From the NCBI GenBank assembly GCA_016188865.1, contig JACPGX010000002.1, forward strand, positions 66,398 to 130,397: a stretch of 64,000 bases of DNA, read 5' to 3'. The position numbers were made by a program, and so were the translations under genes. The notes below the pieces were generated by a model that did not search any database, was not told the DNA's origin, and saw only the letters and a list, made by a program, of their open reading frames with translations. Each line of letters begins with the position of its first letter. Within the stretch, counting starts at the first letter, position 1. Below, one piece after another: positions 1 through 64,000 of the stretch. Origin of the DNA: Candidatus Nealsonbacteria bacterium. GTDB taxonomy: Bacteria; Patescibacteriota; Minisyncoccia; Minisyncoccales; MHMH01.

Positions 1-1251
1 GGTCGGGTTGCCAGCTTCATCATGAGTCAAGCCAGTCGCCCGCCATTCAAAGCCCTCCATACCGGGCAAAGCCATCGGCGAAACGTAATCGCGGGTAATT
101 TTATAACGAAGATATTTGTTTTTGTCTTCCGGCAAGGGTAAAAGTCTGTTTTCGATTAGATAAATCTTTTTTAGAAAATCATCTGTAATCTGGGAAGTTT
201 GGCTGAGATACTGATCGGAAAGCAGAATTACCGGAACCTGATATTTTTCAGATATATTAAACGCCTCGAAGGTTAGCCTATAGCATTCTTCAAAATTATA
301 AGGAGCCAAAACCACTCTTGGGGCATAGCCATGTCCGCTAAAAATAACCGTAGCTAAATCAGCTTGCTCCATTTTTGTTGGTATACCGGTAGATGGCCCT
401 ACCCGTTGCGCATCAACAATAATCAAGGAAATTTCACAGGAAGAAGCAAGATTGATCATTTCAACCATTAAATCTAAGCCCGGCCCCGAAGTGGCAGTCA
501 TTGACTTTACGCCAGCTAACGATGCTCCCAGAATCATGCCGATGGAAGCAATCTCGCTTTCTCCCTGGACAAAACAACCGCCAATTTTTGACAATTCATG
601 GCTTAAATATTCGCCGATCTCAGAAGCAGGAGTAATGGGGTAAGTTGACGCAAAGCGGCAGCCAGCCCCTAAGGCTCCCCGGCTTATCGCCTGATTGCCA
701 TCAATAATAATAGTTTCTTTCGGGTAAGCCGTGGGCAATTTGATTCGCAGCTGAATTTTTTCAGCTTCGGTCTTACCCGCTTCCACTGCCTCCAAATTTT
801 TATCAGTAAGGAGTTTCTCGCCGGGTCTTAAGGCTTCAAGAATTTCTTTTTCTCTCCATCCTAAAATTTCCAGTAAAAAGCCAAGAGCCACTAAATTCTT
901 GCTCTGTTCCCGGCCGGTTATCTGTGAGCTTATTTTTGCAAAAGATTTCAAAAATTCTTCATCGAATATTTTAGTTTGACTGTTGACTGACAACTCTTCC
1001 TTAAATTTTACGAGTTGCGCTTGGCTAAAGCAGACTAAAATATCGAGGTCGTCTTCAATAAAGCCCTCTTGATTCTCGGCAAGAATAGTGAGTTTGACCG
1101 CTGACTCGCCGCCCCTGATTTGAGGACCGTAATATTTGCTTAACCTGCCGTAATAACCTTTCATTTGGGCTATTTTTAAAAGCAGCTCGCCGACAGTCAC
1201 TACCCCGTCTCCGCCCGCTCCCACTATGCCTATGATTATTCTATCTTTCAT
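1..1251 (-). CDS. korA: 2-oxoglutarate/2-oxoacid:ferredoxin oxidoreductase alpha subunit (gamma-alpha fused type), partial; C-terminus runs off the window
   Basis: Minus-strand frame is open from the ATG at 1251 (SD GGGGAGG upstream) to the window edge. My translation starts MKDRIIIGIVGAGGDGVVTVGELLLKIAQMKGYYGRLSKYYGPQIRGGES and ends ...EWRATGLTHDEAGNPT, which is KorA-like. It is absent from the ORF track because no stop lies in the window. Confidence 0.8.
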   Translation of the reverse strand, partial: MKDRIIIGIVGAGGDGVVTVGELLLKIAQMKGYYGRLSKYYGPQIRGGESAVKLTILAENQEGFIEDDLDILVCFSQAQLVKFKEELSVNSQTKIFDEEFLKSFAKISSQITGREQSKNLVALGFLLEILGWREKEILEALRPGEKLLTDKNLEAVEAGKTEAEKIQLRIKLPTAYPKETIIIDGNQAISRGALGAGCRFASTYPITPASEIGEYLSHELSKIGGCFVQGESEIASIGMILGASLAGVKSMTATSGPGLDLMVEMINLASSCEISLIIVDAQRVGPSTGIPTKMEQADLATVIFSGHGYAPRVVLAPYNFEECYRLTFEAFNISEKYQVPVILLSDQYLSQTSQITDDFLKKIYLIENRLLPLPEDKNKYLRYKITRDYVSPMALPGMEGFEWRATGLTHDEAGNPT

Positions 1252-1355
1252 TTTCTGCCTCCCCTAGGGCTTAATGTCAAAGTACTCAAATTATGCTATC
1301 CCCCAGTTATGCAAAAGTCAACTATGCGCACGGTAAAAACAAAAAGAGAGGCTTA

Positions 1356-2237
1356 TTAATATCCTCTCTTTAATACTTGTTTTAATTTTTTATCAACTTC
1401 GTCAATGGTTTTAGCCACTGGAATGCCGGCTGATTCCAACGCCTCAATTTTTTCTTTGGCCGTGCCTTTTCCATCGGAAATAATAGCTCCGGCATGGCCC
1501 ATTCTTTTTTCCGGCGGAGCTGATAAGCCGCAGATATAGGCGACTACCGGATGGGTCAATCTAGTAGAAATCCATTTGGCTGTTTCTTCTTCAGCGCTGC
1601 CGCCGATTTCCCCCACCATCACCACTGCTTTAGTTTCTTTGTCTTTGTCAAAAAGCTCAAGGCAATCAATAAAATCCATGCCGACAATCGGATCGCCGCC
1701 TATGCCGACACAAGTTGACTGGCCGAATCCTTTTTTTGAGAGTCGCGCTGCGATTTCATAAGTTAAAGTGCCCGACCGCGAAATAATACCTATTTTCCCG
1801 GGACGAAAAATATTGGCAGGCATAATACCTATTTTAATTTTTTCTTTCGGAGAAATTATTCCGGGACAATTAGGGCCGATAAGCTTAGTCTTGCTTCCCC
1901 TAAGACAACTTTTTATTTTCATCATATCGTGAACGGGAATTCCCTCGGTAATGCAAACGACCAACTCAAGCTTAGCTTCAATGGCCTCTACAATTGCGCC
2001 GGCAGCGAACTTTGCCGGGACGAAAATAATTGAGGTATTGACTCTTTGCTCTTTTACGGCTTCTGCCACAGTATTATATACCGGGATTCCTTCAAAATCG
2101 GTATTTCCCTTGCCCGGAACAACGCCAGCTGAAATATTGGTACCGTAATCTCTGCAAAGCTTAGCGTGAAAGCTCCCTTGAGCGCCGGTAATACCCTGAA
2201 CGACAACTCGCGTTTCTTGATTTATTAAAATACTCAT
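1356..2237 (-). CDS. sucD: succinyl-CoA synthetase alpha subunit
   Basis: 293 aa. N-terminus VVVQGITGAQGSFH, plus SRSGTLTYE and MGHAGAII segments typical of the CoA-ligase alpha chain. Start overlaps the sucC stop by 4 nt. Confidence 0.95.
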   Translation of the reverse strand: MSILINQETRVVVQGITGAQGSFHAKLCRDYGTNISAGVVPGKGNTDFEGIPVYNTVAEAVKEQRVNTSIIFVPAKFAAGAIVEAIEAKLELVVCITEGIPVHDMMKIKSCLRGSKTKLIGPNCPGIISPKEKIKIGIMPANIFRPGKIGIISRSGTLTYEIAARLSKKGFGQSTCVGIGGDPIVGMDFIDCLELFDKDKETKAVVMVGEIGGSAEEETAKWISTRLTHPVVAYICGLSAPPEKRMGHAGAIISDGKGTAKEKIEALESAGIPVAKTIDEVDKKLKQVLKRGY

Positions 2238-3319
2238 CTGACTGCTCCTATCGCCAGTTTTGCGCCGTCTGTAAGGCTCGATGCTTTTTGGAACCTTATT
2301 CCTGATTTTTTCAATATCTGAAAACCCTCTTTGGCGTTGGTTCCCTCAAAGCGAACGATCAATGGTAAGTCAATTTTTTTATTCTGAAAAGCCATGGAAA
2401 CTCCTTGGGCCACCAAATCGCACCGGGAAATGCCGCCAAAGATATTAATAAAAACTGCTTTTACCTCTGGATCTTCGGCAATAACCTGGAAAGCTCTTCT
2501 AATTTTTTCCGGGTCAGCTCCTCCGCCCACATCTAGAAAATTGGCTGGCTCCCCTCCAAAAAGCTTGATAGTGTCCATGCTAGCCATAGCCAATCCTGCG
2601 CCATTAACCATACAGCCAATATTGCCGTCAAGCTTAATATAGTTAAGTTCGGAAACATCTGAAAATTTTTGATTCTCAAGCTGGCGGAATAAAGCGTTAT
2701 CATCAAAAACTATTTTGGCGTCCAAAGCATAAAGCTTATCATCTTCAGCCAAAACCAAAGGATTAATCTCTACCAATAAGCACTCTCTTTCTTTAAAAAC
2801 TCTCCAGAGCGCCGAAGCAACGGGCATCATGTCAGCTTTTACTCCATGAAAATCAATAAAGCCCTTAACAGGATCAATGTATTCTTTATATATCCTCTCC
2901 GGATGTTCTTTAGCGACTTCTTCTATAGAAGCGCCTCCGCTTGGGCAAAAAACAATCACCGGACATTCTTTCTGCCTGTCTACGGTTATCGCTAAATAAA
3001 ATTCTTTCTTAATGCCTAATTTTTCCTGAACGAGCACTTTATCGACCATCAGTCCTTCAGCCGAAGTTTGCGCGGTCGCCAAACGATGGCCGAGCATTTG
3101 ACTGGTAACCATTATTAATTCTTCAAGGCCGGCTGCTTCCTTCACGCCGCCTGCCTTACCTCTGCCGCCGGCCGTAATTTGAGCTTTAACCATCACTGGA
3201 AAACCAAGCTCTTGGGCTATAATCTCAGCTTCCCTAAGACTATCAGCCACTCTGCCCCGGGGAATCGGAATGCCGTATTCTTTAAATATTTCTTTTGCTT
3301 GATACTCATGAATTTTCAT
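2234..3319 (-). CDS. sucC: succinyl-CoA synthetase beta subunit (short, 361 aa)
   Basis: ATP-grasp N-terminus MKIHEYQAKEIFKEYGIPIP. Translationally coupled to sucD. SD GGAGAAGGAG upstream. Confidence 0.9.
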   Translation of the reverse strand: MKIHEYQAKEIFKEYGIPIPRGRVADSLREAEIIAQELGFPVMVKAQITAGGRGKAGGVKEAAGLEELIMVTSQMLGHRLATAQTSAEGLMVDKVLVQEKLGIKKEFYLAITVDRQKECPVIVFCPSGGASIEEVAKEHPERIYKEYIDPVKGFIDFHGVKADMMPVASALWRVFKERECLLVEINPLVLAEDDKLYALDAKIVFDDNALFRQLENQKFSDVSELNYIKLDGNIGCMVNGAGLAMASMDTIKLFGGEPANFLDVGGGADPEKIRRAFQVIAEDPEVKAVFINIFGGISRCDLVAQGVSMAFQNKKIDLPLIVRFEGTNAKEGFQILKKSGIRFQKASSLTDGAKLAIGAVR

Positions 3320-3457
3320 TTCCCCACTACTCCTTCTCCATATTCAATTATTAAGGTCTTTCTATATTAATCTAAAAATAACTTTTGTCAATGCTCTGTA
3401 AAAAAACGATCTCCGACGCGGGTGCCGGAGATCGTTCTTTCGCGCTCTGAAATATGG

Positions 3458-4258
3458 CTAGTCGGCCCAAAATACAAAAGTGAATGCCTTTTCATTATTT
3501 CCGAAATCGCGAACAAAAAGAGAGGGTCTGCCTTTTGAATCTTTTCTAATGGCCTTGCCCCACTCAACTGTGTCTGCGGTACCTGCGGCATCTATTGCAA
3601 TGTTATTCCCGCGTCCGCTAAAAACCGTTTGACCAATCGTTATAACGGTATCGAGATGGGCATAAATTGCCTCAAGTTGTTCGTAGTCATGCGCATTGGG
3701 ATGTTCATTTGAAAGCGGGCCGTCTGGATCGCTGGTATAATCCATGCAAGTGCCAAGATTGGAATTTGAAAAATTCTCATCCTGATGATCGAGACCGAAT
3801 GTATGGCCGATTTCCTGGCACATCACAAGTCGCCTCCAAGCGGGAGTGTTATAAGTGGCGGTGTTAAAATAACTATCATTTACCTTAACTACGCCCTTGG
3901 TAATATGATCGCCCTGCACCCCTATTGAAGCTAAGCCCAGCCACCCGTTAAATCCGTATTTGCTGCTGCAAACTTCTACGCGTCCGTTCGCTGCCTTGCA
4001 CGATTTAGGATTAGTGCCACCGCTGACAATCGCAGTATCCAGCACGGAAGAAGCGCTCCAATCAAACGAAGCCTCTCCGAGATAAGCGTCCCACTGGCTT
4101 GAAACATTGTCCCCGAGCTTAAGCTCAAAGGGGTTGGATTGGCGCTCCCAATGATAATTTCCCCAAGAATGATTCGCATATGCGGCTGCTCCGACAAAAG
4201 CGAAAACGGCGAGAGAAATGATGATTGCCTTCCTTGTCTGAAATTTTATAGAATTCAT
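3458..4258 (-). CDS. secreted metzincin-like protein with variant zinc motif QEIGHTFGLDH
   Basis: 266 aa with an N-terminal signal-like hydrophobic segment (IIISLAVFAFVGAAAYA). The motif at 3785-3817 fits HExxHxxGxxH except that the first His is Gln. No SD upstream. Confidence 0.55.
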   Translation of the reverse strand: MNSIKFQTRKAIIISLAVFAFVGAAAYANHSWGNYHWERQSNPFELKLGDNVSSQWDAYLGEASFDWSASSVLDTAIVSGGTNPKSCKAANGRVEVCSSKYGFNGWLGLASIGVQGDHITKGVVKVNDSYFNTATYNTPAWRRLVMCQEIGHTFGLDHQDENFSNSNLGTCMDYTSDPDGPLSNEHPNAHDYEQLEAIYAHLDTVITIGQTVFSGRGNNIAIDAAGTADTVEWGKAIRKDSKGRPSLFVRDFGNNEKAFTFVFWAD

Positions 4259-4474
4259 ATTGAGTTTAATTAATTTTGACGAATAAAATAAGTTTTCGAC
4301 CTTTGTTCGGCAACCTAATAGCGTTAATTATGTTTTATTATATCAAATTATAAAAAAAGAGCAAATTAAATATTAATCAATGCCCCTGCCCGTTGTTGCT
4401 AAAGTCGTTGACTATCAATGGAATTAGTGATAATAAATTAAGAGTTATTTTGCTCTTTGAAAAGGGGGTAAAAA

Positions 4475-5103
4475 TGAGGAAGGCTATTTTTTGGCATACG
4501 GCTTTAGCGGTTTTGCAGACATTGACCGGAATATTTTTGGCTAGTTTTTTGTTATTTCATTTGCTGGGAAATTCTGTCATTAACTTCGGCGAAAACGCAA
4601 TGAATTCTTACATGAGCCATCTTGATAAGACAACTTTTTTGATCAAAGCCGGCATCTGGCTTTTGGGCATTGCGCTTTTGACGCACGGCCTTAATGGCTT
4701 AAGAATAGTTTTGCGCTATTTCAGAAAAACCTCGGAAATTCCCGGCTTTCTAGATGATACAAAATACCGCAATTCTTTTTTGTGGTATGTCCATTTTTCC
4801 GCAGGTCTATTGATTGCAATTTTTGTGGCAGTCCACTTGGCTCTGGCTTATTTCGGAGAAAAAGAATCAGTAACCACGGTTGAACTGATAAAAAAGCGCC
4901 TTCAGAACGATTACTACTTTATTTTAATGAATTTGTTTTTGATTGCGGTGATTTTCCACGCCTGCTACGGCATAAGGAGCATTTTTGTGAAATACGGGTT
5001 TTTAGTCAAACACCAAAGAAAAATCAGCATTATCTTGCTAATTTTGGGAATTATTTTTACGCTCTTGGGAATGAATAATTTGATGCTTTATGGAGGAGGT
5101 TAA
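4475..5103 (+). CDS. sdhC: succinate dehydrogenase/fumarate reductase cytochrome b membrane subunit
   Basis: ATG at 4475 follows a GGGGG SD. Polytopic hydrophobic protein with several His residues, directly upstream of sdhA. The ORF-track TTG start at 4393 is judged an upstream extension. Confidence 0.7.
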
Positions 5104-5105
5104 AA

Positions 5106-6851
5106 ATGGACGCATATTTTTCCGATGCGCTGATAATTGGCGCGGGATTGGCTGGAGAAAGAGCGGCAATTGAGATTGCCTCTGAGGGTTTTTCTGTGAA
5201 TATAATTTCTTTGGTGCCGCCGAGGCAGTCGCATTCCAATGCTGCCCAGGGAGGCGTTCAAGCGTCTTTAAACAACACGAAAGAAACCGCAGATGACAAC
5301 TGGCGAATTCATTTTGACGATACGGTCAAGGGCTCCGACTGGGGCGCTGACCAGAGAGTTGTTGAAAAAATTTGCAAATTAGCCCCAGAACTCGTAAGGC
5401 AATTTGATTATTGGGGAGCTGCCTTTTCCAGAACTAAAGAGGGGAAAATCAACCAGCGAGCATTCGGCGGAGCATCAAAACCGAGATGCGCTTTTGCTTC
5501 TGACGAAACCGGCCACATTCTTCTTAATATTCTTGATTCGCAAGTCATGGCCTTAAAGATTCCGATTTTCATCAGGCGCCAGCTGCTTTCCCTGATATAT
5601 ACCAACGAAGAAGTAATCGGAGTCACCGCCTTAAATTTAGTTAAAGGAACCATTGAAGTATTTACGGCAAAAGTAATTATTTTAGCCACTGGCGGGGCTG
5701 GCAGGCTGTATGAGGAAACAACAAATTCTCGAATATCTTTCGGCGACGGCTGCGCAGTTGCTTTAGAAACAGGATTAGTCCCTGTAGGAAACCCTGAAGC
5801 CATCCAATTCCACCCGACTTGTTTAGTGCCGACATCTATTCTGGTAACAGAAGGATGCCGCGGCGATGGCGGGGTGCTTTTGGACAAAAACGGTAGAGAG
5901 TTTATGGGAGATTATTGCCCCACCATGAAAAATCCCAATCTTGCTTCCCGCGACGTAGTTTCTCGCTCAATGATGCGCCATATCAAAAAGAACTTTGGCG
6001 TTGAAAGCCCTTACGGACCGCATCTTTGGCTGGATATAAAGAGATTGGGCAAAGAACATATAAAAACAAAATTGTCTGGCGTTGATCTTCTTTGCCGAGA
6101 TTACGTTAATGTTAATCCCATTAAAGAGTATATTCCTGTCAGGCCGAGTCAACATTACACTATGTTCGGAATTAAAACAGGGGAATCGTGCGAAGTTTAT
6201 GGATTAGCAAGATTATTTGCCGTGGGCGAATGCGCTTGCTGGGACGTGCACGGTTTTAACAGACTTGGCGGCAATAGTCTTTTGGAAACAATCGCTGCAG
6301 GCTATACCGCCGGGCAAGAAGCTGGCAAGTACCTGTATATGGAAAACACCCAAAACTTTTCCGATTTAAAAATTGCTGAAGAATATCAAAAACAAACAAA
6401 GCGGCTTGAAGAATTAACGAAAAATCGCGGCAAGGAAAATGTCTTTGGGGTCTATCGCGAAATCCAAAAAACACTTACTGAAAAAGTGGGAATTTTCAGA
6501 AAAGAAAACGAGTTGAAAGAGGCAGTAGCAAAACTTGCTATTCTTTGCGGAAAAACCCAACGCATAAAATTAGGGTATAGAGAAACAGCAGCAAACTTGG
6601 AACTCCAGCTTGCCTTGCGCTTGCCGGGAATGGCCAAGCTTGCTCTTTGCACCGCCCAAGCCGCGCTTTTAAGAAAAGAGTCGCGAGGCAGTCATTACCG
6701 GGAAGATTATCCTGACCGCGATGATAAAAATTGGCTGAAAAGAACTTTAGCTTATTTTCCGGAAGAAAACGATCTGCCGAGAATAGAATATGAACCAGTG
6801 GAAATCACCTTGCTGCCGCCCGGCGACAGGGGCTACGGAGAAAAGAAATGA
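5106..6851 (+). CDS. sdhA: succinate dehydrogenase/fumarate reductase flavoprotein subunit
   Basis: 581 aa. FAD-binding N-terminus IIGAGLAGERAA, then QFHPT...TEGCRGDGG and a C-terminal ESRGSHYREDYP. Confidence 0.95.
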   Translation: MDAYFSDALIIGAGLAGERAAIEIASEGFSVNIISLVPPRQSHSNAAQGGVQASLNNTKETADDNWRIHFDDTVKGSDWGADQRVVEKICKLAPELVRQFDYWGAAFSRTKEGKINQRAFGGASKPRCAFASDETGHILLNILDSQVMALKIPIFIRRQLLSLIYTNEEVIGVTALNLVKGTIEVFTAKVIILATGGAGRLYEETTNSRISFGDGCAVALETGLVPVGNPEAIQFHPTCLVPTSILVTEGCRGDGGVLLDKNGREFMGDYCPTMKNPNLASRDVVSRSMMRHIKKNFGVESPYGPHLWLDIKRLGKEHIKTKLSGVDLLCRDYVNVNPIKEYIPVRPSQHYTMFGIKTGESCEVYGLARLFAVGECACWDVHGFNRLGGNSLLETIAAGYTAGQEAGKYLYMENTQNFSDLKIAEEYQKQTKRLEELTKNRGKENVFGVYREIQKTLTEKVGIFRKENELKEAVAKLAILCGKTQRIKLGYRETAANLELQLALRLPGMAKLALCTAQAALLRKESRGSHYREDYPDRDDKNWLKRTLAYFPEENDLPRIEYEPVEITLLPPGDRGYGEKK

Positions 6852-7555
6852 GAGAATTAAAAGTTAAAATCGCTCGGGGAAACAAAAATTTCAGTGAATT
6901 TTCAGTTCAAGAAAAACCGAGAATGAGCGTCCTTTTGCTGCTCGATGAAATATTAGAAACTCAAGATTCCAGCATTTATTACGAATCGGTTTGCCGTTCG
7001 TCTATTTGCGGCTCTTGCGCCGTCAAAATCAACGGCCAGCCGAAGTTAGCCTGCAAAACGCAAACATCGTCATTGCCAGAAAACATAACTTTAGAGCCCT
7101 TGGACTTTTTCCCGCTGATTAAAGATTTGGCAACCGATAAATCAAGATTCTTTCTGGAATTAAATAGAAAGCTGGAGACATGGATACATCCATCAAAACC
7201 TTTTTCGGGAAAAGACGAAATAATGCCGGAGGAAGTTTCCGCCAAACTTTACGAAAGAGAAAGATGCATTGAATGCGGGATTTGCGTATCTGCCTGCCCG
7301 GCTGCCAGCTTCACGAATTTTATGTCAGCCTCGGGCACGCAAAAAGCCTTGAGATTTCTCGATGACCCGCGCAATAGCAAAGAAGCCCAAGAAAAACTGA
7401 TTGCAGTTCTTGCTTCAGATGAAGGATTGTGGGGCTGCCACGGCGTCGGCGCTTGCGAAAACTTCTGCCCGAAAGAAATACCCCTGACTCGCCAGTTAGC
7501 CGAAAGCCGCAGGGAAATTATAAAACTGATTCTCAGAGATTGGTTTAAAAAATAA
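6848..7555 (+). CDS. sdhB: succinate dehydrogenase/fumarate reductase iron-sulfur subunit
   Basis: 235 aa. 2Fe-2S Cys cluster CRSSICGSCAVKING, ferredoxin-type CIECGICVSACP, and a C-terminal CENFCP. 4-nt overlap with sdhA. Confidence 0.9.
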   Translation: MRELKVKIARGNKNFSEFSVQEKPRMSVLLLLDEILETQDSSIYYESVCRSSICGSCAVKINGQPKLACKTQTSSLPENITLEPLDFFPLIKDLATDKSRFFLELNRKLETWIHPSKPFSGKDEIMPEEVSAKLYERERCIECGICVSACPAASFTNFMSASGTQKALRFLDDPRNSKEAQEKLIAVLASDEGLWGCHGVGACENFCPKEIPLTRQLAESRREIIKLILRDWFKK

Positions 7556-7557
7556 GT

Positions 7558-7620
7558 GTAGCACCACCTGGTGGTGCTACAAAAAAGCCTCGCTTTCTTA
7601 AGGCGGGGCTTTGTATTTTT
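7558..7620. terminator. convergent terminator pair between sdhB and the minus-strand fumarase operon
   Basis: Perfect palindrome GTAGCACCACC-T-GGTGGTGCTAC (7558-7580) flanked by A/T runs. It is followed by AGCCTCGC...GCGGGGCT plus a T-run (about 7586-7620). Confidence 0.6.
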
Positions 7621-8404
7621 AACTCAAGCATTTTCTGCAGATTCCACATCTAAAATGCGCGGACTGTCCGAAAAAATCAGGCGGGCAAACCATTTTCTTT
7701 TGTTCTGCGGTTAAGCTTTTCCACCAAGGAGCTTGGGTGGGAATCGGCAAGTCTCTGCCCCGCAATCCATAAGCGGGGAAGATAACCGACCCCTTGGGTA
7801 AATCTTCGGGCACCTCTCCCTCTACGGTAAGATAACAAATCCTGAAGTCATATTTTCGGTGAACCCTGCGCGCTTTTTTATAGTTATCTTTATCGGCCGA
7901 AAGGTTAATAACTAAATTTTTAGCTCCAACTAAGGGAGTAAGATATTGGAAAGACCTGGTATAAATCACGAATTTTACATCCGGGGCAGCGTCGCAAACC
8001 TTGCGGATGAAACGAGCATATTTTATGGAAAAGATATCGCCTGAAACATGCCAACGAAATCCGCCGGGACAATGCTCGGAAATCCATGTGGAAAATGCGC
8101 TTACAGTTTTTTTAAAATAATGCGGGTTATCCAGAATCCGACGGATGGTCCTGCTGTTCTCCCGATACTTTCGGTGAACCTCGGCTTCTTGCTTTTCCAA
8201 ACCGTGGACATAACAGGTGTTTTTGCAGGTGGGGGTGGCGAAGGGGCAATCTTGAACCTGAACCAATGAAAAAGCGTTAGCAATGGGTTTATCGAATGTT
8301 CCGTTCGTAAAAGTTATTTTACCGTTGCCGTCAAACCAAAAAGTAAATTCTGTTCCGTCCGGCATCGCAAGGGGCAGTTTTTCCAAAGCAAATTTAGTTG
8401 GCAA
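7619..8404 (-). CDS. Cys-rich hypothetical protein, last gene of the malic enzyme/fumarase operon
   Basis: ORF 7619-8431. The TTG at 8404 lies 5 nt after GGAGG, so I prefer it as the start. Cys clusters: CPFATPTCKNTC near the N-terminus and CPPDFFGQSAHFRCGICRKC at the C-terminus. I recognise no family with confidence. Confidence 0.5.
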   Translation of the reverse strand: MPTKFALEKLPLAMPDGTEFTFWFDGNGKITFTNGTFDKPIANAFSLVQVQDCPFATPTCKNTCYVHGLEKQEAEVHRKYRENSRTIRRILDNPHYFKKTVSAFSTWISEHCPGGFRWHVSGDIFSIKYARFIRKVCDAAPDVKFVIYTRSFQYLTPLVGAKNLVINLSADKDNYKKARRVHRKYDFRICYLTVEGEVPEDLPKGSVIFPAYGLRGRDLPIPTQAPWWKSLTAEQKKMVCPPDFFGQSAHFRCGICRKCLS

Positions 8405-8960
8405 TTTTTCCTCCTTGCTTATATTTTTCAATTCCTTCTCTATAAAGATCGTTTCCTAAAACATCGTTAATGACAATTAAGGGAAAATTTTCAACTATTA
8501 ACTCGTAAATTGCTTCGGCCCCTAAATCTTCGTAGGCAATCACTTTGGCCGACTTAATGCTTTTTGAAATTAAAGCTCCGACTCCGCCCGTCGCACCGAA
8601 ATAAACGCACTGGTATTTTTTCATAGCTTCAATAACAGACTGCGATCTCATGCCCTTGCCAATCATTCCCTTAAGGCCGATTTCCATCAAGCGCGGCGCA
8701 TACGCATCCATTCTGCCTGAAGTGGTCGGTCCAGCGGAACCAATAACTTGACCCGGCCTTGCTGGCGAAGGTCCCATGTAATAAATAACCTGCCCTTTTA
8801 CGTCGAAGGGTAGGGTCCTTCCCCTATCCAGTGCTTCAATCATTCTTTTGTGGGCCGCGTCTCGGGCAGAGTAAATTATGCCTGACAGTAAAACTTCGTC
8901 GCCGATTTTCAGTTTTGCCAAATCTTCATCTTTTAGGGGAGTTGTTAAATCAACTTTCAT
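8394..8960 (-). CDS. class I fumarate hydratase (Fe-S hydro-lyase) beta subunit
   Basis: 188 aa. The GPTTSGRMD and GMIGKG segments are typical of FumA/TtdB C-terminal-type subunits. Coupled to the alpha subunit. Confidence 0.9.
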   Translation of the reverse strand: MKVDLTTPLKDEDLAKLKIGDEVLLSGIIYSARDAAHKRMIEALDRGRTLPFDVKGQVIYYMGPSPARPGQVIGSAGPTTSGRMDAYAPRLMEIGLKGMIGKGMRSQSVIEAMKKYQCVYFGATGGVGALISKSIKSAKVIAYEDLGAEAIYELIVENFPLIVINDVLGNDLYREGIEKYKQGGKIAN

Positions 8961-9799
8961 AGAATTGCCTCCTTATGCCTTGCCGCATGGCAATTAATAT
9001 TGACTGCCACAGGCAAGCTGGCAATATGGCATGGCTCCATTCCAATAAAAACAGCTAAGGCAGTTCTGCTGCCGCCCAACCCCGCAGGGCCCATGCCGAG
9101 TTTATTTATAGCGGAATATAATTCATACTCAAGAAGATTAAGTTCTCCATCCGTATTAGGCGTGTTCGTACTCCTTAACAGGGCCTTTTTAGCCAAGAAA
9201 GCTGCTCTTTCAAAAGTACCGCCGCCAATGCCTACTCCCACCACGATTGGCGGACAAGAATTAAAACCGGCTTGCTCTACAGTTCCAATAACAAATTTTT
9301 TAATGCCGTCTTTGCCGACCGAAGGGCTAAGCATTGCCAGTCGGCTCATATTTTCCGCGCCTCCGCCCTTGGGACAAACAATAATTTTCAGTTTATCTCC
9401 GGGCACCATGTAAAGATGGATTACTGCCGGAGTATTATCTCCGGTATTTTTTCTGGTCAAGGGATGGCAAAGTGATTTTCTTAAATAGCCATCTTTATAA
9501 CCCTGCCTGACGCCTTCATTGACGGCATCAAAAAGATTGCCGCTGATTATCCTTACCTCATTGCCCATTTCCAGAAAAACAACGGCTGTTCCGCAGTCTT
9601 GACAAATCGGTATCTTCTCTTCCGCGGCTATTTTATTATTTTCCAGTATTTGGCTAAGCGCTGCTTGCCCCAAAGGAGAAACCTCTCGGCTTGCAGCATA
9701 ATTTAAAGAAGCTAAGACATCCGAAGGCAAAAAAAGATTCGCCTCCTGGCAAAGATTGGCCACAGTTTTTGCTACCTTCGCGCAGCTAATTCTTCTCAT
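8957..9799 (-). CDS. class I fumarate hydratase (Fe-S hydro-lyase) alpha subunit
   Basis: 280 aa. Contains the cluster-binding region ICQDCGTAVVF. SD AGGAG upstream. The start abuts the malic enzyme stop. Confidence 0.9.
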   Translation of the reverse strand: MRRISCAKVAKTVANLCQEANLFLPSDVLASLNYAASREVSPLGQAALSQILENNKIAAEEKIPICQDCGTAVVFLEMGNEVRIISGNLFDAVNEGVRQGYKDGYLRKSLCHPLTRKNTGDNTPAVIHLYMVPGDKLKIIVCPKGGGAENMSRLAMLSPSVGKDGIKKFVIGTVEQAGFNSCPPIVVGVGIGGGTFERAAFLAKKALLRSTNTPNTDGELNLLEYELYSAINKLGMGPAGLGGSRTALAVFIGMEPCHIASLPVAVNINCHAARHKEAIL

Positions 9800-11103
9800 T
9801 ATTTTCTCCTGACCGCTCTTTGGGATTTATTAATCATAGCTTTAGCATTTCGCTCCAAATATTCAGCACTGTGAGCGATTCTGGCCACGCCCTGTTCTTG
9901 CGCTTTCATCCCCACGGCCACAGCTTCTTCAATAAATGCCTGTTTTTCTTTCATCGTCGGAAGAATATTATTTTCATCAATGCCGCGCTTCTGGGCAAAA
10001 TTTGCCAGAGATTCTGCCGCGGCAATGCACATCTCGTTGGTTATGGTTTTGGCCCTGACATCCAAAGCTCCGCGAAAAAGGGCCGGGAAAACTAAAGAAT
10101 TATTTACCTGATTAGGAAAATCCGAGCGGCCGGTAGCAACAATTCTTGCTCCGGATATTTTTGCTTCTTCCGGCCAAATTTCAGGATTGGGATTGGCGCA
10201 GGCAAAAACAATTGCGTCTTTATTCATCTCACTTATCCATTGCGGTAAAATAACTCCGGGGCCTGACTTCGACAAAGCAATGCAAACATCGGCTCCGCAA
10301 AGCGCCTCCCGGACGCTTCCTTTCCGCTGCTCTGGATTTGTGGTTTGGCAAAGCCTCCACTTGTCGGGATATTCTGTTTGTTTTTCTCCAATATCATTTC
10401 TTTCAAGATGCAAAATGCCCTTATCGTCAACTGCAATGCAATTTTGAGGTTTTATGCCTACAGAAAAAAACAAACGCGAAACAGCGATATTGGCAGCTCC
10501 CGTTCCAACGAAAACAATGGCGGCAGTTTCCAATCTCTTGCCAACTATTTGAAGGGCGTTAATTAGGCCGGCCAAAACAACTGTGGCTGTCCCCTGCTGG
10601 TCGTCATGCCAAACCGGAATCTCCATTTCCTTTCTTAATGTGTCTAAGATATAAAAACATTTGGGATTTTCAATATCCTCCAGATTTATGCCGCCAAACG
10701 ATGGCTGGAGCCATTTCACTGCTTGGATAATTTCTTCGGGATTTTTTGTGTCTAGGCATATGGGAACAGCATCAACGCCTCCTAGGTATTTAAACAAAAG
10801 CGCTTTGCCCTCCATCACGGGCAAACCAGCTTCAGGCCCGATATCTCCCAAGCCAAGAACTCTGGTGCCGTCTGAAACAATGGCAACGGTATTGCATTTA
10901 TTGGTCAAATCATAAACTCTGTCTTTTTCGGCCTTGATTACCCGACAGGGTTCAGCAACTCCCGGAGTATAGTAAACAGAAAAATCGTCTAATCCGGCGA
11001 TGGGCACCTTGGATGATGTTTGGATTTTCCCGCCGTAAAGCAAATGCCGCTTCATTGCCTCTTCGCCAAGCAATCTTGTTCTTTCCTGATTTTTATCTTC
11101 CAT
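9799..11103 (-). CDS. NAD(P)-dependent malic enzyme (short prokaryotic type)
   Basis: 434 aa. Malic-enzyme N-terminal and NAD-binding regions (YTPGVAEPC, VFVGTGAANIA). SD GGAGG. Promoter-like TTGACT-17-TATTAT upstream. Confidence 0.9.
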   Translation of the reverse strand: MEDKNQERTRLLGEEAMKRHLLYGGKIQTSSKVPIAGLDDFSVYYTPGVAEPCRVIKAEKDRVYDLTNKCNTVAIVSDGTRVLGLGDIGPEAGLPVMEGKALLFKYLGGVDAVPICLDTKNPEEIIQAVKWLQPSFGGINLEDIENPKCFYILDTLRKEMEIPVWHDDQQGTATVVLAGLINALQIVGKRLETAAIVFVGTGAANIAVSRLFFSVGIKPQNCIAVDDKGILHLERNDIGEKQTEYPDKWRLCQTTNPEQRKGSVREALCGADVCIALSKSGPGVILPQWISEMNKDAIVFACANPNPEIWPEEAKISGARIVATGRSDFPNQVNNSLVFPALFRGALDVRAKTITNEMCIAAAESLANFAQKRGIDENNILPTMKEKQAFIEEAVAVGMKAQEQGVARIAHSAEYLERNAKAMINKSQRAVRRK

Positions 11104-11193
11104 TTTTCCTCCTCACATTTTCAAAGTACTCTAACCTCAGCCATAATATAAAAAGCGACCATTGAAGTCAATGGCCGCTTTTGCTTAAAATTT

Positions 11194-12444
11194 TTAACAA
11201 ACTGTGCAGCGTCTGGCATCAACCACCCGTTTTACCGCTAAATCGAAAACTGCGTCGCGCAAATAAAGTCCTTTTTCTTGACTATACTGCCAGCCATACT
11301 CAAATATTTCTTTCATATGCTTTTGCAATTTTGCCAAAACCACTTTTTCCGGCCATTGCTCCCATTGCCTGTTTTGCACCATTTCATACCAAGAAACGTT
11401 TACTCCTCCGCCGCTGGCCATTGTGTCTGGAAGAACCACAATTTTCTTTCCCCTGAAAATCTCGTCAGCTTCTACGGTTGCGCAGATATTGCCGAGTTCG
11501 GCAAGAACCTGCGCGTTCATTGATTTTGCTCTTTGGGCCGTAATAGTCGTGCCAACAGCGGCTGAAATCCAAACATCGCATGGCATAGCAAATAATTCGT
11601 CGTGCGTAATAACTTTTCCCGTCTCAAGTTCTGCCAATGGTTTTTTGCCGCTTTCTTTTAGCTCAATGGCTCTTTCGATATCAATCCCTTCAAATCCATT
11701 TTCTTGGAAAATTGCCCCATGCGAATCAGAAAGGCCGATAATCTTTGCTCCATTTTTATAAAGAATCTTCACGGCTGGTATATTAACATTTCCAAATCCT
11801 TCGGCTATAATCCGACAATCTTTAACGTTTATTCCCAATTTCTTAAGGACTTCAAGAATCACCACAGCTCCGCCGGTCCCCGTTGCATCTTTACGGCCAT
11901 AAGAGCCGTGCAATTCAGTCGGTTTTCCGGTTACTGCCCCCCAGATGTTGGGAACGCCGCTTAAAAGAGAATATCTTTTCATCATCCAGCCCATCATTTC
12001 AGCGGTAACCCCGGCATCGGGCCCCAACACCGCCATCTCGGGCCCGATCAAATGAAAGGTTTCGTCAATAAATTTCTCGCAGATTTCTTTTAATTCTTTT
12101 CTCGTTAAAGTTTTGGGATCGCAATCAACTCCGCCCTTCATTCCCCCAAGGGGCAAGCCGTGAAAAGAATTTTTCCATGTCATGCCCTTGCCCAAACCCC
12201 TAAATTCATCAAGATTCACTTCCGGAAAAAATCTTGTTCCGCCCTTATACAAACCGAGGGTGCAATCATGCTGAACCAAATAGCCGTGGTATAGTTTCCC
12301 GTTCTCTAAAATCAGAGTAAAACTTAACTCCCGGCTGATCGCGCGCAGATAATCACGCATTGTTGAGTCGAGATGAAGTCTGGCAGCTGCTTGTTCAAAA
12401 TGATGCTCAATAATCTGAACGGGATTCATAATCTCCTTACTCAT
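11194..12444 (-). CDS. gdhA: glutamate dehydrogenase
   Basis: 416 aa. Active-site region LPLGGMKGGVDCDP and a Rossmann segment EGFGNVN. SD GGAGG. Confidence 0.95.
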   Translation of the reverse strand: MSKEIMNPVQIIEHHFEQAAARLHLDSTMRDYLRAISRELSFTLILENGKLYHGYLVQHDCTLGLYKGGTRFFPEVNLDEFRGLGKGMTWKNSFHGLPLGGMKGGVDCDPKTLTRKELKEICEKFIDETFHLIGPEMAVLGPDAGVTAEMMGWMMKRYSLLSGVPNIWGAVTGKPTELHGSYGRKDATGTGGAVVILEVLKKLGINVKDCRIIAEGFGNVNIPAVKILYKNGAKIIGLSDSHGAIFQENGFEGIDIERAIELKESGKKPLAELETGKVITHDELFAMPCDVWISAAVGTTITAQRAKSMNAQVLAELGNICATVEADEIFRGKKIVVLPDTMASGGGVNVSWYEMVQNRQWEQWPEKVVLAKLQKHMKEIFEYGWQYSQEKGLYLRDAVFDLAVKRVVDARRCTVC

Positions 12445-12552
12445 TTTTATAAGCCTCCTTTTTCAACGTACTAAATCATCATATAGCTTTTGCAAATGAA
12501 GCGTCAAGCAAATAAAAAAACCGGAAAACCCGCGAAAGACCTCGCGCAAGAC

Positions 12553-12577
12553 TCCGCGGAAGTTGGACTTCCGCGGA
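12553..12577. repeat. left palindromic hairpin of the RAYT unit
   Basis: TCCGCGGAAGT TGG ACTTCCGCGGA: 11-bp stem, 3-nt loop. Confidence 0.85.
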
Positions 12578-12601
12578 TCTGGTATGCTACGATATATTTA
12601 T

Positions 12602-13306
12602 ATGAAATTTGAAGAAAATAGCTATATACATATTTACGAACGAGGAAACCGTAAACAGCCAATTGTTTACGAACCGGCTGATTGGTGGCGTTTTGTGCTT
12701 ATGCTTCGTTATTTTAATGATGAATATTCTTGTTCTAATTTTTCCCGCGAATTAGAGGATCTGCGGAAGTCCGACTTCCGCGAACTCATCGATTGGCCGT
12801 CATGTTGGCCGAAACACAAACCTTTGGTAGGTATTTCGAATTTTACTCTTATGGAAAACCATTACCATTTGTTGTTAAGGGAACTTAGGGAGGGAAATAT
12901 TACAAAATTTATGCGTAAATTAAATACGGGCATGGCAAATTATATTAATACTAAATATAATCAAGTGGGGAGCTTATTTCAGGGTAATTATAAATCAAGA
13001 GTTGTGGAAACGGATAACGACTTAATGTATTTGAGCGTATATATCCAAGTAAAAAATACCTTTGAAAGATATCCGAATGGCGGAATGGAAAGAGCTCTGA
13101 AAGAATTTGATAAGGCGTATAGTTGGGCGGCACGAGACCCCTACACAAGCTTGGGAGATTATGCCGGAGAGCGAAATTCACTCATTATTACAAAAGACAT
13201 TCTATCCGAACTTTTACCAACCCCTAAAAAATACAAGGAATTTACAGAGCAATGCGTATTGAGGGAAGATCTAGTGGGGAGGCTTGGCAAATTAATACTT
13301 GATTGA
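12602..13306 (+). CDS. IS200-like / REP-associated tyrosine (HUH, Y1) transposase
   Basis: HUH motif in NHYHLLLRE. N-terminus YIHIYERGNRKQPIV and the Tyr-containing LMYLSVYIQVKN are typical of Y1 transposases. The start is uncertain (12563 TTG, 12584 ATG or 12602 ATG). Confidence 0.75.
   Translation: MKFEENSYIHIYERGNRKQPIVYEPADWWRFVLMLRYFNDEYSCSNFSRELEDLRKSDFRELIDWPSCWPKHKPLVGISNFTLMENHYHLLLRELREGNITKFMRKLNTGMANYINTKYNQVGSLFQGNYKSRVVETDNDLMYLSVYIQVKNTFERYPNGGMERALKEFDKAYSWAARDPYTSLGDYAGERNSLIITKDILSELLPTPKKYKEFTEQCVLREDLVGRLGKLILD
12763..12781. repeat. degenerate intragenic copy of the flanking hairpin
   Basis: GCGGAAGT CCG ACTTCCGC lies inside the transposase reading frame, where it encodes LRKSDFR. 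The surrounding roughly 30 nt closely resemble the flanking copies. Confidence 0.7.
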
Positions 13307-13307
13307 G

Positions 13308-13334
13308 ATCCGCGGAAGTTGGACTTCCGCGGAT
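13308..13334. repeat. right palindromic hairpin of the RAYT unit
   Basis: ATCCGCGGAAGT TGG ACTTCCGCGGAT: 12-bp stem, same loop orientation as the left copy. It starts 1 nt after the transposase stop. Confidence 0.85.
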
Positions 13335-13373
13335 TCTCTCAACGTACTAAATCAACATACAACAAAAAAGGAC

Positions 13374-13760
13374 TTATGGAAAGTCCTTTTGAATAAATTC
13401 AATAATCTCTTTGGTAGTAGAGCCCGGGCCAAACACTGCCCTTATCCCTGCTTTTTCCAGTAAAGGAATGTCTTCTTCGGGAATAATCCCGCCGGCTACA
13501 ACCATCACTTCTTTCAATTCTTTTCTTTTGAGTTCTTTCATAATTTCCATCAAGAGTTCCAAATGAGCTCCAGAAAGAATGCTCAATCCGATAACATCAA
13601 CGCTTTCCTCTAAAGCTGTCTTAACAATCATTTTTGGCGTTTGGCGGAGGCCGGTATAAATTACTTCCATGCCGGCATCCCGCAATGCTCTGGCTATTAT
13701 TTTTATGCCGCGGTCATGGCCATCCAAGCCGGGCTTTGCCAACAAAACTCTGATTTTCAT
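13374..13760 (-). CDS. methylmalonyl-CoA mutase, B12-binding small subunit
   Basis: 128 aa. Cobalamin-binding DxHxxG motif in LDGHDRGIKII. Confidence 0.9.
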   Translation of the reverse strand: MKIRVLLAKPGLDGHDRGIKIIARALRDAGMEVIYTGLRQTPKMIVKTALEESVDVIGLSILSGAHLELLMEIMKELKRKELKEVMVVAGGIIPEEDIPLLEKAGIRAVFGPGSTTKEIIEFIQKDFP

Positions 13761-14125
13761 TTTTGCACCAGCTCCACAAGAACTCCGCTAGTGTCTTTAG
13801 GGTGTATAAAGCCCACTTTCCCGACTAAACCGTTTCTTACTTTTTTGCCAATGATAATTTCTTCGTTGATCTTATCAACCTCAAAAGCAATATGGTGCAA
13901 GCCTTCGCCTTTTTTCTCTAAAAATTTTGTAATCGTACTTTCTGAATCGACAGGCTCCAAAAGTTCAATTTTCACCCTGCCCACGCGCAAAATAGCTGCT
14001 TTAACTTTTTGCTCTGGCACAATTTCTATTTTTGATGGCTTAAGGCCGAATAAATTATGCCAAACCTTCAGCGTCTCATCTAAATTTTTAACGGCAAGAG
14101 CAATATGGTCCACCCTCTTTATCAT
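13757..14125 (-). CDS. mce: methylmalonyl-CoA epimerase (VOC/glyoxalase fold)
   Basis: 122 aa. N-terminus IKRVDHIALAVKNLDETL and a later GLHHIAFEVD. Sits between the carboxyltransferase and the mutase small subunit. Confidence 0.85.
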   Translation of the reverse strand: MIKRVDHIALAVKNLDETLKVWHNLFGLKPSKIEIVPEQKVKAAILRVGRVKIELLEPVDSESTITKFLEKKGEGLHHIAFEVDKINEEIIIGKKVRNGLVGKVGFIHPKDTSGVLVELVQK

Positions 14126-14136
14126 TTTTCGCCTCC

Positions 14137-15570
14137 CTATAAAGGAATGTTGCCGTGCTTTTTCCAGGGATTTGCCTGCTTTTTGTTTTCCAATATCTCC
14201 AACGCTTTAATAATTTTTGCGCGCGTAAGCCCTGGTTTTATGACCTCATCGATGTAGCCGCGGCCAGCCGCTATTGTCGGCGCAGCTATCTTTTCACGAT
14301 AATCGTTAATCAGCTGTTTGCGGGTTTTATCCGGGTTTTCCGATTGAGCAATTTCTTTTTTATAAAGAAAATTAATTGCTTGTCCCGGGCCCATCACGGC
14401 TATTTCAGATGTTGGCCAGGCATAGTTAATGTCTCCCCTTAAACCGTGGCTAGACATAGCCACATAAGCTCCGCCATGAGCCTTGCGCAAAATTACTGAA
14501 ACCTTGGGCACTGTGGCTTCGGCATAGGCATAAAGAAGCTTGGCTCCGTGGCGAATAATGCCTCGGTATTCCTGATCAATGCCTGGCAAATATCCCGGCA
14601 CATCAATAAGGGTAACTAGGGGAATATTAAAGCAGTCGCAAAAACGGATAAACCTTGCGGCTTTATCTGAAGCGTCAATATCAATGGTGCCGGCCAAAAA
14701 ATTCGGCTGCTGGGCAATAATTCCCACCGCCCTGCCAGCCATTCGAGCAAAACCGACAATCAGATTTCTAGCAAATAATTCATGGACTTCCATAAAAGAT
14801 TTCTCGTCCGCAATCTTATCAATCACTTTATGCATATCGTAGGGTCTGCCCAAATCTTGAGGAACCGCCGCGGCTAATTCTTCCTGGAAAGACCGGCCTT
14901 CTGATGCTCCAGCCAGACGTAAAGCGGCTTTGCGGTTGTTTTGGGGAAGAAAAGATAAAAGCTGCCTGACCATGCTAAAACATTTTTTTTCATCGCCGGC
15001 AACAAAATGGCAATTGCCGCTTTTTTGGCTATGGACTAAGGCGCCTCCCAACTGCTCTAAAACTACTTCTTCGTGCGTAACTTCTTTGATGATAGCGGGT
15101 CCGGTAATGTACATTTGGCTTAACCCTTGCACCATAAAAACAAAATCAGTCAAAGCCGCCGAATAAACAGCGCCTCCGGCGCAGGGCCCTAAAATAACTG
15201 AAATTTGGGGAATCACGCCGGAATACAGGACATTACGCGTAAAAATTTGGCCATAGGCCTCCAAGCTATCAACGCCTTCTTGAATTCTGGCTCCGCCAGA
15301 TTCTAATAATCCGATAATGGGGGCGCCTGCCTGCGCCGCCAAATCCATTGCTCTGCATATTTTCTTAGAGGCGGCTAGAGATAAAGACCCCCCAGCAACC
15401 GTAAAATCATAAGCGAAAACAAAGACTTTTCTGTCTTTAATTTTACCGTAACCTGTAATAACTGAAATTCTCCCATCTGAATCAACCACGGAAGCATCGA
15501 GTTCTTCAAAGGTCATTAAATCCAGCAATATATTTATTCTGTCTCTGGCAGTTAATTTATTTTTACCCAT
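14137..15570 (-). CDS. methylmalonyl-CoA carboxyltransferase / propionyl-CoA carboxylase beta-type subunit
   Basis: Carboxyltransferase-domain protein (GGARIQEG, AFGGAYV-like GGAYVAMS). The ATG at 15570 (MGKNKLTARDRI) is preferred over the ORF-track start at 15630, which would overlap the mutase gene by 68 nt. Confidence 0.9.
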   Translation of the reverse strand: MGKNKLTARDRINILLDLMTFEELDASVVDSDGRISVITGYGKIKDRKVFVFAYDFTVAGGSLSLAASKKICRAMDLAAQAGAPIIGLLESGGARIQEGVDSLEAYGQIFTRNVLYSGVIPQISVILGPCAGGAVYSAALTDFVFMVQGLSQMYITGPAIIKEVTHEEVVLEQLGGALVHSQKSGNCHFVAGDEKKCFSMVRQLLSFLPQNNRKAALRLAGASEGRSFQEELAAAVPQDLGRPYDMHKVIDKIADEKSFMEVHELFARNLIVGFARMAGRAVGIIAQQPNFLAGTIDIDASDKAARFIRFCDCFNIPLVTLIDVPGYLPGIDQEYRGIIRHGAKLLYAYAEATVPKVSVILRKAHGGAYVAMSSHGLRGDINYAWPTSEIAVMGPGQAINFLYKKEIAQSENPDKTRKQLINDYREKIAAPTIAAGRGYIDEVIKPGLTRAKIIKALEILENKKQANPWKKHGNIPL

Positions 15571-17077
15571 TGCCCGCACCCTCTTTCCAACAATTTTCTT
15601 TGTATTCTCCAAAAAATTTGCGAAGCACATTGCAAATCTCTCCTATGGTAGCGTAATTTTCCGCGCACTCAATAAAAGCCGGCATGGTGTTTTCATTAGT
15701 CTCTGCTACGGCTTTAAGATGGTTGAGAGCTAGCTTCGTTTTCTGCTGGTTTCTTTCTTTTTTAATTTGCAGCAGTAATTTTATTTGTTTCTCTCTTGCC
15801 CCCGAATCAACCTTAGTCAATCTGCCTATTTTCTGATAAGGAGATTGAAATTCATTCAAGCCCACAACAATTTTCTTTTTTTCTTCAATCTCTTTTTGCG
15901 CATTGTAAGAACTTTCCTGAATTTCCCTCTGGATAAAACCATTTTCAATAGCTGAAGCTGCTCCGCCCATTTCATCAATTTTGGCAATGTATTTTTGAGC
16001 TTGCTCTCCCAAGGAGTCGGTCAAAGATTCCAGAGAATAAGAGCCGCCGAGAGCATCGGGATAATCAATAATTCCCGTTTCGCGAGCAATAATTTGCTGA
16101 GTGCGCAAGGCAATGGTTACTGCTTCTTCTGACGGCGTAGCATAAGCCTCGTCATAAGAATTGGTGTGCAAAGATTGCGCGCCTCCTAAAACAGCGGCTA
16201 ATGCCTGAAGCGTTATTCGGCTAATATTATTGAGCGGCTGCTCCCGCGTCAGAGTGTGGCCGCAAGTTTGCGCATGAAAACGAAGCATGCAGGAGCGGTC
16301 ATCTTTTGCTTTAAATCTTTCTTTCATTATTTTTGCCCAAAGACGGCGAGCCGCCCGAAATTTAGCCACTTCTTCTAAGAAATTAGTATGACTGGCAAAG
16401 AAAAAAGAAAGCCTTTGGGCAAAAACATCAACGTCCAATCCTTTATCTAGAGCGGCTTGGACATATGCTATGCCGTTAGCTAGGGTAAAAGCTACTTCCT
16501 GAACGGCTGAACAGCCCGCTTCCCTCATATGATAACCGCTGATGCTGGCCGTGTTCCATTGCGGAAGATATCGAGAGCAATATTCAATTAAGTCGGTAGC
16601 TAAACGCACTGATGGCTTAATGGGGAAAATATAAGTTCCCCTGGCAACATATTCTTTCAAAATATCGTTCTGGACAGTACCTCTTAATTTTTCCGAAGGG
16701 ACTTTATTTTTTTTAGCTAAAGCAATGTACATTGCCAGCAAAATCGGCGCTGTCGCATTAATGGTCATTGAAGTGCTCGCTTGGTCTAAGGGGATGCCTT
16801 GGAACAAAATTTCCATATCTTTGAGGGTATCGATTGGCACCCCAACTTTGCCCACTTCCGCCCGAGCTAAGGGGTGGTTTGAATCATAGCCAATCTGAGT
16901 CGGCAAATCAAAAGCAATGCTTAAGCCAGTTTGACCCTGCCTTAGCAAATACAAATAACGCTGGTTTGATTCTTCGGCCGAAGAAAAACCAGCGTACTGA
17001 CGCATTGTCCACAACTGCTTTTTATACATTAGGGGATAAATCCCCCGAGTGAAAGGATATTCTCCCGGATTTTCCAT
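15563..17077 (-). CDS. methylmalonyl-CoA mutase large (catalytic) subunit
   Basis: 504 aa. N-terminus PGEYPFTRGIYPLMYKKQLWTMRQYAGF is typical of the MCM TIM-barrel domain. Its ATG immediately follows the stop of the upstream gene (TAAATG). Confidence 0.95.
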   Translation of the reverse strand: MENPGEYPFTRGIYPLMYKKQLWTMRQYAGFSSAEESNQRYLYLLRQGQTGLSIAFDLPTQIGYDSNHPLARAEVGKVGVPIDTLKDMEILFQGIPLDQASTSMTINATAPILLAMYIALAKKNKVPSEKLRGTVQNDILKEYVARGTYIFPIKPSVRLATDLIEYCSRYLPQWNTASISGYHMREAGCSAVQEVAFTLANGIAYVQAALDKGLDVDVFAQRLSFFFASHTNFLEEVAKFRAARRLWAKIMKERFKAKDDRSCMLRFHAQTCGHTLTREQPLNNISRITLQALAAVLGGAQSLHTNSYDEAYATPSEEAVTIALRTQQIIARETGIIDYPDALGGSYSLESLTDSLGEQAQKYIAKIDEMGGAASAIENGFIQREIQESSYNAQKEIEEKKKIVVGLNEFQSPYQKIGRLTKVDSGAREKQIKLLLQIKKERNQQKTKLALNHLKAVAETNENTMPAFIECAENYATIGEICNVLRKFFGEYKENCWKEGAGNG

Positions 17078-17923
17078 TTATTTTGCTCCTTGCGTCAAAA
17101 TCCGATACCAGAAGTTTCTCCAATAAATTTTTACAATTGATTTCCAGCGCCGCTTGCCGTAAGAGTACCAATTTGGCCCGCAGGGCACGTAAAAACCGAT
17201 TTTCCTATCTGGCCCAATCAGTCTTTCCATTTTTTTATTCTCTATGCCCAAAAGCACTTGCGTTTCCAATTGCAATCCGTTAATAAGGCTTAAATCATGC
17301 GTAGCTATGGCCGGCAACTGTCCCTTTTCTTTTAGAAAAAGCGCTTGCTCAAAAAATCTTTTCCTAATCTCTTTTTCATCCTTTATGTCCCCCGGGTAAG
17401 CTGTACCCTTAACGAGCCGTATAGAAATGCCGGCTTCAGTAAACTGCTTAATTTCTTCCAATGTTTCATCAAGATTGATCTGGCAGCAGATCCTTAAATT
17501 TGAAAAATCTCTGGCAAGGGCTAAGGTAATCCCCCAGATGATTTTAGCGTAAGCGCGGTCTTCCCTGTCAATTTCAATTAAAGAATGGGGCAAATAAAGC
17601 TTGGCTCGTTTTAAAAGTATGGTTAAACAATTGCTGAAAAGATAAGGAGATAATATTATTCCCAACTGAGAAGGTTTGATGGCAATATGAACACCGTCTA
17701 AGCCCTCCCTAGCCAATTTACTTACAAGCTGCAAGTACTGGTAGAAAAAATTGCCGACTTCGTGACGATCTTCGACGTGTTCTCCTAAAATATTTATTAT
17801 CGCATAAATATTTTTTCCCTTGAGCTGATGCGCCACCCTGACGGCATCGTCTATGGTTTCTCCGGCCACAAAAGGCCTGGCGAAAAGATAAAATACTATT
17901 TTCCTTAATAATTTCATGCGCAA
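17078..17923 (-). CDS. proline dehydrogenase family protein (stand-alone, 281 aa)
   Basis: FVAGETIDDAVRVAHQLKGKNIYAIINILGEHV and IAIKPSQLG resemble the PutA-type ProDH barrel. First gene of the mutase operon. Confidence 0.65.
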   Translation of the reverse strand: MRMKLLRKIVFYLFARPFVAGETIDDAVRVAHQLKGKNIYAIINILGEHVEDRHEVGNFFYQYLQLVSKLAREGLDGVHIAIKPSQLGIILSPYLFSNCLTILLKRAKLYLPHSLIEIDREDRAYAKIIWGITLALARDFSNLRICCQINLDETLEEIKQFTEAGISIRLVKGTAYPGDIKDEKEIRKRFFEQALFLKEKGQLPAIATHDLSLINGLQLETQVLLGIENKKMERLIGPDRKIGFYVPCGPNWYSYGKRRWKSIVKIYWRNFWYRILTQGAK

Positions 17924-17957
17924 CTCCTCTACCGGATTTTCAAAGTACTAAATCAGT

Positions 17958-17987
17958 ATAGCCCCGCTCAAAACAAAAAGTCAACAA
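17958..17987 (-). promoter_or_regulatory. sigma70-like promoter of the proDH-mutase operon
   Basis: Read on the minus strand: TTGACT (17987-17982), an 18-nt spacer, then TATACT (17963-17958). The leader GATTTAGTACTTTGAAAATCC and an AGGAG SD follow. Confidence 0.55.
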
Positions 17988-18032
17988 AAATAAAAAAACT
18001 TACAGTGCCTTGGGCTCTGTAAGTTTATTCAG

Positions 18033-18959
18033 TTATATTTTACTATCCGGGTGCTGAAGCAGAAATTTTTCCGGAGGAATCAAATTTTCATCGGTTCTTT
18101 TTTCAAATCCTAAACGCCGTATATCATCGGCTTTTTCTCTCTGGATTTTCATCGCTTCCAGCTCATCCATAGCATCAAAATCATACAGTGATGGGATGGA
18201 AATGTCAGCCATGATCTTTGAGCCGGATCCTTTCTTTTTACCGTCTCTCCAATGCGGAGAAAGCACTAAAAGCCGGGTTCCCAGATAAACTGCCTCTTCA
18301 AGGTCGTGGGTAATAAAAAGAATCGTCATGTTCTCGCTTTTCCATATTTTTGCCAGAAGAAGCTGCAGCTGCCTCCTAACCCACGGATCAAGCGCGCTAA
18401 AAGGTTCGTCTAGAAGCAAGACTTTCGGCTTCATAATCAGGGCTTGGGCTATGGCCACTCTTTGCTGCATGCCGCCAGACAACTGATGGGGGTATTTATC
18501 AAGAACGCCTTCCAGCTCGAGCTGGCAGAGAATTTCTTCTGCTCTCACAAGATTATCCTTGCACTGGCGGGCATAAGAAAACATTGGCCTACCGCTAACT
18601 CTTGAGCAAACAGAGCTGACTGCTCTTTCTGTTATTGTGGAACTTGCTACATTCAAGCCGAACGCCACATTATTTAGAACCGTAAGGTGCGGGAAAACAG
18701 AATATTTTTGATAAACTACGCCGCAGTCTTTGTCGGGACGCAATTTCGGAGTTCCTCCGATAAACACTTTGCCATGGTTGGGAGATTCAGCCCCCAGCAG
18801 CAGCCTTAAAAATGTTGACTTGCCGCAGCCAGAAGGGCCGACTAAAGTCACGAGTTCGCCGGTTCTCACCTTAAGATCTATATCGTTAAGCACTATTTTC
18901 CCATCATAGCCGTGAGTTAAATGCTCCAAACGCAGCATGTATGAAAGCGTATTATCCAT
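18033..18959 (-). CDS. ABC transporter ATP-binding protein (NitT/TauT nitrate/sulfonate/bicarbonate type)
   Basis: Walker A GPSGCGKST, signature LSGGMQQR, Walker B LLLDEP. The ATG at 18959 follows a GGGGAGG SD. The ORF-track start at 19028 overlaps the permease gene. Confidence 0.9.
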   Translation of the reverse strand: MDNTLSYMLRLEHLTHGYDGKIVLNDIDLKVRTGELVTLVGPSGCGKSTFLRLLLGAESPNHGKVFIGGTPKLRPDKDCGVVYQKYSVFPHLTVLNNVAFGLNVASSTITERAVSSVCSRVSGRPMFSYARQCKDNLVRAEEILCQLELEGVLDKYPHQLSGGMQQRVAIAQALIMKPKVLLLDEPFSALDPWVRRQLQLLLAKIWKSENMTILFITHDLEEAVYLGTRLLVLSPHWRDGKKKGSGSKIMADISIPSLYDFDAMDELEAMKIQREKADDIRRLGFEKRTDENLIPPEKFLLQHPDSKI

Positions 18960-18969
18960 ATTTCCTCCC

Positions 18970-19809
18970 CTAATTCCTTTCCTCGTACCAGGAATAATGG
19001 CGTTTAATCCACCAAGAAAGCAAGGCATCCAAGGAAAAAGAAAGGAAAGCTATCCAGAATACATAAGGAATAATCGTATCCATGGCCATGTATCTTCGAA
19101 CCACGAAAATCCGATAACCGAGGCCGGCATCTGCAGCAATTGCTTCGCCGGCAATTAGAAAAAGCCATGCGCCGAGTAAATTCAGTCTTACGGAATTCAG
19201 CGCCGCAGGCATAATCTGTGGAAAAACAATATGCCAAACTACCGCAGGCGTGCTGGCTCCGAGAGTTAAAGCCTTGACAAGCTGCTCTCTGGGTAAATCC
19301 TTCTTGACTCTCAAATAAGTGTCCAAAGTTATGGGCAGGGAAATACCGACGATAATCAGCAAAATTTTTGTTGATTCTCCAAGCCCTGAAAAAATAAAAA
19401 TAACCGGCAGTAAAGCTAATGGCGGAATTTTGGAAAGATAGAGTAAAAAACGATGAAAAACCGCTTCTACTATCGGGAATAGGCCTAAAGCTACTCCTAA
19501 GGCAATCGCCATGGTAGCTCCTGCAATAACTCCCAGAAAGAACCGCTTCAAACTCGCAATAGTATCAACCATAAGAGTTATCTCGCCGTTTCTGTCTGGA
19601 GTTGCCATTTTTTGCACTCCTTGAGTAAGCTGGCTGATAGTTGGCATGATTTTGTCGTTCGGATTCTCTTGGTGCCTTTCATGCGATGCCAAAAGATAAA
19701 CTCCAATAAGCGCGACAAAAAGAACCAAGCTGGCAATCAAACACGCTCGCGCTGAAATCTTGGTATAAACCGAGAGCCCAAAAAGCCTTTTTAGCGAATC
19801 CATGCGCAC
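18970..19809 (-). CDS. ABC transporter permease (NitT/TauT type)
   Basis: 279 aa polytopic membrane protein upstream of the ATPase, with its own promoter-like TTGACA-17-TATATT. Confidence 0.85.
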   Translation of the reverse strand: MRMDSLKRLFGLSVYTKISARACLIASLVLFVALIGVYLLASHERHQENPNDKIMPTISQLTQGVQKMATPDRNGEITLMVDTIASLKRFFLGVIAGATMAIALGVALGLFPIVEAVFHRFLLYLSKIPPLALLPVIFIFSGLGESTKILLIIVGISLPITLDTYLRVKKDLPREQLVKALTLGASTPAVVWHIVFPQIMPAALNSVRLNLLGAWLFLIAGEAIAADAGLGYRIFVVRRYMAMDTIIPYVFWIAFLSFSLDALLSWWIKRHYSWYEERN

Positions 19810-19906
19810 CTCTCTTTTTTAAAGTACCTGACAATATATCATAAACTGTCTTTTATGTCAAACAAAAAACTGCGGCCATCGGTCGCAGTCTTTGACTCAG
19901 AATTAA

Positions 19907-20965
19907 TTACTTCATATATTTATCGGTAAAACGAAGTTTGACATTGTTCTGATCTCCCAAAACTGTCCCATCCGGGAAAGTGACGCCTACGGAATCAACC
20001 GAGACGTGCCCCTGGCCGAAAAGGCCGTGATCAAAACTGAACTTCCTGACAAGGTCCATAACTTCAACCAGTTTTTTGCCTCGCGTAAGGGCGGCTGCAT
20101 CAGTTGGTTTCCAGAACATGTAAGTTGTTTCCAGCTGTTTATTGTAGGAAGCCAAAGTGGTCCCTGATTTTTCCGCCATGGCATTCAAGGCCGTAGTCCC
20201 TTCGGGAGTCCTGGCCTGCATCAAACCAAGGGTTTCATACCAAGCTCCGGCTAAAGCCCTAGCAAGCTCGGGGTGTTTGTTCAAGACCTCGGTGCGGACG
20301 AACATAATATCCAGGATTTCATACGGAATCAGCGAGGAGTTAAAAATATTCTTAACCCCGGGCACTTGCGACTCTACTTCAAGCACAATAGGATTCCAGG
20401 TTACGACCACCTCTTGCTTCTTATTAGTGATAAAAGCCGGGCCAATGTCGGCATCGGAAGTATTCATCAGGCGGACGTCATTTTCTGTAATGCCGCCGGT
20501 AATATCAAACGCTCTGCCCAATAAATACTGGGAGACCGAACCTTCGACTATATAAACCTCTTTGCCTCTTAGCTCTCTTAGGCCCAGATTGTTGCGCGTC
20601 AGAACCGCATCATTGCCGTTGGAATAATCGCCAACAATAATGCCGGTAGTATCAACACCGGCTGCGGCCGCCATATTCAAAGCTTCCATATTGGTCATAA
20701 CCACGGCGTCAACTTTGCCGGCTACATAGGCCTCAATAGACGGAACATAGTCAAACTGAACCAGATTAATCTTGATGTTTTCTTTATCAGCCCACTTTTG
20801 CAGAATGCCCGACTCATCGGCATAAGGCCAAGGCATCCAGCCCACGTAAATGGACCAGGCAACCGTGAACTCCTGTTTGGGCGCTGTCGCCACTCTTCCT
20901 GCACACCCCGTTAAAACCAGAACAGCGGCTAAAAACACCGCTACCGCCGACCATACTCTTTTCAT
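19907..20965 (-). CDS. ABC transporter substrate-binding lipoprotein (NMT1/TauA-like)
   Basis: 352 aa. Signal peptide plus lipobox LTGCAG. Periplasmic-binding-protein-like composition. Its own terminator lies before the permease promoter. Confidence 0.75.
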   Translation of the reverse strand: MKRVWSAVAVFLAAVLVLTGCAGRVATAPKQEFTVAWSIYVGWMPWPYADESGILQKWADKENIKINLVQFDYVPSIEAYVAGKVDAVVMTNMEALNMAAAAGVDTTGIIVGDYSNGNDAVLTRNNLGLRELRGKEVYIVEGSVSQYLLGRAFDITGGITENDVRLMNTSDADIGPAFITNKKQEVVVTWNPIVLEVESQVPGVKNIFNSSLIPYEILDIMFVRTEVLNKHPELARALAGAWYETLGLMQARTPEGTTALNAMAEKSGTTLASYNKQLETTYMFWKPTDAAALTRGKKLVEVMDLVRKFSFDHGLFGQGHVSVDSVGVTFPDGTVLGDQNNVKLRFTDKYMK

Positions 20966-20998
20966 TTCTTTCTTCCTCCCCTTTCCTTTATTTATTTT

Positions 20999-21331
20999 TT
21001 ACCTCGCAAGCCAATAAGACAGCATTTGGTCTCTGTCTCGAAAATAAATCGTAATTGTATCATAATTATTATTAAAAGTCCTAGACAGAACCAGTTTTGG
21101 TTTATCTAGACCGGCATCAAACTTAACTTGCACATTTTTAACAAGCGGGAGCAATGTCTCTCCATTTTCAAGCAATATAGCATAACGGTACCCCTGGAAA
21201 CCCGAATTAATTATTACCAGATCGCTTCTTTCATATAATACAGGCTCAGCTGCGCAAGCAGAAAAAATGGTAAGAATAACAATTGCCAAAAAAATCGCGG
21301 CGAACCATAGCGGCTGTTTTTTCCTTAACAT
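20999..21331 (-). CDS. small lipoprotein, unknown function
   Basis: 110 aa with a signal peptide and a Cys (IFSACAAEP). GGAGG SD. Confidence 0.5.
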   Translation of the reverse strand: MLRKKQPLWFAAIFLAIVILTIFSACAAEPVLYERSDLVIINSGFQGYRYAILLENGETLLPLVKNVQVKFDAGLDKPKLVLSRTFNNNYDTITIYFRDRDQMLSYWLAR

Positions 21332-21349
21332 TTTCTACCTCCTTTTTTG

Positions 21350-21658
21350 CTACCTCCTGTCTTCGTAATAAGCCATCCCGATATAATCAGACGTTACACA
21401 AGAAAATGAAATTAATCGCTTTCCCGGATGTTCATCAACCCATTTTTGCATCACGACAACAAAATCAGAGTAATATGCGCCAGTTACTACAAGGAAATTC
21501 CTTTTGTTATCGTATAGCATTGGTGGTTGTTCGGAAACAGCTAACTGCTCAACCTTTTTTTCTGACTCCTTAATATCTCGTTCTGGGTTCGTACAGGCTG
21601 CGGCAAAAATACCGATAGCTGTGGCCAAAGCCGTCAAAATAAAAACAGCTTTTTTCAC
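21350..21658 (-). CDS. small lipoprotein, unknown function
   Basis: The GTG at 21658 follows AAGGAGG by 7 nt and gives VKKAVFILTALATAIGIFAAACTN (signal peptide plus lipobox-like AAC). The ORF-track extension to 21802 runs through the promoter region. Confidence 0.5.
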   Translation of the reverse strand: MKKAVFILTALATAIGIFAAACTNPERDIKESEKKVEQLAVSEQPPMLYDNKRNFLVVTGAYYSDFVVVMQKWVDEHPGKRLISFSCVTSDYIGMAYYEDRR

Positions 21659-21774
21659 TCTATTTACCTCCTTGTCAAAGAACTTTAACGAATAACCCAT
21701 ATTACCACGCCCCAAATTTTTGTCAAGGCCGCAAAAAAGAACATTATGATCTATTGGTACGGGCTGGCGGAGGC

Positions 21775-21803
21775 TTGACGAAAAATTTTTATTTTCATAC
21801 AAT
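21775..21803 (+). promoter_or_regulatory. sigma70-like promoter of paralog A
   Basis: TTGACG, a 17-nt spacer (AAAAATTTTTATTTTCA), then TACAAT. The segment is almost identical to 25995-26023. Confidence 0.6.
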
Positions 21804-21836
21804 TGTCTATTCGCAATCGGGGGGAGGAGAACCGTT

Positions 21837-22979
21837 ATGGATGATAAAGTAGACGCAGCAGAAATGGTAAAATCTCATCTCCAGAAATGGGTGGCGGTTG
21901 CAGAAACAACAAACCAAGGCGGCAATAAACAAAAAATAGAAGAACTTTTACAAAGAAGGTTGAAATATTTAGGCTTGCATTCGCGTAAAATGATCTGGTG
22001 CGAGTCTCCTGAAGATATGCAAAAAAAATTAGCGAATAATCCGCTAACCGATACGATCACTGACTGTAGAAAAATAAACTCTTATAGGCTTATTTTGCAT
22101 AGGGAAGTTAGCGACCGATGCAAAGAATTCTCGCACGAAGAAACTGTCTCATTGGTAAATCTTTTAGGACACGTAAGTGATTCTAGGCTCAGTTCGATGA
22201 ACAGTGAAGATGAGTTGACCCATGTGTTTACAAAAAATATCGAGATATCTCATGATAAATTGTTTCGTTATTGGAATTGGACGCTGGAAGAATTTGAAAA
22301 TTTCTTTGGGATTATTCTTGATTGGAGCCTCATAGCTTATGAGGATTCGTTGTGGCACGGCCTTCCGGAAGAAACTAAAAATGAATTTAAAAATTACTTT
22401 GCCTACCTTGGCGAGGCTTGCGAAGCAGGACTTACCATTTGGATTCCGACGCGAAAAAGAGAATATCTTTTTTGCGATGCAAGGCCCTTCTTTAATGGTA
22501 ATGATGCTAAAAAAAATCTACCGAGATTGACGATTGATTGGTCAGAAATTTCGGACCAGATAGCTTCCCAAAAAGAGTGGAGCGAGCCAATAAGCATCAT
22601 TCTGGAAAAACTAGGATACTTCAAAACAAGGCTTGATGCAGAAAATATCTCTCAAGATATCATTGATAAGGTGGCTGTTATTATCGGGGAGATAAATAAG
22701 CTCCTGCCATTGCTGAAAAAAGAATATCCCAATACCTCTTTAATCTTTGAGGCAAGGAGAATCGCCAGTAATTATCTGATTGAACTCTTGGAATCTTATC
22801 TAAGGCTTCCCGATGAATTTCGTCAACGAGAGCAAGAAGCTCTGCTTGAAGTACTGCAGCTGCTCCACCGAGAGCTTTTAGATGCTGACAAGAATATCGA
22901 GGGCGTAACAGTTCGCGAATTCAAAGTCATGACTGAATTCTTAAAAAATATCTACTCTCCGGAAAATCTAGAGATGTAA
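21837..22979 (+). CDS. hypothetical protein, mosaic paralog A (380 aa)
   Basis: GGAGGAG SD. Paralog of 26055-27194: the first about 65 aa and the last about 220 aa are conserved, while the central segment of about 95 aa has diverged. I recognise no domain. Confidence 0.7.
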   Translation: MDDKVDAAEMVKSHLQKWVAVAETTNQGGNKQKIEELLQRRLKYLGLHSRKMIWCESPEDMQKKLANNPLTDTITDCRKINSYRLILHREVSDRCKEFSHEETVSLVNLLGHVSDSRLSSMNSEDELTHVFTKNIEISHDKLFRYWNWTLEEFENFFGIILDWSLIAYEDSLWHGLPEETKNEFKNYFAYLGEACEAGLTIWIPTRKREYLFCDARPFFNGNDAKKNLPRLTIDWSEISDQIASQKEWSEPISIILEKLGYFKTRLDAENISQDIIDKVAVIIGEINKLLPLLKKEYPNTSLIFEARRIASNYLIELLESYLRLPDEFRQREQEALLEVLQLLHRELLDADKNIEGVTVREFKVMTEFLKNIYSPENLEM

Positions 22980-22989
22980 CAAAAAAACA

Positions 22990-23020
22990 AAATCCCCGGG
23001 TTTACCCGAGGATTTTTTTG
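22990..23020. terminator. bidirectional terminator between paralog A and the radical-SAM-like gene
   Basis: AAATCCCCGGG-TTTA-CCCGAGGATTT with an A-run before and a T-run after. Confidence 0.6.
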
Positions 23021-23977
23021 TCAGTTCAAAAAAGAAAAATCTTGAGTACTGTTGAATTCTTCCAGTTTTTTTACTAGCTCTTCGTCGCCCTGCCTTATAA
23101 AAGAGCCTCCGGGCGAGGCCAATCCTTCGTCAAAAAGACTGACGTAAATGGAAATCCCCTTGCCTTGGGCGTGCTTGACGGCTTGAATCACGTCGGCTAG
23201 CTTCGGCGGCTGATATTCTCCGCGCAAAAAAGCTTCCTCAAGAAATGTTCCTCTGGCGACAAAAGTGGGATTCAGGTGCATATTGACCGGAAGATTGAAT
23301 CTGGATGCAATAGCGCTCAAATAATCAATTCCTTTTTTGATATCTTGGATTGCTTCTTCGTCGGAAATCCCCGCTACCGGTTTTTGCATAAAATAGCATT
23401 TCAAACGATAATGGTATTTTGCCACCTTCTCAACAAAATCTTCAAATACTTTCAGGGTAAGCCCTTTATTAAAAACTTCGTTTCTAATACGATCGTTAAA
23501 AGCTTCAAAACCAACGGCTATTTCCAGGTCAGTCGGCGTTTTGCCCTCTTTCAAGGCACGGGAAAGAAATTCCAATTCAGCCACATCTACGAACTCCGGT
23601 CTCGTTTCAAGACTAAATACGGCTAAATTAGGCAAGAGCATATTCGTTTTAGCCAGAAAATACATCAGAGCAGTTGAGGAAAAAGTCTTTTCATCTAAAA
23701 CAGAACCGTTATTGCTAAGAATGACTTTTTTAATTTCTTCGCGCTGACGCAAAATTTCTGAATCGGCATAAAGATTGTCAATCTGTTTCATGAGCGACTC
23801 AAAGCCGATATGGCGGCTAGAACACAACGAAGGCAGGTTGCAGCTTACGCATTTTTGCCACCGGCACGCTAATGTGTAAAGAACTACAAAAAGAGTTAAT
23901 CCTTCTTGAGAATTTTCAAACCAAATCTGCGCTGGCTTTGTTTCATCATGATTGTTGTTATAACCATGCGTCTTCAT
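23021..23977 (-). CDS. radical-SAM-like TIM-barrel protein with CX4CX2C motif (resembles TIGR01210/RaSEA-type Elp3-like proteins)
   Basis: 318 aa. Cys triad ACRWQKCVSCN at aa 38-46 (23840-23866). Later segments LETRPEFVD and AVGFEAFNDRIRNEVFNKGLT resemble radical SAM core strands as I remember them. Has its own promoter-like TGGACA-17-TAAAAT. Confidence 0.45.
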   Translation of the reverse strand: MKTHGYNNNHDETKPAQIWFENSQEGLTLFVVLYTLACRWQKCVSCNLPSLCSSRHIGFESLMKQIDNLYADSEILRQREEIKKVILSNNGSVLDEKTFSSTALMYFLAKTNMLLPNLAVFSLETRPEFVDVAELEFLSRALKEGKTPTDLEIAVGFEAFNDRIRNEVFNKGLTLKVFEDFVEKVAKYHYRLKCYFMQKPVAGISDEEAIQDIKKGIDYLSAIASRFNLPVNMHLNPTFVARGTFLEEAFLRGEYQPPKLADVIQAVKHAQGKGISIYVSLFDEGLASPGGSFIRQGDEELVKKLEEFNSTQDFSFLN

Positions 23978-24087
23978 AGCTTACACTCCATCGCATTAAC
24001 TTTTAACTTGTATATTTTATCATGTTTATTTCTCTTTGTCCAGTGGCTCATAATAAAAGAACCCTGTTTTTAACAGAGTTCTTTTAA

Positions 24088-25890
24088 TTATTTTATTGCC
24101 AGCTGGAATTTCAGCTCGTCAATCTGACTTTGGATTTCCGACTCCGGCATATCCTGATACTGCGAAGGCAGAAGCTCGCGCCAATTGTCGCAATACTTTG
24201 CCGCCAGCAGAAGCTGGAATTTTCTCTCAAGACCTATGCGGCTTGCCGATGGCCTCCACATGTTAATGAATTTTTCGGCATCAAACTCCTGCTTAAGTTC
24301 TTCTTCCTGGTATCTTTTGCCGTAAATAAAGTCGTCGATGAACTTTTTGTAATCACCAGCGGAAAACTCAAGATCTTTTTTAACAGCTTTTTCTTTCAGA
24401 AGTTTTCTTTCTTTTTCCGAAAGCGTTATGCCCTCTTTAGCGAAATTAACCATCATCCAGTTAAAGAAATCTTCAGCATCATCCCCCTCCGGATCGCATA
24501 TCGGCACGAACAGAGAGCAGCGTCCGCTGCGGACAAAGTCTGGATCCAAAAGATCTGGACGAGCGGTAATGAAAACCCAGAAAATCTTCCCGCGATATTT
24601 GGTGTTACTTATCATCTGGACTATATGGCGAGTAAAGCTGGCTTCTGCCTGATAGGTTTCGGGATCGTGTATGGATCCGAAAGCGGTTTCCGCTTGGTCG
24701 ACAATCACGCAAACTCTGCCGTAAGCTGAAGCGGCCGCTTCAAACTTTTCGAGAAAAACTTCCGTTTCTCCGAACCACTTACTTCTCATGCCGCCGGCAA
24801 TCTCGATTACCGTTCTTCCCATTCCCTTAGCCCAACCGTTGAGAGTATAAGTTTTACCGGCTCCGTTTGGACCCACTACGGTCATTCCAGCCGGAGCGCG
24901 TTTTGGGTCGTCAATCCACCGCGCCAGATAATTGAGGCGAGCTTTAAGCTTCTTAAAGCCGACTACGCCTCCAAAATCATGTTCTGGCCGAAGAAGCTTG
25001 ACAATGCCTCTTAGTTCAAGCTCAATGCGTTTATCCACTTCACTGATAATGGTTTGACGATTAAGAGCCGATTCTTGGGGATCCCGAATCGCGGCAGTAA
25101 TTAAATCGTCGAGAGTGGTTAACGTTAAGCCTCGCGCATCTTTGGCGAGAAACATTACCGCATTCAGTGCCGGCTGATTTTCAAACCGTTTTAAAACTAA
25201 TTTTTCGAGACTTGCCTCATCGGGAAGCGGCACGTCAACAACCTCAACTTTGCGCAAATTTAAAATCTTACTCTGGAGTTCAGCGATGGTCGGAGTCAAT
25301 AAAATTATCAAATCCGGACGCTGATTAGCGCTGTCTGCATCCGCCCAGATTTTTTCCTCGCGCAGCAAATCGTAGAAATACCGCCAGGCGTCGCGATCCT
25401 GCGACCCCAAGCGGCTGGCATCAAGATTCGGGAAAATCATATCCGCCTGGTCAACAACAAAGCACAGTGGCCTGATATACCGCCTTGGCTCTTCCTTCGA
25501 TTGAGCTAAAGTTTCTCGAGCCTTAGCGGCTCTGCGCAAAAATTCTGACATCGCCCGGATTATGTCCAAAGGCGATTCGGCTTTTTCCAATTCCTCACTG
25601 CCCATTCCCTTAAGCTCATCTTTGTCTTCCGATAAAACAAAATTGATTCCGTCGCTTTTTATAGTGATGATGATGAATTTTTCTTCGGCATTTGAGCATG
25701 GGTACCGAGCGCTCGAAAGGCAACACTGCAGTAATTCTTCAAGCGCTACAAAATCGGTCTTTTCTCCCTGGGTAACGGGAAAAACATCGTGAATATTCCC
25801 AGACACGACAACGCACCTCGCAAGACGGGCGTAATGGAATTTCGATAATTTTTCAATGAACTGTGGCCTTGCCAATTTTTCTTCTGTCAA
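24088..25890 (-). CDS. classical-clade AAA+ ATPase with an uncharacterised N-terminal region of about 330 aa
   Basis: 600 aa. TTG start 6 nt after GGAGG. Walker A GPNGAGKT, Walker B VCVIVDQAE, and an arginine-finger region ARPDLLDPDFVRSGRCS. A terminator hairpin follows at about 24050-24085. Confidence 0.8.
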   Translation of the reverse strand: MTEEKLARPQFIEKLSKFHYARLARCVVVSGNIHDVFPVTQGEKTDFVALEELLQCCLSSARYPCSNAEEKFIIITIKSDGINFVLSEDKDELKGMGSEELEKAESPLDIIRAMSEFLRRAAKARETLAQSKEEPRRYIRPLCFVVDQADMIFPNLDASRLGSQDRDAWRYFYDLLREEKIWADADSANQRPDLIILLTPTIAELQSKILNLRKVEVVDVPLPDEASLEKLVLKRFENQPALNAVMFLAKDARGLTLTTLDDLITAAIRDPQESALNRQTIISEVDKRIELELRGIVKLLRPEHDFGGVVGFKKLKARLNYLARWIDDPKRAPAGMTVVGPNGAGKTYTLNGWAKGMGRTVIEIAGGMRSKWFGETEVFLEKFEAAASAYGRVCVIVDQAETAFGSIHDPETYQAEASFTRHIVQMISNTKYRGKIFWVFITARPDLLDPDFVRSGRCSLFVPICDPEGDDAEDFFNWMMVNFAKEGITLSEKERKLLKEKAVKKDLEFSAGDYKKFIDDFIYGKRYQEEELKQEFDAEKFINMWRPSASRIGLERKFQLLLAAKYCDNWRELLPSQYQDMPESEIQSQIDELKFQLAIK

Positions 25891-25994
25891 ATTAAACCTC
25901 CTTCAGCTTCTCTGACAAATAACAAGCTATTATAACAATCTTTCAGAAAATGTAAAGTCCGGCTATTGGTATCGCAGGGCATTATCCAAAAAGC

Positions 25995-26023
25995 TTGACG
26001 AAAAATTTTTATTTTCATATAAT
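25995..26023 (+). promoter_or_regulatory. sigma70-like promoter of paralog B
   Basis: TTGACG, the same 17-nt spacer AAAAATTTTTATTTTCA, then TATAAT. It is divergent from the AAA+ gene promoter (TTTACA-16-TATAAT on the minus strand). Confidence 0.65.
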
Positions 26024-26054
26024 TATCCATCCACAATTAGGAGGTGAAACCGTT

Positions 26055-27194
26055 ATGGATACTAAGACAGAGGCAGTAGAAAAGGTGAAATCTCATCTCC
26101 AGAAGTGGGTGGCAGTTGCAGAGGCGGCAAACTGGGGCGACAATAAGCAAAAAATAGAAGAACTTTTACAAAAAAGGCTGAAATATTTAGGCTTGCATCC
26201 GCGTAAAATGATCTGGTGCGAGTCTCGTGAAGATATGCAAAAAAGAATAGGGGAAGAATCACCCCTCAATCTACATCTTAACTGGCAAGCAATAAGTTCT
26301 TATAGGAATAACTTGCAGGAAAAATTTCGAAACCAATACGGGAATTTCTCACAAGAAGAAACATTTTTATTAACAAATCTCTTGGAGAGAATAGATATTC
26401 GTAAGCTCGACACAATGGTGGCCAGCTATGCCTTGACCAATGCGTTTATACGAAAAACCCAAGCATCGCATAATGAATATCTTTTGGAAACAGAGCAATA
26501 TGAAAATTTTTTTAATTTTGTTCTTGATTGGAGCTCCATAGCTTATGAGGATTCATTGTGGCACGGCCTTCCAGAAGAAACAAAAACTGAATTTAAAAAT
26601 TACTTTGCCTACCTTGGCGAAGCTTGCGAGGCGGGACTTACCGTGTGGATTCCAACGAGAAAAAAAGAATATCTTTTTTACGATCCAAGGCCTTTCTATA
26701 ATCCTTTCAATGTTAATGATGCTAAAAAAAATCTGCCCAGACTGATGATTAATTGGCCGGAAATTCACGGCCAAACAATAACTTCTGGAAAAAAGATGGA
26801 GCCAATAAGCATTATTCTAGAAAAACTAGAATACTTCAAAACAAGACTTGATGCGGAAAATATCTCCCAAGATATCATTAATAAGGTGGCTGTTATTATC
26901 GGGGAGATAAATAAGCTCCTGCCATTGCTGGAAAAAGGATATCCCAATGCCTCTTTAACCTTTGAAGCAAGGAGAATCGCCAGCAATTATCTGATTGAAC
27001 TCTTGGAATCTTATCTAAGGCTTCCCGATGAATTTCGTCAACGAGAGCAAGAAGCTCTGCTTGAAGTACTGCAGCTGCTCCACCAAGAGCTCCTGGATGC
27101 TGACAAGAATATCGAGGGCGTAACAGTTCGCGAATTCAAAGTCATGACTGAATTCTTAAAAAAGATCTACTCTCCGGAAACTCTAGGGGTGTAA
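26055..27194 (+). CDS. hypothetical protein, mosaic paralog B (379 aa)
   Basis: The ATG at 26055 follows AGGAGG. The ORF-track TTG at 25995 is the -35 box itself. It shares a 100-bp perfect nucleotide identity with paralog A (26985-27084 versus 22770-22869). Confidence 0.7.
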   Translation: MDTKTEAVEKVKSHLQKWVAVAEAANWGDNKQKIEELLQKRLKYLGLHPRKMIWCESREDMQKRIGEESPLNLHLNWQAISSYRNNLQEKFRNQYGNFSQEETFLLTNLLERIDIRKLDTMVASYALTNAFIRKTQASHNEYLLETEQYENFFNFVLDWSSIAYEDSLWHGLPEETKTEFKNYFAYLGEACEAGLTVWIPTRKKEYLFYDPRPFYNPFNVNDAKKNLPRLMINWPEIHGQTITSGKKMEPISIILEKLEYFKTRLDAENISQDIINKVAVIIGEINKLLPLLEKGYPNASLTFEARRIASNYLIELLESYLRLPDEFRQREQEALLEVLQLLHQELLDADKNIEGVTVREFKVMTEFLKKIYSPETLGV

Positions 27195-27228
27195 CTAGGA
27201 GGAATCAAAAAGCCCTAAACTAAAACAT

Positions 27229-27265
27229 AAAGCCCCACTGCCAATTTTGGCGTGGGGCTTTTATT
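27229..27265. terminator. bidirectional terminator between paralog B and the TelA-like gene
   Basis: AAAGCCCCAC-(13 nt)-GTGGGGCTTT followed by a T-run. Confidence 0.65.
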
Positions 27266-27268
27266 GTT

Positions 27269-28522
27269 TTATATCTGCGGACGCTCCGTGGCACCAACCG
27301 GCCTAGTCGGTAAATCCACAAACCCAAGGGAATCTTGTTCCTCTACGGGAGCATTATCTTCCTCCAATTGATTTGTCATTGCTTTCAGTTTGGCGATATT
27401 TTCGCGAGCCGCGGCAACGCCCTCAACCTTGTAGCGCTGGACAGTAGCCTTGGCATTGGAAAGTCTGGTGTACGCTTCCTCGAGCTTTCTGATTGCAATC
27501 ATCGGTTCCTTGTAAACATCTCCGATTTCTTTCATATGCTGTTCAAGCATGGCAGCATTCGCAACGAGCAAATTTCCCATGAATTCTCTCGTGGTGCGCA
27601 CTAGGTCAATGGCGTTCTTGCTATGCTGGATAGCGGCACAAATCGCCAAAGCAATCCAGACGACGTTCATGCCCATGGTAGCCATCTGGCGAATTGTTTC
27701 GATGACAAGAAAATTGCTTTCCCTGATCATCTTTATTTGCTCAAGAGCCTGCCCATAGGCATGGATCATGGCGTGCAAATTCTGAGCTCGGTTTGAAACG
27801 ATAAAAAGTAGCGTCTGAAGCTGACCTTTCTTTTCTTTGTCTTCGGTACGCTTAATAAGCGCATCGAGTTTTTCCATTAAAACCTCGGCCCCGTAGACCT
27901 CTCTCTCAACTAACGCTTTTTCGGTTTCAAGGTTGCCATAAGAAACTTTCAGCTCGACATTATCTTTTACAAGCCGCGCTTCTCCTGCTCGCAAAGTCTC
28001 CTCAAGTTCTGTTGCAAATTGCGCAAGCGTCTTGCGGCGCTTGGCAATTGTTTTCAAAACCCTTACGAGACGATTTCCTAAAAATGGAATGATGCCCAGT
28101 ATTCGGAAGAATGGTTCTCTCTGAACATACTTCGGGTGAACTCTTTCCATTACGGCTTCCAATTTCTCTATGTCCTGCTCCACTTGAGCAGTAGTGCTTT
28201 TTTCGCCGTCATTCTTAAAATCGAAAACTACACCCATTCTTTCTTGATGAAGCTCGAGCTGCTGGGCGGCATGCCGCTGGGTTTTTAAACCCAGAGTCGT
28301 TACCTTGTCGGCAAGCTCGAGGGCCTTCATGCCTTCGGTTGTTTCCAACTCCCTGGTAATTTGCTCGGCTTTTTCATCAATCTGCCTTTGTTCCTCTGGG
28401 CTTAAACCCTTCGGAAGTTTAGCCGGCTTAACCTCTACTTTCTGGCTAGCAATAGCAGAAGTTTCGGTTTGATCTTTTTCCTTTTTGGCCACCTCTAATG
28501 GCTTCTGTTCTTGTTCTGGCAT
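27269..28522 (-). CDS. TelA-like toxic anion resistance family protein
   Basis: About 417 aa. LSPEEQRQIDEKAEQI and FFRILGIIPFLGNRLV...ELEETLRAGEARLVKDN follow the order of B. subtilis YaaN/TelA as I recall it. The ATG at 28522 follows GGAGG and lies 1 nt from the upstream stop. Confidence 0.75.
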   Translation of the reverse strand: MPEQEQKPLEVAKKEKDQTETSAIASQKVEVKPAKLPKGLSPEEQRQIDEKAEQITRELETTEGMKALELADKVTTLGLKTQRHAAQQLELHQERMGVVFDFKNDGEKSTTAQVEQDIEKLEAVMERVHPKYVQREPFFRILGIIPFLGNRLVRVLKTIAKRRKTLAQFATELEETLRAGEARLVKDNVELKVSYGNLETEKALVEREVYGAEVLMEKLDALIKRTEDKEKKGQLQTLLFIVSNRAQNLHAMIHAYGQALEQIKMIRESNFLVIETIRQMATMGMNVVWIALAICAAIQHSKNAIDLVRTTREFMGNLLVANAAMLEQHMKEIGDVYKEPMIAIRKLEEAYTRLSNAKATVQRYKVEGVAAARENIAKLKAMTNQLEEDNAPVEEQDSLGFVDLPTRPVGATERPQI

Positions 28523-28523
28523 T

Positions 28524-29540
28524 CTACTCCTCCTTCTTGCCAAAATTTAACTGACTCTGCTGCTCTAATGCCCGTTGTCGTTCCTTAGCAAATCTGATTC
28601 GAAACTCAAGTTCATCCATCATTCGCTCTACCTCGTCTTTTGTTTTATCATCGGTCAGGGTCGGCAGTTCTAGCCTTACTTTGCGGATCTGGCCTTCGCA
28701 TAAATCTGATTCGGCAAGCAGCTCGATGACCCTCTTTCTTTGATTAGAAATAATCTTTAGATGCTGTTCATTCGCCTCTTTCCTTTCTTTCCAGCGCTGA
28801 ATTTCTTCAGCATCTCCGCCGGACTTTTCCAAACGCTCAATAGTTTTAGCGTAATCCTCTGTTTCCTGTAAAAGTCTCTTCGCGGGAGTCGCCTCGATCT
28901 GCTTTATTGCCTCAAGGGTTGTTCTTAAAACTCCCAAACCCTGCCGATAAACATCTCTGACCAAATCTCTCACCCTATCCATGGCCACCAATGATTTGAC
29001 GCTGGAAATCCGGCAAAAAGCATTATATTCAGAAGCCAATTCTTCAAGGGCTTTCAGGCCCTCGTTGTATCCAATTTCAATAAAATCACTCCTTAGTTCT
29101 GCCTCAATGGTCTTGAGCTCCTCTTGCTCTTTCCCTTGTTCTAATTTCTTTTCAAGGCCATCAAACTCTTCTGATTTCAGGGCAAGATACTTCTTGCCGC
29201 GGATAAACCAGTTCCAGAGCCAAGAACAGCATCCTAGCGCTGCCGAACCAATCATGGTGAATAAAGCAAACACTCCCCCTCCAGCAAATGGCGCTATAAA
29301 AATGAGAAAAATTAAGGAGAGTATCGCCACGAAAATTGAAAATTTTGTCAGCGGATGTTCGAGAGTATCTTTGAGTACTTCCTTTCTAAGCTTTTCTACT
29401 GAAAGTCCGTCATCTTTTTTGGCAATCTTCGACTCTTCCTTGGTAGCTTTAATCGACGGACCATCTCGGGTGCGAAAATCGCGTTTGAATTGCTCTTCTC
29501 TCCGAGGGTTTTTTCCTCTTTCCTGACGCATATCGCTCAC
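28524..29540 (-). CDS. two-TM coiled-coil membrane protein, possibly XpaC-like (TelA partner)
   Basis: 338 aa: a basic N-terminus, two adjacent TM helices (FSIFVAILSLIFLIFIAPF / VFALFTMIGSAALGCCSWLW), then a long helical region. The call rests on this architecture and on tight coupling to the TelA-like gene, as in xpaC-yaaN. Confidence 0.4.
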   Translation of the reverse strand: MSDMRQERGKNPRREEQFKRDFRTRDGPSIKATKEESKIAKKDDGLSVEKLRKEVLKDTLEHPLTKFSIFVAILSLIFLIFIAPFAGGGVFALFTMIGSAALGCCSWLWNWFIRGKKYLALKSEEFDGLEKKLEQGKEQEELKTIEAELRSDFIEIGYNEGLKALEELASEYNAFCRISSVKSLVAMDRVRDLVRDVYRQGLGVLRTTLEAIKQIEATPAKRLLQETEDYAKTIERLEKSGGDAEEIQRWKERKEANEQHLKIISNQRKRVIELLAESDLCEGQIRKVRLELPTLTDDKTKDEVERMMDELEFRIRFAKERQRALEQQSQLNFGKKEE

Positions 29541-29544
29541 CTCA

Positions 29545-31119
29545 TCACCTTTTGTCTTCTAGTAAAACAAACTCCACTCTGGCTAGTCTGGTGCGATAAG
29601 AAAGTTCTCCCTCGCCAGACAGACGGCTAAGCGGCTCGCGTGAACCAAGGCCAATCGTCATTATCCTGCTGGCATCGAAGCCGTGAACGGCTTCAAGATA
29701 TCTTTTCACGCTGTCAGCTCTCTCTTGAGAAAGAGTTATATTTGCCTGCTCATCCCCTGAAGGAGCCGTATGACCTTTAATAAGAATACGGTACTGCGGA
29801 TAATTCTGCGACAAAGCAATAGCCGCTTCATCAACCACTTTCCTGCCATCAATAGTCAAAGTGGTGGTTCCTGACTGGAAAAGAATCGGCAGAATTCTCA
29901 TGGTGCCCATGGCTTTCAACTGCTGCCACTCGCTGATTGTCAGAGGAGCGAAAGCAATGCTTATGGGCATTACCGCCCCGATGGCGGATGAATTCTGCAC
30001 TTTACCGTAAAGACTGGCAATTATTGTCGAATTAACAATCGTGTAGGGGTTGTTTCTTAGCGGATCGGTTTTGAAATCGCCGATTTCCAGCATAACTTGG
30101 GACACCTGCGAAATTGTATCAATGAGTTTTTCCCGCTTTGTGGTAGCTACTATGCCCGATGGAGTCAAGCCGAACCAGCGGTAATTATCCTCATAATCAA
30201 ACCAGGCAATCCGGTTTACTGCCTTCTCTGATTCGTCTCGCGACTTAAAGATAATTTTATTTTCCGCATCCTTTATTTTCCCCATCTCTCTAAACATCTC
30301 ATCGCGATTCTTATCGTAGTAAGTGAGCGTTTCAAAGTATGCCTGGAAGAAAGCACTGACTTTTTCTGGCTCTTTCAAAACTAGTTCCCGCTGGGCGACG
30401 AATACATCAACAATCATTCCCGCAACCTGGTCAGATCCGAAAATCGGAACTATTCCGGGAAGCGCAAGGGCCAAAGAAACATCGGGCTCCCATAATACAG
30501 CAGCGTCAATTTTCTGAGCCCTAAGAAGCTCATAGGCTTCCTTTGAACTCTTTGTTTCCTGACGCCAAACTTTTTGCGTTTTCAAATTCTTTAAATCAAA
30601 ATGAACAATAGCCGTATTCAGAAGAAAAGAAGAAGGCGAATCAGCGGTGAACCCGATTTTGAGATTAGGGTTATCTAAGTCGTTGACTTTAGTGCCGCCG
30701 ACTTTCTGGCTATAAGCCAGAATGCTGTCCGCGCCCTTAGAATCGGAAATCACCGATACGATAACGCCCGGATAATTATAATCCTTGCCGTGATAAAGAT
30801 ATGAATTTACGGGCAGTACCATTAAATCATACTTGCTATCATTGAATTGTTTGTGCCTGGCAGCATAATCGCCGCCGTCATTAACCCAGTTCAGGGCATA
30901 TCCCTTTTGCCGCAAGTTTCTCAAAAATTCCGGGCTAGTAATAAACCAGTATCCTAAATAATTGTCGCCGGCTACGGTGATGGTTCCTTTGATTCTCGGG
31001 GCATCAGAAGAGCGGATAAAATTCGCTGCCCTGTCGCGGGATTGAAGAATAGAAAAAACAATTCCGCCAATCAATGCCAAAACAGTCAGGATTATCAGTA
31101 TTACCGTGCTTTTTCTCAT
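29545..31119 (-). CDS. membrane-anchored periplasmic-binding-protein domain fused to an OmpA/MotB-like C-terminal domain
   Basis: 524 aa. N-terminal TM, a PBP-like middle (TVAGDNYLGYW...), and a C-terminal OmpA-like segment ILIKGHTAPSGDEQANITLSQERADSVKRYL. GAGGAG SD. Confidence 0.7.
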   Translation of the reverse strand: MRKSTVILIILTVLALIGGIVFSILQSRDRAANFIRSSDAPRIKGTITVAGDNYLGYWFITSPEFLRNLRQKGYALNWVNDGGDYAARHKQFNDSKYDLMVLPVNSYLYHGKDYNYPGVIVSVISDSKGADSILAYSQKVGGTKVNDLDNPNLKIGFTADSPSSFLLNTAIVHFDLKNLKTQKVWRQETKSSKEAYELLRAQKIDAAVLWEPDVSLALALPGIVPIFGSDQVAGMIVDVFVAQRELVLKEPEKVSAFFQAYFETLTYYDKNRDEMFREMGKIKDAENKIIFKSRDESEKAVNRIAWFDYEDNYRWFGLTPSGIVATTKREKLIDTISQVSQVMLEIGDFKTDPLRNNPYTIVNSTIIASLYGKVQNSSAIGAVMPISIAFAPLTISEWQQLKAMGTMRILPILFQSGTTTLTIDGRKVVDEAAIALSQNYPQYRILIKGHTAPSGDEQANITLSQERADSVKRYLEAVHGFDASRIMTIGLGSREPLSRLSGEGELSYRTRLARVEFVLLEDKR

Positions 31120-31215
31120 GCCTTACTCCTCAAAAAAATAATTTCAAGGTGCAATATTAACTTAAATACATTATCAAATAAATTCATTTTTGTCAAGGGC
31201 ATTTTGTCAAGGGCA

Positions 31216-32592
31216 CGTATTAAATCATCTAAAATCTAACCAAGAGGGTATCAGTTAAATCATCTAATTTCTAACCGAAATGTATCGGGGTAAAATGAGG
31301 CAAAGCGATTATCATTAACCTCATTTTACTTCCATGATGAACATGCAATCAAGGAATCAGTATCTTTTAGAACTAAGAACGGAATATTTAAAAGCAAGGT
31401 CGAAAAAGATAAGAGGCGAGCTGCTGAACGAGGCCGAGAAACGAACCAAGCTGGCGCGCAAGCATTTGATTGTGAAGCTGCGGCCGAAAAGCAGCCTAGA
31501 TAAGGACGAGTCGCAAAGGAAGAAACGGAAACAGTATTACGACAATTCAATCAAGCCAGCGCTTATCAGGACGTGGCAGATATTCGATCACCCCTACGGC
31601 CAAAGGCTGGAAACTTCGTTAAGAGACGAAACAGACAGATTAAGGCTGCAAAATGAGCTGATATGCTCTGATGAGGTTGCTGAAAAGCTAAAACAGATAA
31701 GTTCTGCCACCATAGACAGGAAGTTGAAACACCAAAAAGAAATTGAGAGAACTAGGAAAAAGTACCAGCACAAGATACATCCCTTGCTCTATCAAAAAAT
31801 TCCAGTCAAAGTCTTTGCTGAGCAGGATAGGAACAAATTGGGCAACATCCAAGCAGACTTAGTTGAACACTGCGGCAGCTCGGCTGCCGGAGAATACCTC
31901 AATACGCTGTCTTCAACCGACATTGACACGGGCTGGTGGGAAGGCGAAGCTGTTATGGGCAGAGGCCAAGAGAGAACCTTTCAGGCAATTCAAGCAGCCA
32001 GAGGCAGGTATCCTCTTGGCTGGCAGGAGATTCATTCAGATAACGGTTCTGAATTCATCAATGCCCATTTGTTCAGATACACGGAGAAAGAAGGGTTGGA
32101 TTTCTCGCGTTCCAGGCCATACAAGAAGAACGATAACTGCCTGGTGGAGCAAAAGAACTGGACCCACGTTAAAAAGTTCGTTGGCTATCTGCGCTACGAT
32201 ACCGAAGAAGAATTAACGATACTGAACGATCTCTATCGCCACGAACTCCGTCTTTACAAGAATTTCTTCCAGCCAGTGATTAAATTAATTTCCAAGGAAA
32301 GAGTCGGCGGCAGGATTCATCGCCGCTATGGCCGAGCTAAAACTCCTTGCCGGAGAATCATGGAGTCAAAAGATATTCCAGAAAACAAAAAGCAGGAATT
32401 AAGGGAGATTTACCTCTATTTAAATCCTGCTCAATTGAAAAGAAATATTGATGGCAAGCTGGACGCGCTTTACAGAGCCTACCAGGAGAAAAACAAAACA
32501 TCAAAAGTCGACATTAACAAGAAGATTTCGGTTAGATTTTTCAATACCAATCAAAACCTCGTTTCGGTTAGATAGTTAAATGATTTGACACG
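31216..32592 (+). mobile_element. intact insertion sequence (1377 bp) encoding an rve-type DDE transposase; family not assigned
   Basis: The termini CGTATTAAATCATC... and ...ATGATTTGACACG are imperfect inverted repeats. A 5-bp direct repeat GGGCA flanks the element (31211-31215 and 32593-32597). Each end carries two copies of a TCTAACC(G/A)A-type subterminal motif. Confidence 0.8.
31334..32575 (+). CDS. DDE (rve/integrase core) transposase
   Basis: 413 aa. The integrase-core segment IHSDNGSEFIN and a downstream NDNCLVEQKNWT are consistent with a DDE triad. The stop lies inside the right inverted repeat. Confidence 0.8.
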   Translation: MMNMQSRNQYLLELRTEYLKARSKKIRGELLNEAEKRTKLARKHLIVKLRPKSSLDKDESQRKKRKQYYDNSIKPALIRTWQIFDHPYGQRLETSLRDETDRLRLQNELICSDEVAEKLKQISSATIDRKLKHQKEIERTRKKYQHKIHPLLYQKIPVKVFAEQDRNKLGNIQADLVEHCGSSAAGEYLNTLSSTDIDTGWWEGEAVMGRGQERTFQAIQAARGRYPLGWQEIHSDNGSEFINAHLFRYTEKEGLDFSRSRPYKKNDNCLVEQKNWTHVKKFVGYLRYDTEEELTILNDLYRHELRLYKNFFQPVIKLISKERVGGRIHRRYGRAKTPCRRIMESKDIPENKKQELREIYLYLNPAQLKRNIDGKLDALYRAYQEKNKTSKVDINKKISVRFFNTNQNLVSVR

Positions 32593-32668
32593 GGGCAAAA
32601 ATTTTGATGAAACAAAAGGGCCTGCTTTGAGCAAGGCCCTTCTTTGTTTACTTAATTGTATTCTTATT

Positions 32669-32796
32669 TCTGGAAAACAGTGGAATCAAAATAATCTGAC
32701 TCGCCTTGGGTTTCTTTCAGGGCTTGCAGGAGTCTGGAAAACAGTGGAATCAAAATAATCTGACTCGCCTTGGGTTTCTTTCAGGGCTTGCAGGAG
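32669..32796. repeat. perfect 64-bp tandem duplication spanning the 3' end of the vWA lipoprotein gene
   Basis: The unit TCTGGAAAACAGTGGAATCAAAATAATCTGACTCGCCTTGGGTTTCTTTCAGGGCTTGCAGGAG occurs at 32669-32732 and 32733-32796. Confidence 0.9.
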
Positions 32797-33453
32797 TTCC
32801 TGCTGATTAGCTGCCTCACGATAACTTAATGACTGATTTCTCAACGGGTGATTTTTAATGCCGATGCCGATGGTGATAATCGGAATGCCATTTTCACGAG
32901 CGTAAACAATCCCGCCGCTGCTGGCATCCATGGGCCCATCAGTAGCTTCACCGTCAGTGGCGACCACCAAATAGAATTCTCCGTAGCCAAGCTGTTTCTC
33001 TCGCTGTTTTGTTAAGGCATCAGTTCCCCTTCGGATAGCGTTATTTAATGGCGTTCCTCCGCCAGTACGAATCCCCCTTATCTTCTGGACAATTGCATCG
33101 CGATTCTGTTTGCCTAGGGGCACTAATTCTCCTTGGTTTAGCGTATAGAGCCCGATATTGACATCGGAAAGAACAACTTTGGTGGCAAACTCCTCCAGCG
33201 CTAGTCTAGCCGCCTCAATCCGCGAAGTGCCGTAATCCCGACCATCCATACTGCCAGAATCGTCGATGATAAGGTAAAAATTACGGTCCAGAGAAATCTC
33301 GCCATCCGCCTCTTTCGGAGTTAAAACCTTTGGTTGAGAATCTGAACCCGGGCTAGATGGACTGGCTGGAGATTGAGAAGTGTCTGTGCAACCAGCTAAC
33401 AACAAGATTGTTGCAATAACTGCCGGAATAAACTTTCTTTTCAATTCTTTCAT
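32686..33453 (-). CDS. von Willebrand factor A (vWA) domain lipoprotein
   Basis: 255 aa. Lipobox LLAGCTD, MIDAS motif IIDDSGSMDG, then GGGTPLN and VATDGEATDG. The C-terminal 15 aa are read out of frame through the duplicated 64-bp unit. Confidence 0.8.
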   Translation of the reverse strand: MKELKRKFIPAVIATILLLAGCTDTSQSPASPSSPGSDSQPKVLTPKEADGEISLDRNFYLIIDDSGSMDGRDYGTSRIEAARLALEEFATKVVLSDVNIGLYTLNQGELVPLGKQNRDAIVQKIRGIRTGGGTPLNNAIRRGTDALTKQREKQLGYGEFYLVVATDGEATDGPMDASSGGIVYARENGIPIITIGIGIKNHPLRNQSLSYREAANQQELLQALKETQGESDYFDSTVFQTPASPERNPRRVRLF

Positions 33454-33454
33454 C

Positions 33455-35311
33455 TTATTTCCCTCCTATCGGAGAGAATTTATCAAGCTCTGCCTCAACC
33501 TGAACAATCTGGAAGGCAACCCTCATGTTGGCCCGCCATTCTTGTTCGGTAGCAGGTCTCGGATATTTTGGCCTATCAATTCCAGCTCCTACCACCGTAA
33601 ACTGCGAGGGATCAAAAACAATATTTTTAACCTTTGCGTATTGGATTAGATTTTCGCGGACAGTAATGGCTCTGGTAAGGGAAAGGTTTTTGGCGGCCTG
33701 CTTAGTCCGATCAAGAACCGGCTGAGCTGATCCACTTTGCTGTTCTTTGAGATACGCCAGCGGGTCAGCGTGGCCTTCCACGATAATGATAGCGCCGGGA
33801 TAAATAGAGGCTAACTCTAGAATCTTATCAAACTCGCTGCGATAAAGGTCTACTGTAAACTCATTTTGGTTGGGCGGGAAATAAATTTCGAATTGAAATA
33901 GAACACCAGACTGAGTCGCGCCTGTTTTTTCGCGTTCTCTTGTATACTGTTCAACTTTAGTTGGGTCGAATTTCTGCACCATAACGCCAGTCGTATCTCT
34001 CAACCCTTGGGCCAAAACTGCATAATCCCAGTTAGCCTGCGCCAGAGGAACTGATTTTGTAACAATTCCGAAAGCGAGTAATGCTTCCTGGGTCTCTTTC
34101 AATAATGTCTCAAAATCCCGCAGTGATTTTTGATTTTGATCTTTGCCGAAGAAAAGTACGTTTCCGCGATATCCGGCAAAGGTCATATCCTGAAAAAGGC
34201 CCTCGATATCCGCCGTTGCTTGAGGACTGTCCCGCAGAATTTGAGCAGAAATTTTCAGGAAATTCTGATACTCCGAACCGCGAGTCTGCCGATTATTATA
34301 AAGGTCGGTAAGCTGTTCCTGAGCGAGAAGCAGTCCCTGCACGAAAGCCTGAACATCATTTCGGTGGCTATCTAAGTAATCCTTGCGTACGGCGTAAACA
34401 TCGGCAATTACCTGACTGGCCGTCTTGGTGGAGAGTAAAAGTTTGGCGCCTTTCACTGAACTTTCGGCTCCGGTGCCAACACTGCCCCCTGAAGTCAAGG
34501 CCAGCATGTCGGGAGAAATTACAGTTACCGCGCTAAGGCCGGAATCTTTCTGCATGGCAGTCATCGGGTCAACGGCTACACCCTTGCTGTCATAGGGCGG
34601 AATAGTCAACTCCCTTAGCCAGCGCATTTGCACATCTGTTGGCTTTAAGCCGGCATTCTTCAGCACTGTATATATGTAAAGCATGTGCGGGCCGTAAAGT
34701 TGCGCGCCGATAGTTTTACCTTTAAGATCTGCGGGCATACTAACCGTATCTCCGCGGACGGTCAACGTGTCTCCGCCGGTAGACCAGCTTAATTGGTAAA
34801 TAATTTCCATTTCTATGCCGCGATCTTTCAGGGCCTCAGCGCCGGCAACCACCATATCAAGAGTCCCTCGCAAATACGGAGTATAACCGCTGACAACCTT
34901 GTCAATGGCTCTCACAAAATTATCTTCCCTGAAAAGCTTTACTGAAAGCCCTTTTTGGCTAAAAATACTTCCCGATTGCGTCACACTATCGCCATTGGCG
35001 TAAATAGTCGCCTCATCGGCTCCCCAAGTAATAACCGGCACATTGACCGTTGCGCCAGATGAAACCGGCGAAGGTTTGGCGGTAACAACCCGGGTTAAGG
35101 GAGCCGCTTGCAGATATTCTACTCCGTAAGGGGTGTTAACTTTAACATCCGAAGGTGCCGAAACTGGAGAAACCACTGGCTGCGTTACTGGAATAGTTGG
35201 TTGCACGGGAACAGGTTGGGGGCTATTCACGGGAGTTGGAGCTACCTGTTGACAGCCCATTGCCACGAGCGTCACAATACTTAGTAAAACAATCGCCATC
35301 TTTCTCTTCAT
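33455..35311 (-). CDS. lipoprotein with a periplasmic-binding-protein domain fused to an OmpA-like C-terminal domain (paralogous architecture to 29545-31119)
   Basis: 618 aa. Lipobox LVAMGCQQ, a Pro/Val-rich linker, a PBP-like middle, and C-terminal IIIVEGHADP...LSLTRAITVRENL. 1-nt gap to the vWA gene start. Confidence 0.7.
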   Translation of the reverse strand: MKRKMAIVLLSIVTLVAMGCQQVAPTPVNSPQPVPVQPTIPVTQPVVSPVSAPSDVKVNTPYGVEYLQAAPLTRVVTAKPSPVSSGATVNVPVITWGADEATIYANGDSVTQSGSIFSQKGLSVKLFREDNFVRAIDKVVSGYTPYLRGTLDMVVAGAEALKDRGIEMEIIYQLSWSTGGDTLTVRGDTVSMPADLKGKTIGAQLYGPHMLYIYTVLKNAGLKPTDVQMRWLRELTIPPYDSKGVAVDPMTAMQKDSGLSAVTVISPDMLALTSGGSVGTGAESSVKGAKLLLSTKTASQVIADVYAVRKDYLDSHRNDVQAFVQGLLLAQEQLTDLYNNRQTRGSEYQNFLKISAQILRDSPQATADIEGLFQDMTFAGYRGNVLFFGKDQNQKSLRDFETLLKETQEALLAFGIVTKSVPLAQANWDYAVLAQGLRDTTGVMVQKFDPTKVEQYTREREKTGATQSGVLFQFEIYFPPNQNEFTVDLYRSEFDKILELASIYPGAIIIVEGHADPLAYLKEQQSGSAQPVLDRTKQAAKNLSLTRAITVRENLIQYAKVKNIVFDPSQFTVVGAGIDRPKYPRPATEQEWRANMRVAFQIVQVEAELDKFSPIGGK

Positions 35312-35490
35312 TATCTATTCTCCTCCTTCTTTATTTACTTTTTGAAGAGCTACAATCCTAAACCATCTTTCCAATCCTGACACCTCCTCATTAATTTCGG
35401 GAATAACGTTTCTGTATAACAAATTAATCCAAAATTGTCAAGACCAAAATTAAAAGCGCGTAGACGTCAGGCGTCTATGCGCTTTATTTT

Positions 35491-37071
35491 TTAAAATTCT
35501 TTGGTGTCGTAGTTAATCATTCGGTTCTGCGACCAGGTGTGGATGATGGCTTCTGGCGTCCCGATACCGGCTCCAGCAGGATGTCCGGCAGGCCCGAAGA
35601 AATGCCATTCCGGCGCTCCAGTAGTCCTCGCTCTAATGCCAGCATAGGTGGTTCCGTTAACCGTCCTGCCCAAGACATAATTCAGAAATTCCGGGTCATT
35701 GCTGACAACTCCGGCGGTTAGATGATTTTTCATTCTATTAAGCATTTTAATAATAAGGTCCAGCTCTTCATTCTCTCGCCAATAAGTTATTACCTGTACC
35801 GGGCCAAAAACTTCAGTGGTCACCAGCTTGAAATAAGAAGTAATTTTCTCAAGCGGCACAAAAACGGCAGTAGGTTCATAAGAACCGTAACATTCTGGGA
35901 TGGAATGTTTTTCGGAAAGGGGCTTCCCGCCAAAAAGAAGCCGCGCTCCGGGTATAGCAAGTAATTTATTAACATGATCCTGAAGCTGCTTGTTATTCCA
36001 TGTCAGGACTGGCCCCACTGATAAATCAGCTAAATTCCTTTTTTCAGCTAAAACTTTCAATTTCGGCACAAACTCGTCGAAGTCAAAGGCGTGAACAAAA
36101 AGAATGCTTTGCGCTGAACATTTTTGTCCGGAAGCGGCATAAGCGTCTTTGTCGCATTGTTTGGCTATTTCGTCATAATCTTTTTTATTTAACGGCCCCA
36201 TTAATTTCCAGTCGAAGCCAGCATCTTCAACCCGACCGCGACCCAAAGTAAGCCGCAGAAGTCTGTGGGCAACATCGCTTCCCCCGGTAAACTGAGTTAA
36301 CTGTACCGCTGGGTAGGATATGCCCCACTCAACCATGCGCCACCGAACTAATTTCTCCATTACCTCGCCGGAGCAATGTATCAAAAGCATATCATTTTTG
36401 GGCATGCCACAGTGAAGCAATAATCTAACAAAAGCTTCAGCCACAATAGAGGTAGTTGAAGATTGCTTTAATATAGGTTTGTTTCCCATAAATAAAGCTC
36501 CCATTAACTGCAGGGCCATTATTTCCAACGGAAAATTAAACGGCGTGATGATCGCTACGGGACCATATGGCCACCTGTAGTTTATCGGCTGTTCGCCAGC
36601 GTGATTGCCCGGCGTTGAAACTCCTTTGGCTAAATTCCTGACATTGTTGCCGGAAAACGTTTCCAAAAAACTTGCGGTTACATCAACTTCGCCGACTGCC
36701 TGATCAAAGCCCTTGGGCATAACCAAGTTTATCAAATCAGCGAAATATTTTCTGATGTCCTGGTCCCTTAAAAGTTGAGCGGCTTTTCTGCAAACATCGC
36801 CATACATTCTGTATCTTTCCGGATTAAGAAGAGGATTATGCAAGCCGTATTCAGAACAATCGGCCAGGGCTTTTATAAATGGTAAAAGTTCTTCTTTTTG
36901 GGTGTCGGCCATCAAAATGATGGTTTCACCGCTAAGTGGATTAATGATCTTTTTAGTATTTTGAGCGTCAACCCATTCACCCTTCAGGAAATTCTTTAGT
37001 TTGGCGGGATTCTCCAGTGACAACTTTTCCGGCCAAGGAAAAATAACAGACATTTTTTCTTTTGCGTCCAT
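35491..37071 (-). CDS. aldehyde dehydrogenase family protein, likely delta-1-pyrroline-5-carboxylate dehydrogenase (ALDH4/ALDH12-like)
   Basis: 526 aa. YGLHNPLLNPERYRMYGDV and RWPYGPVAIITPFNFPLEI...LMGALFMGNKP match my memory of P5CDH-type ALDHs. GGAGG SD. Confidence 0.6.
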   Translation of the reverse strand: MDAKEKMSVIFPWPEKLSLENPAKLKNFLKGEWVDAQNTKKIINPLSGETIILMADTQKEELLPFIKALADCSEYGLHNPLLNPERYRMYGDVCRKAAQLLRDQDIRKYFADLINLVMPKGFDQAVGEVDVTASFLETFSGNNVRNLAKGVSTPGNHAGEQPINYRWPYGPVAIITPFNFPLEIMALQLMGALFMGNKPILKQSSTTSIVAEAFVRLLLHCGMPKNDMLLIHCSGEVMEKLVRWRMVEWGISYPAVQLTQFTGGSDVAHRLLRLTLGRGRVEDAGFDWKLMGPLNKKDYDEIAKQCDKDAYAASGQKCSAQSILFVHAFDFDEFVPKLKVLAEKRNLADLSVGPVLTWNNKQLQDHVNKLLAIPGARLLFGGKPLSEKHSIPECYGSYEPTAVFVPLEKITSYFKLVTTEVFGPVQVITYWRENEELDLIIKMLNRMKNHLTAGVVSNDPEFLNYVLGRTVNGTTYAGIRARTTGAPEWHFFGPAGHPAGAGIGTPEAIIHTWSQNRMINYDTKEF

Positions 37072-37102
37072 CTTTACCTCCTTATTTATTTTTCAAGTTG
37101 CT

Positions 37103-38332
37103 CTAAATTATATTATTTCTTTCCTTGAGCATGTCAAGTACTATTTGTTTATCAGACCAAGGAATCTTTTTCCCGCGCTTAATGCACATCCATGGCTCCG
37201 ACCCCTTGCCCGTAATAATCACCGTATCTCCCGATCCCGCCAAACTTAATGCTTTTTTTATCGCTTCCCGCCTATCTAGTATTTTTTGAGCATTCGGCGC
37301 GCCACTGGCAATATCATCTAAAATATTTTCTGGCGGCTCATCGTAAGGATCTTCGTTCGTCAAAATAATCTCATGGCAATATTTAGCGGCAATTTTTCCA
37401 ATCTCCGGCCTCTTCCATTTATCCCTCCCCCCGCCGGCAGAACCCAAAACGCAAATTTTTCTGCCCCCCATTGCTTGATAAACTTTCTCCAGGGCTTCTG
37501 GGGTATGGGCATAGTCAACAATCGCGGAGAACGGTTCTCCGAGAATTTTTTCCATTCGGCCGGGGATGCTTTCGATTTTTAACAAAGCATCTTTGCATAT
37601 TTCCAAATCAATCCCTTGCGACAAGCCCACAGCAATTGCTGCCGCAGCGTTATATAAATTAAACTCCCCCGGTAATTTTAAATTAAGCGGCAGGATATTT
37701 TCCGCCGAAACTATCGAGGCCCGGCCTCCATAGTGTGCTATAGAAGCCGGGCCTCCCGACATTGTAAAACCGATTTTCTTTTTTGCCGGAAAACTCCAAA
37801 AGTAATCGGAATTTTTATCGTCGCGATTAATGATGTGAATGTTTTTGCACGCTTCAAAAAGTTTTCCTTTGGCTTCTTTATATTTTTCAAAACTGCCGTG
37901 CCTCTCGATATGTTCCGGAGAAAGATTGGTGAAAACAACGGTGTCAAAATCAATAAATCTGTGGCGGTGCTGTTTTATGCCCTCTGACGTTACCTCAACC
38001 ACAGCATACAGACATCGGGAGTCTGTAGCTTGCTTTAAAAATTTTTGAATCTGAAAACGGCCGGGCATGGTCATCTTTAAGGCATTGGGCCATTCTTTAT
38101 CTCCTATTTTAAAGCTGATGGAAGACAAAGAAGCAGTTTTGAATCCCGCTTCTTCTAAAATTTTGGCAATCATTAAAACAACGGTTGATTTTCCGTTGGT
38201 ACCAGTGACGCCGATAACTTTTAATTTACGCGATGGAAAACCATAAAAAACTGCCCCTAGAAATGCTAACGACAAATGATAAAAATCGAGTAAAAACGAG
38301 GGGGTAATTTTTTTAACAGCGTCTTTAATCAC
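37103..38332 (-). CDS. murE: Mur ligase family protein, MurE-like (short N-terminus)
   Basis: 409 aa. P-loop GVTGTNGKST and the DYAHTPEALEKV motif. GTG start only 7 nt after a TAAGAT -10-like box, and no SD. Confidence 0.7.
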   Translation of the reverse strand: MIKDAVKKITPSFLLDFYHLSLAFLGAVFYGFPSRKLKVIGVTGTNGKSTVVLMIAKILEEAGFKTASLSSISFKIGDKEWPNALKMTMPGRFQIQKFLKQATDSRCLYAVVEVTSEGIKQHRHRFIDFDTVVFTNLSPEHIERHGSFEKYKEAKGKLFEACKNIHIINRDDKNSDYFWSFPAKKKIGFTMSGGPASIAHYGGRASIVSAENILPLNLKLPGEFNLYNAAAAIAVGLSQGIDLEICKDALLKIESIPGRMEKILGEPFSAIVDYAHTPEALEKVYQAMGGRKICVLGSAGGGRDKWKRPEIGKIAAKYCHEIILTNEDPYDEPPENILDDIASGAPNAQKILDRREAIKKALSLAGSGDTVIITGKGSEPWMCIKRGKKIPWSDKQIVLDMLKERNNII

Positions 38333-38422
38333 TATTTTATCTTACCCTTCGACGCGGCTCAGGGCAAGTCTCAAAAAACGAAAACAAAAAAGGTTGCTTG
38401 ACTTAGTCAAGCAACCTCTAAT

Positions 38423-39118
38423 TTACTCTTTCCCATTCAGGATTTGTTTTCTTTTCTCCGTCACTTCGGGAGTTATCTTAATATATTCCGCTGTCACGTC
38501 CCGGACGTTACCGTTAATATCAATGGCTAATATAAAACCAAAGGGGGCGGCCCACTCCCTATAAGCGTCTTTATTGTAGCGATCTTTACCAACCATTCCC
38601 GGATCGTAATGGTTCCTTCCAACTTCCAGCCAAACGTGGTCAGCAGTACTGTGAATAATCTCTAATTGCTGTACGCCGAACAAATAAAGAATCCCGATGG
38701 CAAAGTGGCTTTCTTCGCCGCAACGGCCAGAGCGATAACGAAAAACATCGTAAACGCTATGGTACCTGACGGCATAGGGATCCTCATTGCGCGTGAAAAG
38801 TTCGGGTATCTTATCCATTAATGCTTTGTTGCCGCCTTCCCGATAAGCTTCCCCCAATTCCTCGTAGACGTCTTGGCCCAAAGCGCTAATAAGGTCTTCT
38901 CTCCGCGCTTCACGTAATTCTTTCATTTGCCATCGATAATAAGCTACCGTCATCCTTAACCACCTAGCGCTATTGGGAATTTCAAGGGACTGCCCATCTA
39001 TTGTTTGCTGTACTTCCTTCTGGTTTATTCGCGGAGTCTGGCGGAAAAAATTACAGGCCGTTAAAACTGACTGAACAAGAAAAATCGCCGTTACTGCCAT
39101 AAGCAGCCATTTTTTCAT
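38423..39118 (-). CDS. transglutaminase-like (Cys-His-Asp papain-fold) lipoprotein
   Basis: 231 aa with a signal peptide and a Cys (VLTACNF). GRCGEESHFAIGILYLFG ... ADHVWLEV ... YDP fits the transglutaminase-core C/H/D spacing. Confidence 0.5.
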   Translation of the reverse strand: MKKWLLMAVTAIFLVQSVLTACNFFRQTPRINQKEVQQTIDGQSLEIPNSARWLRMTVAYYRWQMKELREARREDLISALGQDVYEELGEAYREGGNKALMDKIPELFTRNEDPYAVRYHSVYDVFRYRSGRCGEESHFAIGILYLFGVQQLEIIHSTADHVWLEVGRNHYDPGMVGKDRYNKDAYREWAAPFGFILAIDINGNVRDVTAEYIKITPEVTEKRKQILNGKE

Positions 39119-39131
39119 TTTTACTTCTCCT

Positions 39132-39932
39132 TCAATGTCCCAGCTTTTCTAGGTAATCGACTATTTGTTGAATATCCAAATAATAAACATTGGCTTTTCC
39201 TGCTTCATATTGGGACATTTCCATGGGAGACAAAAAACCTACTAATTCCGGCTTGCCGTCTCTTACGGCAAAAGCAAGACCCCCTAACTCATAAAAAGAC
39301 AAAATTCCCGAAACACCGAATAAATTCTTATGGTCTTTATTAACGTAAATTTCATTAATTTCAGAGCGCCCAACAATTATTCTGCCATTTACCTGGGTAA
39401 TAGTATAAAGAGCCTTGTCAATCCTTCCCTCAGAAAGCTCTTTATAATTGCCCAAAACTAGCGATGCCGCCGTGCTGAAAACCGGATGAATTCTTTGAAC
39501 CACGGCAAAATCAATGCCGCCAGCCACTAAATCTTCGTTGTTGAGAATATCGCTCAGTTTTTCGCCTTTCAGGGAACCATCTTGCTGCTGAATTGGCGAG
39601 AGAATAAGTTCTATTGATATCCCCGGGAAAAACCAGCTAGGCTGCCTTTGGCCGCTAGGCGTTGGCAGATAAAAAAGTGAGGAAGGCACTATAACTTCGT
39701 TATCTCTAACCCAGGCCAGCGTGCTCTGAGTAAAAATCGGATTCCTCTTGCCATCTAAAACAGTTAAAAAAACTACCCCCTGAAAATTGGTGAGTTCGAC
39801 CGGATTAAAAGATACCAGGTCATAATTATAATCGTATTTGCCATCGCCTTTAATCTTACCGGAACAGCCAGCCAAACCTGCTGCGATTATCAATACTAAT
39901 ACCAGGATAACAAAACTAATTTTCTTTTTCAC
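39132..39932 (-). CDS. lipoprotein, unknown function
   Basis: 266 aa. GTG start after GGGAG. Lipobox LAGCSG. Confidence 0.5.
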   Translation of the reverse strand: MKKKISFVILVLVLIIAAGLAGCSGKIKGDGKYDYNYDLVSFNPVELTNFQGVVFLTVLDGKRNPIFTQSTLAWVRDNEVIVPSSLFYLPTPSGQRQPSWFFPGISIELILSPIQQQDGSLKGEKLSDILNNEDLVAGGIDFAVVQRIHPVFSTAASLVLGNYKELSEGRIDKALYTITQVNGRIIVGRSEINEIYVNKDHKNLFGVSGILSFYELGGLAFAVRDGKPELVGFLSPMEMSQYEAGKANVYYLDIQQIVDYLEKLGH

Positions 39933-40046
39933 CCTCTTCTCCCTATTGTTATTTTCAAGGAACTTTTCCTTACTGAATCTATGTTATAGAAAAAAAGATG
40001 CCTGTCAATACCGATAGTCAACTGAAAAACCAATCGAAACAAAAAA

Positions 40047-40101
40047 GGTTGTGCTAAACTCCGTTTAGCACAACCGTTTAGCACAACCGTTTAGCACAAC
40101 C
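40047..40101 (-). terminator. intrinsic terminator whose 5' arm is triplicated (13-bp x3 tandem repeat)
   Basis: On the plus strand, GGTTGTGCTAAAC (40047-40059) and TCC are followed by GTTTAGCACAACC three times (40063-40075, 40076-40088, 40089-40101). On the minus strand the hairpin is followed by TTTTTT. Confidence 0.7.
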
Positions 40102-40109
40102 TTTGTGGC

Positions 40110-40664
40110 TTATTTATTTTCCTTACCTGGATTCTTGCCTGGATTTTCCTCGTTCGGTGCTGACTCCGGCTCCGCAAGATCAATCGGCGCCAATCCAACA
40201 AACCTCTGACTGACATATTCCATCCAGTTTTCCGGATATTTTCTGATGTCTACAGTACCGCTTTCATCTACCTCAATGATATCTGCCATAAAATCGGGGA
40301 ACATACTTCTTATCATGATCTTTTTCACAAAACTGAACCCGACGGTTTTCGTGACAAGTTCGCCAACTAAAAAAATGTATTTTGACTGAAAGCCTTGATC
40401 ATGAAAAACCCGCTCCACAGGATAATGAACCATTACGGTGTAATACCAAGTTGAGGTTTTATAATCTATATCCAGCAAAGAAACATTGGCGAAATCCTTA
40501 GCGGTTTTTTTATTAAGATAATCTACCAAACTTTGGGTTTTTTCAAGCGGCGTATTGCCCCTTATTTCCGAAGATACTCTAGGTATCTCGTATGTGTGCG
40601 ATGCCATAACAAGAACAAACACAATTAGGATGGCGTAAATGCTGTTTTTAATGAGGCGCTTCAT
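40110..40664 (-). CDS. membrane-anchored hypothetical protein
   Basis: 184 aa with an N-terminal TM and a GGAGG SD. Overlaps the stop of the FtsH-like gene by 17 nt. Confidence 0.55.
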   Translation of the reverse strand: MKRLIKNSIYAILIVFVLVMASHTYEIPRVSSEIRGNTPLEKTQSLVDYLNKKTAKDFANVSLLDIDYKTSTWYYTVMVHYPVERVFHDQGFQSKYIFLVGELVTKTVGFSFVKKIMIRSMFPDFMADIIEVDESGTVDIRKYPENWMEYVSQRFVGLAPIDLAEPESAPNEENPGKNPGKENK

Positions 40665-43488
40665 TAGGCAACACCTCCTCTATTTCAGGCTTTTTTGATG
40701 AGTCGTAGAAAACATTTTCCACTACGGCAATCTTATGCGGCCACCAAGAACGCTGTTTGTCGTTAAGATGATCCCAGTCGATTAATATTTCATCCAATTT
40801 TTCCCAAACCTTCTCAAGCATTCCTCCGCCAAGCTCGTCAAGGCGAAGCAGGTCGGCAACAACGCTTTTATGAAATTCATAGTCCTTTGCGACATTGGCG
40901 CGAATAAGCCGATAATCATCCACAAATGCCTGCCCCAGCATTGCAGCTACGCGCTCTCGCGAACTCGGGTTCGCAAGAACTTTTTCTACAAAGCCCTGAG
41001 CAAAGGGATTTAATGAGGCGATCTGCGTATCAGGCACTGCGATGAGAGTTTCGCCGATCTCCGCAAATCTCTTTCTGTCTTTTGGCGCACACCTGTAAGG
41101 AACCATGCCGGCTTTGCCGGTCATGAAACAGGCAATACGCGTCGCATTTTCCAAGTCGCTTGAAACACCGGGCTGATTTTCTCCAAAGAAAAATCGTTCA
41201 GCAACTAATGAACCAAGCGAGAGTCTTATTAACCCCTCATAGAAACGCTGGGGCCTGGGATCGCGCTCTTCTATGTCGGTATGCGCAACCATGCCAAGCG
41301 CCTGTCCTCTGGGCATAACGGAAATAACGGACGGGCGCATAGCATTCCCAAGAGCCGCCTTCAAAATAATGAAATGCCCCCAATACTCATGGATGGCCGT
41401 TTCTTCGCGATGTTCAGCGGTAGTAAGCCCGGGATCTGCGCGACCGTAAATAAGCGTATTGCGTGCTTCAAGAAGCGAGCGCATATCAGCACGGTCATCA
41501 TCCCAGCTCTCTTTCTTAACTTCGTCTTCATGGCGAAGCCAGTATTTGCGGTCTTGTTCCAAGAGCTTATCAAGCGCAACGCCGCTATCGAGCAGGGCTT
41601 TAATGCGCTTCAAATTTTTAACATGCGTGCCCCGCATATCGCAAGAGGAATAAATAGTAGCCTCAATTTCGGCGGGACTCATATTGCTGGTAGCGCGAGC
41701 AAATTCATCAATCGCTTCTTTCTTAAGCAACTCGGGACGCAATAAGCCATCTTGATCTGCCTTTGTAAGATAAAGATCGATAATATCTTTTCTCGACTCA
41801 ATATCTGGCGTCTTGAAGCGCGCTGTAACTCCCATGCGTCCGGGACGCCTGATGGCAGGATCAATCATCCAGGCGCGATTTGTAGCGCCAACAAAAATAT
41901 AAATAAACTCCTTCGGTTTAGCCGGAGGCATGCGCAATAAAATCTGAGTTTTAGGAATATTCGGCGGAATAAACAATCCATTCAAAAGATTGTTAACTAT
42001 GCCTCGCTTAAAGGTTTCCATAAATGGCGGACTCCCCGTGCCCTGAAGCCAGGTTAGAAAGGGATAAATTGCTCCCCCGCCCCCACCTCCCATATTCGCA
42101 GGGAAAAAGAAGGAATGCCTATATGTCTTTGACTCCTTGCCTAACGCCAGCGGAGATTTCATTTGCCAAAAACGCTCTCTAGCTTGAGATGAATCATAAA
42201 GAAGCCCGCAGCTTGAAGTAACGCCAATGCTGTCGTAAGGCAAAAGATCCCAGATGTCGCGAATTTCATCATGTTTTACGCCAGCCACTTCCATACCGCC
42301 CATTTGGCCGCCGCCCGTCATCCCCTGCCTGACTTGCAGCAAAAGCTCTGCCTCGTCAATAAAAAACACTACCCCGCCATATTCATCGGCAAGTGAATTA
42401 GCGCGCCATTCGACATATTTAAGAGACAACTGGGGCATGGGCATGCCCTGCAAGGCAGCGCCATCAGCAAGCACAAAAGGAATATTGTATTCGGTCGCTA
42501 TTTCTTTAGCGTAGAGGGTTTTACCAGTTCCCGGAGGGCCTTCAAAAATTATTCCCCGCGTAGGACGGCGCTTGCTTTTTCCATCAATGTAGTCTTTGAA
42601 CTTGGCAAGTTCTGTTTCAACAATCGCCCGTACTTCGGGCTGTCCCCTCATAGACCCCTTGGGAGTTCCCCAAGAAGCATCGCCTGGCTTATAATACTTA
42701 ATCTGCTGAAGAAACGGCCACAACATACTGCCAAACATAAAAATCATCATTAACCCGTAAAAAAATGGCAACTGGCCCATGTTCATAATCCAGATCGAAG
42801 CCATTGGCCCAAAAACCAAAAAGACAATGCGCATGCCCGACATGCCTATCATTAGAATGTAAACCAGCCACCGCGGCAAAAGCACAATAAGGATAAACCA
42901 CATAATGGCCAGAACTTTCCAATCGAAAATAAAAAGCTCTTTGGGTGTTTCAAATGATATCTCGCTTTGCGCGCCCAACATGGCGCCAGAAGAAGCGGCT
43001 CCAGCTCCAAATAGCGTGGTGAAAAAACCGGAAATACTGTCGGCAAGAAACCAAAAGAGCAGCATATAAATTACAATGACGAGACTGGTTTGAATAACCT
43101 TATCGTGCATTTTTCTGGCAGCGCGTTTGGCGGCGTCAATTTGATTAGTACGCATGCGCCGCTTAAATTCCTCGTTTTCAATTCCCGAAGGAGGTTCGCC
43201 ATCTGCTTCCGTACGCGACTCGCGAAGCGGCCCGAAAAGCAAACGCCGTACCAAAGATTTACTATCATATCCTTGCCCTTCAAGGCGCCGCATGGAGTAT
43301 GCTGCGCTTACTACTAGAGTCAAAACAACTCCACTGGCAAATGATAACGTAAGGGCCTGAAAAATATTCATGCCCTGCGCCATAAGCGCGAAAATGCCCG
43401 CGAGCATATACAATCCGAAACCGATTACAAATTTTTCAAGCGGCAGAAACCATATTACGCGCTGAAAATATTGCGACACAGCCTTCAT
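40648..43488 (-). CDS. atypical FtsH-like AAA+ membrane protein (946 aa) with an altered M41 zinc motif
   Basis: Multi-TM N-terminal region of about 300 aa. Walker A GPPGTGKT and Walker B VVFFIDEAE. An insert of about 150 aa with a Gly run sits before VGATNR...RRPGRMG. The C-terminal M41-like domain reads HEYWGH (41374-41391) where FtsH has HEAGH. Confidence 0.75.
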   Translation of the reverse strand: MKAVSQYFQRVIWFLPLEKFVIGFGLYMLAGIFALMAQGMNIFQALTLSFASGVVLTLVVSAAYSMRRLEGQGYDSKSLVRRLLFGPLRESRTEADGEPPSGIENEEFKRRMRTNQIDAAKRAARKMHDKVIQTSLVIVIYMLLFWFLADSISGFFTTLFGAGAASSGAMLGAQSEISFETPKELFIFDWKVLAIMWFILIVLLPRWLVYILMIGMSGMRIVFLVFGPMASIWIMNMGQLPFFYGLMMIFMFGSMLWPFLQQIKYYKPGDASWGTPKGSMRGQPEVRAIVETELAKFKDYIDGKSKRRPTRGIIFEGPPGTGKTLYAKEIATEYNIPFVLADGAALQGMPMPQLSLKYVEWRANSLADEYGGVVFFIDEAELLLQVRQGMTGGGQMGGMEVAGVKHDEIRDIWDLLPYDSIGVTSSCGLLYDSSQARERFWQMKSPLALGKESKTYRHSFFFPANMGGGGGGAIYPFLTWLQGTGSPPFMETFKRGIVNNLLNGLFIPPNIPKTQILLRMPPAKPKEFIYIFVGATNRAWMIDPAIRRPGRMGVTARFKTPDIESRKDIIDLYLTKADQDGLLRPELLKKEAIDEFARATSNMSPAEIEATIYSSCDMRGTHVKNLKRIKALLDSGVALDKLLEQDRKYWLRHEDEVKKESWDDDRADMRSLLEARNTLIYGRADPGLTTAEHREETAIHEYWGHFIILKAALGNAMRPSVISVMPRGQALGMVAHTDIEERDPRPQRFYEGLIRLSLGSLVAERFFFGENQPGVSSDLENATRIACFMTGKAGMVPYRCAPKDRKRFAEIGETLIAVPDTQIASLNPFAQGFVEKVLANPSSRERVAAMLGQAFVDDYRLIRANVAKDYEFHKSVVADLLRLDELGGGMLEKVWEKLDEILIDWDHLNDKQRSWWPHKIAVVENVFYDSSKKPEIEEVLPNEAPH

Positions 43489-43562
43489 AACTCACTCTCC
43501 TTTTTATTTTATTTTCAAGGTTCACGATACTTAAAACTATCACAAACAAAAAGGGTGTCAAA

Positions 43563-43934
43563 TCAGACGCCCTTTGTTTTTTCTAAAAACTCTTTTTGAA
43601 TTTTGTAAGCTGGCGCCTCTAAGGGTAAATTAGCGCTGTATTTGAAGCCAGCCCTAGCCCAGTCAAAAATATATTTCAAAAGAAAACGGCCAACCCCGAG
43701 TTTTTCATATTGCTCTACGTGCTTTAGCTCGTGGACAAACAGCCACAATTCTTGCCGGGATTTATTTGGAAAGTAAATGTTTCTGCCGATAGTAACGGCG
43801 CCTGCATTAAAAAACTTGGCGAAAAAACAAGCGACTATTCCGCCTCGGACCAACTTCACCTTATTCAAATCTAAATCAGGATACCATGGCTTTAAAATTT
43901 CTTGCGTTTTCTCATCCAATCTTTCGATTTTCAA
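43563..43934 (-). CDS. small HExxH protein, DUF4157-like
   Basis: 123 aa. TTG start 8 nt after GGAGG. GRNIYF...FVHELKHVEQY resembles the DUF4157 metallopeptidase-like domain. Confidence 0.5.
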   Translation of the reverse strand: MKIERLDEKTQEILKPWYPDLDLNKVKLVRGGIVACFFAKFFNAGAVTIGRNIYFPNKSRQELWLFVHELKHVEQYEKLGVGRFLLKYIFDWARAGFKYSANLPLEAPAYKIQKEFLEKTKGV

Positions 43935-43996
43935 AGTACCTCACCTCCTTCAAGATTAACAAAAAATCCTTTTCCGTCAAATGACAAAAAAGGATT

Positions 43997-44953
43997 TTAC
44001 CAGTTTGTTTTTATTAAAAAGAACAATAGGATCAGGGAAAGAACTAAAAATATTTTTCTTAGCAAAGTATCTTGAGTGAGCACCTGCCTCTTTTTTTCAA
44101 CAAGATTGTCATTCAAAAACTCAAGAGCTTCTTCCAAATTTTCTTCGGCCGCATAAACACCGTTTGTGCTTATGGCTATTTGCCTTAGGGTATTTTCATT
44201 AAGACGAGTTACCACTCGTTTCCCCGAGATGGCTTCAAAATTCACAAATTGACCTCTCTCATTATAAATCGGGATGTTGGCTCCCTTTCGATCTCCCACG
44301 CCAATGGCAATAATTTTTACATTATTCTGTCTGGCTAAATCAAGGGCTTCCCGTAAATCAGATTCTCTGCCGTTATTCTCTCCGTCGGAAAGTAAAACTA
44401 TAATCTTAGACTCTGATCCGTCGGGAAAATAATTAGATGCCCCGCCGATAGCCTTGCCAAGGTCAGTGCCATTGGTGGGAACCCCTTCAATTCTGACAAC
44501 CTGCTCAACTGTCCTTAAAAAATCATTATAATCTGGAGTCCAGTAAAGATGAGAGCGGACTTCTCTGGTGAATCCGTAAACAGAAACATCGAGATCGGTA
44601 AAAGCTTTTGAAAATTTAACCATAACAGCCTTGCTTCTTTCCAATCTGCTGACGGTCCCCGTCGGTTCCTCGGCAGCCATGCTTCGCGATTCGTCAATAA
44701 GGAACAAAACATCGCTAGTGTAAAAAACTGTTTCTTTGTAGTTCTTAATCACTGGCGCTAAAAAACCTAGACTTAGAAAAACTATTAAGAAAACACCAGA
44801 AATGCTTCTAACCAAATGATTTCTCTTCGTTTCTTTTTCGGAAATGCCCAGAATCCTGGCAATTTTCACTCTTTTTCTAAATCCGCTGTAAAAAAGCAGA
44901 ATCAGCAAAATAACAATAATCGCCGAAAGCCAAATAAAAACACTAGTAATCAT
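43997..44953 (-). CDS. vWA domain membrane protein (BatB-like)
   Basis: MIDAS motif LFLIDESRSM, N-terminal TMs and a C-terminal TM. The ATG at 44953 is preferred because the ORF-track start at 45019 overlaps the upstream gene by 77 nt. Confidence 0.75.
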   Translation of the reverse strand: MITSVFIWLSAIIVILLILLFYSGFRKRVKIARILGISEKETKRNHLVRSISGVFLIVFLSLGFLAPVIKNYKETVFYTSDVLFLIDESRSMAAEEPTGTVSRLERSKAVMVKFSKAFTDLDVSVYGFTREVRSHLYWTPDYNDFLRTVEQVVRIEGVPTNGTDLGKAIGGASNYFPDGSESKIIVLLSDGENNGRESDLREALDLARQNNVKIIAIGVGDRKGANIPIYNERGQFVNFEAISGKRVVTRLNENTLRQIAISTNGVYAAEENLEEALEFLNDNLVEKKRQVLTQDTLLRKIFLVLSLILLFFLIKTNW

Positions 44954-45521
44954 TTTGCTCCCTGCCTCTGCCGTATCCGCGCTCATCGCTGTAAGGAAGC
45001 GGGCTATTGATATTGGCATTGCCCGGCTTTTGGTCTTTGCTTTCTTCGGAGCCGCTGTTATCGCCGGATTCCATTGTCTGTTTGCCGCCCGGGCCGTCTT
45101 CTTGCATATTTTTGTCTGACGGCAAGCCTAACTCATCAACCAGCTCCCTGTCTTTAACTTCTCGCAGGGCGCGCTCTAAATTTCGTTTAGCTTCTGCCAA
45201 CCCAGGATTGATTCTTAGGGATTCCTGAAGATATCCAATTGATTTCTTAAGAGAATCTGTTTCTTTGTTCTGTAAAAATTCTTCCAGTAAAATAGTGCCA
45301 GCGTTATAGAAAAAGGCTGATTTCAGATTTTTATTCTCTGCGGCCAGGCCAATTTCAGCAAACTTCTGCTCTGCTTGAGGGTTTAATGTGGGATTTTTTT
45401 CGTAAAAAGCTACCGCATCGCTGTATTTCTGAAAAATTTCCGTTTCTTTCCTGTCAGCCATCGTCAGTAGGCCAGAAACAATCAGTAAAATACCAGCCAA
45501 AACCAATCCTTTCTTTAGCAT
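44943..45521 (-). CDS. TPR-like membrane-anchored protein (BatC-like)
   Basis: 192 aa: N-terminal TM, helical repeats, and an acidic/Gly-rich tail. Positioned between the two vWA genes. Confidence 0.5.
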   Translation of the reverse strand: MLKKGLVLAGILLIVSGLLTMADRKETEIFQKYSDAVAFYEKNPTLNPQAEQKFAEIGLAAENKNLKSAFFYNAGTILLEEFLQNKETDSLKKSIGYLQESLRINPGLAEAKRNLERALREVKDRELVDELGLPSDKNMQEDGPGGKQTMESGDNSGSEESKDQKPGNANINSPLPYSDERGYGRGREQNDY

Positions 45522-45531
45522 CGTGTTTCTC

Positions 45532-46539
45532 CTAGGGAATTTTCTTGAATTTTTCAGTAATGACTATAAATATTAAAGCAAGGAAAATGGCAGAAATTAT
45601 GAATATCCAGGAAATGGAATTGAGGGACACGACTTTATTGATTTCCACTACTGATTTTTCCATTCTATCTATGGTTCTGAAAGCAGAAAACAAATCTTCT
45701 TGGTCTTCCGCGTAAAAAATGCGCGCACCAGTTCCTTCCATGGCATTTTTTATTCTTTCCTCTGAAAAAGTTCTCTGCCAACCGGCAACGATTCCAATAA
45801 TGTACGTTTTTATGCCACTTTCTGCCATACTTCGTATTACTTTAATAATTTCATCGGGATTATCATCCAGATCGGTAATCAAAATAATTAACTTATCTTT
45901 CGATTGGCTGGCTTTTTCAAAAAACCCCTGAGCTAATTTAAGGCCTTCAACGGTGTTGGTTCCGCGATGAACGGCAAATGGCAGGGAATTCGCATCTGCT
46001 TCCTGATAAACTCCTCGAATTTCTTTTGCATTAAAAACACTCAATAATTGGCTTTGGTCATCGGTGAATCCGCGGGCTATATAGCCCCTGGGATTGTCGT
46101 AAAGGACAAAGGCCATTCTGTCCCCGCGCCTGATTTTGATAAACTCTCTAAGAATTTTTTCTGCTACTCCTAGGCGAGTTTTTTCAAATTCGGGCAGATC
46201 GTCTTCGGGGTCAAAACCCACCATCATGCTGCCAGAGGTATCGAGCACCAAAGCTATATCTCTTGATTCAAGCGGCTCCTGGACTTCTTTGACAACTTCT
46301 GGCCCGGCTATTGCCGCTAAAACAGAAAAAAGGAGTAAAAACGGCAAAACATAGAACGACCTTTGAAAAATCTTTCCGAGAATCCGCTCTTCTCTCAAAA
46401 ATTCAAGATGAGAGTGGCTTTCGCTTTTTCTCTTTCTTAAAACAAAATAAAGAAATATTAAGAAAATCGAAGCTGCCCCCAAGAAAACAAAAAAGGAGGC
46501 AAAACGGAAGGAATGAAAAAAATTATCTAAAACTTCCAT
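45532..46539 (-). CDS. vWA domain membrane protein (BatA-like)
   Basis: 335 aa. N-terminal TMs, MIDAS motif ALVLDTSGSM, and a C-terminal TM. Confidence 0.8.
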   Translation of the reverse strand: MEVLDNFFHSFRFASFFVFLGAASIFLIFLYFVLRKRKSESHSHLEFLREERILGKIFQRSFYVLPFLLLFSVLAAIAGPEVVKEVQEPLESRDIALVLDTSGSMMVGFDPEDDLPEFEKTRLGVAEKILREFIKIRRGDRMAFVLYDNPRGYIARGFTDDQSQLLSVFNAKEIRGVYQEADANSLPFAVHRGTNTVEGLKLAQGFFEKASQSKDKLIILITDLDDNPDEIIKVIRSMAESGIKTYIIGIVAGWQRTFSEERIKNAMEGTGARIFYAEDQEDLFSAFRTIDRMEKSVVEINKVVSLNSISWIFIISAIFLALIFIVITEKFKKIP

Positions 46540-46542
46540 TTA

Positions 46543-47454
46543 CTAACCTCCTTTCAGTATTTTTTCTGCTCTATCCAGCAATTCCCTGGCATGAGCTTTG
46601 GAAATTAAGTCTTTATCGTAATCTTTTTTGTAAAGCTCTTGGAGCTCTTGTACTAGCAGCTTTTCGTCTCCTGTAAGATTTTCCTGCCAGCCAAAAGAAA
46701 GTTTTATGCTCCGCTTTTCCCTAAAAAATGAACGCAGCAGCAGATAAAGCTTATGAAGCAAAAGAAATACATTGCCGCCATCTTGAAGCGACTGCCTGAT
46801 TAATTCATGGCTGGCCATAAACTCATCAATCTCTCCCGGTTCTACGATGATTTTTTGGAAACTAGAAGATCTCTTCCTTAAAAAGATCGCCAAGCCTGCC
46901 AGAATAAGCATCACCCCTAAGCTCAAGAGAGATAAGCCGATAATTCTTTTTTTGTTGCCAAAGGCGACCTCTTTAATAATCGGCTCCGGCATAGAACCTG
47001 GCTGGCTCAAGGCAGTGAAAGAAATAGTTGCCCCGGGAATTTCGAAGTAAGAAAAATAATTAACTCCCTTTCTTTTATACTGCAGTAAAACAGCTGGAAT
47101 TTGGTAAGTTGCTGGCGGTACGACAACAAGCGATTGGATTTTTAATTCCCAGATATCCACTGAATACTGTCCGCTTTTTTTTGAAGAATATTTGGCTTCC
47201 CTGATTTCAAAATAAGGAAATTTGATTCTTTGAGGTATTTGGCGATGATCAAAATCAACTTCTGATTTTAGCCGAAACACTTGAACCTTAACAATAATTA
47301 TGTCCCCGAGATGATTGTCGTCCTTGGGGACGATTTCCATTCTGCCCCAAATGGGACGATTCTCGCTTTCTTCTGCCGAAACTCCCTGAGGAATAACGGT
47401 GAGGAAAGCGCCAATAACGAAAATCAGGCATAACGAGATTAAAAATTTTCGCAC
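46543..47454 (-). CDS. Bat-operon membrane protein (BatD/DUF4381-like), function unknown
   Basis: 303 aa. GTG start after AAGGAGG. Signal peptide plus an internal TM. Called on operon context only. Confidence 0.4.
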   Translation of the reverse strand: MRKFLISLCLIFVIGAFLTVIPQGVSAEESENRPIWGRMEIVPKDDNHLGDIIIVKVQVFRLKSEVDFDHRQIPQRIKFPYFEIREAKYSSKKSGQYSVDIWELKIQSLVVVPPATYQIPAVLLQYKRKGVNYFSYFEIPGATISFTALSQPGSMPEPIIKEVAFGNKKRIIGLSLLSLGVMLILAGLAIFLRKRSSSFQKIIVEPGEIDEFMASHELIRQSLQDGGNVFLLLHKLYLLLRSFFREKRSIKLSFGWQENLTGDEKLLVQELQELYKKDYDKDLISKAHARELLDRAEKILKGG

Positions 47455-47478
47455 TTCCCCACCTCCTTCTGATAGGCC

Positions 47479-48366
47479 TTAGCCCTTTTTACGGGCAACA
47501 ATCCTTTTCTTGAAAAAATCGTGAACCGCAATGGCTACGTCTTTTTCTGCAGCCGAATCAAGAAAAATAGAATAAAGCCTATGGCGCTTGAATAAATCTT
47601 TGAGTTTTGCCATCCACGCCTCTTCTTCGATTGTTATTTCTTTAGCTTTTTTGGCGGTAAGCCAAAGGGTTGCTTTTTTACCGGTTTCAACATCTTTATA
47701 GGCAATCCTTGTGCCGGAAAAAACTGCGAACTCTTTGGGGTCTTTGATTACTACTGGGATAAAATCAAACTTTTGGCTGGCGATTTTAATTTCTTTTTCA
47801 AATTCTCTTTTTTCAAAAAAATCTGAAATGAAAAATATTACACTTTTGGGTTTCGTCGCCCTGCTAATGAAACGCATGGCTGCCGGGATATTGGTCATTG
47901 AATTTTTTGGTTGATATTCCATATGCCATCTTAATATCCGGCGAAAATGGATTCTCCCCAAACGGGGCGGAAAATATCCTTCAATACCACTGGAAAAACC
48001 AACAAATCCAAAAGAATTATTGCCGGTCAGAACCAAAGACCCGATAAGGATTTCAAGAAAGGTGTCAACAACGGCTAGTTTCTCCTCCGACCAACTCATT
48101 GAATTAGACAAATCAAGAGCTACGATGATCGTCAGATTTTTTTGAACTACTCTTTCAATCACAAACAGTTCTCTTGCCTTGGCATACTGCGGCCAATGAA
48201 TTCTTTTTGCATTATCGCCTGATTGATAAGGCCGGAGATCAACAAAATCCTCCCCCTCTCCCTTATAAATGCTCGGAAATTCTCCGGGGAATAAATTGAG
48301 CACCCTCAAGAGGGCCGTGAACTTTAGCCTGCGCCTTTTCAAATACCTTGACTGGATCTCTCTCAT
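47479..48366 (-). CDS. DUF58 family protein (MoxR partner)
   Basis: 295 aa with DLRPYQSGDNAKRIHW, a DUF58-type motif. Its start overlaps the moxR stop. Confidence 0.75.
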   Translation of the reverse strand: MREIQSRYLKRRRLKFTALLRVLNLFPGEFPSIYKGEGEDFVDLRPYQSGDNAKRIHWPQYAKARELFVIERVVQKNLTIIVALDLSNSMSWSEEKLAVVDTFLEILIGSLVLTGNNSFGFVGFSSGIEGYFPPRLGRIHFRRILRWHMEYQPKNSMTNIPAAMRFISRATKPKSVIFFISDFFEKREFEKEIKIASQKFDFIPVVIKDPKEFAVFSGTRIAYKDVETGKKATLWLTAKKAKEITIEEEAWMAKLKDLFKRHRLYSIFLDSAAEKDVAIAVHDFFKKRIVARKKG

Positions 48367-49346
48367 TAGCGGCGCCCCTTGCTTACTGCGGGAATTATAT
48401 CTTTCTCAATCAAGTCATCAATAAAATCTAATTTTTTCTTATCCGGCTGCACGACCAAGTCATCAATCATCAGCCTATGGCGCAAAATTGGCTTGGCCAC
48501 TTCATCAATGTCGTCCGGCAAAACTGTATTATCGCCTCGCAAAAAAGCATGGACTCTTGAACCCGCCTCAATGGCCATCATGGCTCTCGGTGAGCCGCCG
48601 AGCGAAATGCCGACCTGAGAACGGGTGGCTCTTACCAATTCAACGATGTAATCTTTCTGCCGGTCATCAATTCTTACTTCTTTCCTGATTAACGATCTGA
48701 CCACCAGGATTTCATCCAACTTGATAATATTTTTCATTGCCGGCCTTTCCTCATTGCCCCAGTTAACGAGAATCCTTTCATCTTCTTTAGAGCCGTATCC
48801 CATCCTGATCATCATCATAAATCGGTCAAGTTGGGCTTCAGGCAAGGAAAATGTCCCCTCATGTTCAATGGGATTTTGGGTGGCCATAACCAAAAATGGC
48901 TCAGAAAGCTGATAAGTAGTGTTGCCCATAGTTACCGCCGCCTCTTGCATGGCTTCCAACAAAGCCGATTGCGTCCTGGGGGTGGTACGATTTATTTCGT
49001 CAACCAAAAGAATATTGGTAAATACCGGTCCCTTTCTGGGCTCCAATGTTTCGCGCGCACTGCTCCAGATATCAGTACCGGTAATGTCGGAAGGCAAAAG
49101 ATCGGGGGTGCATTGAATTCTGTTAAATTTCCCTCCGATAATCACGGCAATAGTTTTTGCCAACTCGGTTTTGCCAATACCGGGCACGCCCTCCAAAAGA
49201 ATGTGCGCTCTCAACCGCGGCCCGCTCGATAACAGGCAAATGACAATCTGCCTTAATTCTTTTTCATATCCTACAATATTTTTTCTAACCTCAAGCTCAA
49301 AATCTTCTGTAAAAAGCTTCCTCGCTTTAATCAATTCTTCTTTCAT
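48366..49346 (-). CDS. moxR: MoxR-family AAA+ ATPase
   Basis: 326 aa. Walker A GVPGIGKT, Walker B LLVDEINR, and MATQNPIE. GGAGG SD. Confidence 0.9.
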   Translation of the reverse strand: MKEELIKARKLFTEDFELEVRKNIVGYEKELRQIVICLLSSGPRLRAHILLEGVPGIGKTELAKTIAVIIGGKFNRIQCTPDLLPSDITGTDIWSSARETLEPRKGPVFTNILLVDEINRTTPRTQSALLEAMQEAAVTMGNTTYQLSEPFLVMATQNPIEHEGTFSLPEAQLDRFMMMIRMGYGSKEDERILVNWGNEERPAMKNIIKLDEILVVRSLIRKEVRIDDRQKDYIVELVRATRSQVGISLGGSPRAMMAIEAGSRVHAFLRGDNTVLPDDIDEVAKPILRHRLMIDDLVVQPDKKKLDFIDDLIEKDIIPAVSKGRR

Positions 49347-49435
49347 TGCCTTGTATCCTCCATTATTTTATTTTCAATGAACCTAAATCCGACCCGCGTG
49401 GGGTCTTTCTTTTTTACAATAGCAATATAACGGCG

Positions 49436-49993
49436 TCAACCCTTGCCCCCCAAAATTCTTAGAGCTTTTTTTATTTTTTCTTCTTGAGTAAGCTCTCCCT
49501 GAATTTTTAATAAAGCCTCCTTTGCTTTTTGCTTGGGAAAGCCCAATGAAATCAGGGCATCTAAAGCGCCTTCGTCAGCGGGCTCAAATGTTTTCTTCAG
49601 TTCTTTTATCTTGCCCGTCAGCTCTAAAAGTATCTTTTGCATCTTTTTCTGGCCGATGCCCTTAATTTCGGGAGGAAGGGAACCTCTTTCCATCGTTTCT
49701 TTCAATTTCTCTAAGGACCCCAGCAAAGACAGCATCATAGCTGTCTTGGGGCCTATGCCCGAAATCTCATTTAGAGTTTCAAAAAGCCCCAGCGCCTCTT
49801 GAGTCAAAAATCCGTAAAGTTCGATCGCGTCCTCTTTCGAATGAAGGTGGGTAAAAATTTTTATTTCTTGCCCCACAGAAACACTCCTTAAAGTCTGCGG
49901 CGAACAAAAAACCTTATAGCCAATTCCGGCTACATCCATCACTAAAAATTTCTCTCCCTTAAACTCAATTTTCCCCCGCAAATGATAAATCAT
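49436..49993 (-). CDS. ruvA: Holliday junction branch migration complex subunit RuvA
   Basis: 185 aa. MIYHLRGKI... OB-fold N-terminus and an HhH segment ISGIGPKTA. The ATG lies directly after a TAAGAT box, so the transcript looks leaderless. Confidence 0.85.
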   Translation of the reverse strand: MIYHLRGKIEFKGEKFLVMDVAGIGYKVFCSPQTLRSVSVGQEIKIFTHLHSKEDAIELYGFLTQEALGLFETLNEISGIGPKTAMMLSLLGSLEKLKETMERGSLPPEIKGIGQKKMQKILLELTGKIKELKKTFEPADEGALDALISLGFPKQKAKEALLKIQGELTQEEKIKKALRILGGKG

Positions 49994-50052
49994 TATCTTA
50001 TTCTACCTTACTTTAAAACAATAATAAATAAATCCGTCACTAACGCTTTTAT

Positions 50053-50071
50053 AACGATCGTGTAAGAAGTG
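50053..50071. repeat. 19-bp direct repeat, copy 1 (AACGATCGTGTAAGAAGTG)
   Basis: Identical 19-mer to the one at 50645-50663. It contains the palindrome ACGATCGT and abuts the stop of the PaaX-like gene. Confidence 0.85.
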
Positions 50072-50620
50072 CTATATATCTATTTCTTCGATGAGAAAAG
50101 TGCGGACATAGTAATCTATATTATAAATACGGATGGCCTCTTCGAGTCTTTCTAAAACATCGTTTGGGCAAACCCAAACGCTTTTTTGAAGCCTCTGGAA
50201 TCCAAGAGCGTAAAGAATCTTTCTTAACTCGTCACGATAGCGTCTTTTATTTTCTGGAACATCAAAAATAACCATAATCCACTTACCATCTTTTCTTTTT
50301 TGAATAAATTGATTGTCTCTGGCAAAAATTCTGCACCTTAAAGCCTTCTCTCGCCCTCGTGGAGTAAGTAAAATGCCACTTTTCCCTTTCAGATTTTCAA
50401 TTTTAATATAGCCCTTCCGCTTTAAATAATTCACAAATTGAGCGAACTGCTGTTTGCTTCTTTTGTCTTCCAGCTTTCTCCAGAAATCCGGATCCTTAGG
50501 ACGCATAATCTCTTTTATGGTTTTGAACCTAAAAATATCCGGAGGAGTCAACGCCTTATCGGTTGCTTTATAAAAATTATAAATTCCCCAAAGAAATTTA
50601 TCGGTAAGTGGCGACTTCAT
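50072..50620 (-). CDS. PaaX-like / Cas2-fold putative transcriptional regulator
   Basis: 182 aa. The C-terminal WIMVIFDVPENKRRYRDELRKILYALGFQRLQKSVWVCP resembles the PaaX/Cas2-like ferredoxin-fold module. There is no CRISPR context. Confidence 0.5.
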   Translation of the reverse strand: MKSPLTDKFLWGIYNFYKATDKALTPPDIFRFKTIKEIMRPKDPDFWRKLEDKRSKQQFAQFVNYLKRKGYIKIENLKGKSGILLTPRGREKALRCRIFARDNQFIQKRKDGKWIMVIFDVPENKRRYRDELRKILYALGFQRLQKSVWVCPNDVLERLEEAIRIYNIDYYVRTFLIEEIDI

Positions 50621-50644
50621 ATTGCCTCACTATAACATATTTGA

Positions 50645-50663
50645 AACGATCGTGTAAGAAGTG
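50645..50663. repeat. 19-bp direct repeat, copy 2, overlapping the -35 region of the PaaX-like gene
   Basis: On the minus strand the repeat supplies TTACAC, followed by 17 nt, TATAGT, and then GAGGCAAT-ATG. Confidence 0.8.
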
Positions 50664-50815
50664 TTAGTTTGTAGCCAATGGTTAACGGCGGATATGAACA
50701 TGATAATTTGGGGTGGGATATTAAAAATAAAAAGGGCTAATCTTACGATTATTAAAGGCGATGCGAATCCACTAATAGTATTGAAAATTTTATCAATAGA
50801 TGTATTATATGCGAT

Positions 50816-52714
50816 ATGGAATTTAAGTTGGTCTCCAAATTCAAACCGAAGGGCGATCAGCCGCAGGCGATTAAAAAACTGACCAAAAATTTGAAAGCCG
50901 GCGTGGCAAAACAAGTGCTTTTAGGCGTGACGGGTTCGGGCAAAACATTTACCATGGCTAAGGTCATCGAGAAAACACAAAGGCCGACTTTAATTATTTC
51001 CCACAATAAAACTTTAGCCGCCCAACTTTATCAGGAGTTTAAAGGTTTCTTCCCCAACAATGCAGTCCACTACTTCGTTTCCTATTACGACTACTACCAG
51101 CCCGAAGCTTATATCCCCCAAACTAATACATATATAGAAAAGGACGCCAAGATTAACGAAGAAATTGACAGGATGCGCCATGCCGCTACCCAAGATTTAC
51201 TAATAAGAAAAGACGTGATTATTGTAGCTTCGGTATCCTGCATATATAATATCGGCTCGCCGGAATCTTACCGAGAAGTTTCTTTAGAATTAAAACAAGG
51301 CCAAAAAATGAGAAGGCAAGATTTGATTTTGCATCTTATTGCCCTGCAGTACCAAAGAAACGACGTTGACTTTAAGCCGGGAACTTTTCGCGTCAGAGGA
51401 GATCTTGTTGAGGTTTATTTAGTAACCGGTAAAATCATACTAAAAATAGAAATGAAGGGCGACAAAATAATCAGCCCCGGATGTAGAATCTTCCCGGCGC
51501 ATTTTTGGGTAACTCCCCAAGACAAATTAAACATCGCTCTTGAAAATATAAAACTTGAACTGCAGGAACAATTAGGCAAATTAAAAAAGTCTGGAAAGTT
51601 GGAGGAGGCCAAAAGACTAGAACAAAGAACTAATTATGACCTAGAAATGCTTAAGGAAACCGGTTACTGCCACGGGATAGAAAACTATTCGAGCCATTTA
51701 GAATTTAGAAAATCCGGGCAAGCGCCCTATGCGCTGCTCGAATATTATCCGAAGGATTTTTTGGTTTTTGTCGATGAGTCCCATATGACCCTTCCCCAAC
51801 TCCACGCCATGGCCGTCCAAGACAGGGCGAGAAAGGACACTTTGATAAACTACGGCTTCAGGCTGCCGTCTGCCATAGACAACCGTCCCTTAAAATTTGC
51901 TGAATTTGAAGGCAAGGCATCCCAGACGATTTATGTTTCAGCCACCCCGGGCGCTTATGAAAAACAAAATCCTATCGTGGAACAGCTAATCAGGCCAACC
52001 GGTCTTTTGGAACCATCTATTGAAGTTAGGCCGACCAAAAACCAAATAAAAGACCTGATCAATGAAATTAAAAAAAGAATCGTTGCCAAACAAAGAGTTC
52101 TGGTAATTGCTCTTACCAAAAGACTGGCCGAAGCCGTATCGGATTATTTGCTCCAAGAAAAAATCAAAGCTCAATGGCTTCATTCGGAAATAAAAACGCT
52201 GGAAAGACCTAAAATTCTCAAGGATTTCAGGAGTGGTAAGTACGATGTTTTGGTGGGGATTAACCTTTTAAGGGAGGGGCTGGACTTACCGGAAGTTTCC
52301 CTGGTGGCGATCTTGGATGCCGACAAGGAAGGATTTTTAAGAAATGAAACCACCTTAATTCAAACCATGGGCAGGGCTGCCAGGCATATTAAAGGTCACG
52401 TAATAATGTATGCCGACCAAAAAACTTTCTCAATGAATTCCGCTATAAAAGAGATTTCACGCCGAAGAAAAATCCAGGAGTTGTATAATAGAAAACATAA
52501 AATTATTCCCAAACAAATCAGCAAAGAAATCAAAGATTGGCCATTTGCCGGCAAAACAACTTTAAATCAAGAGTTTTGGGCAATCCGTGATAAAAAATTA
52601 TTCGAGAAAGAAATGAAAACAGCGGCTGACAATTTAAATTTTGAAAGAGCCGCCGAGCTTAGAAACTTGATTAAAAAGCTAAACAGTGATAAAAGTAATA
52701 ACATATGGCAATAA
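50816..52714 (+). CDS. uvrB: excinuclease ABC subunit B
   Basis: 632 aa. KGDQPQAI, Walker [11 protein letters not shown], helicase motifs, and a C-terminal UVR domain (FERAAELRN). Confidence 0.95.
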
Positions 52715-52968
52715 CTAGCGCAGCCAAAAAAGCTCTGCGGCAAAATGTAAGGCACAGAGCAAAAAATCTGGTGTACAAAAATAAAATAAAAAACCTCTTC
52801 AAGGAGGTGAGATCTTTTATTCTCCAAAAGAAAATAAAAGAAGCCGAAACTCTTTTGCCGCAAATTTACAAAGCCCTGGATAAAGCAGCCAAGGTGGGAG
52901 TTATCAAAAAGAATGCCGCTTCCCGCAGCAAGTCCAGAATCGCCAAACTAATAGCTAAATCCCGGTAA
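52705..52968 (+). CDS. rpsT: 30S ribosomal protein S20
   Basis: 87 aa, basic. [17 protein letters not shown] is a typical S20 N-terminus. Confidence 0.9.
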
Positions 52969-53857
52969 TCAGCAGGTCTAACGCTAACTGCGGGTCCAAC
53001 TGGCCCGTTTTTATTTTCAAATCTGCTTCAAAAATTTCGCGATAAATCTTTTTTAGATCCTCGAGCGTAAAAATTGCCGCGAGCGCAGCAGTTTTTCTCA
53101 CAAAATAAGGATGAGCATCAAGCCTCCCCATTTCTTTCACCAACAACAAATTTCTAAACTGAAAATTAATCATCGACAAAAGATATAACGGGCTGTCTCC
53201 CGCGTCTAAATGCTGGTGCAGCAGGGAAATAGCCGTTTTTTTGTTTTTAAATGCTATGGCTTCAATGGTTTTAAAAATATCTGTTTCGATTTGCGGCTTC
53301 ACCAAAAAATCAACGTCTCCCAATTTAATTATTTTATTTTTTTTAAAAGCTGCCAGCTTTTTAATTTCATTGGAAAATCTCCATAAATCATTGCCGATAT
53401 AGCTGATTAGGACTTCTACGGCTTGAGGCTCTGCCGTAGCTTTATATTTTTCTAATTCTGATTTTGCCCAGTTTCTTAATTTTACTCCTCCCAGAAGCTT
53501 AAATTCCTGGACCTTGGCATTTTTTGCTAAAAACTTGAAAAGGGTGTCGGCAGAACTGATTTCGCTGTCTTCGTAAAAAACAATGACGTCCTCGGAATCA
53601 ACAAACTTTTTGCCATGCTCTAAAAAATAATTTTTAAGCTCCGTGTTCTGAAAGATATTTTTCAAAATAAATAATTTTCTTTCCCGAAACATCGGCATTT
53701 GCTTAAATTCCTGCTCAAAATCTTGATAATTTAATCTTTCGCCGTCAAAAAATCTCAAATTCAACCCGCTCTTGCGGATTTCTTTGTGATGTTCGGCAAT
53801 CTCGGCTAATTTCTGCCTTAATCTATATGTGTCTTGCCCGTAGAGAAAAATAATCAT
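52955..53857 (-). CDS. holA: DNA polymerase III delta subunit-like
   Basis: Start MIIFLYGQDTYR at 53857, in an ATGA overlap with the mutM stop. The helical, roughly 300-aa protein resembles HolA. The call is weaker than for its neighbours. Confidence 0.6.
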   Translation of the reverse strand: MIIFLYGQDTYRLRQKLAEIAEHHKEIRKSGLNLRFFDGERLNYQDFEQEFKQMPMFRERKLFILKNIFQNTELKNYFLEHGKKFVDSEDVIVFYEDSEISSADTLFKFLAKNAKVQEFKLLGGVKLRNWAKSELEKYKATAEPQAVEVLISYIGNDLWRFSNEIKKLAAFKKNKIIKLGDVDFLVKPQIETDIFKTIEAIAFKNKKTAISLLHQHLDAGDSPLYLLSMINFQFRNLLLVKEMGRLDAHPYFVRKTAALAAIFTLEDLKKIYREIFEADLKIKTGQLDPQLALDLLITGI

Positions 53858-54588
53858 AGTGGTTGGCAGCGCGGGCAAAAGTGAGCTGATCTTCCGCTCA
53901 GTTTAACTCTTTTTATTTTTGCGCCGCAACGAGAACATTTTTGTCCTTCTTTTTGATAAACCTTGTGCCGCTTTTTATATTCTCCTTTTTTGCCACAAGC
54001 GTCAACGTAATACTGAACGGAGGAGCCCCCGCATTTGATTGCTTTATTCAAAATTTTACCGATATTTTGATGTATTTTAGCCGTTTCTTCATCTTTTAGG
54101 GTTTTAACCAATCTCAGGGGGTTCACCTTAGCTGCAAATAAAATTTCGTCGGAATAAATATTGCCGATGCCGGCAATAAACTTTTGGTCCATTAGCAGAG
54201 TCTTAATTTTGGCGTTAGGCCGCTTGCTTAAGGCGGCTTTAAATGCCGCTAGGTTAATTTTTAAAGCTTCCGGCCCAAATTTTTCCTCAATCGATTTGGT
54301 ATTTTTAACTATTTTCCACCAGCCGAATTTACGCGCGTCGTTAAAAATTAATCTCGAACCGTCGTTAAAATAAAAAACCTTGCGGGTGTAAGCCGAAGGC
54401 GTGCCGTTAAAGATTAATTGGCCGGTTAATTTCAAGTGAAAAACCAAACTGGAACCATCGGCAAAATCAATTATTAAAATTTTGGCCCTTCTTCTTAGGC
54501 CGGTAATCTTTTTATCATCTAATTTTTTGCCGATAATTTTTTCAGCCAGTTGGCGCCTGATTGTTTCTACTTCAGGAAGTTCGGGCAT
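53854..54588 (-). CDS. mutM: formamidopyrimidine-DNA glycosylase
   Basis: MPELPEVE catalytic N-terminus at 54588, and a C-terminal zinc finger CSRCG...CPRC. Confidence 0.9.
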   Translation of the reverse strand: MPELPEVETIRRQLAEKIIGKKLDDKKITGLRRRAKILIIDFADGSSLVFHLKLTGQLIFNGTPSAYTRKVFYFNDGSRLIFNDARKFGWWKIVKNTKSIEEKFGPEALKINLAAFKAALSKRPNAKIKTLLMDQKFIAGIGNIYSDEILFAAKVNPLRLVKTLKDEETAKIHQNIGKILNKAIKCGGSSVQYYVDACGKKGEYKKRHKVYQKEGQKCSRCGAKIKRVKLSGRSAHFCPRCQPL

Positions 54589-55195
54589 GACGGTAATCAA
54601 CAACGGTTCTTATAAAAGCCGCAAACTGAAGCACAACAACTATTATTATCATTGTTAAGTACATCCAGGAAAGCCAAGCGGGTCCGGTGTGGCCCGTAGG
54701 ATGAAGCCAAGTATAGTATATTATGTGAACTACTACAAGATAAAAAATAACGTAAGCAAAACTGTGAAGCCACTTCCACTGATCAATGCCTAAAAATTTG
54801 ATTGCTTTGCTAAAAGAAGTGGCAGCTAAAATAAGCGCCCAAAAAAGAACTATTAAACTGATAAAACCGCCTATATCTATGGCAGCTACTGACCATTCTT
54901 TTTCCTGCATTTCCAAAATTCCGTGAATAATTGACAAAAGAGTGAACCAAATACCGAGTTCCCCCCGCCAGCTCCAGGGCAACCCCCATGGCAGCATTTG
55001 GAGATTAGGCCTCCAAAGCCTCATTATCGGCCCTATAATCAAAACCAAAAAAAGCAGGGTGAAAGAAGCTGCTGCTACGGCTCGATGAATGCCGCCCCCA
55101 AAGACCTGAAAAACAACCACTAAAATAAGCGATAGCAAGCCAACAACAATGTGGTTAAGCAATTTATTGGTTGGGTCAACAAGTTTTGGATACAT
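54572..55195 (-). CDS. ferric-reductase-like transmembrane heme protein (MsrQ/YedZ-like)
   Basis: 207 aa with about 6 TMs. Conserved His residues lie in LLSIIHG and WLHSFAYVIFYLVVVH. Confidence 0.5.
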   Translation of the reverse strand: MYPKLVDPTNKLLNHIVVGLLSLILVVVFQVFGGGIHRAVAAASFTLLFLVLIIGPIMRLWRPNLQMLPWGLPWSWRGELGIWFTLLSIIHGILEMQEKEWSVAAIDIGGFISLIVLFWALILAATSFSKAIKFLGIDQWKWLHSFAYVIFYLVVVHIIYYTWLHPTGHTGPAWLSWMYLTMIIIVVVLQFAAFIRTVVDYRHARTS

Positions 55196-55208
55196 AAATA
55201 TGTGCCGT

Positions 55209-55451
55209 CTAGATTAGCTCAATATTGATTGCTTGCACCGGACAAACATTAACTGCTTCTTTCAAGCATTGCAAATCGTCTTCGGCTAATTCTCCTTCCA
55301 ATTCATACCGGCTGATTTTTGAATTATATCGAGAACCTAAAAGCTCGCTTTTGCCGTCTTCTTTAAGCTGCCAAAATTTAGGACAAGCAGCCACGCAAGC
55401 AGCGGCCCCGATGCAGCGCTCCCTATTAAAAATTATTTTGGCTTTCGGCAT
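55209..55451 (-). CDS. small ferredoxin
   Basis: 80 aa. CIGAAACVAACP plus a distal CP motif. Confidence 0.7.
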   Translation of the reverse strand: MPKAKIIFNRERCIGAAACVAACPKFWQLKEDGKSELLGSRYNSKISRYELEGELAEDDLQCLKEAVNVCPVQAINIELI

Positions 55452-56311
55452 TATTTAACTTTATCAATTAAACTATAAAATTCCAAGTCTTTGAGCGCTT
55501 GAATTACTTTTTCTTTGTTATAATTATCGAAACGGCATTTTTCTAAATCAAAGCCAATGGGAACATTTTTATTAATTGTAGCCAGCTCCTTGCTTAAAAA
55601 CGCTTGTTCTTTATTGCGAATCAGCTTTTCCCTAATTTTGGAGGCAACTAATGCTAAATTATCGTAAATTTTTTCCAAACTGCCAAATTCTAAAATTAAA
55701 GCAGTGGCGGTTTTCTCCCCTACTCCGAATACGCCAGGGATATTGTCAGAGGGATCGCCTCTCAAGGCCTTAAAATCTAAAAGTTGTGCCGGGGTTAATC
55801 CTTGATATTTTTCTTTGACCAAATTTTCGTCGTATAAAACGGTATCTTTCACCCCTTTTCTTAAATTATAAACTCTGGTGGCGGCATTAATAAGTTGGAA
55901 ATTATCTGCGTCGCCGCTTAAAATAATCGTTTCTGTGTTAGCTGATGCCAAGCGGCTAATCGTGCCGATAATATCATCCGCCTCAAAACCCTCCTTTTCA
56001 AATAATTGCACGCCAAAAGCCGTTAAAACCTCTTTTATTTTTGGAATTTGGTTGTATAATTCTGGAGGCGCTTTCAGTCTCTTTGCTTTATACTCTTTGT
56101 ATTTTATGTGCCGAAAAGTCGGCGCAGGAAAATCAAAACAAGCGGCAATGTAATCTGGCTGAAATTCTTTAATGGCTTTGAAAAACACCAATAAAAATCC
56201 GTAAACGGCGTTAATCATCTCCCCGGATTTAGTGGTTAACGGCGGCAAAGCATGAAAGGCCCGATGGATGATGGAATTTGAATCAATAATAATTAATCGT
56301 TTATTTCCCAT
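55451..56311 (-). CDS. stand-alone 5'-3' exonuclease (Pol I N-terminal/FEN-like)
   Basis: 286 aa. LIIIDSNSIIHRAFHA, GFEADDIIGT, and an HhH segment GVFGVGEKTA. Confidence 0.9.
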   Translation of the reverse strand: MGNKRLIIIDSNSIIHRAFHALPPLTTKSGEMINAVYGFLLVFFKAIKEFQPDYIAACFDFPAPTFRHIKYKEYKAKRLKAPPELYNQIPKIKEVLTAFGVQLFEKEGFEADDIIGTISRLASANTETIILSGDADNFQLINAATRVYNLRKGVKDTVLYDENLVKEKYQGLTPAQLLDFKALRGDPSDNIPGVFGVGEKTATALILEFGSLEKIYDNLALVASKIREKLIRNKEQAFLSKELATINKNVPIGFDLEKCRFDNYNKEKVIQALKDLEFYSLIDKVK

Positions 56312-56315
56312 TGTT

Positions 56316-56741
56316 TTATTTTAACATGATCTGGCGAGTTGTGGCGTTAATAAATTGAAAGTTTAACCAAATTGTACTTTTGGGCAGAATTTTTTTGATT
56401 CGGTCGGCCCATTCGATGGCGACGATATTTTTAGGATTAGCAATTATTTTTTTAAAGCCCAAATCCAAAAGCTCCTTCGGTTTTTCGATTCTGTAACAAT
56501 CAAAGTGGTAAAAATTGCCGAATCTTTTCATTATCACAAATGTCGGACTGTTAATTTTCGCCTTAATGCCCAGCCCTTTGGCGAATCCCTGCAAAAAAGT
56601 CGTTTTGCCGCCGCCCAAATCGCCAATCAGCCCAAGGGCCTTGGCTTTTCTGCCGAGCTTTGCCTTTAAAATTTTCTTAGCCAGGGTTTCCCCGGCTTTC
56701 TTCGTCTGTAGAGCCGAAGTTGTTAAAAATTTTGTTGACAT
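56316..56741 (-). CDS. tsaE: tRNA t6A biosynthesis ATPase TsaE
   Basis: 141 aa. P-loop GDLGGGKTTF, then FYHFDCYR. Confidence 0.85.
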   Translation of the reverse strand: MSTKFLTTSALQTKKAGETLAKKILKAKLGRKAKALGLIGDLGGGKTTFLQGFAKGLGIKAKINSPTFVIMKRFGNFYHFDCYRIEKPKELLDLGFKKIIANPKNIVAIEWADRIKKILPKSTIWLNFQFINATTRQIMLK

Positions 56742-56779
56742 TTAAACTTGATTAAGCTAACTTGAAGTAATTACGGTTT

Positions 56780-57871
56780 ATGGAATCGCTAAATTTAGCA
56801 AAAAATATAATTGAGAAGTCGCAAGATATCCTAATATTTCCCTCTCCAGAACTCCAGGGGGATAGCTTGGGCTCAGCCCTGGCTCTTTTTTATACTTTAA
56901 AAAAGATGGGGAAAAATGTAAACGTTAATATTAATGATATCCCCGAAAAATTCCGTTTTTTAACTATGGGTTTGCCTGCGGACTCGGGAAATTTTGTTAT
57001 TTCAATTGATACTGAAAACAAAGAAATTTCTCAAATGCGCTATGAAAAAAATGGCAAGGATTTAAAAATTTACCTGACTCTGAATAAAGGAGAAATCCAG
57101 GGGGGGGACATTTCTTTTTTACCATACCAAACAACGGATGGCAGGCCAATTAATATGGACCTTTTAATTTCTCTGGGCGCCCAATCATTGGAAAACATCC
57201 CCCACCATTTTTGGAAACTGCCTATTTTAAATATCGATAACCAGCCTCAAAATGAGAATTTTGGCGAAGTTAATTTAATAGAAATGACCTCTTCTTTGGC
57301 AGAAATCACAAATAGCCTGATCAGGTCTATGGATGAGGCATTGCTGGATGAAAAAACAGCTACTTGTCTTTTGGCCGGCATTATCTGGTCTTCCCAGAAC
57401 TTTCGAAGCCCGCGGACCAGACCAAAAACATTTGAAACATCTGCTTTCTTAATTGAGAAAGGAGCTAATCATCAAGAAGTAGTCCAGCACCTGTACAAAC
57501 AAAAAAGTCTTCCTCAAATAAAACTTTTTGGTAAAGTTTTGGAAAAGCTGAATTTTCACAATCAAAAAGAAGTTTATTCTGCCTTACTTCGGGAAAATGA
57601 TTTTAAATACTGCCAAGCCAATTCCAAGGACCTGTCTTTTGTTTTGGAAGAATTAAAATTTCATTTTCGCTACCTTCCCAATTTACTGATCCTTTGGGAA
57701 AGTCACGCTTCCCCGCCCATAACCAAAGGGGTTTTTTGTTCTCCAAACCCGGGCATTTCAGAAAAAATTCTAGAAAATTTTGAAGGCATCTCAAAAGGCA
57801 ACGGAGTTATATTTCTATCAAAAGAAACCGACTTAAATGCCGTGGAAGAAAAAATTCTAAATATTTTATAA
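56780..57871 (+). CDS. DHH/NrnA-like protein with degenerate catalytic motifs
   Basis: 363 aa. NrnA-like layout, but motif I reads PSPELQGDSLGS and the DHH motif position reads IDNQPQNENFG (D-N-Q at 57236-57244). Confidence 0.6.
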   Translation: MESLNLAKNIIEKSQDILIFPSPELQGDSLGSALALFYTLKKMGKNVNVNINDIPEKFRFLTMGLPADSGNFVISIDTENKEISQMRYEKNGKDLKIYLTLNKGEIQGGDISFLPYQTTDGRPINMDLLISLGAQSLENIPHHFWKLPILNIDNQPQNENFGEVNLIEMTSSLAEITNSLIRSMDEALLDEKTATCLLAGIIWSSQNFRSPRTRPKTFETSAFLIEKGANHQEVVQHLYKQKSLPQIKLFGKVLEKLNFHNQKEVYSALLRENDFKYCQANSKDLSFVLEELKFHFRYLPNLLILWESHASPPITKGVFCSPNPGISEKILENFEGISKGNGVIFLSKETDLNAVEEKILNIL

Positions 57872-57872
57872 C

Positions 57873-59168
57873 ATGCTAGAAATTACCGGTGAAATTTTAA
57901 TCCCTGCCGCCAAATTCGCGGAAATCAAAAAAACAATAAGCAGTATTTTAGAATTTAAAAAAGCGCTCGATAAATCTCTCCCGGAAAAAATCAGTCAATT
58001 AATGGAAATAATTTTGGGGGGGAGTTTAATTTTAAATGCCTCCGATATCCATTTAGAACCCGGGGAAGAAAAAACTAAAATAAGATTAAGAATAGACGGC
58101 ATTCTTCAGGATATTACAACAATCGATAAGCAGACCTATGAGGCCCTGCTTTCCAGAATAAAATTGCTTTCCGGGCTAAAATTAAATATTAGCGACCGGC
58201 CTCAAGATGGAAGATTTTCGGTTAATATCGATGCTCTGGCAATTGAAATTAGGACATCCACTTTGCCTGCAGAGAGAGGAGAAACCGCAGTTCTAAGAAT
58301 TCTTAATCCTAAAAATATAATAAGCATGGAAGCCTTGGGGCTAAGGAAGGACTTGCTGGCAATGTTTGAAAAAGAGATTAAAAAACCCAATGGCATGATT
58401 ATTGTTACCGGTCCTACTGGCTCAGGCAAAACTACCACCTTATATGCGTTTTTAAAAAAAGTCCAAAACCCGGGAATTAAAATTATTACCATCGAAGACC
58501 CCATTGAATATCATCTTGAGAGTATTTCTCAGACTCAGGTACAGCCAAAAAAGGGGTATGATTTCGCTAACGGCTTAAAATCGATTGTAAGACAGGACCC
58601 CGATGTAATTTTGGTGGGAGAAATTCGCGATCTGGAGACAGCCAACACGGCCTTGCAGGCAGCCTTAACCGGCCATCTTGTTTTTAGCACCCTGCACACC
58701 AATGATGCCGCCGGCACAATAGCCAGATTAACCAACCTGGGGGCGAACCCCCTAGATGTAGGTCCCGCGGTAAACTTAGTTGTCGCCCAAAGATTGGTCA
58801 GACAAATCTGCCAAAAGTGCGGAAAATTAGTCAGCCCGACTAAACTGGAACTAAAAAAAATAAAAAATGCCCTCAAGGGGCTTCCTGAGAATATTAAAGC
58901 ACCTAAAATTGGGTCGAATTTAAAAATAGCTCAAGCTGGAGGATGCAAGTATTGCAATTTTACCGGCTACCAAGGAAGGGTGGGAATTTTTGAGGGATTT
59001 TTGATAGATGACGAGGCAGAGAGGTTTATTATTAAAAAACCATCCATTGCCGATTTAAAATATTTTGCCGTAAAACATGGCATGGTAACAATGGAGCAAG
59101 ATGCGTTTATTAAGGTTGTAGAAGGGATAACCACCATTAGTGAAGTGGAAAGAGTAATGGGAGAATAA
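57873..59168 (+). CDS. type II/IV secretion / type IV pilus assembly ATPase (GspE/PilB family, short form)
   Basis: 431 aa. Walker A GPTGSGKTTT, Asp box and GEIRD, and a tetracysteine CQKCG...CKYC. Confidence 0.9.
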   Translation: MLEITGEILIPAAKFAEIKKTISSILEFKKALDKSLPEKISQLMEIILGGSLILNASDIHLEPGEEKTKIRLRIDGILQDITTIDKQTYEALLSRIKLLSGLKLNISDRPQDGRFSVNIDALAIEIRTSTLPAERGETAVLRILNPKNIISMEALGLRKDLLAMFEKEIKKPNGMIIVTGPTGSGKTTTLYAFLKKVQNPGIKIITIEDPIEYHLESISQTQVQPKKGYDFANGLKSIVRQDPDVILVGEIRDLETANTALQAALTGHLVFSTLHTNDAAGTIARLTNLGANPLDVGPAVNLVVAQRLVRQICQKCGKLVSPTKLELKKIKNALKGLPENIKAPKIGSNLKIAQAGGCKYCNFTGYQGRVGIFEGFLIDDEAERFIIKKPSIADLKYFAVKHGMVTMEQDAFIKVVEGITTISEVERVMGE

Positions 59169-59191
59169 TAAAATATCGTAAAAAAACAAAT

Positions 59192-59328
59192 AGGGCTAAA
59201 GCTGGGGGCATATACTCTAGCTTGGGAACTTAAAGTTTAGAATAGCTCTGAGGAATAGCTCAGCATCACCTGAGCTATCCGGCCAAAAGATATTCCTACC
59301 CCCAGCTTTAGCCCTGTCTGCCGACAGG
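59192..59328. other. long nested palindromic element (candidate structured RNA or miniature repeat)
   Basis: A 17-bp perfect outer stem (AGGGCTAAAGCTGGGGG at 59192-59208 with CCCCCAGCTTTAGCCCT at 59299-59315) encloses the hairpin GGAATAGCTCAG-CATCAC-CTGAGCTATCC (59252-59280). A further hairpin CCTGTC-TGCC-GACAGG follows at 59313-59328. Confidence 0.5.
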
Positions 59329-59379
59329 CAGGCCTACTTTGGGCATTAACGTTACATTAACGTTATATTATAGGCCATT

Positions 59380-60372
59380 ATGAATAATTTGTCAATACCA
59401 GATACGTTGGATCTAACTCTAAGGCCAAAAACCTGGGCAGAATATGTTGGCCAGGAAAAATTGAAAAGAAACCTTAGAATTATTATCGATGCTGCCAAAA
59501 AACGGGGAGAACCCCTGGAACATTTGCTTTTTTATGGTAATTCCGGGCTAGGCAAGACAAGCCTAGCTCACATTATTGCAAATGAAATGGCTGCTAACAT
59601 AAAAATGACCTCGGGACCGGCTATCGAAAGAGCCGGAGACTTAGCTGCCATTATAACCAATCTTTCGGAGGGCGATATTCTTTTTATAGATGAATGCCAC
59701 AGGTTGAATAAATTAATAGAAGAATATCTTTACCCTGCGATGGAGGATTTCAAATTAAATATCGTAATCGGCAAGGGTCCAATGGCTAACACCATGGAAT
59801 TGCCGCTCCCCCGCTTTACTTTGATTGGAGCCACCACTAAAGCTGCCCTAATTTCAGCTCCCCTAAGAAACAGATTTGGAGCTACTTTCCAGCTTAATTT
59901 TTACGAACTCGGAGATATTGAAAAAATAATTTTAAGGTCTTCAAAAATTTTAGGTGTTGAAATAGAGCCGGAAGCCGCAAAAATAATTGCTCAGAGATCA
60001 CGCTTTACTCCGAGGGTGGCAAACCGCCTTTTAAAAAGAGTGAGGGATTTCGCCCAAGTAGAGGGCCAGGGAAAAATTACTGAAGATATTGCCAAAAAAT
60101 CCCTTGGATCGTTGGAGGTTGATGAATTAGGCCTGGAATTTGAAGACAGAAAATTATTAGAAACACTGATTACTAAATTTGACGGCGGCCCCGTAGGTTT
60201 GCAAACTTTAGCTGCCGCCATTTCCGAAGAACAAGATACTCTTTTAGATATGTACGAGCCTTATTTGATGCAGTTGGGCTTTATCGAAAGAACCGCCAAG
60301 GGCCGGCTGGCCACTCGGCTCGCCTACCAGCACCTCGGCCTGAAGCATAGAGGAAGCCAAAATCTTCTATAA
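59380..60372 (+). CDS. ruvB: Holliday junction DNA helicase RuvB
   Basis: 330 aa. [14 protein letters not shown], Walker [12 protein letters not shown], Walker [10 protein letters not shown]. Confidence 0.95.
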
Positions 60373-60410
60373 CTCTTGACATAAAGTTTATCTTAAGGTA
60401 AACTTAGAAT

Positions 60411-60629
60411 ATGACAAACTTAGTAGGGCTCAAAGAACTTCGGGAGAACGTAGACGTTTACGTTTCCGAAGTACAAAAAGGAAAATCCTTTATAGTAATG
60501 CGGCGATCTAAGCCGATATTCAAATTATCACCGCCCGCCGAAGATTCTGAGCTCTGGGAGCAAATTATTGATTTTACAAAAATTAAAAAAGGCGGAGTAA
60601 GAATTAAGGACCTGCTCTCGCGCCTTTAA
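60411..60629 (+). CDS. Phd/YefM-type antitoxin
   Basis: 72 aa. VGLKELRENVDVYVSEVQKGKSFIVMRRSKPIF is a typical antitoxin N-terminus. The ATG lies 6 nt after TAAACT, with TTGACA 17 nt further up, so the transcript looks leaderless. Confidence 0.7.
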   Translation: MTNLVGLKELRENVDVYVSEVQKGKSFIVMRRSKPIFKLSPPAEDSELWEQIIDFTKIKKGGVRIKDLLSRL

Positions 60630-60633
60630 TTTT

Positions 60634-60870
60634 GTGGATAAAATTGAAAAAGCTCTACAAAAACTCACGCTCAAGGAGCGGGAAGCGATTAAACAACTAC
60701 TGACAAAATTGCAGTCTGGCCAGATAGACGATCTTGATATAAAAAAACTCAAAGGAAGAGACGATATTTTTCGCGCTCGCAAGGGCAAAATAAGGATAAT
60801 TTACCGTAACGACGGAAATGGTTTTTGTATATTATCAATCGAACGGCGCAATGAAACTACCTATAAATAA
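60634..60870 (+). CDS. RelE/ParE-family toxin
   Basis: 78 aa. GTG start 4 nt after the antitoxin stop. KKLKGRDDIFRARKGKIRIIYR is a RelE/ParE-like core. Confidence 0.65.
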   Translation: MDKIEKALQKLTLKEREAIKQLLTKLQSGQIDDLDIKKLKGRDDIFRARKGKIRIIYRNDGNGFCILSIERRNETTYK

Positions 60871-61314
60871 ATGATGAAATATTTTATTTTTGCAACTTTT
60901 CTTGCGGGGTGGTTTAATCTCGCCTTAGCTCAAGAAAAAATAGACATCAACACGGCTCCCCTGGAGGATTTAATCAAGATTGCTTATATCGGAGAAGTCA
61001 GGGCGCGGGAATTAATCTCATTGAGGCCGTTTTCTTCATTAGACGATCTTACCAGAATAAGGGGCATAGGAGAAAAAAGCGTTGAGGCTATAAAAAAACA
61101 AGGGCTAGCCTGGGTTGACCTTGCAATAGAAATCACCGAAAAAACTGCGAAGGACGGGCTCCCGCGAACTTCGCAGATTGGATTTAATGCGTCAACTTTC
61201 GAGGTTAACAAAAAAGGAGAAATGTTCCCGGTCTTCACCGCGGTATTTACATCTCTCTCTGGCGGAGCTATAATCTTATTGTTGAAAAAATATGTCAGGG
61301 CACAGTCACGCTAA
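60871..61314 (+). CDS. ComEA-like helix-hairpin-helix DNA-binding protein with a C-terminal TM
   Basis: 147 aa. Signal/TM N-terminus. INTAPLEDLIKIAYIGEVRA and IRGIGEKSVEAI are HhH repeats. Confidence 0.7.
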   Translation: MMKYFIFATFLAGWFNLALAQEKIDINTAPLEDLIKIAYIGEVRARELISLRPFSSLDDLTRIRGIGEKSVEAIKKQGLAWVDLAIEITEKTAKDGLPRTSQIGFNASTFEVNKKGEMFPVFTAVFTSLSGGAIILLLKKYVRAQSR

Positions 61315-62020
61315 AACAATAAAACACCAAAAAGGTATTGCCGACGCCAAACGAAGCGCGGCGTTTTCGAAAATGGCTAAAGAGCTCGAAATAGCTGCCA
61401 AGGGAGGGGGAGACCCCGTATTCAATTCAAAATTGAGAATGGCCATCGAGAGGGCTAAGGGAGTTAATATGCCCACTGATAATATTGAACGGGCCATTAA
61501 AAGGGGCACCGGCGAACTGGAGGGAGCAAAACTTGAGGAGGTTTCTTTTGAAGCTTATGGGCCGGGCAATGTCGCTATTATTATCGACGGCATTACCGAT
61601 AATAAAAACAGGACACTCGGAGAAATTAAGCAAATTCTAAACCAAAATAACGGAAAATTAGTTGGCGAAGGAGCTATTAGGTGGATGTTTGAAAGAAAGG
61701 GCGTCATTATAATAGACCTTAAATCTCAAACCCCAAGCATTAAGAGCGATGATCTAGAATTGATGGTTATTGAGGGGGGAGCCGATGACATTTATTGGCA
61801 CGATGACATGTTAGATGTTTACACCAAGCCCGAAGACCTAGAAAAAGTGAGAAAAAACTTAGAAACGAAGGAGATTAAAACAGAATCAGTTTCTTTAGAT
61901 TGGGTGCCCAAAGAAAATATTAAAGTAGATGATGCTGCCAAAGAGTCCTGCCAAAAACTATTCGAGGCGCTGGATGAAAGCGACTCGGTGCAAGAAATTT
62001 ATTCTAATCTCGAGGATTAA
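61292..62020 (+). CDS. yebC: YebC/PmpR family DNA-binding transcriptional regulator
   Basis: 242 aa. MSGHSHAKTIKHQKG N-terminus. Located upstream of ruvC, as in many bacteria. Confidence 0.9.
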   Translation: MSGHSHAKTIKHQKGIADAKRSAAFSKMAKELEIAAKGGGDPVFNSKLRMAIERAKGVNMPTDNIERAIKRGTGELEGAKLEEVSFEAYGPGNVAIIIDGITDNKNRTLGEIKQILNQNNGKLVGEGAIRWMFERKGVIIIDLKSQTPSIKSDDLELMVIEGGADDIYWHDDMLDVYTKPEDLEKVRKNLETKEIKTESVSLDWVPKENIKVDDAAKESCQKLFEALDESDSVQEIYSNLED

Positions 62021-62022
62021 CT

Positions 62023-62502
62023 ATGATTATACTTGGCATTGATCCGGGAACGGCAACTACAGGATTCGGAGTGATAGAAAGGTCAAAGAATTATTTGGAG
62101 TGCCTGGATTACGGCACAATCCAAACAAGCCCATCTGCTTCTACCCCCGAAAGACTAAAAATTTTAGACAATAAACTCAATAAAATAATCGAAAAACACA
62201 AGCCGGATATTTTGGCAGTCGAAAACATCTATTTTTTTAAAAATCTGAAAACGGCTTTACCCGTCAGCCAGGCTAAGGGAGTCATTTTGCTGGCTGCCGC
62301 CAAAAAAAATATCAAAGTCGTTGAATTGACGCCTCTCCAGGTAAAAATGGGGGTTACCGGCTATGGCAGGGCGGAAAAAAAACAAATTCAAAAAATTATC
62401 CAATATCTGCTTCGTTTAAAAGAACTGCCTAAGCCAGATGATGCAGCCGATGCCTTAGCTACGGCAGTTTGCTGCGGAAAGGGGCTTGACAGGCCTTTTT
62501 GA
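62023..62502 (+). CDS. ruvC: crossover junction endodeoxyribonuclease RuvC
   Basis: 159 aa. ILGIDPGTATTGFGVI, and DAADALA near the C-terminus. Confidence 0.9.
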   Translation: MIILGIDPGTATTGFGVIERSKNYLECLDYGTIQTSPSASTPERLKILDNKLNKIIEKHKPDILAVENIYFFKNLKTALPVSQAKGVILLAAAKKNIKVVELTPLQVKMGVTGYGRAEKKQIQKIIQYLLRLKELPKPDDAADALATAVCCGKGLDRPF

Positions 62503-62513
62503 AACAATATAAT
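62486..62513 (+). promoter_or_regulatory. sigma70-like promoter upstream of the acidic micro-ORF
   Basis: TTGACA (62486-62491), a 16-nt spacer, then TATAAT (62508-62513). It lies partly inside the 3' end of ruvC. Confidence 0.5.
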
Positions 62514-62571
62514 ACCTGTAGAAACGACGAAAGGTCGATTATTATTGAATAGAAATTTAATAATTCGAAAT

Positions 62572-62703
62572 ATGTTTCACGAAGAATTAAAGCCTTTCAT
62601 TTTTGAAGAAGATGTCCCGGAAGAAGGAGAAAATGAAGAAACCCCGCTCGAAGAAGAGGAAAAGAGCGCGGACGAGAGCGAGGGCGGAGACGAAGAAGTA
62701 TAA
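62572..62703 (+). CDS. candidate 43-aa hyper-acidic micro-protein
   Basis: My translation: MFHEELKPFIFEEDVPEEGENEETPLEEEEKSADESEGGDEEV. The ORF sits between a consensus promoter and a strong terminator. It is below the ORF-track length cut-off. Confidence 0.35.
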   Translation: MFHEELKPFIFEEDVPEEGENEETPLEEEEKSADESEGGDEEV

Positions 62704-62734
62704 AACAAAAACCCCTTTTAGGGGTTTTTGTTTT
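62704..62734. terminator. bidirectional intrinsic terminator (micro-ORF / tyrS)
   Basis: AAAAACCCC-TTTTA-GGGGTTTTT with A and T runs on both sides. Confidence 0.75.
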
Positions 62735-63926
62735 ATCCAATTTTTGCAAATTTTCTCTTGCCAACCCGGACAACCTGCCCTTTTTTTATTTCTATTATAT
62801 CTCTCCAGTCTTTAATCTCTTCTTGCTCTATTTTTACTCCTCCCTGCTCGACCAAACGTTTCGCCTCCGACTTAGAGGGGGCAAGTTTCATTTTGGTTAA
62901 TAAATCAAGAATACCCAACGACTTTTCCGCCAGCTGGACTTTCGGAATTTTCGAGGGAACCATTCCTTCCTTAAAAATGCGATTAAATTCACCTTCTGCT
63001 GCTTTAACTGCTACCGCCCCGTGATAAAGAGAAACAATCTCCCTAGCCAATCTGGCCTTAACGTCGCGAGGATTTATTTTGTGTTGCTCCAAATTATTTT
63101 TTATTTCAATTATTTCAATTAAAGAGAGCCTAGTCGCCAGCTCAAAGTAATCACCCATGGGGCCATCGGGTATAGACATAATTTTTCCATATTGATCTTC
63201 CGGAGATTCTTCTATCCCAACATAATTACCTAAACTTTTGCTCATTTTTTGTTTACCGTCGAGGCCCACCAAAAGCTTCATCGTAACAACATCTTGAGGC
63301 TCTTGCTTGAAATGGGGCTGAATGTTCCTGCCCGCCAGCATATTAAAAAGCTGGTCAGATCCGCCTATCTCCACGTCGGCCTTAACGTTAACTGAATCAT
63401 AGGCCTGAAGAACAGGATAAAAAAACTCATGCAGCCAAATAGGTTTTTGCGATGCTCTTCTTTTCTGAAACATATCTCTCTCCAGCATTTGATCTACCGT
63501 AAAAAGATGGCTCAAGCGGAAGAGCTCCTCGAAGCTCATCCCCGATAAAAATTTGCTATTATAAACTATTTTTGTTTTTTTGAGGTCCAGAATCTTAGAC
63601 ACCTGCCTCTCGTATGTTTTCATGTTGGCCTTAACCTCTTTGATGGATAGGGGGCGTCTCGGCGCCAATTTGTCGGTGGGGTCGCCTATCCTTGCCGTAA
63701 AATCTCCGATAATTAAGATAATCTGGTGGCCCAATTCCTGAAAATCTCGTAATTTCCAAAGAATAGCCGATTGCCCCAGGTGAATGTCAGGAGCCGTTGG
63801 GTCAATGCCAAATTTAATCCTCAATTTTTCTTCAGAAAGAAGACGTTTTTGAAGATGATTTTTATCTATTACCTCCTCCACCCCTCTGCCTAAAAGCTCT
63901 TCAATTTTTTGATTCTTAGCCATCAT
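62733..63926 (-). CDS. tyrS: tyrosyl-tRNA synthetase
   Basis: KMSKSLGN motif, GDFTARIGDPT, and an S4-like C-terminus. The ATG at 63926 (MMAKNQ) sits just after a TATTTT box. The ORF-track TTG at 63956 is judged an extension. Confidence 0.9.
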   Translation of the reverse strand: MMAKNQKIEELLGRGVEEVIDKNHLQKRLLSEEKLRIKFGIDPTAPDIHLGQSAILWKLRDFQELGHQIILIIGDFTARIGDPTDKLAPRRPLSIKEVKANMKTYERQVSKILDLKKTKIVYNSKFLSGMSFEELFRLSHLFTVDQMLERDMFQKRRASQKPIWLHEFFYPVLQAYDSVNVKADVEIGGSDQLFNMLAGRNIQPHFKQEPQDVVTMKLLVGLDGKQKMSKSLGNYVGIEESPEDQYGKIMSIPDGPMGDYFELATRLSLIEIIEIKNNLEQHKINPRDVKARLAREIVSLYHGAVAVKAAEGEFNRIFKEGMVPSKIPKVQLAEKSLGILDLLTKMKLAPSKSEAKRLVEQGGVKIEQEEIKDWRDIIEIKKGQVVRVGKRKFAKIG

Positions 63927-64000
63927 TTTTAAAATATCACGATTTGAAAAAAACAAAAAGAGCTGATATATTAAATAAAATGCCCCAGCGCAAATTTTAT

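Follow-up and report, generated by a model that had tools for sequence, protein, structure and literature searches.

The question raised by this locus is what a short sequence recurring in the operon leaders of a 64,000-nt stretch of Candidatus Nealsonbacteria DNA (the window) is, and what might read it. The motif, nnG[T/C][A/T]C[N]TTGA[A/C]AA, stands on the transcribed strand before about 15 operons in window positions 1-49.4 kb, between a predicted near-consensus TTGACA-17-TATAAT promoter and the Shine-Dalgarno sequence (SD) of the downstream operon. It is present in roughly 15 of the 23 transcription units with a leader in these 49 kb (about two thirds of the SD-led operons), and its targets are mostly metabolic and envelope genes. 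Judged by sequence, the motif is probably boxA, the short RNA signal of rRNA operons through which the antitermination factors NusB/S10 are loaded onto RNA polymerase, and it would recruit Nus factors to the polymerase here as well.

The core CAAAGTAC occurs four times, as previously counted, with all copies on the plus strand (1278, 11122, 17941, 43932), against an expectation of 0.98; one of 100 shuffles gave four. The 12-mer TTTTCAAAGTAC is present in exactly three copies (11118, 17937, 43928), with near-copies at 12460, 19816, 21672, 1274, and 4452. When k-mers were counted without bias in 30 upstream regions, GTACTTTG was the top-enriched 8-mer and GTACTTT the top 7-mer; TTGACA (-35) and AGGAGG (SD) were enriched in the same count. 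Site lists were partly picked by eye before the matrices were made, and the window was scanned with a scoring matrix built from sites outside the window only. This non-window matrix gave 12 window matches of at least 13 bits (1.35 +/- 1.16 in shuffles) and 10 of at least 15 bits (0.55 in shuffles), and the motif was 5-9 times as dense as in unrelated DNA of similar G+C. It also recovered every site of the first-pass annotation, at 11.8-17.4 bits, all in the same direction as the downstream gene; the recurrent leader motif proposed there is thereby confirmed.

Orientation and placement are equally one-sided. Window matches to the non-window matrix were sense-upstream in 14 cases and antisense intergenic in 2; in relatives, 15-16 intergenic matches lay sense-upstream of a gene and 2-3 antisense, with a density of ~1.7 per kb in sense intergenic DNA versus ~0.2 per kb-strand in coding sequence. 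The block at 49.4-64 kb, where the motif had not been seen in leader position, contained no match of at least 13 bits and no sense-upstream match of at least 9 bits; its genes look leaderless. The distance to neither promoter nor SD is fixed: in the window the motif follows the predicted -10 by 3-15 nt (~20 at moxR) and lies 0-10 nt from the SD, and in relatives the start codon may be up to ~130 nt away.

Among the metabolic leaders are the following (scores from the non-window matrix; minus strand unless indicated). The korAB element GAGTACTTTGACAT (1274-1287, 12.0 bits) lies 20 nt before the start codon and starts 5 nt past the -10 of TTGACT-17-TAGCAT; the sdhCAB element is TTGCTCTTTGAAAA (4450-4463, plus strand, 16.4 bits); the malic enzyme-fumarase element is GAGTACTTTGAAAA (11118-11131, 16.8 bits; promoter TTGACT-17-TATTAT at 11171-11143); the gdhA element TAGTACGTTGAAAA (12460-12473, 16.8 bits; promoter TTGACG-18-TATGAT at 12507-12478) abuts the SD AGGAGG; and the element of the proDH-like/methylmalonyl-CoA mutase operon is TAGTACTTTGAAAA (17937-17950, 16.7 bits; promoter TTGACT-18-TATACT at 17984-17955). 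The coordinates first reported stand apart from two minor slips: the proDH-like 18-mer occupies 17937-17954, not 17940-17957, and the malic enzyme 15-mer requires 11118-11132. A degenerate second copy of the gdhA -10 and motif, TGATTTAGTACGTTGAG (13338-13354, minus strand), was read directly from the sequence beyond an inserted Y1-transposase gene (ORF 12563-13306, Y1_Tnp Pfam match); because no gene follows, it is probably a remnant.

Further boxA-like elements, all on the minus strand, precede an ABC permease gene (AGGTACTTTAAAAA, 19816-19829, 14.8 bits; promoter TTGACA-17-TATATT at 19861-19833); a small lipoprotein gene, abutting its SD (AAGTTCTTTGACAA, 21672-21685, 15.4 bits; promoter TTGACA-16-TAATAT); an OmpA-domain gene (TTGCACCTTGAAAT, 31141-31154, 13.2 bits, 21 nt before the start codon); an NMT1-OmpA gene, a weak and borderline addition to the first list (TAGCTCTTCAAAAA, 35339-35352, 10.8 bits); an aldehyde dehydrogenase gene (GAGCAACTTGAAAA, 37090-37103, 11.8 bits), the weakest of the first-listed sites and without the C at an otherwise invariant position; a 266-aa lipoprotein gene (AAGTTCCTTGAAAA, 39952-39965, 17.4 bits); an FtsH-like AAA/M41 gene (GTGAACCTTGAAAA, 43512-43525, 15.6 bits); and the MoxR-DUF58-VWA operon (AGGTTCATTGAAAA, 49371-49384, 15.7 bits). 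The element AGGTACTTTGAAAA (43928-43941, 16.1 bits) lies downstream of the SD and overlaps the TTG start of the DUF4157/eCIS-core gene. The AAA+ promoter region, previously regarded as motif-free, cannot be called so because the first list missed a strong copy, CAGTTCATTGAAAA (minus strand, 25850-25863; 16.8 bits), which is found 27 nt into the annotated AAA+ ORF; as this ORF has a strong SD and a TTG start at 25890, the copy falls in early coding sequence, and its function is uncertain. The copies at 43928 and 25850 thus stand at or after a start codon, where ribosomes would compete with a binding factor. Weaker sites run on into A-rich stretches (TTGAAAATAAAATAA), and an upstream module, GATTTAG, is common to several sites and falls outside what a boxA reading accounts for. 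Similarity between sites is limited to the 12-18 nt motif; whole promoters are not alike.

The identity of the motif was sought in rRNA operons. When both strands of E. coli rrnB (6.6 kb) were searched with a matrix made from 13 window sites only, the best match was the spacer boxA TTGCTCTTTAAAAA, and the leader boxA CTGCTCTTTAACAA came third; the sdhCAB element and the rrnB spacer boxA TGCTCTTTAAAAA are identical at 12 of 13 positions. Applied to plasmid-borne rRNA operons of three Firmicutes, the window-trained matrix placed its best two matches in each at the 16S-leader and 16S-23S-spacer elements: TTGTTCTTTGAAAACT (17.2 bits) and TTGAACTTTGAAAACT (15.6 bits) in Priestia; TTGTACATTGAAAACT (16.0 bits) and ATGAACATTGAAAACT (13.6 bits) in Staphylococcus aureus; TAGCACTTTGAAAACT (18.4 bits) and AAGAACTTTGAAAATT (17.0 bits) in Clostridioides difficile. 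In sequence, the motif matches the rRNA boxA of several phyla. Within the phylum, the full motif follows a TTGACT-17-TAATAT promoter in Patescibacteria contig L132/L242, and the L242 copy GGGAACATTGACAACTGAATAG (12.4 bits), 282 nt before 23S, is the sole match above 7 bits in 876 nt upstream, where chance would give ~0.03 matches this strong; this same-phylum rRNA comparison consists of one 23S leader, from a Patescibacterium other than that of the window. The gamma-proteobacterial boxA consensus is GYTCTTTAANA, with lineage-specific variants in other groups; against this consensus, a related korA leader (L278, GCTCTTTAATA) scores 11/11, and the window sdhC (GCTCTTTGAAA) and lipoprotein (GTTCTTTGACA) elements 10/11 each. 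At rRNA operons boxA is the binding site of the NusB-NusE(S10) heterodimer and nucleates a polymerase modified by Nus factors, and it loses its function when C4 or T6 is mutated; in agreement with this, C4, T6, and T7 are nearly invariant among the window sites (window-site matrix).

The sdhC-leader element is conserved across seven related lineages, with SdhA 64-76% identical, in which the flanks change, the -10 lies ~7-24 nt away, and the SD follows at 0 to ~50 nt; 128 nt separate the element from the start codon in L132. A G+C-rich hairpin stands between the sdhC boxA and the SD in three relatives (L274, L275, L291). Folding of the window leaders gave no significant structure (z scores -1.9 to +1.1), and the mean pairing probability was 0.42 in the motif versus 0.48 elsewhere in the leader. 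No Rfam family matched in the window; none of nusB, rpsJ, nusG, nusA, and rho lies in the window or the flanks examined, and suhB is likewise absent from the window.

Under the boxA reading, transcription would begin at the near-consensus sigma70-type promoter, upstream of the motif, so that boxA would appear in the first 10-40 nt of the leader RNA. NusB/S10, together with NusG and NusA, would then tether the boxA RNA to the polymerase. The modified complex might resist termination and pausing through the operon, as at rRNA operons; alternatively, as at E. coli suhB, it might make the nearby SD less accessible to ribosomes, so that the effect on expression could take either direction.

The first-pass annotation did not recognize boxA and offered three options. 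The conserved 5'-UTR element agrees with the sense orientation, the position downstream of predicted promoters, and the floating distances; the upstream promoters, already canonical, and the variable spacing make an unusual promoter architecture unlikely; an operator fits less well. A 5'-UTR element could also be read by something other than Nus factors, whether S1 (at an enhancer or standby site), a lineage-specific RNA-binding protein, or a small RNA, with the likeness to boxA reflecting a shared A/U-rich single-strand recognition. At the unprecedented density seen here a different factor could indeed read the motif: very many targets suit a general translation signal better than a specialized antiterminator, the motif usually lies 0-11 nt from a strong SD in the window, the A-rich runs after the weaker sites recall enhancer-like leaders, and E. 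coli S1 is reported, in a review, to bind boxA RNA specifically. We nevertheless regard this reading as rather unlikely, since in relatives the element keeps close to the promoter when SD and start codon are ~50 and ~130 nt off, two copies come after an SD or start codon, and the conserved G, C, TT, and A.A are the boxA positions of four unrelated rRNA operons, which goes beyond A/U richness.

Action at the DNA level was also weighed, either as the operator of a global repressor of central-metabolism and envelope operons just past the -10 or as a sigma-dependent pause site, TACTTT resembling a -10 hexamer. A location from +1 to ~+25 past strong consensus promoters is typical of repressors, and the strongest copies precede related genes (korAB, sdhCAB, malic enzyme-fumarase, gdhA, and the methylmalonyl-CoA mutase operon); unrelated targets (MoxR-VWA, FtsH-like, OmpA-domain genes, DUF4157) are nevertheless included. 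The motif is not palindromic and lacks a convincing direct repeat, it keeps one orientation in ~30 instances at variable -10 spacing, and the same sequence is a known RNA signal in Firmicutes and E. coli rRNA leaders and spacers, all of which makes a DNA element improbable. That the motif has no function, being a by-product of A-rich leaders or part of a promoter cassette spread by duplication or mobile elements, is hardly credible: TTGAAAA by itself shows only about 2-fold intergenic enrichment, and one -10 and motif copy is duplicated beside the Y1-transposase insertion, but the excess of matches of at least 13 bits over shuffles (12 versus 1.35), the density relative to unrelated DNA of similar G+C, the end of inter-site similarity at the motif borders, and its retention in orthologous leaders at only 64-76% SdhA identity all speak against it.

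Two named identities were tried and rejected. Bacteroidota-type promoters (-33 TTTG/-7 TAnnTTTG) carry TAnnTTTG ~7 nt before the start site, have no canonical -35/-10, and usually lack an SD; the present motif reads TA-C-TTTG, with one base in place of two, and stands between complete TTGACA-17-TATAAT promoters and strong SDs. Palindromic global-regulator operators (CodY-, CcpA-, Rex-, or FNR-like) have dyad symmetry and may take either orientation; the aligned sites have no dyad and a single orientation.

Among known systems, the boxA of rRNA operons is the closest in sequence: G[T/C][A/T]C.TTGA[A/C]AA of the window compares with TGCTCTTTAACAA and TGCTCTTTAAAAA of E. coli and with G(T/A)(T/A)C(T/A)TTGAAAACT of Firmicutes, and both are linear, unstructured, on the transcribed strand, and soon after the promoter; unlike rRNA boxA, the window motif precedes protein-coding operons, and no boxB or boxC partners were identified. 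The nut site of phage lambda combines boxA with a boxB hairpin and acts with N protein. It shares with these leaders an early boxA, and the hairpin that follows the sdhC boxA in the three relatives resembles boxA-boxB, whereas the leaders of the window itself lack a hairpin; we know of no N-like protein in this lineage. The T7 gene 10 'epsilon' UUAACUUUA exemplifies A/U-rich translational enhancers, which act by SD proximity and likewise place a short ACUUUAA-like sequence just before a strong SD, but the window motif stays with the promoter when the SD moves and matches rRNA boxA over 12-14 positions.

Upstream of CRISPR arrays, boxA is found in many phyla (Stringer et al. 2020, PMC7665894); this non-rRNA use was detected by motif enrichment and validated against the rRNA boxA of the same taxa, the logic applied here, although CRISPR-array transcripts are long, non-coding, and in need of Rho protection, whereas those of the window are translated operons with short leaders. 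In mRNAs, boxA is known from the suhB 5' UTR of E. coli and Salmonella and predicted upstream of rpsJ, prsA, and ParE-like toxin genes, with 0-7 copies per genome in gamma-proteobacteria, mostly translation-related or autoregulatory (Baniulyte et al. 2017, PMC5725501). The suhB boxA lies 6 nt from the SD and functions when shifted up to 100 nt away (PMC5725501); like it, the window elements follow a predicted transcription start and precede, by a few nt, the SD of an mRNA. The outcome at suhB is repression and Rho termination, and the mainly metabolic and envelope targets of the window contrast with the few known per genome. Since boxA in mRNA leaders is already known, what is new is the density, with 12 strong sites in 49 kb; boxA before about two thirds of SD-led operons in a candidate-phyla-radiation bacterium would be far above any known organism.

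About 15 of the 23 leadered transcription units in 49 kb of the window carry a boxA-like element between the predicted promoter and the Shine-Dalgarno sequence (SD). The fourfold occurrence of its core reported in the first-pass annotation was reproduced (CAAAGTAC, all copies on the plus strand, versus 0.98 expected), and the longer motif described there is present as three exact copies of the 12-mer TTTTCAAAGTAC, while the remaining sites named there have copies with one or two mismatches; coordinates were correct overall, apart from two small slips. The sigma70-like promoters proposed upstream are matched by a predicted, near-consensus TTGACA-(16-18)-TATAAT-like sequence before each site. 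GTACTTT(G) ranks at the top of an unbiased k-mer count (30 upstream regions) along with TTGACA and AGGAGG, and the motif is therefore the third recurrent upstream signal after the -35 and the SD. The -10 and the motif are separated by 3-5 nt at korA, gdhA, the proDH-like gene, ABC, and ALDH, and by 8-15 nt at the FtsH-like gene, malic enzyme, lipoproteins, sdhC, and OmpA; spacing from motif to SD is 0-10 nt in the window, the motif of the DUF4157 gene lying downstream of the SD. Copies at 43928 and 25850 are located at or within coding sequence. A GATTTAG module upstream of the motif is common to several copies; the boxA reading gives no explanation for it. Secondary structure in the window leaders is neither significant nor shared, and the motif is not preferentially paired, consistent with a linear boxA. 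No family was matched in an Rfam scan of the window, and no tRNA was found in a tRNA scan of it.

Motif scores (in bits) were obtained with a matrix built from 13 window sites and with an external matrix containing only sites from relatives, E. coli, and the Patescibacteria contig L242. All sites listed from the sequence alone were recovered by the external matrix at 11.8-17.4 bits, and matches of at least 13 bits numbered 12 in the window versus 1.35 +/- 1.16 in shuffles; site lists were partly chosen by eye ahead of matrix building, a bias in these numbers that is lessened, not removed, by reciprocal matrices and foreign rRNA operons. Motif density per 100 kb is 24 in 1-49.4 kb, 17 in relatives, and 2.7-5.4 in unrelated control DNA; in 49.4-64 kb, where no leader motif had been seen at first pass, it is 0. 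AAATAGAAGAACTTTTACAAA, near the 5' ends of two paralogous genes with no assigned function (380 aa and 399 aa; 21940-21953 and 26158-26171, plus strand), scores 10.3 bits as boxA-like, probably merely due to the paralogy of the two genes.

The region 1-49.4 kb encodes TCA-type and amino-acid catabolic enzymes (korAB; sucCD; sdhCAB; malic enzyme-fumarase; gdhA; a proDH-like/methylmalonyl-CoA mutase operon), and also an ABC transporter, an FtsH-like protein, and proteins with OmpA domains; a MoxR-DUF58-VWA operon and two transposase genes lie in the same part. Genes in 49.4-64 kb are of the housekeeping type, for DNA repair and translation. All 10 first genes examined in the latter block lack the boxA-like element. 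In five of the 10, a TAnnnT box ends 6-8 nt before the ATG, and four of these five have no SD; given the position of the box and the missing SD, these genes probably give leaderless mRNAs. Two gene-start styles, leaderless-type and SD-led, are therefore mixed on the contig. Genes with the TAnnnT -10-like box in 49400-64000 are ruvA, a PaaX_M-like gene, uvrB, a 5'-3' exonuclease gene, and ruvB (SD and TTGACA usually missing); the same style occurs at MurLigase (window 38332) and at PaaX_M on the comparison contig L270 (13560-13603). G+C is lower in the 49400-64000 block (0.37-0.42 vs 0.40-0.47). A 19-nt sequence, CACTTCTTACACGATCGTT, occurs twice without mismatch on the minus strand (50053-50071 and 50645-50663), once ahead of ruvA and once ahead of the PaaX_M/Cas2-like gene, at a distance of about 40-60 nt; this second recurring upstream motif is not related to boxA.

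Syntenic contigs were reached through SdhA homologues (64-76% identity). The sdhC leader element is kept in all seven lineages: TTGCTCTTTGAAAA in the window and L292; ATGCTCCTTGAAAA in L278; CAGTACTTTTAAAA in L281; CGGTTCGTTGAAAA in L274; ACGTTCGTTGAAAT in L275; ACGTTCGTTGAAAA in L291. The flanks of these elements differ, and their spacing varies: about 7-24 nt separate them from the -10, and 0 to about 50 nt from the SD. Further element-bearing leaders in relatives are those of korA, sucC, malic, proDH, a glutamate-synthase-like gene, and a PHP gene. With the window-trained matrix, 15-16 intergenic matches in relatives are sense-upstream versus 2-3 antisense, a density of roughly 1.7 per kb of sense-upstream intergenic DNA versus 0.2 per kb-strand of coding DNA. 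Outside these relatives, the Patescibacteria contig L132/L242 has TTGACT-17-TAATAT followed by GATTTAGTACGTTGAAAA, with the start codon 128 nt further on. By these comparisons taken together, the element is a discrete, oriented leader signal with a fixed place relative to neither the -10 nor the SD.

The TCA-type cluster itself (window 1-18000: sdhCAB/frd, sucCD, korAB, fumarase, malic enzyme, gdhA, methylmalonyl-CoA mutase) is unusual in a MAG labelled CPR (Nealsonbacteria). It is syntenic in L274, L275, L278, L281, L291, and L292, with neighbour genes typical of small-genome housekeeping (in L274, GCA_040961635.1: ArgRS, SmpB-tmRNA, IF3-L20, PaaX_M). Proteins that NCBI lists under this MAG label, from a 196,235-bp contig, match the window's gdhA and sdhA products at 100% identity. 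Window DNA was also found in several Logan assemblies of SRR121134xx runs. In L274 (13746-13817) and L275 (20119-20227), tandem heptamers set against one another, in the series (TTTTAGG)n ... (CTAACAG)n and TTTTAGC / GCTATAA, make up the leaders of L20 and a ferredoxin gene and could form long hairpins.

Identity as boxA is indicated by rRNA operons. The E. coli rRNA boxA TGCTCTTTAACAATTTA is resembled by GATGCTCTTTAATAATTC (L278 korA) and GAGATCTTTAACAATTTGG (L278 sucC). When both strands of E. coli K-12 rrnB were scanned with the matrix derived from the 13 window sites alone, the spacer boxA (TTGCTCTTTAAAAA, located between tRNA-Glu and 23S) ranked first, and the leader boxA (CTGCTCTTTAACAA, 145 nt ahead of 16S) ranked third. 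The same matrix was applied to plasmid-borne rRNA operons of Priestia megaterium, Staphylococcus aureus, and Clostridioides difficile; the two best matches in each score 13.6-18.4 bits (TTGTTCTTTGAAAACT, TTGAACTTTGAAAACT, TTGTACATTGAAAACT, ATGAACATTGAAAACT, TAGCACTTTGAAAACT, AAGAACTTTGAAAATT) and lie about 110-180 nt before 23S and roughly 300-500 nt before 16S, the latter distance being estimated from the offset to the 23S start. Though unlike the E. coli form, an A at position 3 of the motif (GTAC) thus falls inside the natural range of rRNA boxA sequences. Candidates in actinobacterial, cyanobacterial, and Deinococcus spacers are weaker and more diverged, as expected for boxA in these groups (PMC7665894). 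The 876 nt upstream of the 23S gene in L242 hold one match above 7 bits, GGGAACATTGACAACTGAATAG, 282 nt before 23S and nearly identical to the S. aureus leader element. No 16S gene precedes this 23S rRNA gene (L242 1-1000); upstream are, in order, a consensus promoter about 600 nt off, a second boxA-like sequence TCTCTTTAACC, a terminator-like hairpin, and the strong boxA-like site, and a divergent protein gene with the full motif comes next. The exact 18-mer GATTTAGTACKTTGAAAA gave 22 matches in 185,579 species genomes, about chance level, one informative Patescibacteria contig among them; its 119 matches in metagenomes are mostly one gut-metagenome coding-region coincidence, also present in a Bacteroides genome (L146).

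Between the mutase operon and gdhA sits a Y1 (IS200-like) transposase gene (12563-13306, plus strand) with CCGCGGAAG...CTTCCGCGG hairpins on either side (12554-12576 and 13310-13332). Past this gene, the gdhA -10 and motif recur as a near-duplicate of 23 nt (13338-13360; region 12445-13373), and in L278 gdhA directly follows the proDH-like gene without a promoter of its own; together these suggest that the gdhA promoter was made or displaced by the Y1 insertion or by a rearrangement. On L270 (13480-14285), past korB and to the left of the first window position, a PaaX_M-like gene has the same terminator hairpin, AAAAAAGGTGACGA.ATCGTCACCTTTTTATAT, on both sides and is also flanked by inverted-repeat sequences (AACGTACAATTCA...CCATGGTT / AACCATGGTT...TGAATTGTACGTT); the arrangement resembles a gene cassette that was inserted.

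Several other identities for the motif were rejected. A Bacteroidota -7 box (TAnnTTTG) would be in the wrong register, and canonical promoters are present. A sigma32-type -35 (CTTGAAA) or a second sigma70 promoter via TTGAAA/TACTTT has no partner hexamer at proper spacing, and the SD or start codon is too close downstream. SP6/T7-like single-subunit polymerase promoters (ATTTAGG...) have only 6-8 nt in common with the motif, and the polymerase gene is absent from the window. A dyad-symmetric operator was dismissed because symmetry is absent; anti-SD or fourU-type hairpins (CUUU/CCUU with the SD) have stems of only 3-4 bp, and their folds are not significant. The CCGCGGAAG hairpins are confined to the surroundings of the single Y1-transposase gene, against REP/RAYT-type repeats. 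Reading of the element by an S1-type or other RNA-binding protein is less likely than recognition as boxA, as are action at the DNA level, as an operator or pause site, and a repeat that has no function.

BoxA and the Nus complex are textbook components of rRNA and phage transcription, with only a handful of known mRNA targets. By analogy, loading of the Nus complex onto RNA polymerase is the most likely role of the leaders described here, and would take place once the first 10-40 nt have been made. The outcome would be either processive antitermination with faster elongation over multi-gene operons, or a suhB-like translation brake; variable spacing, single orientation, and position before long operons (the five-gene mutase operon, the six-gene MoxR operon, sdhCAB) are compatible with both. 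We consider it possible, short of probable, that Nus loading at boxA has spread from rRNA to most SD-led operons, including TCA-type, transport, envelope, and MoxR/VWA operons, so that two modes of expression would coexist in the genome. Housekeeping genes with leaderless mRNAs would then stand beside boxA-led operons transcribed by an rRNA-like, NusB/S10-modified polymerase and, because S10 is a ribosomal protein, expression of metabolic operons could be coupled directly to ribosome assembly status. BoxA at most leadered operons would mean either that mRNA synthesis can by default involve processive antitermination or translational gating by Nus factors, or that boxA-like RNA has a second, unrecognised reader. 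To our knowledge, almost nothing is known of the transcription signals of this lineage; the element would give a concrete, testable way into how genes are expressed in a candidate-phyla-radiation lineage that is uncultivated, and a simple sequence marker of leadered versus leaderless transcription units in these genomes.

The literature search turned up no genome in which most mRNA leaders are described as carrying boxA. A G+C-rich hairpin lies between the sdhC boxA and the SD in L274 (9235-9320), L275 (9293-9350), and L291 (9305-9366), e.g., GCCCGCCTTCGCTTGCGAGCAAGGCGCGGGC; this boxA-then-hairpin order is like that of a phage nut site, whereas the window sdhC leader has no hairpin. In many phyla, boxA is found ahead of CRISPR arrays (PMC7665894). 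In the suhB 5' UTR, a boxA that lies 6 nt from the SD represses translation, which in turn makes Rho termination possible; its function survives a shift of up to 100 nt (PMC5725501). In gamma-proteobacteria, a perfect-match search gave 0-7 boxA-preceded genes per genome, and few targets per species were expected by its authors (PMC5725501), compared with about 15 of 23 leadered units within 49 kb here.
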